Positions 1 through 64,000 are shown, counted from the stretch's first letter. The stretch is DNA of 64,000 bases from Octopus sinensis (GCF_006345805.1 NC_043015.1:31496001-31560000); one strand, 5' to 3'. Numbers and translations are program-made. The notes: generated by a model not told the origin, from the sequence alone.

Positions 1-76
1 TCTATCCATCTGTCTATATTTTAACCTATCTGTCCATCTACATTTACACATACACACACATAAATAAATAGACATA

Positions 77-116
<40 letters not shown>

Positions 117-410
117 TATACAAGTATTAGCAATTCAAATTCCTCAGAAAGTTAACTTAAAATTAAAATTACAAAGTGAGATAGGGGCTGTGAGTGTAAC
201 CCTCTATGGGATAACATATATCCAATATACTGCCAGTAAAGCACCCAGTAATGCTAATACATAAATGCTAAGAATTGCAATGCAATTAATTCATTTATTG
301 TATTATATGGGCGAAGGTAAAATGTTTTACCTCAAATTCATAATACATGAATTGGTATTATCTAGTGGTTGATGATTGATTAAAATGTATTCCTTCATTT
401 TCTTATTTTG

Positions 411-448
<38 letters not shown>

Positions 449-625
449 ATATATATAAATGTATATAAATACATATATCTTTTATCTTTTACTTGTTTCA
501 ATCATTGGACTGTCAGCATGATGGGGAACCACCTTGAAAAATGTTAATCAAATAAATTAACCCCCATAACTTATTTTTATTTTATAATAATATAAATAAC
601 AGAAACTCATATCAAGGGGATATAT

Positions 626-626
<1 letters not shown>

Positions 627-681
<55 letters not shown>

Positions 682-1287
682 CATATATAAAATATAAATA
701 TATAACACACACACACACATATATATTTATATATAAACATATATATATAAAAATATATATATTAGTATATAAAGATACAGAAATACACACAATATATGTA
801 TATATAAATATAAACAGAAAATACACACATAATATATGTAATAGAAATTATAATAAAAACACACATATATATGTATATATAAATATACAGAAATACACAC
901 ATATATATATGTATATATAAATATATACAAAAACACCACATATATATGTATATATAATATATATAAAAACACACACATATATAAACACATATATATATTT
1001 ATACATAAACACCACACATATATAAACACATATATATATACATAAACACACATATATAAACACATATATATATTTATACATAAACACACATATATATATA
1101 AACATATATTATTATATCTATAAACATATATTTATATTATTATATAAACATATATTTATATATATTATAAACCATATTTATATATAATATATAAACATAT
1201 ATTTATATATATATATTAAACATATATTATATATATAAAACATATTTATATATTATAATAACATATATTAATATATAAACATATAGT

Positions 1288-1348
<61 letters not shown>

Positions 1349-1490
1349 AATAGATATATATCTACATAATTTATATATATATATAAACATATATATATAT
1401 ATATATACATATATTTATATATATATTTAAACCTATATTTATATATATATAAACATATATTTATATATATATATAAACATATATTATTAT

Positions 1491-1525
<35 letters not shown>

Positions 1526-1769
1526 AACATATATTTATATATATATCGCCATGTTGATTCGTTAGCTACTGCACGCATTTTTTTTCTCTCCTTCTTTCTG
1601 TGTTTTTCTCTCTCTGTGTATCTTCTGTTGAGAGCGTAGGCTCGAAACGTTAAAGACTTGTTTTATTTATATTTCCTGAGCGCCATACTAATACAATTGT
1701 TCGTTTGTTTTCCACCTGCCTTCATCTTTTGTTTATTTTCATAAAGCTTCCCGTTATATATATAAACAT

Positions 1770-1801
<32 letters not shown>

Positions 1802-1846
1802 AAACATATTATATATATATATATATATATATAGATATATAAACAA

Positions 1847-1885
<39 letters not shown>

Positions 1886-1975
1886 ATATATTTATATATA
1901 TATATATATATAAACATATATTTATATATATATATATATAAACATATATTTATATATATATATATATATATCTGT
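627..1975. repeat. Compound (TA)n / TATAAACA / CA-rich low-complexity satellite block
   Basis: Near-continuous TA dinucleotide and ATATAAACACAT-type units; source of the YIYI-type ORFs. Interrupted by a non-repetitive insert at about 1546-1755. Confidence 0.95.
1621..1656 (+). ncRNA. Minimal type I hammerhead-like motif (core variant) in a probable Penelope-like LTR remnant
   Basis: TCTT-CTGTTGA-GAG-CGTAGG-CTC-GAAA-CG-TT-AAAGA. Stem II GAG/CTC is perfect and stem III is a minimal AACGTT palindrome. A6 is replaced by T and stem I is imperfect. Confidence 0.45.
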
Positions 1976-1980
1976 GTGCA

Positions 1981-2700
1981 TGCCCAACAGAGTTTAAGTA
2001 CCTTGAGAGAAAAGTTGGACCTAAATTAGCATCAGATGTGGTATGCAAGAGAGTTGACTGTTCTGGTATGGTCATGTGTGAAAAAGTGCCACACCCTAGC
2101 AGTTGAGGTAGACCAAGGAAGACCTGGGTTGAGGTGGTGAGGCACGACCTTCAAACATTGGACCATAACCTCGTGGCCTATGCTAGGGGTGTAACCAGCC
2201 CACTTATGCGTAACTTTCTTTCATTGGACACTAAACTCTGCTAGCAAAGACCTGTTGATGCAAGTGAAATCGGAATAAAAATCAAAATCAAATTTGATGA
2301 CTGGCATCCGTGCTAGTGGAATGCTAAGAGCACCATCCGAGCATGGCCATTGCCAGAGCAGCTAACTGGCTTCCGTTCCGGTGGCACATAAAAAGCACCA
2401 TTTGAGAGAGATCATTACCAGTGTTGCCTCACTGGCATTTGTGCCAGTGGCACGTGAAAAAACATTTGAGCGAGGTCATTGCCAGTGGCACTGGAGTGGC
2501 TTCTGTGCAGGTGGCACATAAAAGCACCCACTACACTCTTGGAGTGGTTGGCGTTAGGAAGGGCATCAAGCTGTAGAATCTGCAGATCTGCCGGATCTGA
2601 TTGGATCCTGGTGCAGCCATCTAGTTCGCCAGTCCTCAGTCAAATCGTCCAACCCATGTTAGCATGGAAAGCAGACGTTAAACGATGATGATGATGATGA
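1981..2700 (+). mobile_element. RTE-clade LINE 3' end (degenerate C-terminal coding plus 3' UTR, (GAT)n tail)
   Basis: Degenerate ...WYGHV... and GRPRKTWVEVVRHDL coding remnants, then GTGGCAC-AAAAGCACC subrepeats, GGAAGGGCATC, and GACGTTAAACGATGATGATG tail. Further copies lie at 26460-26700, 31080-31260, 34920-35160, 42270-42585, 49585-49740 (+) and 23640-23850, 35850-36600, 45565-45840, 47430-47780 (-). Confidence 0.8.
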
Positions 2701-2831
2701 TATATATATATAGATAGATTCAGAAGAATATGGTACTTAAGTTGAGGCACCAGAATTTAGTTGGTATTATCCATACAATTTCAAAGTAAGGTGATTAAAA
2801 TCAAAATAAGCAACAAGGATATCCAGAAGTA

Positions 2832-2920
2832 ATGCAGTACGATCGTTTCATGCAACTCCATTTAATTGAACAATGCAATAATTACATCAATTTAAAATGC
2901 AAAGCAATCCTCAGCTGCAC
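2832..2920 (-). ncRNA. Type I hammerhead ribozyme candidate with extended stem II
   Basis: Minus strand reads GTGCAG-CTGAGGA-TTGC...(about 60 nt)...GCAT-GAAA-CGATCG-TA-CTGCAT. Stem I TGCAG/CTGCA is perfect, the core is CUGAGGA + GAAA, stem III is the CGATCG palindrome, and the triplet is GUA. The first stem II pair is a U-U mismatch. Confidence 0.6.
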
Positions 2921-3820
2921 AAAGACATAGAATTTAATTAAATTAGAACAGATGGACACATTAGTAAAATTATACCTAAAATCTCCAAGAAGTTAAGGAG
3001 ATAGACAAAGAACATGCTGTCTCACACCAGTTTAGAAGTTACTGAATTTTCAAGAAGATATACATAGTTACAGACTCTGCCTGTCACTGATTTTTTTGTT
3101 TATATGGGGTCAGTTTTAATTTATATACTAGTTTATCAAATCCCTTGTATATCAAAGGCTGAGAGAACGGAGGGCAGTGTCTGTTAGGGATAGGGCTGAG
3201 GGAGCAGACAGACATCATAGTTGGTACAGTCATAAAAATCAAAATTTATTAGAAGTAATAACATGAGATTTGGTAAAGGAAAACTTAAAACAAGACATTA
3301 GCTGATAATTAAGGGGGTCGCCACTAGCAGATCGTTGATAATGAAACAGGGGAAGTCTTATCATGTAGTATAGTTAAATATTTTAAATAAAGTTGCTATA
3401 TTGTATACAGTTAAAGTTTAGGGTTAGTCAAAGGATTATTAAGAAGAATATTATAACAAAAGGATAGAAATTTATGAATACTTTTGAGTATATACCAAAC
3501 TTTTACACAATAGAGGGAAGAAAAGAAATTATCCAGAAATAGTTTAATATTTATACATATTGTACACTTAAATACTAACTCATCAGATGGTATCTGTGGA
3601 TATTGATTAATTGGTATATACTGGTATTAACAAAGGAGTATTGAGTATTCCCATGTTGTTCTGAGTTCAGTCCTACCGCATGGCACCGTCTACTATAGTC
3701 TCAGGCCGACCAAAGCCTTTTAAAGTAGATTTGGTAGACTGAAACTGAAAGAAGTCCATTGTATGTATATATATAAATTTCCAGATTAAAACTGGATATA
3801 AATCTCTATTCTCCTTTATT

Positions 3821-3871
<51 letters not shown>

Positions 3872-3996
3872 ATAATAATAATAATAACAATAGTAATAAT
3901 AATAATAGGGAATATTATTCCAAACTTACAGGGAAAAATTCAATTTAGAAATACTAAATCAAATTTCACAAAATATAATATATATATATATATTAT

Positions 3997-4035
<39 letters not shown>

Positions 4036-4039
<4 letters not shown>

Positions 4040-4296
4040 AAACCTACCTTTTATCAATTCAACAATGAAAATATCAAATTATACCATATAGAAAAAAATT
4101 ACATCTTATAGAAAAATTAAATATAAAATAAAAACATATACTAATGATTAAGTAATGTGCAAAATAATAAATAAAATGTATATATTTGGCAGTATATGTT
4201 TTTATCTTATATTTAATTTTTCTATAAGATGTAATTTTTTCCTATATGGCATAATTTTATTTTTTCATTGTTGAATTGATAAAAGGTGGTTTTTTT
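4036..4296. repeat. Fold-back inverted repeat, arms about 105 bp, loop about 48 bp
   Basis: 4036-4142 (ACCTACCTTTTATCAATTCAACAATGAAAA...AAAACATATACT) is the reverse complement of 4191-4296. A related sequence lies inverted at 28431-28680. Confidence 0.85.
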
Positions 4297-4327
4297 CTAA
4301 TTTATATATACATACATACACACATAC

Positions 4328-4398
<71 letters not shown>

Positions 4399-4626
4399 CA
4401 TACACACATACTCATAACTTGACCCTTCCACAACTTGACAACTGGTGTTGGTGCGTTTACATCCCTGAAACAATGGTTCAGCAAAAGAGACCAGTATAAT
4501 AAGTACCAGGCTTTAAAAATTAAGTACTGGGTTGATTTATTTAACTAGAATTCTTCAAGGCAGTGCCCCATCATGGCCACAGTCTGATGACTGAAATGAG
4601 TAAAAGGAAAAAAAGTTACACACACA

Positions 4627-4666
<40 letters not shown>

Positions 4667-4699
4667 TCAATTTGGTTAGGTTCCCACATGGTTGTCAAA

Positions 4700-5290
4700 G
4701 ACAAAGCCATTTCAACAATAATCTCAATCCATCATCGCCATCTCCAGTTTATGGATAGAATCTAACCCTGTGTCCTCTTTTAGGTTGTCTATAAATGTCA
4801 CACAAGCATCTCCCAAGCTTGCCGATACCATGCTGTGAGCTGCAGAGTACGAGTTTTGGTGCTTCTTCTTCCTAGCTCTGCATGCAGTGACCTGATATGT
4901 GAAGAGGTCATTCTTTGATCTTGTTGGTCATTTTTGGGATGGCTTCTATAGAGGTGGTCATTGGTCATGTGCTGTTGTCGTTTCACATCAAGGGCCATTT
5001 GTAGTGTCCTTTTGTAGCAGCCACCTAAACTCTCTTCTTTGCTTGCTTTGTAAGGGTCCATGTTTCACAGCCGTAGAAGAGCACTGACTCAACAGTGGCA
5101 AAGAACAGTTTGATTTTTGCTCCCCTTCTCAGGTTTCACTTTGATATTCTCTTGAGTTTGTGACATGCCATCCAAGCTTGTACTAAATGTCTTTGGTGTC
5201 AGCATCAGAGCAGTTTACCCAACTACCAAGATACACAAAACCCCTTAATGGAGTTAATTTTTGGTCTGTTCATTGTATGTCTGTGTAAAA
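4700..5290 (-). mobile_element. RTE-X-like LINE reverse transcriptase/C-terminal fragment (degenerate)
   Basis: Minus-strand peptides GFVYLGS, LGGCYKRTLQMALDVKRQQHMTNDHLY and TFIDNLKEDTGL match the RTE C-terminal pattern; contains stops and frameshifts. Confidence 0.75.
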
Positions 5291-6860
5291 CAAAATGGGA
5301 AACGACTGAGCTGTGAGCCCAGGTTGACGACCCCTTAGAGTCCTCATCTTTAGCAGGGTTTGAAGTCAGCTGGTGAAGAACTAAAAACAATTACCACAAG
5401 GGATTTTGTTTCGTACTGTAATGATTCTGCTGAAGGATTTCCAATAGAGACACAGACACAAGTCCCTTATGTGTGTGTGTATGTATGTCTAGGTGTGTGT
5501 GTATGGTAGTGGTGGTGATGCTGAAGATTAGAAGCTTAAATTGATTCTGAGAGAATGAAAGGCAAAATTAATCTGGGCAGGATTTGAACTTAAAACAAAG
5601 AAATTTAAGTAAATGTTTAAAGCAGCTCCACTGATTCTTTCATTCTAATAACATATTGATATTATTATTATTTTTTCCTTCTTTCTTCAAATTTTCTTCC
5701 GTTTCTCACTGAGTGCTTTCCGTACACCTATTTCAGGCCTTGTGCCTATAGTAGAAAGGATTATTATTATTATTAATAATAATAATAATAATCCTTTCTA
5801 CTATAGGCACAAGACCTGAAATTTTATGGGGAGGGGACTAGTCAATTTCATTGACCCCAGTACTAAACTGGTACTTATTTTATTGACCCTGAAAAATGAA
5901 AAGCAAAGTCGACCTCAGTGGAATTTGAACATGGAACCATAAAACCAGAAGAAATGTTGCAAAGCATTTTGTCTGGTGTATTAACTATTCTGCCTGCTCT
6001 CATTATTATTATTATGCTTGTGAATGCTAATTTAGTCAGCAGGTACCTTATCTTGATGTATGGTGACAACAGGTCTCCTCAAATCTCAAGAACCTTACTT
6101 AGGATTCTTGCAGAATATGGAATGGTTCTTTTCTGCTGGTCAACCATGCAAGTTTCAATTCTAATCTCTTTCAGTAATTGGCATCATAGCATTATTATTG
6201 CGGTGGCATTAGGGTGGCCAGCCCACAGAATTGTTGGCCTGTCAGACAAAATGCTTAACAGCTTTTCACCCATCTTTATGTTCTGAGTTGAAATTCTGTT
6301 GAGGTCAACTTTGCCTTTCATCCTTTCGGTAAGTTCAGGGGAGTGGGTAAGGTAAATTGATTACATTAACTCCAGTGCTCATCTGGTACTTAATTTATTG
6401 ACCCTGAAAGGTTGAAAGGCAAAGTCGGGTTAGGGTTAGGGGTGGGAGAAAAGGGTTTCTGTTATCTTCAGAAATGTAAACAAAGTCACGTGTGTACCTA
6501 TACCGAAGGTTCGCCACTTTGTGTTTTTGTGTTTTATTTACTTTGCTAGGTAGTCGTTGTAGGATCGACTAGTCACGACCAGCTAGCGCGGATGCGCCAG
6601 TACGCGAGTGCGCACACCGGGACCACTCTTCTTAAGTAGTACCTTTTCGCGGAATTAGATCGGTGTCCCTGTAACGAAGAAGTTTGTCGTATATTGTATT
6701 TTGTTTATATACATACACGGAGAAAGAGAGAAAGTAACAGGTTGACTGATATCCACGAATACGTTGATGGTGCCTCTACAATCTGTATCTAATAATGGTA
6801 TTATATTTATTTAGTCAGGAATGCAACGTTTGTACAAGTCGTTGTATTTCTGAGAATCAA

Positions 6861-8460
6861 TCAAGTTTCTTGACTTGCTTCATGATTCACTTTCCTTCGA
6901 AAATAATCTTTTAAAAAACACAATGCATTCAGTGTTTTACCTGACAAACTTGTCCTAATTTTTGTGTTGAAAAGTTCAGTAATTGAAAAAGCTCTTTCCG
7001 ACTGGTCACTAGATGCTTTAGTTGTAAGCAATCTCTCTATATAAAGCTGAAGTTGTCTGTGTATGGCAGGTTTGGTAGCCTTCAACTAACACTATCTCCT
7101 CCGAGACCCTGCAGCGCAAGTTGACCAAAATTGAAAGTATGATAGAAGAAGGCTTGCTCTTCATTCCGTAGAAGAAAAAATTCAAATCGGACCATGTTAA
7201 CACCAAAAATTATTTACATAAAAAAGGTGCTTTTTTTCTATGAAAATCACTATTTTTTTACGATTTTTTGACAGCTGTGTCGTCATTTTTCGGTGTATTT
7301 CAACCAGAAAAATGTTTACCTAAAGAGAATAACAAGCTACATAATGCAAAATTATTACTTTTCAAAAATTCCAATTCTAAATGGTCGAAACAAACCCGAG
7401 CAATGCCGGGCGATACTGCTAGTGTTCTATAAAGTTTCTCGAGCTTTTCACTTCTGTTCGAAGTTGCTACAAAATATTCGAATTCTTTAGAGATTTCAAA
7501 TCCATCTGTTACCATCTTGGGCTCTTCATTCATTTTCTTCATTGCGCTTGTGTATTCACGAATGAGTCCATTACCTTCACAAGTAGATGGGACAACAGTA
7601 ACACTTGTTTTTAGGTTTCCTCCTATTTCATTTTCTTTGTATAATTCTGTTGTGTTCCCAGCATCATGTTCAGGAAATAATCTCCTATATGTTTGTTCAG
7701 CATACTTCCTTAAATATTGTTTCGTTATAAAAAGAAAAGGTCCAGATATTGACTCACCTTTAAACTTCCTTGGGTTATGTAAATACCTCAAGAGAGTCAA
7801 GCTTTCGACATTTCTTCTCTTATTATATCTATGCAGAAGTCTTTCACGAAGATTTAAAGCCAAAGGGTTTTATTATTCAATAAAAATTCTAAAGAAAATT
7901 CCGCTTTCGGTAAACCCGTATCATCAGCGCAAAAAGCCTTCAAAATCATTTCTACTGGAAGCAGAATTTCATATAGTAAATCGAGAGATTTCCATTCTTC
8001 GTCAGCGAAGGGCATCTGTGGAAAGTTCTGCTCGTAGAGCATTTGGAATACAGCTTTTCAATTCCCAAAAATCTCTCAATCATATGGAATATGCCATTCC
8101 ACCCAGTTCTGCAATCCAGTATAAGTTTATATTCTCTGTTATCAAAGTTCGCTCGTACAGAATCTTGCAAAATTTCATTTTTTGTAGGAGATTTACGGAA
8201 AAGTTTTGAAATTTTTCTTACCTTATTTAAAACTTTGTTAAATTCAGGTTTTGGCTGAGGAAAACAAGCATTTTCGTGAGCCAAATCTGTTTGACAAAGT
8301 ATGTCTTGTTGGCTTATGTCAGCTTCATCATCACTGTCGTCTGTTATGGCGATCACTGTCGTCTGTTATAGCGATCTCTTCACTTTTTTTTATCAAAAAA
8401 TCTGGAACTGGTTATTATTACATATGCTCAACGGGAAAGATTACCCGACTGAAAACTAAC
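6861..8460 (-). pseudogene. hAT-family transposase pseudogene (frameshifted, Helitron-interrupted)
   Basis: Motifs KLILDCRTGWNGIFHMIERFL (hAT LDxxTRWNS), LLPVEMILKAFCADD, and the C-terminal dimerisation motif SERAFS...RTSLSGKTLNALCFLK, spread over three frames. A 22-bp tandem duplication lies at 8331-8374. Confidence 0.9.
7032..7432 (+). mobile_element. Non-autonomous Helitron, complete, 401 bp
   Basis: Has a 5' TC (TCTCTCTATATAAAG), a subterminal hairpin CCCG-AGCAATGC-CGGG (7395-7410) and a 3' CTAG. It sits between A7031 and T7433. Removing it restores the hAT frame EKLYRTLLTTKASSDQSERAFS. Confidence 0.9.
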
Positions 8461-8721
8461 AGCATCCCCTTGACTTGCTATGAATAAACTGTGTTACCTG
8501 CAAATTCAAAGAGTCAGCCGGGGGTTACCGAAGGAGATGACAAGGTGCTGATCTAAGGTTCATGGGGAAAGAAGGTGAGAATTGATATGTTGCGATACGT
8601 TTCAACGAAACAGACAACTAAAGGCGACCGACAACAGTTCAGTTAATTCAGTTTCAACGATATTTCTTGAAAAGAAAAAATGGAGAAATGTTTTGCGAAA
8701 AAAAGAAAAGAAAAAGAAAGA

Positions 8722-8904
8722 AGACCGGCACATTAAAAAAAATAGTTATTTGTAACTAAACACTTTTAAACTTCGTATACTGGTAGAATGTGTTACATAA
8801 AACATCTTTTATTGAAAAGATCCGAAACAGCAAGCCTTAAAATCGGTTTTGGCAAATCGGTTTCGGTTTTACTGATCATAATATAAAACCGTTTTCGAGG
8901 CCTA
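8722..8904. mobile_element. DNA transposon terminal remnants
   Basis: 8722-8815 is homologous to the left end of the TIR element at 62579. 8821-8904 has clustered AAACCG/CGGTTT motifs and reads TAGGCCTCGAAAACGG on the minus strand, a possible hAT end; the partner end was not found. Confidence 0.4.
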
Positions 8905-9239
8905 GTGCTAATAATGCTGCCAGCACAAAGCTACTAATTTTGTGAAAATAGAACATTTCACTAAATTGCCTCTAGTGTTCAACTGGTATCATTTCATTAA
9001 TCCCTCTCCCAAATGCAGAGGGGCAATTAGTACAATTGACTTTGTCAGAATTCGAACTTTCACTGTAAAGGAACATAACTAAATACTGCATATTTCGTTT
9101 TGGGATTTGGTTTGCAGGATTCTTTATATGAGTTCGTGTTTTGAAGCATATTCTGCTGTGTCTGGGGAGAGTAATTTTCTTTTTGTGACTTATAATTTAA
9201 ATATAAATATGGGCTTAGGCCATATTAAATTTTAGGGAG

Positions 9240-9285
<46 letters not shown>

Positions 9286-9525
9286 CATATATTCATACGC
9301 ATTTATTGCTACATACACACACATTAATCTATCACATATGCATACAGCTATATACACATGCATTAATACACACACACGCACACTCACACACACACATATA
9401 TATATATGTATACAGATATTTGTGTGAGTGTGCATATTCTAAAAAAAAATAGAATATATGTGTGTGTGTGTATATATATACACATACACACACATATTTT
9501 ATTTTATTTAAAAAAAATATATATA

Positions 9526-9563
<38 letters not shown>

Positions 9564-9570
9564 CTCAAAA

Positions 9571-9822
9571 TATGACTCCGATAATTTGGTACGATCGTTT
9601 CGTACTACATAATTTTATTAAATGTTGTAAGTATTACAACAGATTTTAAGATGCCAAAGTGGCAACATTATAATGTTGCCACTTGATTTGAAAATTTTTG
9701 TATTAATGGAAAACCTCTATAATTGGCTGATGAGTACTCAGCCTCTTGAATCTGTTGTAATACTTACAACATTTAATAAAATGATGTAGTACGAAACGAT
9801 TGTATCAAATTACCGGAGTCAT
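9571..9822. repeat. Fold-back element with about 80-bp arms and an internal perfect 28-bp palindrome
   Basis: 9571-9651 is the reverse complement of 9744-9822 with few mismatches. AAGTGGCAACATTATAATGTTGCCACTT lies in the loop. Confidence 0.9.
9721..9811 (+). ncRNA. Type I hammerhead ribozyme candidate with intact catalytic core and extended stem II
   Basis: AATTGG-CTGATGA(9727-33)-GTACT...AGTAC(9788-92)-GAAA-CGATTG-TA|TCAAATT. The CUGAUGA/GAAA core is canonical, G10.1-C11.1 pairs, and the predicted cut is after 9804. The stem II loop contains the hairpin TGTTGTAA-TAC-TTACAACA. Confidence 0.7.
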
Positions 9823-9940
9823 TCTTGTTGCTCATTTTGATTATAATCACCCCACAAATTTTTAGGGATGACACCATACAAAATTCTGGTGCATCTAAAT
9901 TAAGTACCATATTCATTTGAATCTAAATTTTTGCTGAACT

Positions 9941-10030
<90 letters not shown>

Positions 10031-10325
10031 CACACACAGACACATATTCACGTGCACATGCATGCATACACACATGTGCATACACATTCAAACATATACC
10101 CACATACTTACACACACACACACACGCGCGCGTGCGCAAACTAAATTGCAGCTATATTCATACTCCCAGGGAAAAACCCAGATATGCCAGGGCCATTGTG
10201 TTGTTGAAGACTCTGGGGATTCTAAGCTTCACAAGATGATAAATGGTTGTCAGAGTGTCACCAGCTTCACTTCTGGTAATAAATGATTGTAAAGGCAACT
10301 CCTCTGTTTTGTCACCATTATCCTT

Positions 10326-10825
10326 GTCATAACCACCACCACCACAATTACCACCACCGCTGCCTCCACCGCCATTACCACCACCACCACAATTACCACC
10401 ACCGCTGCCTCCACCGCCATTACCACCACCACCACCACCACCACCACCACCACTACAATTACCACCACCGCTACCTCCACCGCCATTACCACCACCACCA
10501 CAATTACCACCACCGCTGCCTCCACCGCCATTACCACCACCACCACCACCACCACCACCACTACAATTACCACCACCGCTGCCTCCACCGCCATTACCAC
10601 CACCACCACCATCGGTGCCACCACTGCCATTACCACCACCACCACCACAATTACCACCACTGCTACCTCCACCGCCATTACCACCACCACCGCTGCCTCC
10701 ACCGCCATTACCACCACCACCACCACCACCACAATTAACACCACCGCTGCCTCCACCGCCATTACCACCACCACCACCACCACCACCACCACCGCTGTCA
10801 CCTCCACCTCCATTACCACCACCAC
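10326..10825. repeat. CAC-based minisatellite with 45-60 bp units
   Basis: Unit CACCACCACCACAATTACCACCACCGCTGCCTCCACCGCCATTAC, repeated about 10 times with variable (CAC)n. Confidence 0.9.
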
Positions 10826-10879
10826 AAGCCAGACCTAGTGGTGGTGGACAAGGTGAACCCGCTTGTTCTATATAACTGA

Positions 10880-11140
10880 TGTTGCATACTTCTTTGACCT
10901 ATGAATAGTCTAGGAGAGAGGAGAAAAGTCCTCTTAAGTATGGAATAGCCCAGCTATGGAAAATGAAGGTGAAGATAGTATGAATTATAGTTGGGTCTTT
11001 GAGAACAGTATCAGAAAACATCAGAAGGAATATAAAAGAAATTGAAATAGAGTGCCCAGTAGAGCTGTGACAAAAGGTTTGCCTCCTTGGCATGGCTGGA
11101 ACCATCAGCAAAGTTGTAGATAGTTGAAAAGAATAGGTAG
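10880..11140 (-). mobile_element. CR1/Jockey-like LINE 3' remnant
   Basis: Degenerate C-terminal pattern shared with 57080-57530; many stops. Confidence 0.45.
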
Positions 11141-11145
11141 AACAT

Positions 11146-11543
11146 AGGCGCAGGAGTGGCTGTGTGGTAAGTAGCTTGCTAACCAACCACATGGTTCCGG
11201 GTTCAGTCCCACTGCGTGGCATCTTGGGCAAGTATCTTCTGCTATAGCCCTGGGCCGACTAATGCCTTGTGAGCGGATTTGGTAGACGGAAACTGAAAGA
11301 AGCCTGTCGTATATATGTATATGTATGTATGTGTTTGTGTGTCTGTGTTTGTACCCCTAGCATTGCTTGACAACCGATGCTGGTGTGTTTACGTCCCTGT
11401 CACTTAGCGGTTCGGCAAAAGAGACCGATAGAATAAGTACTGGGCTTACAAAGAATAAGTCCCAGGGTCGATTTGTTCGACTAAAGGCGGTGCTCCAGCA
11501 TGGCTGCAGTCAAATGACTGAAACAAGTAAAAGAGTAAAAGAG
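11146..11543 (+). mobile_element. tRNA-headed SINE family 1, near full length
   Basis: Head AGGCGCAGGAGTGGCTGTGTGGTAAG...GGTTCAGTCCC (A/B-box-like), internal (TA/TG)n, and GTAAAAGA tail. Other copies lie at 44980-45333, 55483-55885, 44135-44660 (+) and 12040-12790, 30331-30777, 53850-54040 (-). Confidence 0.85.
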
Positions 11544-11689
11544 AGTAGAGAGAGGTAAGCTTGTACCATAGGCTGCAGCTAGTAAGCCCATTATGGCTGT
11601 GATACTCCAGGCATTCCAATAAAACTTGTGTTAAAAAGAATAATAATAATAATAATTCTGGATTCAGAATTGCCCTGACTACCAAGAAC

Positions 11690-11935
11690 AAGTGTATCAC
11701 TTTCAGGTGTATTCTACAACCTACAGGCAAATATTGCAGACAGATCCCTTCACCCAGGCCATGCTAACTGTTGTCATCCATCTTTCAACAAATTTATTGA
11801 ACAGAAGCATCTCCCCTTCCACCTTCACTTTCCTCTTCAAGTAGAACTTGAAAACGTCAATGAGGGCTTCATTGAAGAGGAAAGCACTCATCTGAAGTAC
11901 TTCCATTTTCACCCTCCACACAAACCTCCTCCATC
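11690..11935 (-). mobile_element. Tx1/L1-like LINE C-terminal remnant
   Basis: Peptide LFNEALIDVFKFYLKRKVKVEGEMLLFNKFVERW; a homologous copy lies at about 14700-14850. Confidence 0.55.
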
Positions 11936-12280
11936 ACAATGACTAGATGGAGAAAAACTGTGTTTGACCAAATAAAGATGGTGTGGTGTTCATTATGATG
12001 GATGTAGGCCAATAACTAATTATATGTTATATTCTTTTAATAGTTTCAGTCATTTGACTGTGGCCATGCTGGAGCATCGCCTTTTAGTCGAGCAAATCGA
12101 CCCCAGGAATTATTCTTTGTAAGCCTAGTACTTATTCTATCGGTTCTTTTGCCAAACTGCTAAGTTACGGGGACGTAAACACACCAGCATCGGTTGTCAA
12201 TCAATATTGGGAGGACAAACACAGACACACAAATATATACACACACACATACATACATACATACATCATACATACATACA

Positions 12281-12313
<33 letters not shown>

Positions 12314-12320
12314 GCATACA

Positions 12321-12357
<37 letters not shown>

Positions 12358-13388
12358 ATAAATATAGGGATGGTATTATTAAAATATCATCACAAGTGGT
12401 AAGCGAATTATCAGCCGTACAGGCAAATTAATAAAATATATACATACAACATTAGATATGTACATACATACACAAGGGTACTACATGAGTACCTATATCG
12501 CTAAAAAATAGAAGTCGAAAAATACTTCTGTACCACCGAATAGTCACAAATCTATTTCAGACAAGATAGGAATATATATATATATATTATATATATATAT
12601 AATATATATATATACATACATATATACGATAGGCTTTTCTCAGTTTCCATCTACCAAATCTACTCACAAGGCTTTGGTCAGCCCGAGGCTATAGTAGAAG
12701 ACACTTGCCCAAGGTGCCACACAGTGGGACTGAACCCAGAACCATGTTGTTGGTAAACAAGCTACTTACCACACGGCCACTCCTACGCCTATGTACAACA
12801 ACAACTGTTGAACAATTGAAGGTCTGTGACTCAGCTAAAACAATGAAGGCATTTGCTTGTTCTGTAAGGCTTGTAACGTTCCAGTAGATTTAAATTCAAA
12901 ATGCATAGAGATGTAATTAAATACCGAAAGGTATTCCATCTTGTTTGACACTCTACCAATTCTGCTAACCTACACCCATAACTATATGTGTTAGTGTATA
13001 AAGCATGTAGGCAAGTTACTAAGGTAGGTGGTTAGACTACTGTCAAGCACCAACCATACTAACAGCTTACTGTGCACTGCAGGATCCAAGGTTCACGTTT
13101 TATATCTGAAATATAAGGCAACGCTATATTCCTGAGTGATTTGCTAAGCTTCAAAGGTCAATTTTTATTTGCCAACACATGCAGTGATAACAATAATAAT
13201 GGGTTTTTTTATTTAGGCAGAAAATGAACTATTTTGAGGGGAGGGGCTTAGTACCATCAACCCCCAGTAATAGACTGGAATTTTATTTCATCAACCTCAG
13301 AAGTATGTAAGAACAAAGTTGACCTCGAAGGGATTTGAGTTCAATTCATCTTTTCTGATGTTTTTATAGATTCTGCCAGCTCATCATC

Positions 13389-13389
13389 C

Positions 13390-13432
<43 letters not shown>

Positions 13433-13672
13433 GATAATAATAATAATGATAACAACAATAATAATAATAATAATAATAATGATAATAATGATAATAATGA
13501 TAATAACAATAATTATAATAATAATAATGATAATAATGATAATAATGATAATAACAATAATTATAATAATAATAATAACAACAACAACAACAACAATGAC
13601 AATGATAATGATAATAATAATAATAATAACAATAACAATAATAATATAATAATAATATAATAATAATAATAA
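13389..13672. repeat. (AAT)n/(GAT)/(AAC) trinucleotide microsatellite
   Basis: Direct reading. Confidence 0.95.
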
Positions 13673-14015
13673 TCCTTTCTACAATAGGCACGAAGCCTGA
13701 AATTTTGGGGGTGGGGTTAAGTCGATTATAGTGACCCCAGTACGTAACTGGTGTTTATTTCATCGACCCCGAAAGGATGAAAGGCAAAGTCAACCTCTGC
13801 GGAATATAATAATAATAATGATAATAATAATAATAATAATAATAATATATAATAATAATAATAATAATCCTTTCTACAATAGGCACGAAGCCTGAAATTT
13901 TGGGGGTGGGGTTAAGTCGATTATAGTGACCCCAGTACGTAACTGGTGTTTATTTCATCGACCCCGAAAGGATGAAAGGCAAAGTCAACCTCTGCGGAAT
14001 ATAATAATAATAATG

Positions 14016-14050
<35 letters not shown>

Positions 14051-14260
14051 TCTTTCTAACATAGGTAAAAGGCCTGAAATTTTGGGGAAGGGGGTTAGTC
14101 GATTTCATTGACCCCAGCGCTCAGCTGGTACTTATTTCATTGTCCCCAAAAAGATGAAAGTTAAAGTTGACCTCAGCAGAATTTGAACTCAGAACGTAAA
14201 GGTGGACAAAATGCCACAAAGCGTTTTGCCCAGCATGCTAACACTTCAGCCAGCTTGCTG
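13671..14260 (-). mobile_element. SINE family 2 copies, including an essentially exact 195-bp tandem duplication
   Basis: The SINE portions of 13671-13865 and 13866-14048 are identical, with (AAT)n linkers; a third diverged copy follows. Confidence 0.85.
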
Positions 14261-14550
14261 CTTTTGCTTCAAGAATATCACATGAGGTGTGTGTGGGGAG
14301 CAGGGTGCATTACAAGGACAGTTTACAATTTGTGTGGGAGTTTACATAAAAGATGAAGAGAAGAAAGGGAGAGGTAGGTGTGAAACATTAAAGTATACAT
14401 AGTATACAAAATATGTGAACATATCTATGATGCACTCCTTCTGATACAGGAGAACCTCCAACAAGGGCCAATCAAAGAATCCCACAGATCCAGGATCACC
14501 CTGGCCACCAGGCACACAAACCTTAGCCCCAAAAGTGGTTCTTCATTCTA

Positions 14551-14677
14551 CAGGGTGTCCACAAAATCTGGGTACATGGGGATTAACTCATACTTTAAGA
14601 AATTATTATTTCTTATATTTAATTCTTTATGTTATGATTTTATTTACTCCATGTACCCAGACTTTGTGGACACCCTG
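14551..14677. mobile_element. Tc1/mariner-type MITE, 127 bp
   Basis: 29-bp TIRs CAGGGTGTCCACAAAATCTGGGTACATGG / CCATGTACCCAGACTTTGTGGACACCCTG (1 mismatch), with TA on both flanks. Confidence 0.9.
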
Positions 14678-15074
14678 TACATGTGCATGCTTAGAATAGG
14701 TCCATTTACCCTAACCAGTTTTGCCACAGTCACCCACTTTTAACAAATTCACTGGGAGAGGGCATTTTCCTCTCCACTGTCACTTTCCTTTCCAAGTGGA
14801 ACTTCAAAAAGTCAATGAGGGCTTGACTGACGAGGGAGGCATTTTTCCTTAATCTTTTAATAATTACACTGATGGTTTTGCACAGAAATTTGTACAGCTA
14901 GTTATATAGTCAGTTATGTTCATAAAAGATTAAGCCAGCCTAGGTGCAAGGCCACAATTTCTTGGGGGGTCAGTGATGTAACAAATTGAATAGACACCTG
15001 TACATGATTGGGACTTATTTCATTAGATCAACTCTTGCAGGATTTGTACTCTTATTTAAAAGGTTTGTAATTAA

Positions 15075-15294
15075 CCCTTGAGCACTCAGATTACTTTATT
15101 AAATGCAATGCTTATCTATTCACATTGTCTTGAATTAACCATGGATTATCTTGTAGCTTTGAGATTTTGATGATGTAATAATATATTTTTAGAGTGAAGT
15201 TGTAGAGTGTGAATGAGAGGCCAGAACTGGTCAGTTTGGACATAAAATAGGTAGAATATTTTGGCTGGATATGGCCAGTTTAAATGCTAAAGGG
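15075..15294. mobile_element. piggyBac-type MITE A
   Basis: TTAA|CCCTT...AAGGG|TTAA; homologues lie at about 29487-29708 and 54670-54800. Confidence 0.75.
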
Positions 15295-15298
15295 TTAA

Positions 15299-15518
15299 CC
15301 CTTTCGTTACCAACCCAAATGAAACCAGCTCTGGCTCTGAGTACAAATGTCTTATTTTCAAAAGTTTTGAATTAAAATCTTCCACCAAACTTTAGTCACA
15401 ATTTATGTTCCTAACACCAGCTGAATGATGACTAAGTTATTTTACTAAATTCTTTGTTATATTTAAAGTAATTGAAAGAAATACAGAGCATCTCAAAATA
15501 AATACAGTAAAAAAAGGG
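15299..15518. mobile_element. piggyBac-type MITE B
   Basis: TTAA|CCCTTT...AAAGGG|TTAA; an inverted homologue lies at 39626-39846. Confidence 0.8.
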
Positions 15519-16449
15519 TTAATACTATAAGTTATATTAGTCTGGTTCTTTGCAAACTTTAGCATTAATCATCCCCAAATTTAGGGGTAGGTTATAGTTG
15601 ATTTGATTTACCTGAGTACTTGACTGCTAATTTATTTTACTGGTAGTGGTAAGACGAACAACAAATTTGACTTTGCTTAGATTTGAACTTAGAAATGGAA
15701 AAAGCTATGACTAAATATGGATTCATGTGAGTGTGTGTGTGTATGGGTGTGTATAAATGTGAGTCATTTAGATGTACGTGTGTGTACATGAGTATGAAGG
15801 GAGGGACGTTGTGTGTGTATGGGATGTGTGTGGGTGTGTGTGTGGGTGTGTACATGAGGAGGTATCATATGTTAATGGGGATTCTGTGTAGAGGGATGTT
15901 GTGTGTGTATGGGACACTTGTGTGTATATATGTATGTGTGCATGTGAGTGTCATTTTGATGAGTATATGTGTGCATGCATGTGTACTTGACATTTGAGCA
16001 TGTCTGTATGTGTGTGTGTTTTGTCATCATTGTAACCATTTTTTATCAATACAACATCAGAAATTAAATAGAAAGAAAAGAAAATGCTTGCCAAATGATA
16101 TTGTAGCTGAAACAAGTTGCTGTTACATTTTTAAGTTTAGGAGCCATCAGTAGAAAGCCATCAACTCATCAAAATCTCGTCACTAAAAAACTGCTAAAGA
16201 AATTAGAAACGTTATCTTTTGGTCTGTGTTTCTTTAACTAAACAATAAAATGCTCTCAGACGCCTGTTTGGGTTTTGTTTTCAGTTTCCACTGTTATTCT
16301 AGTAGCATTTAACTGTCTTTTAGATGTATGTAAATAATGTTTTTCTGCGAAATACATTCTAATGATGTTGGGTGGATGACTCAACTGGCAAGTTTAGCAG
16401 ATATGGACTCTATATAGGATAGTGCATCGCTGTCAACTGGGTGTATAGG

Positions 16450-16870
16450 GTATATTAGATGCTGACTGGGTGAATACAATGTGTAGATGTCGACTGGGCA
16501 AAAACTGTGAATGGATGTTGACCAGATGAATGCAGTGTGCAGATGTCATTTGGACAGGCACAGTGTATAGATGTTGACCAGATGAATACAGTGTGTAGAT
16601 GTCAACTGGACAGGCACAGTGTATAGATGTTGACCAGATGAATGCAGTGTGTAGATGTCAACTGGACAGGAACAATGTATAGATGTTGACCAGATGAATA
16701 CAGTGTATAGATGTTGACCAGATGAATACAGTGTGTAGATGTCAACTGGACAGGTACAATGCATAGAAGTTGGCTGGATGAATATAGTGTGTAGATGCTA
16801 ACTGAACAGGTAGAGTGTATAGATTTCGATTGGACAGGTTGAGTGTGTAGATTTTGACTGGATAGTCTAT
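16450..16870. repeat. 28-bp minisatellite with alternating A/B unit variants
   Basis: A = AGATGTTGACCAGATGAATACAGTGTGT (16569-16596); B = AGATGTCAACTGGACAGGCACAGTGTAT (16597-16624). Degenerate units continue at 18322-18440. Confidence 0.9.
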
Positions 16871-17033
16871 AAAATTGAATGATATAGTGTCTTGGTATTG
16901 ACTTGTTTGGTATAGTAGCTGCATATTGATTGAATTGAGTGACTTGTGTGTTAATTGTTGACAGATAGTGATACATTGTCTGAATGTTGAGGGAATAGAC
17001 AAAATGAGTAGAGTTGATATAAAAGAAACAAAG

Positions 17034-18318
17034 TATAAGAAATTCCCATAAATAATGGATTTTTTTAATACTCCTTTTATTTTTCAAAATTAAGATAAAG
17101 TTCTTTTTTAATCTAAAATATACTCTCCTTCATTTTCTACAATGCTCTTCCATCTATCTGGTAGGCTTGCAAGGTCCTGCTGCCAAAATTCACTTGTCCG
17201 TCATGAAAAACACTCCTCCAATACTGTTCTGACCTTGTTGACAGAATTCATATTTTTTTCCAACCAAATGATTTTGAAAACTGCAGAATAAATGATAATC
17301 AGATGGGGCAATGTCTCATGAATATGGTGGGTGGGGCATCGTTTCGCATTCAAACTGCTCCAGCCTTTGGAAATGTCATCCTCGCTATATGTGGCTGAGC
17401 ATTATCCTGATGGGAGAACACCTTTCATCTTGCAACCAGAGATGGTCATTTTCCTTCTAGCACTGGTTTAAGCTGCTCAGGCTGCTCACAGTAGATCTCT
17501 TTTGTTATCGTTTGGTTTGGAATTAAAAGTTCAAAGTAGACTAAACCTTCCATATCCCATCAAACAGATAACAACACCTTATGTGGCTGAAGACCTCCTT
17601 TATCCTGGGGTGCCAGTGTTTCTCCTTTCTGTACCCACTGTCTTCGGTGCTTCATATTTTTATAGAGAACCCACTTCTTGTCACCAGTCACTATTCAGTC
17701 CAAAAAGGGTTCATTTGTGAGATGTGATAACAAAGAAGAGCACACATTCACTTTCTGTGCATGATTAGACACAGAAAGTTTGTGAGGAACATATTGACCC
17801 AATTTGCTAATTTTTCTGACGGCATGCAGGTGTCGATGAATGGTTGCATGACCAAATCCAAGCTTCTCTGCTAGTTCCTCAACAGTTATAATGGGATTTT
17901 GTTCCACCCAGGTTTGCAGGACATTCTCATTGAGTTTCACAGACTTTTGAGGATGAGGCTTATCTTCTAGGCTGTAGTTTCCGGCTCAAAATATCTGGAA
18001 TCACCGTTGACACTGGCTTATGCTTATTGTCCAATCCCCATATACTGCATTAATTATTCCTCGCTCTTTCCATTGTGTTGTTGCCTTTATTGAACTCATA
18101 AAGCAAAATATGCCGAGTATACTCCTTTGTTACTTCCATTATAGCTTTGAAAAAATAACTGTTAAGATCGAACTGCACTCTCCAAAACTTACACTAAGAA
18201 TAAGCACAAGGTAAAATTACTCCCTGCTTTTATAGCAAGTTGATGCAGGTAGTCCCCCTTCGACTTTCAATTCATTCAATTGAAAAACCCCCCACATTAT
18301 TTATGGGATGACCCAATA
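17034..18318 (-). mobile_element. Full-length decayed mariner element (about 1.28 kb)
   Basis: TIR core TCCCATAAATAATG at 17044 and inverted at about 18294-18307 (ending ...GATGACCCAATA). Transposase remnants INAVYGD, ITVEELAEKLG...GQYVPHKL...NEPFLD and PHPPYS*DIAPSDYHLF. Confidence 0.9.
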
Positions 18319-19134
18319 TTTAGATGTTGATAGAATACACAGTGTAGATGTTAACAGTATAAACAAAGTGTGTATGTGTTGATGGAGCAGCTAAAGGATG
18401 TGGATGCTGACAGAATTGATGCTGTGTTTTGATGTTCACTTGCTTCTTGCTACAAATTTATCTTTCTATATAACTTAGGTAAGCCGTTTATTCAGAGTTG
18501 AGCATCCATATGGTATTTTCTCACTGTTCCATGAAGAGTGCACAGCTAAATCGGATCCGGAGACTAACACAATTAGAAAGGGTGCCAGACTATTCCAAAA
18601 CCAACAAACTTTATTTTCTAACATTTAACTCAACAAATAGGCTTCTCATTGACATCATAACCATCACCACCACTATCACCACTACCACCTTCATTAATAC
18701 TTAAACTACAGCTACCTTCATGACTATGACCACCACCACCACCACAACAATAACAACAACAACATGCATGGAATACTTTTGATCATAGGCTTCCTTCTCA
18801 ATCAAGGATGACCTGGTGCTAAATCTATATACCAACAGCAAAACTAGACTTAGAATTCTCAGATTCTCAAGCCAAATAAAAGCCCTAAATTTCTCCTATT
18901 CTATATCCTCCCCAATCCAGTTCCATTTCATATAACCCCTCCCACAATCCATATCCCATGTATAAACCCTCTTATAAGAAATCATAAGAAGGGAATTCTA
19001 GGCTTCATCAAAACTCATAAAATTGTTATTCTCACTGGTTGAGACAATTAGCTGTAAAATAGGTACTGTGGGATACCTACATTACATCACTGCTTAATTA
19101 AGGTGTGTTTTTGTTAACCATCTGATAATGATAG

Positions 19135-19500
19135 CGGGTGGTGGTGGTGGTGGTGGTAGAGGTGATGGAAGTGCTAAATTAGTTGAATTGATAATACTAT
19201 TAATGGTGGTGGTGATGCAATGGTGATGATAATGGTAGTGGTGATGATGATAATGATGATACAAGTGATGTTGGATGGAGGTGACTGAGTTAATAACAGT
19301 GGTGATGATGGCAGAATAGTGATGAGAATGAGGGTGGTGGTGGTGGTGGTGGTGGTGGTGTGGTGGTAGTGGTGGTGGTGGTGGTGGTAGTGGTAATGAT
19401 GGTAGTGGTGTTGGTAATGATGGTAGTGGTGGTGGTGGTAGTGGTGTTGGTAATGATGGGAGTGGTGGTGATGTTTGTTAAGGTGGTAGTGATACTTGGT
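19135..19500. repeat. (GGT)/(GAT) trinucleotide low-complexity tract
   Basis: Direct reading. Confidence 0.9.
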
Positions 19501-19869
19501 GCATATATCTATCTCTTCTGTCTGTGCCTCCCCTCCAATTTGACCTGTAGTTCAACATGATGATGATGATGATGATAACGATATTTGTACACCTGATGCA
19601 CTGCTCTGACCTCTACCGGAGAGGGTAAGATGGAAATGGTCCAGCTGGGAAAAGAGGCTGGTTTTTTTTTTCCCCTCTATAAATAAGATCTGCAAACATT
19701 TCAGGAAGGTTTCTTCTGGTAGACGCCTTCCCCCCACCCCGGGGTAGGGATGATGATGGTGGTGATGACGGTGATGACGGTGGTGAGAGCAGTGGCGACA
19801 GTGTGTTTATAGCTTTTGTTTAGCTTCAAAGTCCTACCAGCAGAAAAGCATGTAAATGTTATGTATATC

Positions 19870-19947
19870 TATGTATGTATGTACGACGACACATGTATGT
19901 ATGTATGTGTGTATGTGTGTATGTGTGTATGTATGTATGTGTGTGTG

Positions 19948-19979
<32 letters not shown>

Positions 19980-20124
19980 TGTATGTATGTATGACGACAT
20001 ATGTATGTATGTATGTGTGTATGTATGTATGTATGTATGTGTGTGTATATGTATGTATGTGTGTATGTACGTATGTAATGTATGCATGTATGTGTGTGTG
20101 TGTGTGTTTGTGTGTGTGTGTATG

Positions 20125-20155
<31 letters not shown>

Positions 20156-20181
20156 ATGTATGTATGTATGTATGTATGTGA

Positions 20182-20229
<48 letters not shown>

Positions 20230-20235
20230 ATGCAC
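19870..20235. repeat. (TATG)n/(TG)n compound microsatellite
   Basis: Direct reading; similar blocks lie at 12245-12350, 43845-44110 and 63213-63530. Confidence 0.95.
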
Positions 20236-20344
20236 ATACACACAGACATGACAGAAGTAAATAGACAGACACCCTTATAATCATTAAAATTTCTTTAAAT
20301 CTGAAATTATACATTCAAATTATTAATTGTTATAACGTGACTAT

Positions 20345-20822
20345 TTGATATTCAGTAGACATGCCCTTTGCATTTTTCAATGCAAGGGCCCTATTAGGCA
20401 TGTCACTGATCAGATGACAAGTATTCTCTTGCGGAATTTCTTGCCAAGTTTCATGCGGTCATCTCAAAAGATTTGGCTTTGAAGATGCTTTCTTGTTCTT
20501 TATATGAAGTGTCCTGTCCATTATACCCAAGAAGTGTTCAATAGGGTTCATATCTGGTGACTGGCTTGGCCATGGAAGCTTTTTAATGCCATTCTCATCC
20601 AACAAATCTTGGGTCATTTTAGAGTGTGTGACAAGGAGCCCCATCATCCATAAATAAAGAGTCTTCTTTAATCATTTCTCCACTGGAGAAGATTGGAAGG
20701 AGTCCATTCTTCAGTATGGACACATACTTATCTGAGTTTATGTTTCCCTCACACTCCACCAGCTCTGATCAACCATTGTACCAAATTGCTCCCCAGACCA
20801 TCACAGAATAGCTGCCATGTTT

Positions 20823-20823
<1 letters not shown>
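20345..20823 (-). mobile_element. Tc1-family transposase remnant
   Basis: Peptides [18 protein letters not shown] and LPWPSQSPDMNPIEH; truncated by a (TA)n tract at 20825. Confidence 0.85.
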
Positions 20824-20904
<81 letters not shown>

Positions 20905-20969
20905 CATACATACATTTGTGGAGGCGCAATGGCCCATATATACACACACACATATATATATATATACTT

Positions 20970-21140
20970 AAGCGGTGCAGCAATATCAAAGGAAGGCTAA
21001 CTGGGAAGATAGTTTTTGTGTGTGGCCAATGCTCAGGGGTAATAAACACTGAAAATGTGCAGAGAACAGCTTCTGTCGCATTTCAAGGAGAAAAACTAGA
21101 AGTAGTTGATAGCTTCCGTTTCCTAGGTAACCAAGCTAGT
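20970..21140 (+). mobile_element. RTE-like reverse transcriptase fragment
   Basis: Peptide FVCGQCSG...[14 protein letters not shown] (RT C-terminal FxYLG motif). Confidence 0.6.
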
Positions 21141-21403
21141 TGACCTAGTAGAAATAGCAGCCAGATATCACACTAAATACACCCTACCATGTTAAGTGCG
21201 TGCATGAGTGCACAGACACACAAGGGCACACACATACATTGGATTATGCTTGAAAAAATTTGGAAGGGTCATAACAGGAATCTCTTTGTTTATACATTTC
21301 CTCAATCAAGGTTGACTTGGGGATAATTTATAATGACAGCAACAATAAAAAACAAATTTATTTTCTGGATTTTTCACAATTTTCCTTTTTGTTTTTTCTT
21401 TAG

Positions 21404-21688
21404 ATGTGACAACAGAGAAGAACTCTTATGTCGTTGGAGATTCAGTCACTATATACTGTATTTGTACCGACAAAAGTTTGTTACAAGATAGAAACCTGTA
21501 CTTTTTTGACTTGAAAAGTGACAAGCATTTCATCGACTCCAATGAGACAATACTCAATACATCTATTGGTAAAACTGCCATAATACTAACACTGACCAAT
21601 GTTACTGAAGGGAATTACGCAGTTGCTTGTCGTTTGACCAATGATACTGACCAGCTTCGTCTTGGAACAGTTTCCTTTGATGTTGGAT
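21404..21688 (+). CDS. gp130/Domeless-like cytokine receptor gene, exon A (Ig-like domain)
   Basis: Polypyrimidine tract and AG at 21402-03; GTAAGT donor at 21689; phase 1-1. Encodes DVTTEKNSYVVGDSVTIYC...GNYAVACRL...SFDVG with an Ig Cys pair. Confidence 0.9.
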
Positions 21689-22251
21689 GTAAGTAGTTTA
21701 TTATTCATTGTTAATAGTTTTTTTTTCTGTTGTACATATAACTGCGAAAGTATATAACCTAGAGGTTAGAGTGTTTGGCTCATGATCACTAGGTTGTAGG
21801 TTCAATTCCTGGACCAGGTGGTGCATTGAGTCCTGGTGCAAAGGCATTTCATTTCATGTTACTCCTGCCTCCTTGGCAAAATATGTACCCTTTTGCCAAG
21901 TTCTAACAAAAAGTTAGTGAAATATTTATAATGTTTACAGTTGGATAGATAGACAAATATAACAAAATAATTTGACAAAAAATGTGAATTTTTAATTATT
22001 TTCTGAGATTTTACAAAAACAACAAAAATATTATTAAAAAAAAACAACAATGAGCACAAGCCAGGTGTTAGTGCGGCTCTCTTCCTTCGGCTGTTACATC
22101 CTGGATATACCACTGGGTCAATAGTGAGAGACCTGAGAGAGTGGCTGTGTCTGCTTTTGATTACATAGGCACCTAAAACAATTAACAAAAGCATGGTGTA
22201 TGTCATCAAGCCATACTCACTAATGAATGACAGCTGGCTGTACTTTGTACA

Positions 22252-22581
22252 TCTCTCTCTTTATATAAATGGCAAAATGTCTGTCTGTGTGTGTGTCCTT
22301 TATGCAAATCACACTTTCTATGGTCATTCAAAACCGTCCAAGGGTGGTCGTGCACATCTTTACATTTCCCCAGTCATTAAAAAATCAATAGAAGTGACTT
22401 TTTTGTGAATTTTCTATCCAAAACCCAATCAAAATGCCCGAAACTTGATATGCCAATTGAATGCCAGCTAGCTGTATGCGATTGGCCAGAGATTTGGACA
22501 GTACTCGCGTGTATGTGCGCACGCAGCTGTATATGCATGTACTAGCACTATGACCCGGCAATGCCGGGGTCATAGTGCTAG
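22252..22581 (+). mobile_element. Non-autonomous Helitron, 330 bp
   Basis: A|TCTCTCTCTTTATATAAAT 5' end; CCGGC-AAT-GCCGG hairpin; CTAG|T 3' end. Confidence 0.8.
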
Positions 22582-24174
22582 TCTATAATAATTGATAGTA
22601 AAAAGCCCACTGCTGCTAATCACAAGCAAGTATGATTTAGTAGCATGTACTGTCTTTTTAGGTACCTTTATAGTCATGAGCAGACATCAACAGTCTCTCT
22701 GTTTTTCCATCCTTTGCCCTGTGGGACTTTGAGAGTGTCTCAGCTGGAAGGATAGAGCTCTAGGCTGCTTCTTATTTCAGTGGAGTACACTGGAGCAATG
22801 AGAAATGAAGTGCCTTACTCAAGAAATACCTGATAGAGGGATTGAACCCATGACTGCAAGATCTTTAGCTCAATACTCAAATCACTAGGCCATGTTTGTA
22901 TATTAAAATGATTGTTAGTTTTATCTTTTGTGTTCAAATCTCATCGACGCCAACTTTGCTTTGTACAATTAATCGAATTATAAATGAACATGACCCAATT
23001 CATAGAAAAGTCAAACAATAAACGAGGGTGATTTTCAATGTAAAAAAGATATTTGATATTGAAAGCATCAATTTGACATAGAAAAAAGAAACTGGGTTAT
23101 TCAGATAATTCTCAAAATTGGTGTTTATAGTATCTAAAATCACTTTCCTGGTTGAGATATGAAATGATCAGGGAAAGATACTGTGGGATGTGAGGATTGT
23201 AAAATGAGATGGTGTTTGAAAGTGGAATGGGTTAGGAGAGCGCATTCATTGGAAAGCATTGTTTAAGAATGAAAACAGTCTCATTAACTTTTATCAATTT
23301 GACTTTTCTACAAATTGTGGTTACGTTTGTTTATAAATCTGATTAATTATATAAGCCGATCAAAATTTCAAAGAAAATCTTGTAAAAATTTTTCAGGGAA
23401 ATGTTTACAGTTTAAACATTTCAGTAAAATGTTTCGTCTTCTTGGGTAATGTTTTATCATAAAAAATTCCAGTGATATGATTATCAGTGAACTTTAGTTT
23501 AAACGGTTATCAAAATACAAAACTAAAAGCATAAAAGATAAACACGCTCATTTCTAAGAATTCTAACACTGGAATTGATTTTTTTGAGTTCTTTTCACCA
23601 CCACCACCACTGCTGCCGCCGCCACCACCACCACCATTATCATTGTTTAATGTCTTTTTTCCATGCTGGCATGGGTTGGATGGCTTGACAGAAACTGTTA
23701 AGATCAGGGACCATACCTGGTTCCAAAGTCTGTTTTGGCTTGGTTTCTATGGCTGGACACCCTTCCAAACACCAACCACTACACAGAGTGTACTTGGTGC
23801 TTTTATGTAGCACTAATCACCAGTGCTTTTTAAGTGGTACCAGCACCAGTGCTTTTTTAAATTTTTTAATTTGTTCTGGAAGAATTTGATCTGGAAGAAG
23901 AGTCTATGTCCTTAGTCTTTGTAGGCCCTCAGAAACCTGTCTCACTGGTTTCTGAGGGAAAACGGTACTAGGGAAGGAATTCCAAATTGCTAGTATACTG
24001 TGGAAGAATGACTGGAAGAAGCTAGAGCCGTGAACCTAATATTGATATAATTGGTGTGAAGAGAGAAAAATCAAGTGAGTTGGAAATGCGTGAGAAGAGA
24101 TTAAAGTCTACCTGTTTGTTTGTATTATAGGAAAGGATCGTGTGACATTCACACTTTTTCCCAGAGGTATCAGC

Positions 24175-24590
24175 AGTGAGCTGGCAGTATCATTATCATG
24201 CCAGGCGAAATGCTTAGCAGTATTTCGTCTGTCGCTACGTTCTGAGTTCAAATTCCACCGAGGTCGACTTTGCTTTTCATCCTTTCTGGGTCGATTAAAT
24301 AAGTATCAACTATGCACTGGGGTCGATGTAATCAATTTAATCCGTTTGTCTGTCCTTGTTTGTCCTCTCTGTGTTAGCCCCTTGTGGGTAGTAAAGAAAT
24401 AGGTATTTCGTCTGCCGTTACGTTCTGAGTTCAAATTCCGCCGAGGTCGATTTTGCCTTTCATCCTTTCAGGGTCGATTAAATAAGTACCAACTACGCAC
24501 TGGGGTTGATGTAATCAACTTAATCCGTTTGTCTGTCCTTGTTTGTCCTCTCTGTGTTTAGCCCCTTGTGGGTAGTAAAGAAATAGGTAT
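24175..24590 (+). mobile_element. SINE family 2 as head-to-tail tandem, 183-184 bp period
   Basis: Head (G)CAGTGAGCTGGCAG...TTCTGAGTTCAAATTCC...GCCTTTCATCCTTTC; GTAT restarts at 24220, 24403 and 24587. Monomers lie at 29160, 43020, 49195, 50390 (+) and 5780, 36660, 41750, 54420, 54810 (-). Confidence 0.85.
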
Positions 24591-27500
24591 CAGCGGTTCA
24601 CATTCAATTAAGAGCTAGGTATGCTTTTGTTACAGAACATCCATGGACTTAAGTTGATACTAAATCTGTGTTTCATAGAGACATATTTTATAAAACACCA
24701 GGTTTTGTTACTCTGTACAGTCTAGATCCATGGGCTAGTGTTTAGTGCCAGTTTATACAATGTTAAGGGAATGCAAGATAAATCTCCTCCTGGTTAAGAT
24801 GTCAGTTGATCACAGGAAATTTTTTCTTTGTGAGGAATTAAACTTGATATTGCACACTCAAGGAATAAAATTCAATTTTACAGTTCATTTACTGCCTGCA
24901 TGATTGAATTACACCATCCATAGTGTTTAGCATCTTGGTACTGATTATGATGTTGTGCTTTATCAGAATATGAACCACCAGTCTCAAGACTGGTTGTCTA
25001 GTACCTTATCCACTCTGCTATCTGTCCTCTGTTAGAACTTGTATGTTATTCAAATTTGTAAGTAATTCCTGAGCTATGAGAATGGATTTGGTTGATTAGT
25101 AAAATCTTGAGATTTTTAAGTAAGATGGTCTTTTATTAGAATGCATAAATTATGGAACTTTGGTTAGAAATGAACTACAATTTCCTTGCAAGACATTCCA
25201 GAAATCCACTGAAACTTTTACATTTATTTCAAAACTTTTCAGTTAAAAACAAGAAATATTTCTGGTCTGGTTTAGTCTGTATGTTTCTTTAATTAAAACA
25301 AGATGTTGGAATTTGTGGAGATCAGAGGATATCCAACACAGCTAAATTAAAATTCACAGTTTTTTTCCCCTTTTCTAAAAATGCTCTATCTGTACATTCA
25401 AGATATTACAATTCTCATGATACATATATTGTTATTTTACTCCAGTTCAGTCTTCAAGTATTCAAAGATATATATATATATATCTACAACTACATTCTAT
25501 AGTCCTTCCTTTTTATAAGATGATAGGGATATTTGGGAGCCATTTCTAGCAATTCGAGTAGTGGCCATTTTGAGGCTCCCTACAGATGTATGTGACTCAT
25601 ATTGTTGTGTGGTTGTTGCTTTTGTTTAGCCCAAAGCCAGCTCTGAACAAACAGATCACCTACAATCAAAGTCATTCTTGTCATAACCATCCTACCTATT
25701 TCCTAAGACAATACAGCATGATTTAAGATAGATTCTGCTGCTATTTCTAGTAGGTCAATCGACTACATACAGGCTCCTTCATTGTCTCATGATACATGTA
25801 CTATTTTGTGAACTGTTCTTTCTCAATTATATATGACTTTATCCCTCCTGCAAGGAACCAAAGCTAAAAACTTTAGTATGAGAGCACAATGTCCTTTCTT
25901 ACACAATATTTGGCATTTTCCAGTTGAAATTATGTAATTTATTCAAGTGTAAATATCTTGTCATTGCCTGGCAGTTGTCCCTCCTCTATCTGTTGTGTAC
26001 AGGGTAGACTATAAAATGATAAACTCACTTTATTATGTTTAGTTTATAATGATTTTAAATAAGGACATATAGCTGTTTACTGTAAATGGCAGTGTTTACC
26101 GTGTAATAATAATATTTTAGTTATTGTAATAAACAAGCAAATATTCAACATTTAAATGACAGTATAGCATGCATTTGCACAACGAATGCGTGCTATCTCT
26201 TGAACCTGTTCGGAGAGAGTATATTTCTGACAGAGTCTTAAGTGTTTATGAATAGTGTAGGAACTGTGAGATAGATAACTCAGCCCTACTCTCTCTCTCT
26301 CTCTTTCTCTCTTTCTCTATATGTGTGTGTGTGTAAACAAACAAATTAATGTTGTGGTAAGTAGCTTGCTTACCCACCACATGGATCTCTATCCTTCTAT
26401 TATTCTTTTGAGTTCTCATCAACTTGCACAAAGCTCCCCTCTCTCAGTACTCTCCTCTTCCAGTGGAAGGGGTTTTTGTCTTGCAAGTTCTTGGTGACCC
26501 TGCCAGTGCTGGTGTCATAGAAAAGCACCCAGTACACTCTGTAGAGTGGTTGCTGTTAGGGAGGGTATCTAGCTGTAGAAACCATGCCAAAACAGACAAT
26601 AGAGCTCGGCTTCATCCTCTGGTTTGCCAGCTCTTGTCAAACCGTCCAACACATGCCAGCATAGAAAATAGATGTTAAATGATGATGATGATGATGATGT
26701 TATATGTGTGTGTGTGTGTGTAAACACATTATATATATTTACACACACACACACATACACACATGCATGTATATGCATATAATGTTGAATATAATGTTCT
26801 TGCTAAATCAATAAGTAAGGTTTTTAGACAAACTGAAATGTAATGCTAAGTAAACTCCTGCCCCAACACCACCACCTCTCTTACCACTACTCCCTCACTA
26901 CCATCTTACCACCACCACCACCACCACTGCAACCACCACCACCACTGCAGCCACCACCACCACCACTGCAGCCACCACCACTACCATGCCAAATTAGTTA
27001 TGTACTTTATATAAAAACATTAGTTTGTTTATGAAACCGTTTCTACATGTTGAACTGTAATTGCGATTGTGTTTGAAAATATTCCTTATTACTCACAGAG
27101 TTATTAAGTCAACGTACTTTCTAAATCCTCCATCTGGGTTTTACTGTTACTATGAATTTTTCTTTGTAATCTACCTACAAACTTTGACCTCACATTGTTT
27201 CATTGTTTCCAAGTCTGTTTTCTTAAACAACATTTTATTCATTTCCCAGAATTAAACATGATTTCTGCCAATCTTTCTTAGACTTTATTCTTATATTTGT
27301 GTTAATCGCTGTTGCTATTTCTCAAGAATTTCATATTTTATTTTATTTTATTTTCATTTTATTTTAGATTTTTATGAGTATCAGGAAAATTTTCACTGTT
27401 GACTACGTCACCAGTATTTCTGGTAATTACACCCTCTCGTAATTACGTATTTGAGAATATGAATGTATATAAATGTATATGTGTGTGTGTGTTATATAAA

Positions 27501-28042
27501 CAGACATACATATATATTTATTACTGGCGAAGGTCGGTTTCTTGTCTTAAAACTAGAAACCTTTATGGTACCTTTATGGTGTATCTTCAGACCCTAAGAC
27601 CTGTTGGCCTATGGCCCCTCGTCTCATTCGATCCCCTGACCCCAATGTTTGTTTTGTCTGTCCTCGTATGGTCCCCTCTTTTTCTCAACCTCATGGTTAA
27701 TAAAGAAATTGACTGTCAACATGTAATTTTTTTTAATTTGGATTAAAATGATATAACATTGGCACTGGTTTGGTATTACATGTCAAAAGTGAAAGAATAA
27801 CATCTATATTGTAATGTGATATAATATTGTTTCATTTTTATTCTTTCACTTTTAATTCTGTGATAACACTAAGATCATATGAATAATCTATATCCTAATG
27901 TAAACAATATTATGCATCAGCAACTTTCCGACTTTATGGCCATGACAGCGGAATGGTGTGTCAGTGTATGCCATCAAAGAAAAGACATTTTCTCTCCAGA
28001 AATAAGTATGGAGCTAGGAGGATTGTAGAACACCAAAGGTGA

Positions 28043-28275
28043 GAGTCTCAAGACAGAAGGGAGATGAGACTTTCTCAAGATCAGCAAAGGCATACTGGAG
28101 CAAGTCAAATGGAGTTTCAATAGAGAAGGGAGATGGCTTTCCTTTCTTCAGCAAACGCATGCTGCAATATGTCAAATGGAGTCTGAGGGGAGAAGGGAGA
28201 TGAGACTTTTCCAAAATCAGCAAAAGGCCTGCTGCAGCACATCAGATGTAGTCTCAAGAGAGAAGGGAGATAAGA
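28043..28275. repeat. Degenerate 67-70 bp tandem repeat, about 3.3 copies
   Basis: GAGTCTCAAG..AGAAGGGAGATG...TCAGCAAA...GTCAAATG starts at 28043, 28112, 28179 and 28249. Confidence 0.8.
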
Positions 28276-28377
28276 GCCCATTATTTACTCCCAAAACGTT
28301 TTGCTGTCAATGCTGCACTTTCCTGTATCACCTGTTTCAACATAACTGTAATATATATATAAACTATGCCATTCTAA

Positions 28378-28406
28378 TCCCGAGCAATGCAGGGTATCTC
28401 TGCTAG
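28378..28406 (+). mobile_element. Helitron 3' terminus
   Basis: CCCGAGCAATGCAGGG..CTGCTAG|T, the same family as 7395-7432. Confidence 0.65.
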
Positions 28407-28696
28407 TATATATATATATATATATATATATACTACCAATTATATACGTTTTTATTATTTTTTTGCAATTTACTTAATCATCGGTATTTTATTGTTATTT
28501 TAATTTTAATATTTCTATTATATGTAATTTTCTAGATGGTGCAATTTAATTGTTCATTTTGAATTAATAAAAGGTGTTTTTTTTTCTAATTTTCATATAT
28601 ATATATTATATCGTGTGAAATTTGATTTAGTTTTTCTAAATTGAATTTTTTTCCTGTAAGTTAGGATTAATATTCCCTCAAATAATAATTATATAT

Positions 28697-28738
<42 letters not shown>

Positions 28739-28940
28739 AAAATATCATTAGCATTGCCTCTCTACTGCTTCTCAGATAGCCAATCAACATCTTTGATGTT
28801 TATTTAAAATTCATTTGTTTCCTTCAATGTTTTTCAATTTTCTCCTTTGAATGTTTTTCTTTTTGTTTCAAAATGAAATTTTTTTTTGTGTTATTTTTAC
28901 ATACATTTTTTTCATTTGCAATTTATGCCATTCCTTTCAG

Positions 28941-29058
28941 ATCCACCAGAGCTGGGTGCCGTTTGGTTTGAAAATATGGATTACTTCCAGTTAGCCATCT
29001 ATGTAAAACCAAAGAAAATTGATTTCAACGATTATTGGAAAGTGACATGGACATTCCG
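28941..29058 (+). CDS. Cytokine receptor-like gene, exon B
   Basis: TTTCAG acceptor; GTAATT donor; phase 1-2. Splicing gives DVG|YPPE, the GxPP hinge after the Ig domain in gp130-family receptors. Confidence 0.85.
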
Positions 29059-29279
29059 GTAATTTAGATTTAATTTCTTTAGGTTTATCTGATGAAAAGG
29101 GGGGAAGATCTAAAGCTTAAGGATTATTTTTGGTTTTGGTGTTATTATTATTAGATGAGGGGTTAAAGTGGCGAGGTGGCAGAGTCATTAGCATGCTGGG
29201 TGAAATGCTTAGCAATATTTTGTCTGTCTTCATGTTCTGAGTTCAAATTCTGCCAAGCTTGACTTTGCTTGTCATCCTT

Positions 29280-29470
29280 TATGTCTTTGATTAGTTTATG
29301 TTAAATTATATTAATTTATGTCTTTAATTATGTTAATTTATGTCTTTGATTAGTTTATGTTAAATTATATTAATTTACGTCTTTAATTATGTTAAATTAT
29401 GTTAATTTATGTCTTTGATTAGTTTATGTTAAATTATATTAATTTATGTTAAACCATATTATGTGTTTTT
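29280..29470. repeat. AT-rich tandem repeat with units of about 37 bp
   Basis: ATGTCTTTGATTAGTTTATGTTAAATTATATTAATTT variants; resumes at 29709-29760 beyond a MITE. Confidence 0.8.
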
Positions 29471-31285
29471 GATTAGTTTTTGTGTTAACTCTTTAGCATT
29501 CACTTTATTCTTCCAAAGTTAATTCTTATTTATTCACATTGTTTTGAATTGATCATGCATTATTTTGTAGCTATGAGATCTTGACGAGGTAACTGTTAAT
29601 TATTAGAATATTGTAGGGTTGGTGTGAGAGGCCAAATCTGGCCAGTTTGAAGATAGAACCATTAGAATATTTTGGCTGGATGTGGCCAGTTTAAATACTA
29701 AGCGGTTAAATTATATTAATTTATGTCTTTGATTAGTTTATGTTAAATTATGTTAATTTATAACATCTATGTCTCATACTAAATGTATAGTCACTGTTCA
29801 TAGGCCAGTTAGTGCTGTATTTGTACTGGGAAATTTTATGGAGATGTTGTGTTAAAAATGAAATAAATAGAGGAAGAAAATGAAAAATTGCCCAATTGCA
29901 ACTGGTGAGAATGCCAGATACATTTCGGTTTTTTGGACCTTTTCAATGACATGTAATTGCAACCAGCAACATTCTTGAATTTGAATACATGCATTAAATA
30001 TGATACTTAGATGGCTGTTTTATACCGGATATTAATTTATATTGATATGTACTTGTGAAACAACATTGCATAAGCAGCAAGCACTGTGTATTAACACCAC
30101 ACTGGTCCTTATTATGCTTAGTGCAATAAATATCACACTGTGATGTTGTCACACTTCAGTCATTCATTCATTTGTTTGTGTTGCTTTTTTTCTATGTTTG
30201 CATGGGTCGGATGGGGATATCCTTAAGACAGGATTTTATGACAGGATGTTCTTCCTGTCGCCAACCTTCCCTATTTGAGGTATTTCTTTGTTCCACAAGT
30301 CTTCAAAAGTTCAGAGTGACTCTTCGCTCTTTTACTCTTTTATTTGTTTCAGTCATTTGACTGTGGCCATGCTGGTGCACCGCCTATAGTCGAACAAATC
30401 GACCCCAGGACTTATTCTTTGTAAGCCTAGTACTTATTCTATTGGTCTCTTTTGCCAAACCACTAAGTTACGGGGACGTAAACACACCAGCATTGGTTGT
30501 CAAGCAATGTTGGGGAGGGTGCAAACACAGACACACAAACACACACATACACACGCACACACACACACATACACACGCACACACACACACATACACACGC
30601 ACACACACACACACACACATGATGGGCTTCTTTCAGTTTCCATCTACCAAATCCACTCACAAGGCTTTGGTCGGCCTGAGGCTATAGTAGAAGACATTTT
30701 CCCAGGGTGCCGCACAATGGGACTGAACCTGGAGCCATGTGGTTGGTAAACAAGCTACTTACCACACAGCCACTCCTACATCTATAATGGTCATAATGTC
30801 AACAAGAAGTGTTAACATCCCACGGCTTACTCAAATCTTGCAATCCAATTCTTCAACACACCTTGTGCCTTCTGGGGCTATCTGGGCACCTCATTGCAAC
30901 TACCTATCTTTTGCAGCTCCTACGGTTCAATTTCTCTTTTTCTCCCCCTTTCCCTACTAGTTTTGAGTAGCTGTGCAGATCCTCTGCAAGGACCTGTACT
31001 GTCTACCCTCCTTCTCATTGTATCCACTTGCCTGAAGCCGACCCTACTCCCCACTTAGGTTTGTCGCTCAGTGAGCTGCATGGCAACCTGATTTGTATAG
31101 TAGTGCGCAGTCCATGCTATGAAGTGGTTGCTGTTAGGAAGGGCATCTACCTGTAGAAACCATGTCAGAACAGACACTGGAATATGATAGTTTGACACAT
31201 CAAATCCTGTCAGACCATCCAACCCATGCCAGCATGGAATGTGGACGTTAAATGATGATGACCCTTGCTTTTATTTTGGTTACAG

Positions 31286-31482
31286 AGATCCTGAAAGAAG
31301 AAGAATCTTCGAAGACAGCTGTCCATGTTTGAAGCACAGCTGCCAATGCTCAAATCCTTTCTATTGTATTGTTAACGAGAATTGCTACCTCAGAAACAGC
31401 CAATATCAATTTTCTGTTGTTGGTATTAACTTCTACGGACAGTATAACAAAACATATTTTGTCAAATCAGATTTAACATCAG
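31286..31482 (+). CDS. Cytokine receptor-like gene, exon C (Cys-rich part of cytokine-binding module)
   Basis: TTACAG acceptor; GTAAGT donor; phase 2-1. Encodes RDPERRRIFEDSCPCLKHSCQCSNPFYCIVNENC...YQFSVVGINFYG. Confidence 0.85.
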
Positions 31483-32621
31483 GTAAGTTAATGCGATTAT
31501 AATTTATTATTTTACTAACCTCCATTTTAGAGATGAAAAATATTTTTCATATTTACACCTGTACTGTGTTTATTTTTGGTGTGATCTCCATTTGCCATCA
31601 GATATTTTATTCCCCATGCACATAGTACCACACTGGATTTGAACTAGGAACTAAGAGTCTAACCATTAGGTTTCTGATGCATAGGTTTGTGGCTTAGGGA
31701 TAAGAGCAATATTGCCACCCTTATTTTAGACACAAAGGTTCCTAGTTCAAATCTAGTTCAATACTCTTTATATGTCCAGAATTATGGATGTAAGTTTTAA
31801 AATTTTTCTTCTCTAAAAATGAGTTTAAATCTTATTAACAACTCATTTCATATTTAGATATTTAATTAGATTTGTTAAACAAAAAAAAAAGTCTTTTTTG
31901 TCCATTCTCTTTTATATTTTAACTCTACAACAGCTTTGGGAACTCTACCGAGCCTCTGTGTAGTCACATAATCTATGTCTTATGGGCAACCATCAAATCT
32001 GCAGCAGAAGCAGTCCAACCTGCTACTATTACAGATTCTGTGACTAATAGGGTTTTTGAAGATAATAGTTGAAATGGCACTCATGTGGCTAAATAATTCA
32101 TTATGTCAATAAATATTTTAATATTATAATGGTTTTCTGTTAAATATATACTCAATGTATACTTAATCATCATCATCATCATCGTTTAGCGTCTGTTAAT
32201 ATGTATCATTACCCTTCATTTTCTGAAAAAAAAAAATGTCAAGATGGGCTATTTTCATTCAAAAGCTATTAGCATGGTTCACCCCAAAACTGAAGAATCT
32301 GAAATAAAAAAAAAGAATGATCGTTACACAGAATAATTAAAACATAACAAAGGTGTTGCCATAGTGTGCAAACCAGCTGGGAAAAGTTTTATCAAAATCG
32401 ATTCACAGAAAACCAAAAAATCCTAAATTTCACTCCTAAGCTTTTAGCGTGGTTCTGGGTGTATATAACAAACCCATCTTCCTGTTCTTGGGTGACTACA
32501 ACAAACAGACATTATTCTCCTTTAAGATGCTTCGGGTTATTGACATTGTATAAGATATGAATATTCTATGAATAAAATATGAACATTGTATAAATGGAAT
32601 ATTCGTGTTTGTATTTTCTAG

Positions 32622-32779
32622 TAAAACTTCAATCCTTAATCAAAAAAGAAGTCACAGCCACTGATTCATCTTTAACATTTTCTTGGACGTGGTTCCTTCA
32701 GAATCTATTATCACCCTATATTATTCCAATATGTAACCTTTCATATAAATCAGAATGGAATAATCAAGTAACAGAATTA
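32622..32779 (+). CDS. Cytokine receptor-like gene, exon D
   Basis: TTTCTAG acceptor; GTAAGT donor; phase 1-0. Encodes VKLQSLIKKEVTATDSSLTFSW...CNLSYKSEW. Confidence 0.85.
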
Positions 32780-33590
32780 GTAAGTATAGTTTTTTTTTCT
32801 TTTTCTTTTTTTTTTAAATTACTGACTCTGGAAGAGAGGTTTTGCCTATGGTTTCCTCAAAGGATATGAAATTCTTTCACACAGCCAGTTTGATGCTGCT
32901 TATTTGGTATTCCTGATTTGATGCTGACTTATTTGGCATCAGATGTTTTAATATTTGTCTCATTCTCCCCTACTCTTTCTCTTCCTGTTGTAATCCTTAC
33001 GATGTTGGATTGCTATAACACCCACTTCGGTATACAGCATACTTTGGTAAAACCAGTAAAGACATGACTATCTCTGACTGCCTACTATGTACTCCCATAC
33101 TGCATGTACTTCTTTTTACTTATAGTGACTAGGTTATTCCATCCGTCATGTGGGAGGAGTGTACTAATTCCCTGCAACTTCTCCCCTTCTAAGTTTTTCT
33201 TAGGAAGTGTCATTTTACTTAGCAATACTTGTAGCAGTACTTTTATATCGACTGCAATAACATACTAAGAAAATCATCCCTCTGAGGATTTATGTGGTTG
33301 CCTAACCAGCTAGAAATAGCAGCCAAATATTTCTTAACTCATGTCCTTACAGTCATCAATAATGCAGTCCTGCAAACATTATGCTTTACTAAGAGACAAG
33401 ATGATGATAGCTCAATTTCCTTTGATCATAATTTAACTCAATTACGGTTGACCTGCGGTCAAAATCATAACAATAACACTGGAATGTTGGCTCAAATACC
33501 ATATAAATGACAGTGCAATTTTTTTGAAATCCTTGTTTACATATTTTACAAACATCTTTGTATTATATCTTTCCTGTTTTTTTTTTACAG

Positions 33591-33726
33591 AATACTACAC
33601 TTGATAAAATATCCTTGGCCAAGTTAATGCCAACTACCTTGTATACCATTACTCTTAAGTGTAAATTGTCTGAGAGTCCTTACTGGAGTGACCCAGTAAC
33701 TGTCCAGAACCGAACATTGGCCATAA
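33591..33726 (+). CDS. Cytokine receptor-like gene, exon E (degenerate WSxWS motif)
   Basis: T-rich TACAG acceptor; GTAAGT donor; phase 0-1. Encodes LAKLMPTTLYTITLKCKLSESPYWSDPV (compare gp130 GYWSDWS). Confidence 0.9.
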
Positions 33727-34278
33727 GTAAGTAACTTATATACTTTCATAATTTCACCCTAATTAGTGATATTGAATAATATTAATATCATTCAGCATTA
33801 TTATGACAATATTTTGATGTGAGGCAGTATCTTTATAATGATCTTGAGTTCTATATTGTTTGTGTTATCAAGAAATATTTCTGTGATATTAAGTGATATT
33901 TGTACAATATACATTAATATTGTGATATCAAGACCATATTTTTAAAGAAAGCCATTTACGCAACTGCTGTGCTGTGGCAGAACTGGGTACATACATGTAC
34001 ATGTCTCTGTCGGTCTCTTTGTGTCTCTGTCAGTCTCTTTGTGTCTCTGTCAGTCTCTTTCTGTTTTCCTCTCTCTTTCTCTTTCTGTTCTCAGCATGCA
34101 ACTCCTCTCTACTTTCACTATGGCCTGTAACCTTTCTTTCTAACTGATACTCCTATGGCTAACAAGTACTGTCTTCAGGCATTAAAACCATGAAAATCCT
34201 TAGATCAACAGATGACGAGGGGTATTTTTTTGCTTATTCAATATGTTCTCATCATTTATCAAACTTCTGTCTCTCACA

Positions 34279-34309
<31 letters not shown>

Positions 34310-34319
34310 TCTCTCTCAC

Positions 34320-34412
<93 letters not shown>

Positions 34413-34707
34413 GCTTCTAGCATTAATTGATATGCTCTAATACATAGATATGTACAAACATCATCCTCTCCACATGGAAAGGATTGAGTATTTGATGTAG
34501 AAAAGGATCATTATGAGCCTTTTCATTGACAAGTCCATATTGAAATGTCTCTTCGGATCCCCTTGTTTTATATTCAAATCTTTGCTTAGCAAACCTTGAT
34601 TTCCGAACAATTATCATATCAGTTGCAACAATTCTGATACACCCACTGCTTTATATATATATTTTTTCTATTTATTATTTTACATTTTTTTTTTTTTTGC
34701 CTTTCAG

Positions 34708-34799
34708 CTCCTGATATGACACTCCCTACGTTAAATGGCAGCTACCTGGACTGGAAATGTTTAGATGGTGCACGCCGTTGCTTAACAGTTTTCTGGAAG
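34708..34799 (+). CDS. Cytokine receptor-like gene, exon F (FN3 N-half)
   Basis: Long T tract and TTTCAG acceptor; weaker GTCAAC donor; phase 1-0. Encodes TPDMTLPTLNGSY...RRCLTVFWK. Confidence 0.8.
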
Positions 34800-35328
34800 G
34801 TCAACATTTTACTGATGCATGCGTATGCATATATGTATGTGTTTGCGTGTGTGTGTATGTGTATGTGCGATGTGTCTATATGTATCTTATATATATATCT
34901 TATCTTTTATTTATTTCTCGCCGGTGGCACGTAAAAAGCACCATCCGTCCGTGGCCGTTTGCCAGCTCCGTCTGGCACCTGTGCGGGTGGCACATAAAAA
35001 GCACCCACTACACTCACGGAGTGGTTGGCGTTAGGAAGGGCATCCAGCCGTAGAAACACTGCCGGATCAGGCTGGGCCTGATGCAGCCTTCTGGCTTCAC
35101 AGACCCCAGTTGAACCATCCAACCCATGCTAGCATGGAAAGTGGACGCTAAATGATGATGATTAGACTGTGGCCATGGTAGGGCATTGCCTTGAAGATTA
35201 TTGTTGAATGAATTGATGCGAGTGTTTTATTATTTTTTAATTGTATCTAAATGTAATCATATCTTACTAATTAGATGATGCTTATACGTGAAAGAAATAC
35301 TCACAAAGTAGAGCTCCATTTATAATTA

Positions 35329-35630
35329 GTTAGTTAGTTAGTTAATTTTTTGCCTCAAAAAGCAAGGCCATGTAGGGGGACATGGAGTTATGTGCAGGGT
35401 GGTGTTCATGCAAAGTGTTCAGGCCATTTCAGGTCAAGAGAGACTTTGAACCGAGCAGTCGTCGGCATCTTCACTATCTCGTCCAGCAGCTTATTCCACG
35501 GATCCGCAACCCGGACGGAGAAAGCCCCACTCCTTCGATTGAGATGAAATCGTCGCAGATAGAGCTTTTCGGAGTGACCCCACAGCCGACACTCAGTAGC
35601 AGGAGTGAAGAACAGCTCTATTACATTAAA
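35329..35630 (-). mobile_element. 5'-truncated CR1/L2-type LINE 3' end with (AACT)n tail
   Basis: Peptide RLWGHSEKL...FSVRVADPWNKL...FKVSLD; CpG-rich, so probably young; TTAG repeats at 35329-35344. Confidence 0.85.
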
Positions 35631-36620
35631 CACCAGTATATTGTTAGTTCAATTCAAAATAGCATTATATGATGCTACATTTGACATAACCATTATTTGT
35701 CTAAGCCTGCTAATTGCATTTGTTATTCTGGTTTTCTATATCTTTATACTCTTATTTTGATCTCTGTCCGCTACAGTGACTGAGATTTTATATTTTAAAA
35801 ACATTCTTCATGAGATAACATTCTTGTCATGTAAAATTATTCATCATAATCATCACCATCATTTAACGGCTGTTTTCTATACTGGCATGGGTTGGACGGT
35901 TTGGCTGGGGGCTGGCAATCCTGGAGGCCTCACCAGGCCCCAATCTAATCTGGCAATGTTTCTACAGCTGGATGCCCTTCCTAACACCCACCACTCCGAG
36001 AGTGTAGTGGGTGCTTTTTACGTGCCACCAGCACAGGAGCCAGTCAGGCGGCACTGGCATTGGCCACATTCGGATGGTGTTTTTTACGTGCTACATGCAC
36101 AGGAGCCAGTCAGAGCCCCGGGGGGAGGGGGAATTGACCACATTCGGATGGTGCTTTTTACATTCCACCAGCATGGGGAGCCAGTCAGGCGGCACTGGCA
36201 ACAACCCATGCAATGAATGGTGCTTATTACATACCACCAGCACAGGAGCCAGTCAGGCGGCACTAGCATTGGCTACAACTACAATTTCCATTTTTGATTA
36301 TGATTTGATTTTGATTCTGATTTTGATTTTGATTTACTGGACTCAATAGATCACCTCAAGCATGGCATGTCGCCCGCCAATTCAAAGGTACTTTTTAAAT
36401 GGGCTGGTTATGCAACACTGGTATAGGCTATGGCTGTGATCTCACTTTACTTGCCAGATCTTCTCAATCACAGCATATCTCCAGAGGTCTTAGTCTTTCA
36501 TCATTGCCTCTGTTAGGCCCAAACTTTTGAAGGTCATGCTTCACCACCTCATCCTATGTCTTCCTGGATCTCCCTCTTCCATGAGTTCCTTCCACTGTTA
36601 GGGAGTGACACTTCTTCATG

Positions 36621-36654
<34 letters not shown>

Positions 36655-36914
36655 AATTTTGGAGAGGTGTATAATCAGTTAAATCAACCTCCTAATACTT
36701 GACTAGTATTTCATTATTTTATCAATTTTGGAAAGATGAAAGACAAAATAGGCCTCAGTAGGATTTGAACTCAGAATGTGTTGGGTTGGAATTAAATACC
36801 ACAAGGCAGTCTGTCCAGTGTTAATGTTTCTGCCAGCATCCCACCACTATCATCTTAATTTGAAAACAACAATAAATCAGATCTCTTCAGTTTTCTGTTT
36901 TTTTCTTTTTGCAG

Positions 36915-37140
36915 CAAATTCCTGAATACTTCCCCATAGAACTGATTCAGTATATACAGGTCCAGGTAACTGGTACCAATTCCAACACATCTTATACCAT
37001 GAAATTGGCACCAAGCGCCGTTTCAGCAGACTTGACTTCACTCAGTAAATATGACTATTATCATGTGAAAATCTCCGTAGTCTTCAGAAATGGTAAACAA
37101 TCTGCAATGGCTTATCAGCATATTCCGGAACTAAAGATGT
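36915..37140 (+). CDS. Cytokine receptor-like gene, exon G (FN3 C-half)
   Basis: TTTTGCAG acceptor; GTAAGT donor; phase 0-1. Encodes ...LTSLSKYDYYHVKISVVFRNG. Confidence 0.9.
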
Positions 37141-37299
37141 GTAAGTGTTTTAAATTTCAGACTTTCTTTGAGGTAATAACGTCAACACACACACACACAC
37201 TGACGCACATATGCAATAGTATGTAGGTAAAGGAATTTTTGAACATGTATATGTGTGTATTTGTGTTAGCATGTGAAAGATGTGTGCATGTAGGTGTGT

Positions 37300-37308
37300 G
37301 TATATGTG

Positions 37309-37356
<48 letters not shown>

Positions 37357-37381
37357 ACATATATACACATATATACACATA

Positions 37382-37431
<50 letters not shown>

Positions 37432-37543
37432 TGTTCATATATATATATATGTTTATATATGTATATATGTTTGTATATATATATATATTTATATATGTAT
37501 ATATGTTTGTATATATATATATATTTATATATGTATGTATGTT

Positions 37544-37585
<42 letters not shown>

Positions 37586-37706
37586 ATGTATATATATATA
37601 TCTATCTTATATATATATATATATGTATATATATATCTATCTATATATATAATATATGTATATATATATCTATCTATATATATATATTATGTATATATCT
37701 ATCTAT

Positions 37707-37745
<39 letters not shown>

Positions 37746-37779
37746 ATCTATATATATATATATTATATATATATATCTA

Positions 37780-37812
<33 letters not shown>

Positions 37813-37920
37813 ATATATATATATATATATGTATGTTTATATAGATGAATCTATGAATGTATATTTACATGTATATATTTGCATGTTTGTGTGTGCATGT
37901 GTATGTTTGTGTATGTGTGT
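37300..37920. repeat. (TA)n/TATC compound microsatellite
   Basis: Direct reading. Confidence 0.95.
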
Positions 37921-38142
37921 GTGAATCTATTACAGAACACATAAGTATAGAAGATGTTTACATAACAATTATGAACTTCCCCGTTCATCTCCACCCAGAG
38001 CTCAAACACGTTACCTAAGAAAATATTCCAAGTTAAAAATATGATTTATGAAAATAGAACAAATAGAACCAAGTTTTATTTGCAATAAGATACTGCACAA
38101 AGAAATTATTACTCACATGTGTGTGTATACGTGTGTGTGTGT

Positions 38143-38189
<47 letters not shown>

Positions 38190-39180
38190 TGTGTGTATGT
38201 GTGTGTGTGTGTGTGTGTGCATATAGATGCAAGCATGGCTGTGGTGTTAACTTCTGAAAAGTACATTGTTTTGCATTCAGAGTTGTTGCACAGCACTTTG
38301 GACAGGTGTCACTAGTGACAGCTTTGGGTCAACCAAAGCTTCTTATGAGTGTATTCGGTAGATTGAAACTGAAGGATCTTATCACCCCCCCCCCCCGCCC
38401 CCACCTCCACACACACACATATATCCCCCACGTAAATGCGGATGTTCTGCTAGAGCGAAATATACTGTGGTAGATATCGCGAGAGAAACTCTCACAATTG
38501 GCTTTTGATTGTCAATTCACATACAACTCAAGAGCCATTCCATTTTAAGAACCTTTTCAAATCTATGGAAATACAATGTCCAGGCACTCAACAGAGGAAC
38601 TGCTGCTCAAGCACTTGACCAGATTTTACCATTATTATCATGTATTGTTCCCACTGTAGATGTTGCAAAGTACAATATTTTTTGCAATACGACTGAGATT
38701 TTCTCCTGTATCACAAACATTTTATAACAAGATATAACATCTATCAGAATACCTCTACAACTCTTTTTTTATATTATTCTCTTCATTTCCACTTAATAGT
38801 TCCCTTTTCAGTCATCTTGAATAAAAGCAGTGTTCTATATCTTATAAGGTTTGTGCTTAAATCCAAATAGTTGTGATGACAGAAAGGAAATCCGCTCTAA
38901 ATTGTAAAACTGTAGAATCCAAAATAAAAAAAAAATACTATTGATGTGGTCCTACTTTCAATTATCTTGGATTTGGTCATGATGGAAACAATTACTAAGA
39001 ATACAACACTATTTCCAGCTCTATTATTCCAGCTCATGACAAATTAGAATGGATCTTTTTCTTTTTTTTTTTTGTATTATGTAGGTTTGGGTCATAATAA
39101 GTAAAATGACCCAAGTAAATTACATACAACATGCCCCAAATTAATTGATCAATTAACTATTATCTGTTTTTCAATTAAAG

Positions 39181-39320
39181 CAAATGATAAACCAGATTTT
39201 ATTACTGTGGAGACACACAATAATGAATATTGGATCAGATGGATGCCGGCGCGACCTGGAGTTTCTAAGAATATCATCTGGTGTGTTAGTGAGATACCAT
39301 TGGACATGGTATCGTGTAAG
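39181..39320 (+). CDS. Cytokine receptor-like gene, exon H
   Basis: TTAAAG acceptor; GTGTGA donor; phase 1-0. Encodes SNDKPDFITVE...IRWMP...IIWCVSEIPLDMVSCK (the WC...C pattern of gp130 domain 5). Confidence 0.85.
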
Positions 39321-39625
39321 GTGTGATATTCGTCCAATCAGTTTGTATATCCTTTTTATTATTTACTGTGGTTATTTAGGCCCAGATTAGTCTTGATCCA
39401 AAAGACCTATGATCAGCTGTGATCACCATGTCTTTTAGTCTGGCATAGTGTATCTAGAGCTACATCATCTGTTTCTTCCTGATATTTTAGCTCTTGGTCT
39501 GCCTTCTTATCTTTTGTTAAAGGGGGCTGTCTTTAGGCCCTTTAATCTTGCAAGGTTCAAGGTAACTTCTCTAGTGGTGGTGCCATGAAAGAGGCATACA
39601 GTACACTGTAAAATGCTCAGCATAA

Positions 39626-39846
39626 CCCTTTCATTACTGTATTTATTTTGAGATGCTCTGTGTTTCTTTCAATTATTTTAAATATAACAAAGAATTTAGT
39701 AAAATGACTTAGTTATCATTCAGCTAGTGTTAGGAACATAAATTGTGACTAAGGTTTGGTGGAAGATTTTAATTCAAAACTTATGGAAACAAGACATTTG
39801 TACTACAGAGCCAGAGCCGGTTTTGGCCGGGTTAGTAACAAAAGGG
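39626..39846. mobile_element. piggyBac-type MITE B, inverted copy
   Basis: Reverse complement of 15299-15518; flanked by ATAA on both sides. Confidence 0.8.
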
Positions 39847-40097
39847 ATAAGGAAAGGCATCCAACCATAGAAACCATGCCAAAACAGGCCTTGGCGCATG
39901 ACACAATGCACTGACTTGTCAGATCTTGTGGAACTATTCAAACCATGTCAGTACGGAGAACAGATATGAAATGATGATGAGGAGGATGAGGATGAGGATG
40001 ATGATGAGGATGAGGATGATGATGAGGATGATGGTGATGATAATGATATGATTTATGTTCCCTTATATGTTTTTTTTCCTCTCTTTTTTTTTTCTAG

Positions 40098-40248
40098 AAT
40101 ATTTCATGGGTAACAACTAACGACAGCATGTTCCACATGTACCTCTATAATAAATTTCAAAATTCCTTATCGGTAGCCGTGTCCTACAATGGAATTAAAG
40201 GTAGCAGTGGTCTCACTCAGAGTGAATGTTTGGTGAACACAGGTAAAG
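40098..40248 (+). CDS. Cytokine receptor-like gene, exon I
   Basis: T-rich CTAG acceptor; GTACGT donor, with an in-phase alternative GTAAAG 6 nt upstream; phase 0-1. Encodes NISWVTTN...SGLTQSECLVNTGK. Confidence 0.8.
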
Positions 40249-40508
40249 GTACGTTCTCTCTCTTCTTTCTACAGCTCCACAATCTCTAGATCAGGGGGTT
40301 CTCAACTATTTTTCATCTATGGATTCCTTTGATTACTATTTTATTCTGGTGCATCCCCCACAGCCATTTGATGTTTAAAAACTAATTTTATAGAATTCCT
40401 TCCAAAATTCCTATTTTGTTTTCCACACATTGACTTGTGTAGGTTGAACTATGTAAAATGTTAAAGAAAGAAACCTTGTTGTTTCTTGTGATACAGATAT
40501 ATATATAT

Positions 40509-40558
<50 letters not shown>

Positions 40559-40812
40559 GTATATATACAAAATAAGAAAATGGAGAAATACATCCAAATC
40601 AAATATCAACTACCAGATAATACCCAATCACATACTTTATTAAACCACCACATAAGAAACTTTAAGGTCAAACATAAAGTGTACATAAAGGAGTAATATG
40701 ATACAATAAGTACAATATGTATAAGAGAATATAAATATAAATAAATATAAATATAAATATAAACTATATCTTACAGCTGTTTCGGCCATGCAGATAAGTA
40801 TGTCTCATTTTA

Positions 40813-40857
<45 letters not shown>

Positions 40858-40954
40858 TCTAAAGTAAAAATTTTTCAGAGGCCCTTAAGATGACTTGTGA
40901 CCATTATACTGCAACACTTTTCATGTTGTCCATTTTCTTCTCGCTTTTTGTCAG

Positions 40955-41125
40955 TTGCCAAGCGTGGAGGTATGCCCAAGTTAGAAAGCCCACTAATATT
41001 TTCTGCTAACCTGGAAGGTGATGTTGGTCTTCATGTTGTTCTACCTGAGGTAAAATGTAACAATTTACTTGGTTTACCTGCATACTTCCAAGTTGATTAC
41101 AGTCCTGGACGCTACTGTACTAAAG
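40955..41125 (+). CDS. Cytokine receptor-like gene, exon J
   Basis: TTTTGTCAG acceptor; GTAAGC donor; phase 1-1. Encodes ...PEVKCNNLLGLPAYFQVDY (FN3 PxxCxxxNGxIxxYxVxY-like). Confidence 0.85.
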
Positions 41126-42134
41126 GTAAGCTACTACACCTTCTAGTTGTTGTTGTTGTTGTTGTTTAACCCCGGGATCATCTCTGATCCACCCTGTCTA
41201 GAACATGTTGTTGAATGTGATCTTCCATCATTTTTTAAGATGGTAGAGTGTGATTTGAGGCAAATCTAACTGGCTGCTATTTCTAGCAGGTCAAGTCTTC
41301 TTCGTTGGCTTGATCTTGTAGTCGTTACCAGAGTGGTGATGGTCGTGTATTTGTTTGTTGTTGTTGTGATGGTGGTTGTAATAGTGGTTGTGGTGGTGCT
41401 GGCAATTACATGATGTTGTCATTAGTGAAATGAGGATGTTGGGGTAGTAGTTGCTGTGATGGTGGTGGTTGTGGTAATGGTGGTGTTATAATTGTGGAGA
41501 TGGTGTTAGGATGTGATAGTGGTAGCTGTGATAGTATGGTTATAGTGGAGGTATTGTGGTGGTGTTATGTTGTTGTTGTGGTGGTGGTATTGGTGGTATT
41601 TTGATCATATGCTTGTTGTGATCTGATTTAATATTGCTGTTGTGATGTGCTGATATAATGGTTTTTGTGGTTATGATTGTTGTGAAGATGATAGTCATGT
41701 GTGTTGGTGGTAGCAGTGTTGGTGTAGTAGTAGTAGTAATATTGGTTTGAAATTTTGGCACAAGGCCAGCAATTTCGGAGGAGGGGAAAGTTGATTACAC
41801 TGACCCCAATGCTCAGCTGGTATTGGTATTTATTTTATCATCTCCGAAAGGATGAAAGGCAAAGTCAACCTTGGTGGAATTTGAACTCAGATCATAGAGA
41901 TGGACGAAATGCCACTAAGCATTTTGCCCGACTGAGCTGTAGTAGTAATATTTTAGTGTGTTGTTGTTGTGATAATAGTTCTTGCAATACTACTCTTTAC
42001 GATTGTTGTTGTACTTATCATAAAAGAAAGCCCTCACCATTACAAGACCTGGCTTTCTTAAGTCATAGTGATAGCAGGGTTAACCACCCCAACTACATAA
42101 GGTTTGATATAAAATTCAGGAGTGTCAAGTGTCA

Positions 42135-43016
42135 CTAAGTTTGGTTGTTAATAGGTATGATTTAGTCTGATGTTTTAAATATAGATTCTTTGACAAAGTG
42201 ATCTGACATTTTGGACTCAAATTTTTTGACAAACTGCTTTGATGTTTTGGACATAGATTCCGCAACAGTTAAGACACCCCTGCCGGTGACACGTAAAAAG
42301 CACCGTCTGAACATGGCAGATGCCAGCGCTGCCTGGCTGGCATCTGTGTTGGTGACACGTAAAAGCATCAACCGATTGTGGCCGTTTGCCAGCCTGCTCT
42401 GGCCCCTGTGCCGGTGGCATGTAAAAGGCACCCATTACACTCACGGAGTGGTTGGCGTTAGGAAGGGCATCCAGCTGTAGAAACACTGCCAGATCAAGAT
42501 TGGAGCCTGGTGCAGCCTCCATGGCTTCCAGACCCCGGTTGAACTGTCCAACCCATGCTAGCGTGGAAAACAGATGTTAAATGATGACATTTTGGACATA
42601 GATCCTTTGACAAAATGATCTGACGCTTTAGGTATAGATCTTTTGACAGAGTGGTTCAACAGTTTGAGCCTAGCTCCTTCAATGGAATGCTTTCAATGGT
42701 CTTTCACTCTAATGTTTCAAATACAGGTCCTTTGATAGAATGGACCAACATTTCAGACATAGATCCTTCAACAGGGTGGTCCAATGTTTTAGGCACACAT
42801 GTCCTTCTACTTTTTCACTCGTCCTGTCAACCAGATTTATTAACATCTACAACCTCTGTTGGATTTCATTACAAAACTTTGGCACAAGAAGAATCTATGT
42901 CCAAAACATCAAAGCATTTTGTCAAAAAATCTGAGTCCAAAATGTCAGACCACTTTGTCAAGGAATTTGTATTTAAAACATCAGACTATATCATACCTAT
43001 TAACAACCAAACTTAG
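42135..43016. mobile_element. Fold-back element with about 125-bp internally repetitive TIRs and a nested RTE 3' end (42270-42585)
   Basis: CTAAGTTTGGTTGTTAATAGGTATGA...GACATAGATTC (42135-42259) matches the reverse complement of 42892-43016; has about 33-bp GACATTTTGGACATAGATCCTTTGACAAA subrepeats. Confidence 0.8.
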
Positions 43017-43497
43017 AATAGTCAGCTGGCAGAAGCATGAGCTCATTGGACAAAACACTTAGCAGCATTTCTTCTGGGCCTTTACTTTCTGAGTTCAAAT
43101 TCTACTCAGGTCAACTTTGCCCCTTTCATCTTTCATTTTTTTAGGCTTGTTAAAATAAAGTACCAGACAAGTACTGGGGGGGGGGGGGCGATGTAATCAA
43201 CTATCGCGCTCCCACTGAAATTGCTGGCCTTGTACCAAAATTTGAAATGGCTATTACAATTGTTACTAACAAAGATCAATAGACCAGCCCCTCTCAACTG
43301 TTTTCTTGGATCCTGGATATTACCCTAAAAATAGTTGACCCCCAAAGTTAACCATGTAAAATAGATTGTGTGACAGTCATGCATTTCTCAATTAACCTTT
43401 ATTTGTTCTCCCTTTTCTGAAACAGCAACAATAAAAACAAACAAACAAGCAAAAAAATCATATAACCAACTTTCTTACAAAACGTTTTTATTTGCAG

Positions 43498-43662
43498 GCA
43501 ACAGGAAGAACATATCAAGGGACGGATTAAAGCCCAGTGTTAAAAGTGTAGTACTTGATAATCTGTTATCCGACACGGATTATGCTATATGCTTCAGTAT
43601 CGTGACCTCAGAATACCAGACAGTCAGGAGTGACCCATTTATTGTGAGGACCGAAAAAGATG
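43498..43662 (+). CDS. Cytokine receptor-like gene, exon K
   Basis: TTTGCAG acceptor; GTGAGA donor; phase 1-1. Encodes VVLDNLLSDTDYAICFSIVTS...SDPFIVRT (FN3 LxxLxPxTxY). Confidence 0.9.
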
Positions 43663-43693
43663 GTGAGATATTCTTATACATCTTATCTCTTCT

Positions 43694-43752
<59 letters not shown>

Positions 43753-44363
43753 TCTGTCTGCCTGTCTGTCTGTCTGTCTATCTCTTTGCCTGTCTGTCTA
43801 TCTTATATCTGTCCTTCCAAGCTCCCATTCATCTACTATAATATGTATGTATGTATGTATGCATACATGCATGCATGTATGTATGTATGTATGTATGTAT
43901 GTATGTATGTATGTATGTATGTATGTATTAGAGCATACGTGCATGCATGTATGTATGTATGTATGTATGTGCGTATGTATGTATGTATGTATGTATTAGA
44001 GCATACGTGCATGTATGTATGTATGTGTGTGCATATGTATGCATGTATGTATGTATATATGTATGTGCGTATGCATGTATGTATGTATATATGCATGTAT
44101 GTATGTATGTTTGCATGTGCAGGCTTAACTGTGTGGTAGGAAGTTTGCTTTCCAACCACTAGGCTCTGCGTTCAGCCCCTCTGTGTGGCACCTTGGGCAA
44201 GTGTCTTCTACTATAGCAGGGGTTCTCAAGCATTTTTTATCTATGCACCCCATTGATTACAATTTTACTCTGGTGGACCCCAAGTTGAGGACCACTATAC
44301 TATAGCCTCACACTGACTAAAGACTTGTGAGTGAATTTGGGGGACAGAAACTTAAAGAAGCCC

Positions 44364-44402
<39 letters not shown>

Positions 44403-44411
44403 ATGTGTGTG

Positions 44412-44466
<55 letters not shown>

Positions 44467-44680
44467 GTTTGTCCCTCACCACCACTTGACAACCAGTGTT
44501 GGTGTGTTTGTATCCCCATAACTTAGCGGTTCAGCAAAAAAAGGACCAAGAGAATAATACCAGATTTTAAAAAATAAGTACTGGATTGATTCATTTGATT
44601 AAAATTCTTTGAGGCAGTGCCCCAGCATGGCCACAGTCTAATGACTGAAACAAGTAAAAGAATAAAAGAATATATACAAA

Positions 44681-44723
<43 letters not shown>

Positions 44724-44798
44724 CAGTACTAAGTGACCCTGCACTAGATAATAACAGTTGATTATTTATTTTTATTATTTTCTCAATGTTTACTGCAG

Positions 44799-44917
44799 TG
44801 TTTTTACCCAGAGTTGAAGGTCTGACAGCAGTAAAAGTGACTAACTCCAAAATTATGTTGATATGGAAACATACAGACACAGATAACATCATAACTCACT
44901 ACCAAATCAGTGTTAAG
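44799..44917 (+). CDS. Cytokine receptor-like gene, exon L
   Basis: CTGCAG acceptor; GTAATT donor; phase 1-0. Encodes VFLPRVEGLTAVKVTNSKIMLIWK...IITHYQISVK. Confidence 0.85.
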
Positions 44918-45850
44918 GTAATTATCCATTTTGAAACTGTTCCATAAATATGTATGATATATATATATATATAGGTGTACTTGCTTACAAACCACACGGT
45001 TCCGGGTTCAGTCCCACTGCGTGGCACCTTGGGCAAGTGTCTTCTACTATAGCCTCAGGCCGACCAAAGCCTTGTGAGTGGATTTGGTAGACGGAAACTG
45101 AAAGAAGCCTGTTGTATATATGTATATATATATATGTATGTGTGTGTGTATATGTTTATGTGCCTGTTTTTGTCGCCCCAACATCGCCTGACAACCGATG
45201 CTGGTGTGTTTACGTCCCCATAACTTAGTGGTTCGGCAAAAGGGACCAATAGAATAATTACTAGGCTTACAAAGAATAAGTCCTGGGGTCGATTTGTTCT
45301 CCTAAAGGCGGTGCTCCAGCATGGCCACAGTCAATATATATATATATATACATAATGTTTCGTTCCATGATGGTAAGATCAACAAAAAAAGTACTTCATA
45401 TGGTGAAAGGTAAATATTGTTTAATAGACACAATACATGTTATTTACGTGTTACTAATAGTTTCTTGTGCTGAGAACATGTCTAATAATGCATTATAACA
45501 TGTGTATCTCCTCTGCACAGCCATCAGGCACAAACTATATAGCATAATGTACTCCTCCTCCTCATCATCATCGTTTAACATCCGTTTTCCATGCTAGCAT
45601 GGGTTGGACGATTTTGACTGAGAGCTGGCGAACCAGATGGCTGCATCAGGCACCAATCTTGCTCTGGCAGAGTTTCTACAGCTGGATGCCCTTCCTAACA
45701 CCAACCACTCCGAGAGTGTAGTGGGTGCTTTTTACGTGCCACCAGCACGGGGGCCAGTCAGGCGGTACTGGCAATGACCTCGCTCGAATCTTTTTACACA
45801 TGCCACCAGCACAGGTGCCAGTAAGGTGACATTGGTAACGATATATATAT

Positions 45851-46105
45851 ATACAGAATTTAAAGGACTGACCACTAAAAGTGGACGGTCAACATGCTAG
45901 ATATAGACGTCAAATCGCTATTTTCCACAAAGAATATGTTCTCAAGTAAAAACTCAGCACAAAACCAAAGCATTAAAAATAAGCAAGACAAATTGAAAAT
46001 ATACGAAATAAAAATGCGAAATAAAAATGTGGAAAATAGCGATTTGACGTCTATATCTAGCATGTTGACCGTCCACTTTAGTGGTCAGTCCTTTAAATTT
46101 TGTAT
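45851..46105. repeat. Near-perfect fold-back, 78-bp arms, about 98-bp loop
   Basis: ATACAGAATTTAAAGGACTGACCACT...CTATTTTCCACA versus its reverse complement at 46028-46105, with about 2 differences. Confidence 0.9.
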
Positions 46106-46192
46106 GTAAAAATATTTTAATCTTCGGATTTTTTTATATGCTAGGCCACTGGTTTTAATTGATTAATATCAATTTCTACCCTTATTAAATTT

Positions 46193-46224
<32 letters not shown>

Positions 46225-46227
<3 letters not shown>

Positions 46228-46329
46228 GAATGAGTACTAGGCTTACAAAGAATAAGTCCTGGGGTTGATCTCTTTGACTAAAGGTGGTGCTCCAGCATTG
46301 CTACAGTCAAATGACTGAAACATGTAAAA

Positions 46330-46379
<50 letters not shown>

Positions 46380-46476
46380 AGTACTAGGCTTACAAAGAAT
46401 AAGTCCTGGGGTTGATCTCTTTGACTAAAGGTGGTGCTCCAGCATTGCTACAGTCAAATGACTGAAACATGTAAAA

Positions 46477-46490
<14 letters not shown>
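46225..46490 (+). repeat. Exact tandem duplication of a SINE-1 3' end plus (TA)n, period about 148 bp
   Basis: TAGAATGAGTACTAGG...CATGTAAAAGAATATA occurs twice identically. Confidence 0.9.
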
Positions 46491-46517
<27 letters not shown>

Positions 46518-47774
46518 TTACTCTACATCTCTGTATTTTGTGTCATATATATATTTTTTAATATTTGATATCGTTTATCAAGCATGATACAACATGTATA
46601 AATGTGAATGAATGGATGTGTGTATGTGTGCATATGTATTTACGCATATTTGTGGGCGGAAATGAAAGAAAATCCCATTACCATCCACATTGTCTCCTTT
46701 GGGAGATAGTGGCCCAGATAATCTAACAGCCCACATTTTTAGCTCCTCTCAAAACAAATTCATCAGCCAGCAGGATATTACCCTCTGCTGGCTCCTCTCT
46801 GTATAAATTAACCCCACCCTAACTGGTGTTATTGCTGAGGAGTTTGCTAAACACTCTTATTCGCAGTTCTTGTTTTGAACATATTTAGTCTTGTTTAATG
46901 TACTTTGCACCACTTGTATTTGATTGAGTAGACTGCACAGGATTAGTTAACGATGCTGAAATCTTAGGGAAAAACACATACTTAGAATGTTGTGCATGAA
47001 TGAACATATACACACACAAATATAAAAGAAGCCCTTAACCTATATGAAAACTGACATTGCCTGTTTTCTTATCTGTTGAAAGCTACCCCGTGAGGATTAA
47101 AGCAGTGGTCACTGCAAGGCATTGCACTGACCGTTTGTCTCTCTCTCTCTCTCTCTTACACACACACACACAACTGTATATATTGCTGTTGATCGTTCCC
47201 AATGTCTATTATCATCGTCATCATTTTAACGTTGCACTTTTCCCTACTTGTACGGGTCTGACCAGTCATCGAAGCAGATTTTCTATGGTTGATGTTCTTC
47301 CTTTGCCATCCCTCACTCGTTTCCAGTTAAAGTGACATTTCCCCTTGGTCGGGCATCAGTTTTTGGAAACGAATAACTCCATTTGTGTATTGGTACCACT
47401 TACAACTATCACATAATGTCAGAATGCATCATCATCCTTTAATATCCATTGTCCATGCTGCTATAGGTTGGATGGTTTTACCAGAGTTGGAAAGCAGGTG
47501 ATCTGCACCAAGTTCCAGTCTGATTTGGCTTGGTTTCTACAGTTAGAAGCCCTTTCAATATGCTAACCATTGTTACGGAGTGTGCTGGGTGCTTTTTATG
47601 TGGCACCAGCACAGGTGATTTTTGTGTGGCACAGGAGCTTTTACATGTTGCTGGCATAGGTGTTTTTTTACATGGCACCAGCACAGGGCTGTTGCAGACC
47701 ATTTCTCTTCAGCAGAGGTGCAGCATTAACACATCTGCTGTGGAGGACAGATCTTCTTGAGTATAGCAAGGTGC

Positions 47775-48041
47775 CAGATATCTCGATCCTTTGTCATCCC
47801 CTTCGTTAGGTTCAGTATCCTGAGGTCGTCCTTCAATATTTTATCCCCAGATATCTTGGTCCTTTGCAATCCCCTCAATTAGGTTCAGTGTCCTGAGATT
47901 GCCCTTCAGCATTTTACCCCCAGATATTTTGATCCTTTGTCATTCCCTCAATTAGGTTCAATGTCCTAAGGACGTCCTTCAGCACTTTATCCCCAGATAT
48001 CTCAATCCTTTGCCATCCCCTCCATAAGTTTCAGTCTCCTG
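47775..48041. repeat. 73-bp tandem repeat, about 3.7 copies, grown from an RTE segment
   Basis: CAGATAT starts at 47775, 47848, 47921 and 47994; the unit start matches the RTE remnant seen at about 36460-36520. Confidence 0.85.
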
Positions 48042-48438
48042 ATATGTATATTTATACACAACACATTTCCCTCAGTTTCCGTCTACTAAACCCACTCAGA
48101 AGCAAGCCCCTTAATCACAGAGCCATGACTGTGTGGCATGGGTGCACGTAGGGCTGCGTGCTAAGAAGCTTGCTTCCCAATTACATGGTTCCATCTGCTT
48201 ATAGTAAAAAGACCTATTTGCCAACTGTATAATTTATCATTTATCACGTTTTTTAATCATATGGTTACCATGTAATTACTTTATGAGTTTATATTTCATA
48301 TTCTGTGATGTTCCGTAAGTAATTGGCTATTTCAACAGAAGAATTACTTATAAGTATTGCGTATATAATAATATAGGAACGTGGGTGGGTGAGTGTGTGG
48401 GAGAGTGGAAACGTGAAAGAAGGAGAGAGAGGGATGAA

Positions 48439-48475
<37 letters not shown>

Positions 48476-48576
48476 TGTTTATCAGTATCTTTTTTATGGT
48501 ATATAAATAGCGCAAATGATATTCAGAAAATTAGCTACATAAACTCTCTAGCTTATGATATATTAAAATGGTGCTG

Positions 48577-48793
48577 ATATATGTGTGTGTGTGTGTGTGT
48601 GTGTGTTTATATATATATATGTGTGTGTGTGTGTTTATATATATATGTGTGTGTGTGTGTGTGTTTATATATATGTGTGTGTGTGTGTTTATATATATAT
48701 GTGTGTGTGTGTTTATATATATATGTGTGTGTGTGTGTTTATATATATATATGTGTGTGTGTGTTTATATATATATGTGTGTGTGTGTGTGTT

Positions 48794-48826
<33 letters not shown>

Positions 48827-48905
48827 TATATATATATGTGTGTGTGTGTGTGTGTTTATATATATGTGTGTGTGTGTGTCTGTGTGTGCGTGTGTGTGTG
48901 TACAC
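48577..48905. repeat. Higher-order (TG)n-TT-(TA)n microsatellite
   Basis: About 12 units of GTGTGTGTGTTTATATATATAT. Confidence 0.95.
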
Positions 48906-49777
48906 ACACCTCTTTTTTTATAGTCCCAAAGGTCAAAAGAATAAATAATCTAAAATTCCCTATGTAGATCTGATAATAGAAGAAGTTAGAAGAGAATATT
49001 TATCTTGCATGCTTCAGTGGAGTTACTCCCTTAAAACAAAGTCTCAGTTTGGTTTGAAGTAGTTTTGACAAGGAAACCTTGATAAGAGATGGTCTGATAA
49101 ACCGCTGGTATTTTTAGTGATATTTTTTCTCTTGTAACACACATTTTGTATTAAATACACTGAACAACCCTTTAATATTATGCTGTTACTTAAGGAAGTG
49201 AGATGGCAGAATTGGTAGCTAGCTGTGCAAAATGCTTAGAGGCATTTCATCCATCCTTGCATTCTGAGTTCAAATTCCACTGAGGTCAACTTTGCCTTTC
49301 ATCCTTTAGTGGTTGACAAATTAAGTACCAATCATATACTAGGGTTGATATGATTGACTTATCCCCTCCCCACAAATTTCAGACCTTGTGCCTATAAGTA
49401 GAAAGGATTATTATAAAGGCGGTGAGCTGGCAGAATCATTAGTATGCTGGATGAAATGCTTAGCTGTATTTCACTTGTCACTACGTTCTGAGTTCAAATT
49501 CCACCGAGATTGATTTTTGCCTTTCATCCTTTCGGGGGTCGATAAAATGTAACCGACTATACCTCTCCCTCAGATTTCAGGCCTTGTTCCCGGCGTTAGG
49601 AAGGGCATCCAGCTGTAGAAACTCTGCCGGATCAGATTGGAGCCTGGTGCAGCCATCAGGTTCGCCAGTCCTCAGTCAAATCGTCCAACCCATGCTAGCA
49701 TGGAAAGCGGACGTTAAACGATCATCATCATCATCATCATCATCACCACCACCACCACCACCACCATCATCATCATC

Positions 49778-49812
<35 letters not shown>

Positions 49813-50169
49813 TAATGATAATATAGTGAAAAGACTTGGCTGATCAGAATTCAAAGGGGAAAACCCACAACATCTTAATTTCATTATTATAGGTGCAGGC
49901 ATGGATGTGTGAGTAAGAAGCTTGCTTCCTAACCTCATGGTTTCAGGTTCAATCCCTTTGCATGCATTTTGGACGAGTGTCTTCTGTTATAGCCTCAGGC
50001 TGACCAAAGCCTTCTGAGTGAATTCAGTAAGCAGAAGTTCTATTGTGTGTGTGAAAAACCTTGTGCCTCCTTTGATAAATAGGAAGGAATGTGTTAAATG
50101 CATACGTTAATACTTTTCCTTGTTTTTGACATTCTTTGACCATCAAACTCCTTTTTCATGTATTCCCAG

Positions 50170-50347
50170 AGTGCGAAAAGCTCAACAGAACAAGTGATGT
50201 TGGTTTCTGTCATGAACATGCCAATTCAATTCAAAATATTCGACTCTCTGATGAAGTCTGTCAGTTATGACTTCACTGTGGTTCCCTGTAACATGATTGG
50301 TTGTAATGGAAAGAAGGCCCATACCAATTACACACTGCATCCAAACG
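50170..50347 (+). CDS. Cytokine receptor-like gene, exon M
   Basis: TTCCCAG acceptor; GTAAGA donor; phase 0-1. Encodes IFDSLMKSVSYDFTVVPCNMIGCNG. Confidence 0.85.
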
Positions 50348-50663
50348 GTAAGACTTACACATTCCGTATTTTTATTATTATTATTATTAAGGCGGTGAGC
50401 TGGCAGAATCGTTAGCACGCCAAGCAAAATGCTTAGCGGTATTTTGTCCCTCTTTGCATTCTGAGTTCAAATTCCACCGAGGTTGACTTTGCCTTTCATC
50501 CTTTCGGGATTGATTAAATAAGTACAAGTTACACTTTGGGGTTGATGTAATCAACTTTGTCACTTCCCCCAAATTTCAGGCCATGTGCCTACAGTAGAAA
50601 GGATTATTATTATTATTATTGTTATTATTTAAAAAAAAAAATTATTATTATTATTATTATCAA

Positions 50664-50704
<41 letters not shown>

Positions 50705-50740
50705 TTATTATTAATATTATTATTATTATTATTTTTTAAA

Positions 50741-50776
<36 letters not shown>

Positions 50777-50796
50777 TTTTAAAATTATTATTATTA

Positions 50797-50850
<54 letters not shown>

Positions 50851-51143
50851 TAGGTTGATAGAATCATTAGAGTATTGGACAACAGAGCTTATAAAGAGCT
50901 GTATTTACTTACATCTCTTTATAGTCTAAGTTCAAATCTATTCAGGTTTGATTTTCTCTGTCTTTCTCCAGGGATCAATAAAATAAAGTACTGGGTTTAA
51001 TTAAAGTAACTTATTCCCACCAAATCTCAGGGCCTCATACCTATATTTGAAACGCTTATTATTGTTGTTGTTTCAATAATCTTATTTTTATTACAAAACA
51101 TTATTGTTGAAATAATACATTTCTAAATTTTTCAGTGATAGGA

Positions 51144-51612
51144 TGTTGTCAACTTAATGTGACAGCCCCAGGAAAGGGAAGAATGCTACTGTTATTTAGC
51201 CCTAGGAAACACCGTTTCCAGTTGGCTATGTGACACAAGCATACTGTGTCCTTATGTTTTCAAACTGGAGAGATAAGCACCCCCAGCCACCATCCAGAGC
51301 CTAGTTTCAGAGTAATTGCTCTTCATCAGTCTGCAGTAGCTTGACATGCTAGCTGTCAATGCTTATTCACTTTTGAAAACATATAGAATTTCAAATGAAA
51401 TAAATTCACTGATCTACAAAATTAGAAATATTGCATTTCTAAATCTCTTAGAGGGACTTATAAAGTAGCAGCATGACAAAGTGTTCCCCTGTTTGAAAAC
51501 ATAAGGACACAGTACGCTTGTGTCACATAGCCAACTGGAAGCAGTGTTTCCTGGGGCTAAACAGCAGTAGCATTCTTCCCTTTCCTGGGACTGCCACATT
51601 AAGTTGGCAACA
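51144..51612. repeat. Fold-back with about 125-bp arms enclosing a hammerhead motif
   Basis: 51144-51268 is the reverse complement of 51488-51612 (about 90% by eye). Confidence 0.9.
51293..51335 (-). ncRNA. Minimal type I hammerhead ribozyme motif with one core substitution
   Basis: Minus strand TGCAGA-CTGATGA-AGAG-CAATTA-CTCT-GAAA-CTAG-GC-TCTGGA. Stems I, II and palindromic stem III are present; U16.1 is replaced by G. Confidence 0.6.
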
Positions 51613-51663
51613 AACCATCACTTTAACTTTGTTGTTGTTATTCATATTATTTTCTATTTCCAG

Positions 51664-52001
51664 AATCTAACTTGGAGCTTTTCCTCACCATACTCACGGA
51701 CCAGCAACTTTTGGTGAATTGGACACACAACTTCCAGAGCAACCACAGTTTCTTTTATCATGTAGCCATCGAAGGAAAATATTCATACATCGTAAATGCC
51801 ACTCAACAGTTTTTGCTTGATGTCCCATGTTCACTGGACAACGATCAAAATGTTGTCTTACAAGTTTCCATTCAACTTGTTGTGGAGACTGGAATCTTTC
51901 TTCCAGAAGTACGGAAAAATGTTACCATGTGTTCAAATAGAGGATTGAAAACTTTTAAATTATCAGATGAAAATGTGGCATCTAGTTCAGGAGATAGATA
52001 G
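51664..52001 (+). CDS. Cytokine receptor-like gene, exon N (seventh FN3-type domain, reads to TAG stop)
   Basis: TTTCCAG acceptor, phase 1. Encodes ESNLELFLTILTDQQLLVNW...FYHVAIEG...VLQVSIQ...VTMCSNRG...SSGDR*. The 3' boundary is uncertain because there is no GT where the FN3 ends. Confidence 0.75.
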
Positions 52002-52521
52002 ACAGACAGACAGATAAACTGATTTGTATACCTATGTTGTAGATTGGGTTTATTTTATGATATACTAATATTTTTTATAGTTCAATTTTGAGAGATAACT
52101 TTGCCTTTTCTTGTTCTACTATTTTTGATAGCAGAAATACACTGTGGGCTAATTGAAATTAAGTCTTTGAATTTCTACAGTTATAATAACTTAATTTTGT
52201 CATTTTATACTTCTAACCATCAAAATTATGTATATAAAAAAAAATGAAATTTAATTTAAATTTTGACCTGCATTATTTTTGCAAAAGCTTAAGATAATAT
52301 TAATATCACCCAGCAGTATTAATCTTCATCTTTAACTGGTTTCAGTCATTGGACAGTGGCCATGCTGGGGCACTGCCTAGAAGTGTTCAGTCAAACAAAT
52401 CAACTCCAGTTCTTATTTTTTTAAAGTCTGGTACATATTCTATCACTCTCTTTTGCTGAACCATTAAGTCATGGGGACATAAACAAACCAACACATACAC
52501 CCCCACACACATGCATACACA

Positions 52522-52829
52522 TAAATGTTTTAAATATTTTTTTTAAGTCAAGTTATAAAAAATTAATTATACAGGCCAATAGTTTGTACTATTACCTGGT
52601 ATTTCAGTATTTTAGGGTTAGGATCCCTTCTTCGGGAAATTTACAGAGAAAAGGTGTTGATAACTGATGTCTCTGCTCGCAACACCTTTTCTCTGTAAAT
52701 TTCCTGAAGAAGGGCTACTAACCCCGAAATACTGAAATACCTTGTAATAGTATAAACCATTGACCTGTATTATTAATAGTTTGTAACTTGCATTGTTTTG
52801 ACTTTAAAAAAAAATATTTAAAACATTTT
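52522..52829. repeat. Fold-back with about 135-bp arms and a loop of about 20 nt
   Basis: Left arm ending ...AGAGAAAAGGTGTTG pairs with CAACACCTTTTCTCT... through to the AT-rich termini. Confidence 0.9.
52699..52738 (+). ncRNA. Hammerhead-like motif with non-canonical stem III
   Basis: ATTTC-CTGAAGA-AGGG-CTACTAA-CCCC-GAAA-TACT-GAAAT. Stem I is perfect; stem II closes with an A-C mismatch (A-T in the mirror arm); there is no NUH triplet. Confidence 0.35.
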
Positions 52830-54039
52830 ATATATCAGACAATGCTTCATAAAATTATACTCTTCTAATATCTGTCTGTTTGTCTATCTATCTGTCTATT
52901 TTAATTGAAGTGTACAGTATTATATATCCATCACGGCTGATCTTACCAAGTGGTTTTGCACTGGGGATTCAATGGAATATTAAGCAACAGTTTGGTTATG
53001 TAACCCTGCGCTTATCAGAGGTAGTCATTGTGGAATGGAACAGGGTGACTTCTCTCTATTGTCGGAGTTGAATAGACACATCTGGTTTGTGGTTGCTGTG
53101 TGCAAATATACTCACACACACACACAAGATGAACATCTTTCAGTTTCTGTTTATGAAATTCACACAAGGCTTTGGTCAACCTGGAGTTGTATTAGAAGAT
53201 ACTCACCCAAGGTGCTGTGCAGTGGGACTGAACCCAAAACCATGTGGTTGGAAAACAAACTTCATAACTATGCAGCCATACTTTCACAGTATTAAAGGTT
53301 AAAGACCCCTTTTGCTCATGAATAACCATGGGATTGCACCTTGAAAATTCCCCGCCGAGGTACAAGTCTGGGCAAGGCTGTTTATGGAAGACCATCAATT
53401 GCCCATGCATACCAGCCTCCTCTCTCCCTGCCACCAATGTTATCCAAGGGATATCCACAGTACCAATATTCAAATATTCAATATTAATTAACATTTTTTT
53501 ATTAATGAAAAAATTAACATTCTCATAACTTTGTTTAAATTGAGAAATAAACAATAAATTGCAAAAGTATTTTTTATATCATCACTAACTCATATTTATC
53601 ATCGTTTTTTTTTTTTTTTTAATATTTATGACCATATTAAACTTCAAACATGAAACATAAACAATGTTATTGTTTTATTTTAACCCAGTAATGGACAAAA
53701 TGGTCCAAGTAGGCCACCGGTCATCTGCAGCATGTTTCATATGACCAAGGAAGTCTCTAACAGTTTTCTTGTCTAAGATAATCTAAAATCTTGATTAGCT
53801 AAAAGTAAATCTGTGCATAGCGGATTATACATTGTATCTGTTATCTCTTGCTTGTTTCAATCATTAGACTACGGCCATGCTGGGGCACTGCCTTGAAGAA
53901 TTTTTACTCAAATGAATCAACCCCAGTACTTTTTTTAAGCCTGGTACTTATTCTATCGGGTCTCTTTTGCCAAACTGCTAAGTTACAGAGATGTAAATAC
54001 ACAACACTGGTTGTCAAGAGGTGGTGGGGGACAAATACA

Positions 54040-54079
<40 letters not shown>

Positions 54080-54088
54080 ACTACATAA

Positions 54089-54285
54089 GAGAGAAAGATA
54101 ATAAAGGAATAAATTATTGTCTTGTGAACTTCATTAGCTTACAGCTGTTTCTGCTATGAGATGTAGTGGACTCAGTTGAGTGCTTGAATAACATCTCACA
54201 GCTTCAGAGCCTTGTATATGCAGAAACAGCCGTAACCTAATGAAATTTCATAAGATTATCATTTATTCCTTTGTCATCTCTCTCT
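54089..54285. repeat. Fold-back containing a damaged hammerhead (54136-54211, - strand)
   Basis: Arms GAGAGAAAGATAATAAAGG...CAGCTGTTTCTGC and GCAGAAACAGCCG...CATCTCTCTC. Minus strand reads GGCT-CTGAAG(C)-TGTGAGATGT..ACATCTCATAGCA-GAAA-CAGCTG-TA-AGCT. Confidence 0.7.
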
Positions 54286-57079
54286 CTCTCTCTCTTATTA
54301 CCGTTCTGTACTCAGCCAATACTTTGTTCTAAGACATACATATACTGAGTTCTTCATCAGGTTATTGGTGTCACAATGCCTAAGTGAGCTACATATGTAT
54401 GTGATGGGCTACTTTCAGTTTCTTATTTCTTTACTACCCACAAGGGGCTAAACACAGAGGAGACAAACAAGGATAGACAAATGGATTAAGTCGATTATAT
54501 TGACCCCAGTGAGTAACTGGTACTTAATTTTTGACCCTGAAAGGATGAAAGGCAAAGTCAATCTTGGCAGAATTTGAACTCAGAACGTAGCGGCAGACGA
54601 AATACTGCTAAGCATTTCGGCGTGCTAACATTTCTGCCAGCTCACTGCCTTAGCCTCTTATACGTACCCTACAGTGTCATCTTGAAAATAAACAAACACA
54701 CAATCAAAATCTCAAAGCTCTGAGACAATGCATGATTAATTCAAAATGATATGAATAAATAAGCATTAAAATTGACAGAGCAACCTGAATACTAAAAGGT
54801 GGAGGGCGGTGTGGGGGGGGTAAGTCGATTATGTTGACCCCAGTATCCAACTGGTACTTTATCAACCCCTAAAGGATAAAAGGCAAAATCAACCATGACA
54901 GAATTTGAACTTGGAACATAAAATCAGATGAAATGCTGCCAAGCATTTTTCCAGGTGTGCTGACAATTCCGCCAGCTTGCTACCTGAAAGGTAAATGGAT
55001 ATTAAGATGGTGTTTGGACAGAATTAAACAAAGCACAAATATAAGATGGTGTTTGGAACATAAAAATTTCTGACATAAAATGATGATTGAAGGTTTTATT
55101 TTAGATATAAAGTCTTTAAAATGAAAAGTTTAGCAGCATAGAACCGAAAGTGGTCTCACTTAATTTGATATGTACAAGAGTTTTGGTGTTGAGGGCAAAA
55201 GTGGACGGTCTGAGGAGCATTGTGGGTAATTTAGCAGTTGCACAGCAGCTTTCTATGTTGAGAGTATATGAAAATAAATTGCCAGCTAAATACAGAATTT
55301 AGTTCACAAAAGAAAAAATTCAACAAGTGATTGTGTGTGTAAGAGTTGTATGTATCTGAGTGTATGTATGTGTGTGTGTGTGTGTGCCTTGATAAGATGG
55401 AAGAAACAGATGTTTGTAGTTGTAATGTGCTGTTGTTATTGTTGTAGTTATTGCTCATCTTTCTTGGCGTTGATAAATTATTGAGTGGCTGTGTGGTAAG
55501 TAGCTTTGTTTACCAACCACATGGTTCCGGGTTCTGTCCCACTGCGTGGCACCTTGAGCATGTGTCTTCTACTGTAGCCTTGGGCCGACCAAAGCCTTTT
55601 GAGTGGATTTGGTAGACGGAAATTGGAAGAAGCCCATCGTATATATGTATATATATATATATGCGTGTGTGTGTTTGTGTGTCTGTGTTTGTCCCCCTAG
55701 CATTGCTTGACAACAAACAGATGGTGTGTTTATGTCCCCGTTACTTAGCGGTTTGGCAAAAGAGACCGATAGAATAAGTACTGGGCTTACAAAAGAATAA
55801 GTCCCGGGGTCGAGTTGCTCGATTAAAGGCGGTGCTCCAGCATGGCCACAGTCAAATGACTGAAACAAGTAAAAGAGTAAAAGAGAACCATATCCTGTTA
55901 ACTCCCTCCACTTCAGATTATCTGTGTGACCTTTGATCTGACATGTTTTAATAGTCAGAGATGCTCTAACACTGAATTAAGTATTGACACATTTCTTCTG
56001 ATTTGTTGTTGTTGTTGTTTAGATCAGGGTCAGCCTTGATCTGGCAGACTTAAAATCTAAAGGTGTTCCAGCTGTGGCCACCTCATCTATTTGTATATTA
56101 AACATTATATTATATCATGTGTGTGTCCCTATTTTAAAGACAGATGAATGTGAGATGTGAAAGATTTGGAAGCTATGTCTACCAGGGAGTCAAATTGTTC
56201 TGAGGTTCCTTTCTTGGCTCATTTTGATTCGTTTATATTTTATTGTTGTTGTTATCATTAAATTTACTTCAAAGATCAGAGAGTCTCTTCAGGGTAGGCC
56301 ACTACTTCTTTGCATTGAGAATTAGCAGTTCTGGTACTATGGACATGTGATTTAAACGTTGCTGGGAAGAATCACAAGACAAATTCTTCAAGTTGAGCTA
56401 GCAGAAAACCTAGGGGTAGATTGAGTCTCGGGTGGTCATGTTTAGGAATCGAGCTGGAAAGTTTAATGATGATTACTTCTGGTCAGACCCTAAAGACTCT
56501 ACTCCCATGACCCTCCCAAGAATTGTGGGTGGAGAAGAGGGATGGCTGTTGTTATTGTTGTTTAACCCTTGTCAGTTCTGATTCAGTAAGCATATGATAT
56601 ACAGGACACTCCAAATTTGACCAACCAGTCTGTTTTTCTTTTTTTTTCCAGAATATTTATCTAAAACCACATTATTTAGTGTATTCTTTCTTTTTTAAAA
56701 TTCTAGAGTGTGATTTAAAGAAATTTTGGCTGTTATTTCTAAGAACTCCTCTGACAATAAAAACATCTACATCCTATGTAGAATTGGATGTCTTATGGGT
56801 TTTTGTTGTTGTTGTTTAGCCCCAGGCTAGCACTGATCAGTACATCTATGATGAAGGGCATTCAAGCCATGACCATCTAGTCTGATTTTAAAGACTATCT
56901 TACTAAATGTTTCCCTCTGTTTTTAAGACAGGGCAGTGTGATTTGAGAATGATTTGACTGCTAGTTTTAACAGCTGGTCTGACCATGTAGCACTTCTTTT
57001 GTTGGCCTGTATATCTTATGCTTGAGGACAATAGAGGTTTAGGGATCAGGTAAAGTTGTCCTTTGGTTCTTCCAATTTG

Positions 57080-57530
57080 TTGAGTGAATTTCAAAAAAGC
57101 ATTTTACTCACTGTTGCAAGTCACCTCCTGTAGGAAAGAAAATTCCAGAGGGCCAATGTTCAGAGGAGAGGAGGACTGAATGTGGTCCAGGGCTTGCGGA
57201 TGGGTGAACTTAGACAGAGGTAACAAGAGGTGGAAAGGTGAGTGAGTCAGGGAGGCGAGAGTGGGGGATGAACAAGATTAGCCAGATCAGAGAAACAGGG
57301 GCCATTATAACGGCAGCAGAAAAGACAGAATGAGGACAAAAGCATGCTTGTGGGTTAGAGACTGGAGTATGTCCATTAGTGATGTGATTGAATGCCAATC
57401 AGTTGAGTGACATTTCCGTGGGTGTGACCCAAGATGTCTGTCTGTGTGTAGCAGTAGTATTATCCCAGTACTCCGTTGTGGGCTTCACTTGTGACTTGTA
57501 GGGTTGTCAGCAGCTGCTCGGGGTTGAAGT
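57080..57530 (-). mobile_element. CR1/Jockey-like LINE C-terminal remnant
   Basis: Peptide QPYKSQVKPTTEYW (LYKxxVRPxxEY motif) with a degenerate downstream region. Confidence 0.6.
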
Positions 57531-57595
57531 ATGTGTGTGTGTGTGTGTGTATATATGTACAATGTAAATTGTTTGTTCTAATCTACAATGTTCTG

Positions 57596-58214
57596 CTATT
57601 CGTGGCACATTTTCATGCTGACATCCCATAAATCAAAAATAAATTCCTTATCTCTTGTAAGTGGTGAAAGTTTTTCTGAGGCAATAAGGCCCACATTCTG
57701 GAAATAATGTCCTGAAACCTCACCAAGACTATCCTCCAATGTCATGTATACAATTGTCTTGGCAGCATCCGTTGCTTTTCGACCTAACACGGAAAGAAAG
57801 AAAGACATAAATTTACGAAATCTACCTGAGTTACTTTTGTTCAAAATATTGGTTGCCACAAATCCTGGATTCATGGAATTAGCGGTGACACCAGTGCCAG
57901 AAAGTCGGTTTGTCAAGACCTTTGCATGAAGTATATTGCATAGTTTGCTCATGTGATATCCACTGAGACCTGGGTATTTAACCTTGTTTGTTTCGGAACC
58001 TCGATTCAATTTTGGTTTCTTTTTGATATAACGATGTACAAAAGAGCTCACGTTGATGATACGGCTTGGTGCTGACTTCTTCAGCAGATCCAGGAGTAAG
58101 TAAGTGAGTAAAAAACTCCCCAAATAGTTCACTCCAAATATATAATCAAAACTCTGACGTGTAGTAGGTGCTTCAGAGAAACTTGTTCCAGCATTGTTTA
58201 CCAAAATGTCTAAC
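57596..58214 (-). CDS. Retinol dehydrogenase 11/12/13/14-like SDR, exon 2
   Basis: TTTCTCTTACCTAG acceptor; splicing gives R|LDILVNNAG. Contains FGVNYLGSFLLTYLLLDLLKKSAPSRIINVSS and the catalytic YHMSK (YxxxK); TAG stop at 57596-98. Confidence 0.95.
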
Positions 58215-58789
58215 CTAGGTAAGAGAAATGAAAATTTATCAATAAGAAAAATGATACAAAAAAACCCCCCAAAACACTCAAATAATTTGTTTGTTTTTCA
58301 CTTCTCTTTCTCACACACACATATACAGGCATATTTTCTGTCTCTCTCTCTTTCTCTCTCTCTCTCTCTCATGAACACATATACTCTCTCTCTCTCTCAT
58401 GCACACACATATATACTCTGTCTCTCTCACACACACACACACATATATACTCTCTCTCTTCTTGTTTCTCTTGTATACTCTCTCTCTCGATTATATATTG
58501 AGTTGTCCGGAAAGTTCCTGCCGATTTACAGTAGCTTACCTTTCAATTTATTTTAGAACATGGTTCTAAATACATGTACAAAAAAAACATAGAGAAATGA
58601 ATACACACATAGTTCGGTGTGAGAGTTATAAGGGAGTATCTGAAAATTGTGACAGAACAAATATCGTAGAGTTTTTTATTTGAAAAGTACTGGTTTTTCC
58701 CAGTTTTCTTGCTGATGCTTAATGCCTACATACATTCATGCATGCATATACACATGCATACACACAAGCATTCATACGTACATACATGC

Positions 58790-58960
58790 ATAATGGCTGC
58801 CCCCTCGTTATCGAGTATGGCCATTGCACGAAGCTCAACTGTTACTGGTGCTGTGATCGAATGTGACTTTTTAGCCCAGCTAAAGATCTACAATGTCTTG
58901 TACAGAATTGGTAGCTAAAACCTTTACTGACAGTAGCCGGCTGTAGTTGTAACTGGGCTT
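58790..58960 (-). mobile_element. RTE-type LINE 3' end with degenerate C2H2 finger
   Basis: Peptide FCTRHCRSLAGLKSHIRSQH. Confidence 0.55.
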
Positions 58961-59054
58961 GCTTGCTTGCATGCATGCATGCATGCATATATACATACAT
59001 CACACATACATACATACATACATACATACATACAGTGCATCCCTTGATCAATTT

Positions 59055-59525
59055 TGCATACATGAGGCTGATAACATCATGAGACTTGGAAAGCAGTTCC
59101 TTGAGCAGTATTCTTTGTCTGATAACCTTAAATACATACCCAAAGAACTTGCATGACTCTGCCGCAACATGTCATCAACTGAAAGGATGAGCCTATATCA
59201 GCAGAAGACCATGCATGGATATGTTAGTCTGGGATGGTAGTAATAGGGATCATCAAAACAGTCTATTATAGACCAATATCTGGATTACTAACTCCCACTT
59301 TGCAGGGTAAGCGTTTGTAATCCACGAACAGGAAATATCAATCAAATATCTGATGCACAAAAGGGACAGAGTCACAGGAAAATGCAATAACGGATGCAGA
59401 CTTTGTGGAGTTGACACTGAAGATATCACCCACATTATAAGCAGTAGTCTGAAAATGTCATCACAGTATTATCTACCAATGAGAGATGATGTTGTTGCTA
59501 GGACATTGTATAATGAGATTACTTA
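59055..59525 (+). mobile_element. R4/Dong-like (restriction-like endonuclease) non-LTR retrotransposon remnant
   Basis: Peptides HEQEISIKYLMHKRDR and CRLCGVDTEDITHIISS...RDDVVARTLY (CCHC knuckle). Confidence 0.75.
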
Positions 59526-59999
59526 TTTTTCTTTTTAAGCCCGATACTTATTCTATTGGTCTCTTTTTGCTAAGCTACGGGGAACATAAACAAACCAACA
59601 CTGGTTGTCAAGCAGTGGTGAGGAACAAACACAAACACAAAGACACACACTGATACACACACACACACACACATATATATACATATATATATACACATAT
59701 ATAAAACACAGGTCATAAAACACCATTTTGTTTTTCCAAGAAAACTGATTTATGTCAAAAACTAGTCCTTTTCAACAGTAGTTACTGTACATAAAATCCT
59801 ACTGTTATTGTAAGAAATTGTTGACTTCTAAGTACAAAGTTTATTTAAATTTTGTATAAACTTCTGTAAACAACTTGTTTTCAACTATGGAAGTAGCTTA
59901 CTAGTTTTCAAAACAGTTCTGCTACTGGCACATAAATATTTTCATAACTTTAAGAATGTTAGTTGTTGTTGTTCCTGTTGTTGCTATTGTTGTTGTAAC

Positions 60000-60362
60000 T
60001 GCTGTTACTGCTTGTTTGTTTGTTTGTTTGTTGAGCAAAGCGGTCTTCATGGTCCTTTGCTATACGTAAGACCCGCAGAAGAGAAAGCAGGTCAACCCCT
60101 GACACCGAGAGCATCGACGGATGGATGAATGCGCATCCAGGCTCAGCGGTTGCATAGGAAGTTGGGGACAAGAAACAGGAAGAAAGAGTGAGAGAAAGTT
60201 GGGGCGAAAGAGAACAACAGGGGTCGCCACCACCCCCTGCTGGAGCCTTGTGGAGCTTTAGGTGTTTTCACTCAATAAACACACACAACGCCCGGTCTGG
60301 GAATCGAAAGGGCGATCCTCTGACTGCGAGTCCGCTGCCTTAACCACTGGGCCATTGCGCCT
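60000..60362 (-). mobile_element. tRNA-derived SINE family 3
   Basis: Minus-strand head AGGCGCAATGGCCCAGTGGTTAAGGCAGCGGACTCGCAG...TTCGATTCCCAGACCGG with A and B boxes; (CAAA/CAA) tail; an isolated head fragment lies at 20920-20936. Confidence 0.8.
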
Positions 60363-60812
60363 ATACTGTTGTTGTTATTGTTGTTTAGCCCCTCCAAGTG
60401 AATTCTAATCTCACAGAGTTATGATCAAAGACAGTCCAACTGTGATCATCACAACTTTTTAAGGGATATACGAGGTGATATCAAATGCTTTGTATGTATA
60501 TACACACACACGTGCAAGCACGCGCACACACACACACTCACACACACACACGGAGACACAAAGTCAATTGAACAAATACCAACATAAGAAAAGTGTTGTT
60601 GATGATGATGATGATTACCATGATGATGTTTATGTAGGGGTGTGTTAAAATGTTAGGTCATATAGGTGAGTGTATATGAGAAAGGAGTATTTAAAAAAAT
60701 GTTTTTATGCATACGTGATTATTGCTTATGTAAATACGTATGTATTTATGTTTGCATATATTTTGGACATGGCTACAATAAAATAAAATAAAATAAAATA
60801 AAATTCCCTCAC

Positions 60813-61213
60813 CTCTGTTCATTTCTGATGACCTGTCGCGCTAGTCTTCTCACAGACTCTAAATCACTGAGATTCAATTGTATTGTTCGGAGATTCTCAT
60901 TACCGGTTTCTTTGATAATACTCTCAGCTGCTTTTACAGCTTTACTCAAGTTCCTGCATGCCAAAAGCACCCTTGCTCCTCGGCTGGCGAAATCTAGAGC
61001 CGTGGCATATCCTATGCCTGAATTAGCACCTGTAATTAACGCCGTCTTACCATCGAGTCGTTTTTCATTGTTGTAATGTAATCTTGAAATGTGTTCAGAA
61101 TAGAACCTGTAGGCTTTGTACACCAGATGAATAATGGGTAACAGAATAAAACCCAGAACGATGTGCATCCAGTACATGGCCAACATTTGGCAATGGAATT
61201 GTTCTATATGCAT
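60813..61213 (-). CDS. Retinol dehydrogenase 11/12/13/14-like SDR, exon 1
   Basis: Hydrophobic N-terminal anchor, then LDGKTALITGANSGIG (TGxxxGxG), LLACRN and LNLSDLESVR; GTGAGG donor, phase 2. The start codon is uncertain among ATGs at 61213, 61186 and 61177. Confidence 0.92.
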
Positions 61214-61422
61214 TGAGGATTTTTTTTAACACCTTCGAATAGATCAAAGTGTCTCTACCTCACTCTTCCCAATCTCTCATTCTCTCCCTGTTGCTACTTC
61301 AGTTTCTCTATTTATCTTAGTTATCTCTGTCTGTCTGTCTGTCTTAATTTATTGTCAGTTCTCTTAATTTACCTCTCTAAATATATCTCTCTCTTTCTCT
61401 GTTCCTTTGTCTCTCTCTCTCC

Positions 61423-61454
<32 letters not shown>

Positions 61455-61864
61455 GTTTCTTTGTCTGTGTCTCTGTCTGTCTGTCTCTTTCTGTCTCTGT
61501 CTCTCTCTTTTTTTGTCATTTTATTGTCTAAATTTATTATCATTTCTCTTAATTTATCTATCTAAACACTGGCTATGCTATCTCTCTCTCTTTGTCATTT
61601 TGTTATCAATTTGTTACTGTTTGCTTACACTCACCCTCTCTCTCTCCCTCTCTCTCTCTCTTCCCATTCCTCTCTCTAGTTTCTCACTCTTCATTTTTTT
61701 AATCAGTTTAACTCACAGTATCTCTCTCTCTCTCTCTCACTCTGTCTTTTCCTGTCCCACACTCCCTCTCTCTCTCAGTTCCTTTATCTCTCTACATTCC
61801 ACCTCTTCTCTTATTGACCTGATCTGCCTATTGATCAACTAACTGCAGTTCAAACTCCATTTGT

Positions 61865-62120
61865 AATGGCTACTACTACTACTACTACTACTACTACTAT
61901 ACTACTACTACTACCATGCCGCCGCCGGCGACAACGACGACCACAACCATCACCACTACTGCTGTTACTACTACTGTTGCTGCTGCTGCTGCTGATGATG
62001 ATGATTATGATGATGATGATACTGCTACCACCACTTTTTTTTACCACTGCTGCTGTGACTGTCATCATCATCGTCATCGTCGTTGTCGTTGTCATCATCC
62101 TCATTATCATCATCGTTACC
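61865..62120. repeat. Mixed trinucleotide tract (CTA, CGA, GCT, GAT, CAT)
   Basis: Direct reading. Confidence 0.9.
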
Positions 62121-62578
62121 ATAAGCTGCTGGAATAGGTACTCCACTTGGCCAGCATAGAAGTAGCTTTGAAAATATCACCAAACATGGACCACCAAATT
62201 TAAAAATGAAAAAAACAAAAAAAGAGACAATGTGAAAATTAAACAGCTGCACGATGGGAACCAAAGAAAAGAATAATAATTTTTTTTATCATTGAGTTTA
62301 TTGAATGATAACGAGTATAATGAAAAACAATGTTAACAGCACAGCGTTTATAACTTTTCATCTTTTGCAAGTTTTGTGGGTCACAGGGAGCTCCTTGATA
62401 TGAGCAAGCTCAAAGAAATTGAGAAAATATGGAGAAAATATGTCAAGAAGGGGAAAAAATGGAACAATGGAGAGAGAGAGAGAGCTGAAGAGCAAGAGAA
62501 AGTGAGAGGGAGAGAGAGAATAGACAAATAAAGTAACAGAAATGCAAAATGGTTGAGAAAAGGGATAATATAGAAAGA

Positions 62579-62996
62579 GGATCTTTACCTTTTGACCGAC
62601 AGATTTAAAAAATAATTTTTTGTAACTAAACACTTTCAAACTTCGGAAACTGGTAGAATGTGTCATATAAAACATCTTTTACTCTTAGCATTTTTGAGGA
62701 AAACTTATTTTTACAAAGTAATTTCACATTAAAGTAGTCCTATTTTGGTAATTTCAACCAATCAATGACGTGTATTCAGCTGAGTAAAATTACTGCCATT
62801 GTTTGTCACCAACAACTTCCGGCGGTGTATTTTTCATTTGTCACTGTTATTTATGACAACCCTAACCCTAAAACCTTAAAGCTAAAACCAGTACAAACGC
62901 ACGAATGATGTCATAAATATCAGTGACAAATGAAGTTTGAAAGTGTTTAGTTACAAAAAATTATTTTGAAATCTGTAGGTCAAAAGGTGAAGATCT
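62579..62996. mobile_element. MITE with about 65-bp TIRs and an 8-bp TSD
   Basis: TIR GGATCTTTACCTTTTGACCGACAG...CAAACTTC against GAAGTTTG...GGTGAAGATCT; TAGAAAGA duplicated at 62571-78 and 62997-63004; internal CCCTAACCCTAA. Confidence 0.9.
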
Positions 62997-63209
62997 TAGA
63001 AAGAAAATTTTTAAAGTGATCTCATCAGATATTCTATTGAAATTAGAGCCAGCTGACTCTAATTTCTATAGAGTATCTAGAGAAATAAATAGCACTGCTG
63101 ACACAGGTAGGACATAGTATCATTGTATAAACCTTTAATATACTTGGCAGAATATTATGGTTGCATAACGACATGTAGTGTCCCTGCCAGCAATTAATAT
63201 ATAAAAAGA

Positions 63210-63242
<33 letters not shown>

Positions 63243-63549
63243 TGTATATGTGCAGATCTGTATGTTTTGTTTTATGTATGTATTCTCATGTATTCTCATG
63301 TATATAGTTGCATATCTAGACATTCTCACATATATTTCAATACATACATTCATACTATGTATGTATGTATGTATGTATGTATGTATGTATGTATGTATGT
63401 ATGTATGTATGTATGTGTGTGTGTGTATGTGTATATGTATGTATGTATCTATCTCTCTGTCTGTCTGTCTACCTGTCCGTCCGTCAGTCTGTCCATCTAT
63501 CCATCCCTCTATCTATCTATCTATCTATCTATCAGAAGAAGAAGAAGAA

Positions 63550-64000
63550 GAAGAAGAATGTCTGTCAGTGTGCATGTTCTCTTTTGCCAGTCTTTGGTTG
63601 TTATGTCTTGGTGCTTTGTCTTGGTCTCTTTGTCAGCCTCAATGGACACATCCCAAATGATTACGGCCAGGTCTTTGACACATGCTTATACCACTTCTTT
63701 GTTTTCACATTAAAGGCGTGGCACATTGCTCAGTAGCTACAGCCGTTTCAATCATGTCTTTTTATATATTCACAATCGGCAGCCAGCAATGATGTGGTCA
63801 ACTGTCTCATTTTGTTGGTTGAACATTCTGCATTTGGCTTAGGGATCCATTTTCATTGCTTTGTTCTTATAACTGTTTGTGGTTAGACATTTGTTTTTGG
63901 CAGCTAGAACCAGTCGTTCCAATTCTACTTTAAGCCTGGATCATTTGAGTAAGCGTTGACTGAGTTTGGCATATTTCTCTATTGAGTCTTGCAGAACATT
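63550..64000 (-). mobile_element. R4/Dong-like non-LTR retrotransposon remnant (runs off window end)
   Basis: Peptides KVELERLVLAAKNKCLTT, KCRMFNQQNETVDHIIAGC and IIWDVSIEAD. Confidence 0.8.

What the first reader, a model, noticed from the sequence alone, without database searches (positions are those of the whole stretch)
21404..52001. Unannotated-looking tall cytokine receptor gene (Ig + cytokine-binding module + 5 FN3) with no membrane anchor found: candidate secreted decoy for JAK/STAT signalling
Seen: 14 exons join with canonical AG/GT sites in unbroken phase into about 824 codons. Established: Ig, GxPP hinge, two-FN3 cytokine-binding module with a WSxWS-like motif, then membrane-proximal FN3s is the gp130/LIFR/Domeless architecture. 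Here there are two more FN3s than in gp130. Seen: the last exon reads to TAG, supplied by a GATA/GACA microsatellite. The 5.6 kb before the convergent RDH stop is mostly repeats with no convincing TM or cytoplasmic exon, and AATAAA occurs at 53546 and 53553. Inference: a dedicated soluble ligand trap or co-receptor, analogous to sgp130 or CRLF1, or to the role of fly eye transformer/latran. The ORF track catches only scattered fragments of it.
Basis: partly seen in the sequence, partly recalled or inferred. Interest (0 to 1): 0.8.

Follow-up and report, generated by a model that had tools for sequence, protein, structure and literature searches.

The report
Secreted gp130/Domeless-like receptor gene in octopus
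This octopus gene encodes the complete outside part of a gp130/Domeless-type cytokine receptor but has no membrane anchor or signalling tail, so it is probably a dedicated soluble receptor, a kind of regulator I found no report of in invertebrates.

Summary
The window is Octopus sinensis chromosome CM016877.1. The 14 exons (21404-52001) splice with canonical AG/GT sites and translate exactly to residues 28-851 of RefSeq LOC115222134. That gene is annotated, but only as "uncharacterized protein". A 15th exon carrying the signal peptide lies 379-460 nt upstream of the window.

The protein belongs to the gp130/Domeless "tall" class I cytokine receptor family:
- The octopod profile matches a protostome Domeless-like profile (hhalign 99.85%, E 6e-31).
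- That profile matches gp130 in the PDB (E 8e-49), colinear from the Ig domain to D6.
- The AlphaFold model (pLDDT 78) has eight beta-sandwich domains and superposes on gp130 and IL-12Rb2 ectodomains.

No membrane anchor exists:
- Five octopod orthologues and a spliced RNA contig all stop after ...SGDR/SGDN.
- Nothing between the stop and the convergent SDR gene is conserved with Argonauta.
- More distant relatives carry a TM helix where this protein ends.

dN/dS is 0.16 overall and 0.02 in the last domain plus tail, so the gene is functional.

The decoy role is inference. An agonistic soluble co-receptor role is equally untested. I class it as a new variant of a known kind.

The parts
21404..21688 (+). 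Coding exon 2: Ig-like domain D1 (about residues 28-122; C46 and C103). Intron phases 1/1. Exon 1 (signal peptide MKSYQLLQLLLVLHCYTHGFIFTKMPI) lies outside the window at -460..-379 (L001 10001-10082).
   Evidence: Ig Cys columns conserved across the family; AF2 strands 27-122
28941..29058 (+). Coding exon 3: GYPPE hinge and the first half of cytokine-binding module domain D2. The canonical first Cys pair is absent.
31286..31482 (+). Coding exon 4: second half of CBM domain D2, with a six-Cys loop (C174, C176, C181, C183, C189, C195). C174 and C189 are invariant in the family.
32622..32779 (+). Coding exon 5: first half of CBM domain D3.
33591..33726 (+). Coding exon 6: second half of CBM domain D3, with YWSDP (a half WSxWS motif, aligned to gp130 YWSDWS).
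34708..34799 (+). Coding exon 7: first half of FN3 D4 (NGSY...RRCLTVFWK, aligned to gp130 D4).
36915..37140 (+). Coding exon 8: second half of FN3 D4.
39181..39320 (+). Coding exon 9: first half of FN3 D5.
40098..40248 (+). Coding exon 10: second half of FN3 D5. An alternative donor at 40242 gives isoform X2 (lacks GK).
40955..41125 (+). Coding exon 11: first half of FN3 D6.
43498..43662 (+). Coding exon 12: second half of FN3 D6. TM helices of the six-domain relatives follow this position.
44799..44917 (+). Coding exon 13: first half of FN3 D7 (the only stretch above the Pfam fn3 threshold).
50170..50347 (+). Coding exon 14: second half of FN3 D7.
51664..52001 (+). Coding exon 15: FN3-like D8 (C795, C829), a 22-residue hydrophilic tail SNRGLKTFKLSDENVASSSGDR, and TAG (51999-52001). 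This is the most constrained part of the gene (dN/dS 0.024).
52002..53558 (+). Probable 3' UTR, up to the first AATAAA signals (53546, 53553). Its first ~100 nt are colinear with the 3' end of the RNA contig L003. The real poly(A) site is not determined.

Best explanation
The locus is Octopus sinensis LOC115222134, a gene of 15 coding exons spanning about 52 kb.

Shown:
- It encodes an 851-residue protein with a signal peptide, 20 N-glycosylation sequons and eight beta-sandwich domains.
- The domains are an Ig-like domain D1, a two-domain cytokine-binding module (D2-D3, with the GYPPE hinge and YWSDP) and five FN3 domains.
- The protein ends in a short hydrophilic tail exactly where its relatives begin their transmembrane helix.
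- It belongs to the protostome Domeless / vertebrate gp130 'tall' class I cytokine receptor family.
- It lacks the TM helix and the whole cytoplasmic tail. This loss is conserved across octopods, and the gene is under purifying selection.

Inferred:
- The protein is secreted into haemolymph or extracellular space.
- There it binds the still unknown ligand(s) of the membrane-anchored cephalopod paralogues, such as LOC115222231 on the same chromosome.
- Because it cannot recruit JAK, it acts as a ligand trap or buffer that dampens JAK/STAT signalling. This is the role that alternative splicing gives sgp130 in mammals, but here it is hard-wired in a separate gene.
- The very strong constraint on the last domain and tail suggests an additional conserved contact, for example with the membrane-proximal legs of a signalling receptor.
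For: Identity and gene model:
- The window is 100% identical to CM016877.1.
- The spliced exons equal XP_029648127.1 residues 28-851.

Family membership:
- The octopod-only HMM hits TM-bearing cephalopod paralogues (E 1e-32 and 4e-30), Capitella, bivalve, gastropod and Lingula proteins, and tick 'cytokine receptor domeless' (E 1.9e-5) in 1.84 billion proteins.
- hhalign of octopod versus non-cephalopod members gives 99.85%, E 6e-31, 588 colinear columns.
- That non-cephalopod profile matches gp130 at E 8e-49 in one colinear stretch, followed by OSMR, LIFR, IL-12Rb2 and CRLF1.
- The AF2 model (pLDDT 77.8) has eight domains.
- Foldseek finds full gp130 ectodomains (E 4e-25, TM 0.53) and IL-12Rb2 (TM 0.63).

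No anchor:
- No hydrophobic window is found in any octopod orthologue, while the longer, full-length relatives have a TM.
- The protein ends where the Sepia P0049 and P0017 TM begins, after a shared Cys.
- RNA contig L003 reads GDR-TAA and then 3' UTR.
- RefSeq isoforms differ only by GK.
- No block conserved with Argonauta lies between the stop and the SDR gene.
- tblastn finds no remnant of TM or cytoplasmic parts.

Functional gene:
- dN/dS is 0.16 overall and 0.024 for D8 plus tail.
- All 24 Cys are conserved in Argonauta.

Soluble lineage:
- The NJ tree puts the octopod proteins with a 320-aa Ig+CBM-only secreted protein (P0012) at 97% bootstrap, apart from the TM paralogues.
Against: - No ligand, binding assay or expression pattern is known. 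No paper mentions the gene.
- The first Cys pair of the cytokine-binding module is missing, and the WSxWS motif is only half present, so ligand binding could be altered or lost.
- The same architecture would suit an agonistic soluble subunit.
- Strong conservation of the stalk and tail is not required for a simple trap.
- Secretion is inferred from the signal peptide and sequons, not shown.
- A rare TM-containing isoform using distant exons cannot be excluded from the data at hand.
Confidence: 0.55

Rival explanations
1. Agonistic soluble receptor subunit. The protein binds a helical cytokine, or is co-secreted with it, and the complex signals through a membrane-anchored paralogue. This is how sIL-6R trans-signalling, IL-12 p40, EBI3 and CLF-1/CLC work.
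For: - The sister proteins of the octopod clade (P0012 and relatives) are Ig+CBM only. That is the layout of p40 and CRLF1.
- CRLF1 is among the strong PDB matches of the family profile.
- The strong constraint on the whole protein suits a specific obligate partner.
Against: - Known agonistic soluble subunits lack the long FN3 stalk. This protein keeps all five stalk domains, as full-length sgp130, sLIFR and sLepR do.
- No partner cytokine is known in cephalopods.
Confidence: 0.25
2. The protein has left cytokine signalling. It serves another extracellular role, such as adhesion or matrix protein, or pattern-recognition or opsonin-like haemolymph factor. Only the fold of its receptor ancestor remains.
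For: - The first CBM disulfide is lost, and a clade-specific six-Cys loop is inserted in D2.
- Only half of WSxWS is present.
- The branch is long and identity to the TM paralogues is about 24%.
- The mature protein has an odd number of Cys (23), which would allow covalent partners.
Against: - The same Cys changes are shared by the TM-bearing cephalopod paralogues, which keep a receptor layout.
- Half WSxWS motifs are the rule in the protostome members, including tick Domeless.
- Colinearity with gp130 extends over six domains.
Confidence: 0.13
3. The missing anchor is an artefact. Either the annotation or assembly is wrong at the 3' end, or a TM isoform uses exons outside the examined interval.
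For: - Only short-read-based models and one assembled RNA contig were available.
- The TM paralogues span more than 100 kb, so distant exons are possible in this genome.
- The O. bimaculoides orthologue is visibly mis-annotated, being split into two genes.
Against: - The C-terminus is the same in four genome assemblies and one RNA contig.
- The tail is conserved in frame up to the stop (dN/dS 0.03).
- No strong donor lies before the stop.
- There are no N's.
- No conserved downstream block exists, and the SDR neighbour at about 5.5 kb is conserved in Argonauta.
Confidence: 0.05
4. It is a decaying remnant (pseudogene) of a receptor that lost its 3' exons.
For: It lacks the parts needed for signalling.
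Against: - The 851-codon frame is intact in five taxa.
- dN/dS is 0.16.
- All Cys are conserved.
- The gene is transcribed and correctly spliced.
Confidence: 0.02

Closest known systems
Vertebrate gp130 (IL6ST) and its natural soluble form sgp130
   Same: - The N-terminal six domains share order and fold: Ig D1, then CBM D2-D3 with a G-x-PPE hinge and YWSD, then FN3 D4-D6.
- As in sgp130, the whole ectodomain is present without a TM helix or JAK-binding tail.
   Different: - sgp130 arises from the receptor gene by alternative splicing, polyadenylation or shedding (my knowledge). Here a separate gene encodes only the soluble form.
- This protein has two extra FN3 domains.
- The first CBM disulfide is missing, and the second WS of WSxWS is absent.
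- The ligand is unknown.
Arthropod Domeless and the lophotrochozoan Domeless/'IL6R'-like receptors
   Same: - These are the closest sequence relatives outside cephalopods. Tick Domeless is hit directly, and hhalign gives 99.85%.
- They share the half WSxWS motif (WSD/E).
- Eight-domain ectodomains also occur in Capitella, P0017 and Sepia.
   Different: - The full-length members of that group have a TM helix and long cytoplasmic tails, most with a short hydrophobic-P-D/E motif 15-25 residues after the TM (my reading of the listed sequences, not statistically tested).
- The octopod protein has neither.
Drosophila Eye transformer/Latran (short negative co-receptor)
   Same: It is a non-signalling paralogue of the JAK/STAT receptor that down-regulates the pathway (PMC2914635, PMC4751595).
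   Different: - Et/Lat is membrane-anchored, has a short ectodomain and does not bind ligand. It heteromerises with Dome (PMC4751595).
- The octopus protein is anchorless and keeps the full ectodomain.
Soluble class I receptor subunits CRLF1, EBI3 and IL-12 p40
   Same: - They are germ-line encoded, secreted class I receptor-like proteins without a TM.
- CRLF1 is a strong PDB match of the family profile.
- The cephalopod sister protein P0012 has the same Ig+CBM layout.
   Different: - They have no FN3 stalk, or only one FN3 domain.
- They act as parts of composite cytokines (agonists), not as traps.

Membership tests
gp130/Domeless-type 'tall' class I cytokine receptors | Significant sequence homology, colinear over several domains, to named family members | tested here: met
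   - Octopod HMM to tick 'cytokine receptor domeless': E 1.9e-5.
- hhalign A1 versus A4: 99.85%, E 6e-31, 588 columns.
- A4 versus gp130: E 8e-49, then OSMR, LIFR and IL-12Rb2.
gp130/Domeless-type 'tall' class I cytokine receptors | N-terminal Ig-like domain followed by a two-FN3 cytokine-binding module joined by a proline hinge | tested here: met
   - AF2 domains 27-122, 127-222 and 233-321.
- GYPPE aligns to gp130 GFPPDKP.
- Foldseek to gp130 D1-D3, 1i1r: TM 0.58.
gp130/Domeless-type 'tall' class I cytokine receptors | Four conserved cysteines (two disulfides) in the first CBM domain | tested here: not met
   - The second pair is kept (C174 and C189 are invariant columns).
- The first pair (C-x9-C-x-W) is absent in all cephalopod members, TM-bearing ones included, but present in the other protostome members.
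- A clade-specific six-Cys loop is present instead.
gp130/Domeless-type 'tall' class I cytokine receptors | WSxWS motif in the second CBM domain | tested here: inconclusive
   - YWSDP is at the homologous position, aligned to gp130 YWSDWS. The second WS is missing.
- The same half motif is seen in the protostome relatives, including tick Domeless (ELWTDD).
gp130/Domeless-type 'tall' class I cytokine receptors | Three or more membrane-proximal FN3 domains | tested here: met
   - Five FN3 domains follow the CBM, from exon pairs with phase-1 borders and the AF2 model.
- D4-D6 are colinear with gp130 D4-D6.
gp130/Domeless-type 'tall' class I cytokine receptors | Single TM helix and a cytoplasmic tail with a Box1-type JAK-binding motif | tested here: not met
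   - No hydrophobic segment after the signal peptide in any octopod orthologue.
- The stop comes 22 residues after the last domain.
- So the protein is an ectodomain-only relative, not a signalling receptor.
Soluble (decoy or co-receptor) class I cytokine receptors | Signal peptide, no anchor, extracellular hallmarks | tested here: met
   - Exon 1 encodes MKSYQLLQLLLVLHCYTHG.
- There are 20 NxS/T sequons and paired Cys per domain.
- The C-terminal 19 residues are disordered and hydrophilic, so no GPI-type signal. No dedicated predictor was run.
Soluble (decoy or co-receptor) class I cytokine receptors | Binds the ligand of a signalling receptor and changes its signalling | not testable with these tools
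   This needs binding and reporter assays. The ligand is unknown.

The most novel reading that the evidence does not exclude
Cephalopods carry an old, dedicated lineage of germ-line encoded soluble gp130/Domeless paralogues. It would include the eight-domain octopod protein described here and a 320-residue Ig+CBM protein in other (unidentified) cephalopod transcriptomes. This lineage split from the membrane-anchored receptors before those taxa diverged. It would be the first soluble class I cytokine receptor system described in an invertebrate. It would regulate JAK/STAT signalling from outside the cell, either as a ligand trap or as part of a composite cytokine.
Probability: 0.4. Interest if true: 0.65.

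Novelty: new variant of a known kind. Interest (0 to 1): 0.5.

Why it matters
Extracellular control of JAK/STAT signalling by soluble receptors (sgp130, sIL-6R, p40, CLF-1) is regarded as a vertebrate elaboration. The known invertebrate brake, fly Et/Lat, works in the membrane.

A conserved, selected, anchorless full-ectodomain paralogue in octopods would show two things. First, the soluble-receptor strategy arose independently in a protostome. Second, it arose by gene duplication and loss of the 3' exons rather than by splicing or shedding.

It also has a practical use. The recombinant ectodomain is a ready-made bait to fish out the still unknown ligand of the molluscan Domeless/'IL6R'-like receptors. 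The identity of that ligand is an open question in the recent literature (PMC13203501).

Tried and rejected
- Pfam on the protein alone gives only one fn3 hit.
- The PDB sequence search with the three-sequence octopod profile gives only generic FN3 hits and a weak G-CSFR match at E 0.13. A family profile was needed.
- AF2 with three close orthologues failed (pLDDT 33). It worked with 16 diverse relatives.
- The search for homologous proteins with the family alignment returned only the octopod proteins plus generic NCAM and contactin hits, and no names. With P0012 it returned only unnamed RNA-derived proteins. The species of the short form therefore stays unknown.
- Exon 1 was sought in the window and not found. 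It lies upstream of it.
- tblastn of TM and cytoplasmic parts of five relatives found no remnant in the window.
- A hydrophobic stretch at 52095-52154, in the frame of the last exon but behind three stops, was considered as a fossil TM. I rejected it because it is T-rich UTR, has no basic flank and is not conserved in Argonauta.
- BLAST of the last two domains alone against relatives is not significant (E 0.15 to Sepia). Their homology rests on colinearity and two shared Cys.
- The chromosomal distance to the TM paralogue could not be obtained.
- My guess that the ORFs at 7300-8356 (-) are a hAT transposase got no Pfam support.
- The Cephalopod-only profile against the PDB ranks generic FN3 proteins first. 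Cytokine receptors follow at E 6e-9 to 2e-7.
Full report
WHAT IS THERE

The window is 100% identical to Octopus sinensis chromosome CM016877.1 (GCA_006345805.1). Window position x equals L001 position x+10461.

I rebuilt the gene model from stop-free segments and splice sites. A first protein search then returned RefSeq 'uncharacterized protein LOC115222134 isoform X1' (851 aa, P0001). With two short exons added, 14 window exons (21404-52001) splice through canonical AG/GT sites in consistent phase. They translate exactly to residues 28-851 of P0001, which is 824 codons plus TAG.

The missing 27 residues are a signal peptide, MKSYQLLQLLLVLHCYTHGFIFTKMPI. A first exon 379-460 nt upstream of the window encodes them. 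Intron 1 is therefore about 21.8 kb long.

Domain borders fall on phase-1 introns:
- One exon encodes the Ig domain.
- Six exon pairs encode the next six domains.
- One exon encodes the last domain plus the tail.

Isoform X2 uses a donor 6 nt upstream (40242) and lacks the residues GK.

IS THE MISSING ANCHOR REAL?

Yes, on every test I could run.

1. The orthologues all end ...SSSGDR or ...SNSGDN, and none has a hydrophobic segment. These are O. vulgaris, O. bimaculoides, Argonauta hians (850 aa, 73% identical) and an RNA-derived protein from another octopus.
2. The RNA contig L003 comes from SRR3401912, an octopus metatranscriptome (PMC11662614). It is colinear with all 15 exons at the same junctions. 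It reads GDR-TAA and then continues into sequence colinear with the genome after 52001. The stop position is therefore ancestral. O. sinensis merely has a few extra AGAT/AGAC units there, too short for Tandem Repeats Finder.
3. Between the stop and the last exon of the convergent short-chain dehydrogenase gene, nothing is conserved between Octopus and Argonauta. This holds at DNA and translated level, although both flanking exons are conserved and the spacing (about 5.5 kb) is kept.
4. tblastn with the TM and cytoplasmic parts of five relatives finds nothing in the window.
5. The window contains no N.

A rare isoform that uses distant exons cannot be formally excluded.

IS THE GENE ALIVE?

Against the other octopus, dN/dS is 0.16 over the whole coding sequence. 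The last domain plus tail is the most constrained part, at 0.024. All 24 cysteines are conserved in Argonauta, and there are 20 N-glycosylation sequons. This is a functional gene for an extracellular protein.

WHAT FAMILY?

Pfam sees only one fn3 domain. The three-sequence octopod profile finds only generic FN3 proteins in the PDB.

An exhaustive HMM search of 1.84 billion representatives with the octopod profile gave 35 hits. The multi-domain, colinear ones are:
- the O. sinensis paralogue LOC115222231 (1019-1043 aa, same chromosome);
- O. bimaculoides LOC106877106;
- a Sepia pharaonis protein mis-named PTPRQ;
- Capitella, bivalve, gastropod and Lingula proteins;
- tick 'cytokine receptor domeless' (E 1.9e-5).

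The longer, full-length ones among these have a TM helix and a long cytoplasmic tail. Most also carry a short hydrophobic-P-D/E motif 15-25 residues after the TM. That is the place of gp130 Box1. This is my reading and is not statistically tested.

I then separated the links of the chain:
- The octopod-only alignment against an alignment of nine non-cephalopod members gives hhalign probability 99.85%, E 6e-31, with 588 colinear columns from the Ig domain to the sixth domain.
- That non-cephalopod profile matches gp130 in the PDB at E 8e-49 in one colinear stretch (positions 10-623 against residues 13-597). OSMR, LIFR, IL-12Rb2 and CRLF1 follow (similar with the pooled profile).
- A cephalopod-only profile reaches LIFR (6e-9), IL-12Rb2 and the gp130 CBM (2e-7) among generic FN3 hits.

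Structure prediction agrees. With the 16-sequence alignment, AlphaFold2 gives pLDDT 77.8. The model has a signal-peptide helix, eight beta-sandwich domains and a disordered tail from residue 833. A three-sequence alignment had failed. Apart from titin (TM 0.14), the best Foldseek matches are complete gp130 ectodomains (E 4e-25, TM 0.53 over about 635 columns) and IL-12Rb2 (TM 0.63).

Two hallmarks deviate:
- The first disulfide pair of the CBM is absent in all cephalopod members, and a six-Cys loop is present instead.
- WSxWS is reduced to YWSDP, as in the protostome relatives generally.

WHERE THE PROTEIN ENDS

In the family alignment, the eighth domain lines up with the membrane-proximal domain of the eight-domain relatives (Sepia P0049, P0017, Capitella P0037). 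The alignment includes two shared cysteines (C795, C829). In Sepia P0049 and P0017 the TM helix follows within about 10 residues of the second Cys. In the octopod protein a 22-residue hydrophilic tail and the stop follow.

The protein is therefore a complete ectodomain with the TM and cytoplasmic exons gone. Two extra FN3 domains are not a peculiarity of this gene. Homology of the last two domains rests on colinearity and these cysteines, because BLAST on those domains alone is not significant.

EVOLUTION

A neighbour-joining tree (200 bootstraps, crude) gives these groupings:
- All cephalopod members form one clade (100%).
- One branch (89%) holds the TM receptors: two octopus paralogues and Sepia.
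- The other branch (97%) holds the octopod anchorless proteins together with P0012.

P0012 is a 320-residue protein with a signal peptide, an Ig domain and a CBM only. It is found in at least eight RNA-seq samples. Its own stop is followed by an 850-nt AT-rich 3' UTR ending near AATAAA.

The species of P0012 could not be determined. A related product, P0083, ends earlier and may be an incomplete assembly.

The data therefore suggest an old anchorless lineage. Its age is not established.

HOW IT MOST LIKELY WORKS

Shown:
- It is a secretory-pathway protein.
- It has a full gp130/Domeless-type ectodomain.
- It has no TM helix and no JAK-binding tail.
- It is under purifying selection.
- TM paralogues exist in the same genome.

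Inferred:
- It is released and binds the ligand(s) of the TM paralogues.
- Because it cannot signal, it acts as a trap or buffer, as sgp130 does in mammals.

I put about 0.55 on this, and 0.25 on the opposite sign: a soluble agonistic subunit of the sIL-6R, p40 or CLF-1 kind. The Ig+CBM-only sister protein makes that rival plausible. The retained and strongly conserved five-domain stalk fits the sgp130, sLIFR and sLepR type better. It also hints at a contact with the legs of a signalling receptor.

Lesser rivals are:
- a function outside cytokine signalling (0.13);
- a hidden TM isoform (0.05);
- a pseudogene (0.02, effectively refuted).

COMPARISON WITH WHAT IS KNOWN, AND NOVELTY

The gene model is already in RefSeq, so the gene as such is not new. 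Its family assignment and its anchorless nature are not recorded. All its names are 'uncharacterized', and no paper cites the locus.

Recent work on molluscan 'IL6R'/Domeless homologues speaks of membrane-anchored receptors and an unknown ligand (PMC13203501). The known invertebrate negative receptor, fly Et/Lat, is membrane-bound and does not bind ligand (PMC2914635, PMC4751595). My searches found no report of a soluble Domeless-type protein in an invertebrate. That is absence of evidence within an open-access library.

I class it as a new variant of a known kind: a germ-line encoded soluble tall cytokine receptor in a protostome. Interest is moderate (0.5). It is not a new principle, but it is a clean, testable case, and it offers a bait for finding the missing ligand.

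Noticed in passing
upstream of window: L001 10001-10082 (= window -460..-379): The first coding exon (signal peptide) of the gene lies just outside the window. Intron 1 is about 21.8 kb and fills window 1-21403.
   Followed up: yes
window 40242 / 40248: Two GT donors 6 nt apart (CAG|GTAAAG and AAG|GTACGT) give RefSeq isoforms X2 (849 aa) and X1 (851 aa), which differ by the residues GK.
   Followed up: yes
window 57596-58204 and 60809-61213, minus strand: This is a convergent two-exon short-chain dehydrogenase (adh_short, RDH-like, 339 aa). The same neighbour sits about 5.5 kb downstream of the orthologue in Argonauta hians, so the synteny is conserved.
   Followed up: partly
window 11142-11545, 44977-45338, 55483-55886 (and L001 3908-4322): An interspersed repeat of about 400 bp at 85-88% identity occurs in several copies, in introns and in the intergenic region (SINE-like). 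It is not classified.
   Followed up: no
window 46193-46507: A near-identical (99.4%) direct duplication with an offset of about 146 nt lies inside intron 13.
   Followed up: no
window 20459-20759, minus strand: A Tc1/mariner-type transposase remnant lies in intron 1 (DDE_3, E 6e-5, below the Pfam threshold). Microsatellites flank it.
   Followed up: partly
window 7300-8356, minus strand (and 7433-8206 plus strand): Two adjacent ORFs (187 and 134 aa) lie on the minus strand, with a 258-codon open frame opposite them, inside intron 1. There is no Pfam match. It may be a degraded mobile element.
   Followed up: partly
window 52095-52154: A hydrophobic stretch (ITLPFLVLLFLIAEIHCGLI) lies in the same frame as the last exon but behind three stop codons. 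It is T-rich UTR and not conserved in Argonauta, so it is probably chance rather than a fossil TM.
   Followed up: partly
P0001 residues 46-829 (window exons 2-15): The mature protein has 23 cysteines, an odd number, and all are conserved in Argonauta. At least one could be free or form an intermolecular bond. Six of them cluster at residues 174-195 in a cephalopod-specific loop of the first CBM domain.
   Followed up: partly
L004-L012 (RNA contigs, species unknown): A 320-aa secreted Ig+CBM-only protein (P0012) is the closest relative of the octopod protein (37% identity). Its own stop is followed by an 850-nt 3' UTR, and it is seen in at least 8 RNA-seq samples. A related 296-aa product (P0083) ends earlier and may be an incomplete assembly.
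   Followed up: partly
O. bimaculoides orthologue (P0003, P0008, P0010): The O. bimaculoides orthologue is split into two RefSeq genes (LOC106875392, 370 aa; LOC128250031, 445 aa). An older 804-aa model lacks the exon-8 equivalent and reads into an intron. This looks like an annotation or assembly problem there, not biology.
   Followed up: no
Sepia pharaonis CAE1300530.1 (P0049): This eight-domain, TM-bearing member of the gp130/Domeless-like family is named 'PTPRQ' in the record. The name is probably wrong, because the listed sequence shows no phosphatase domain.
   Followed up: no
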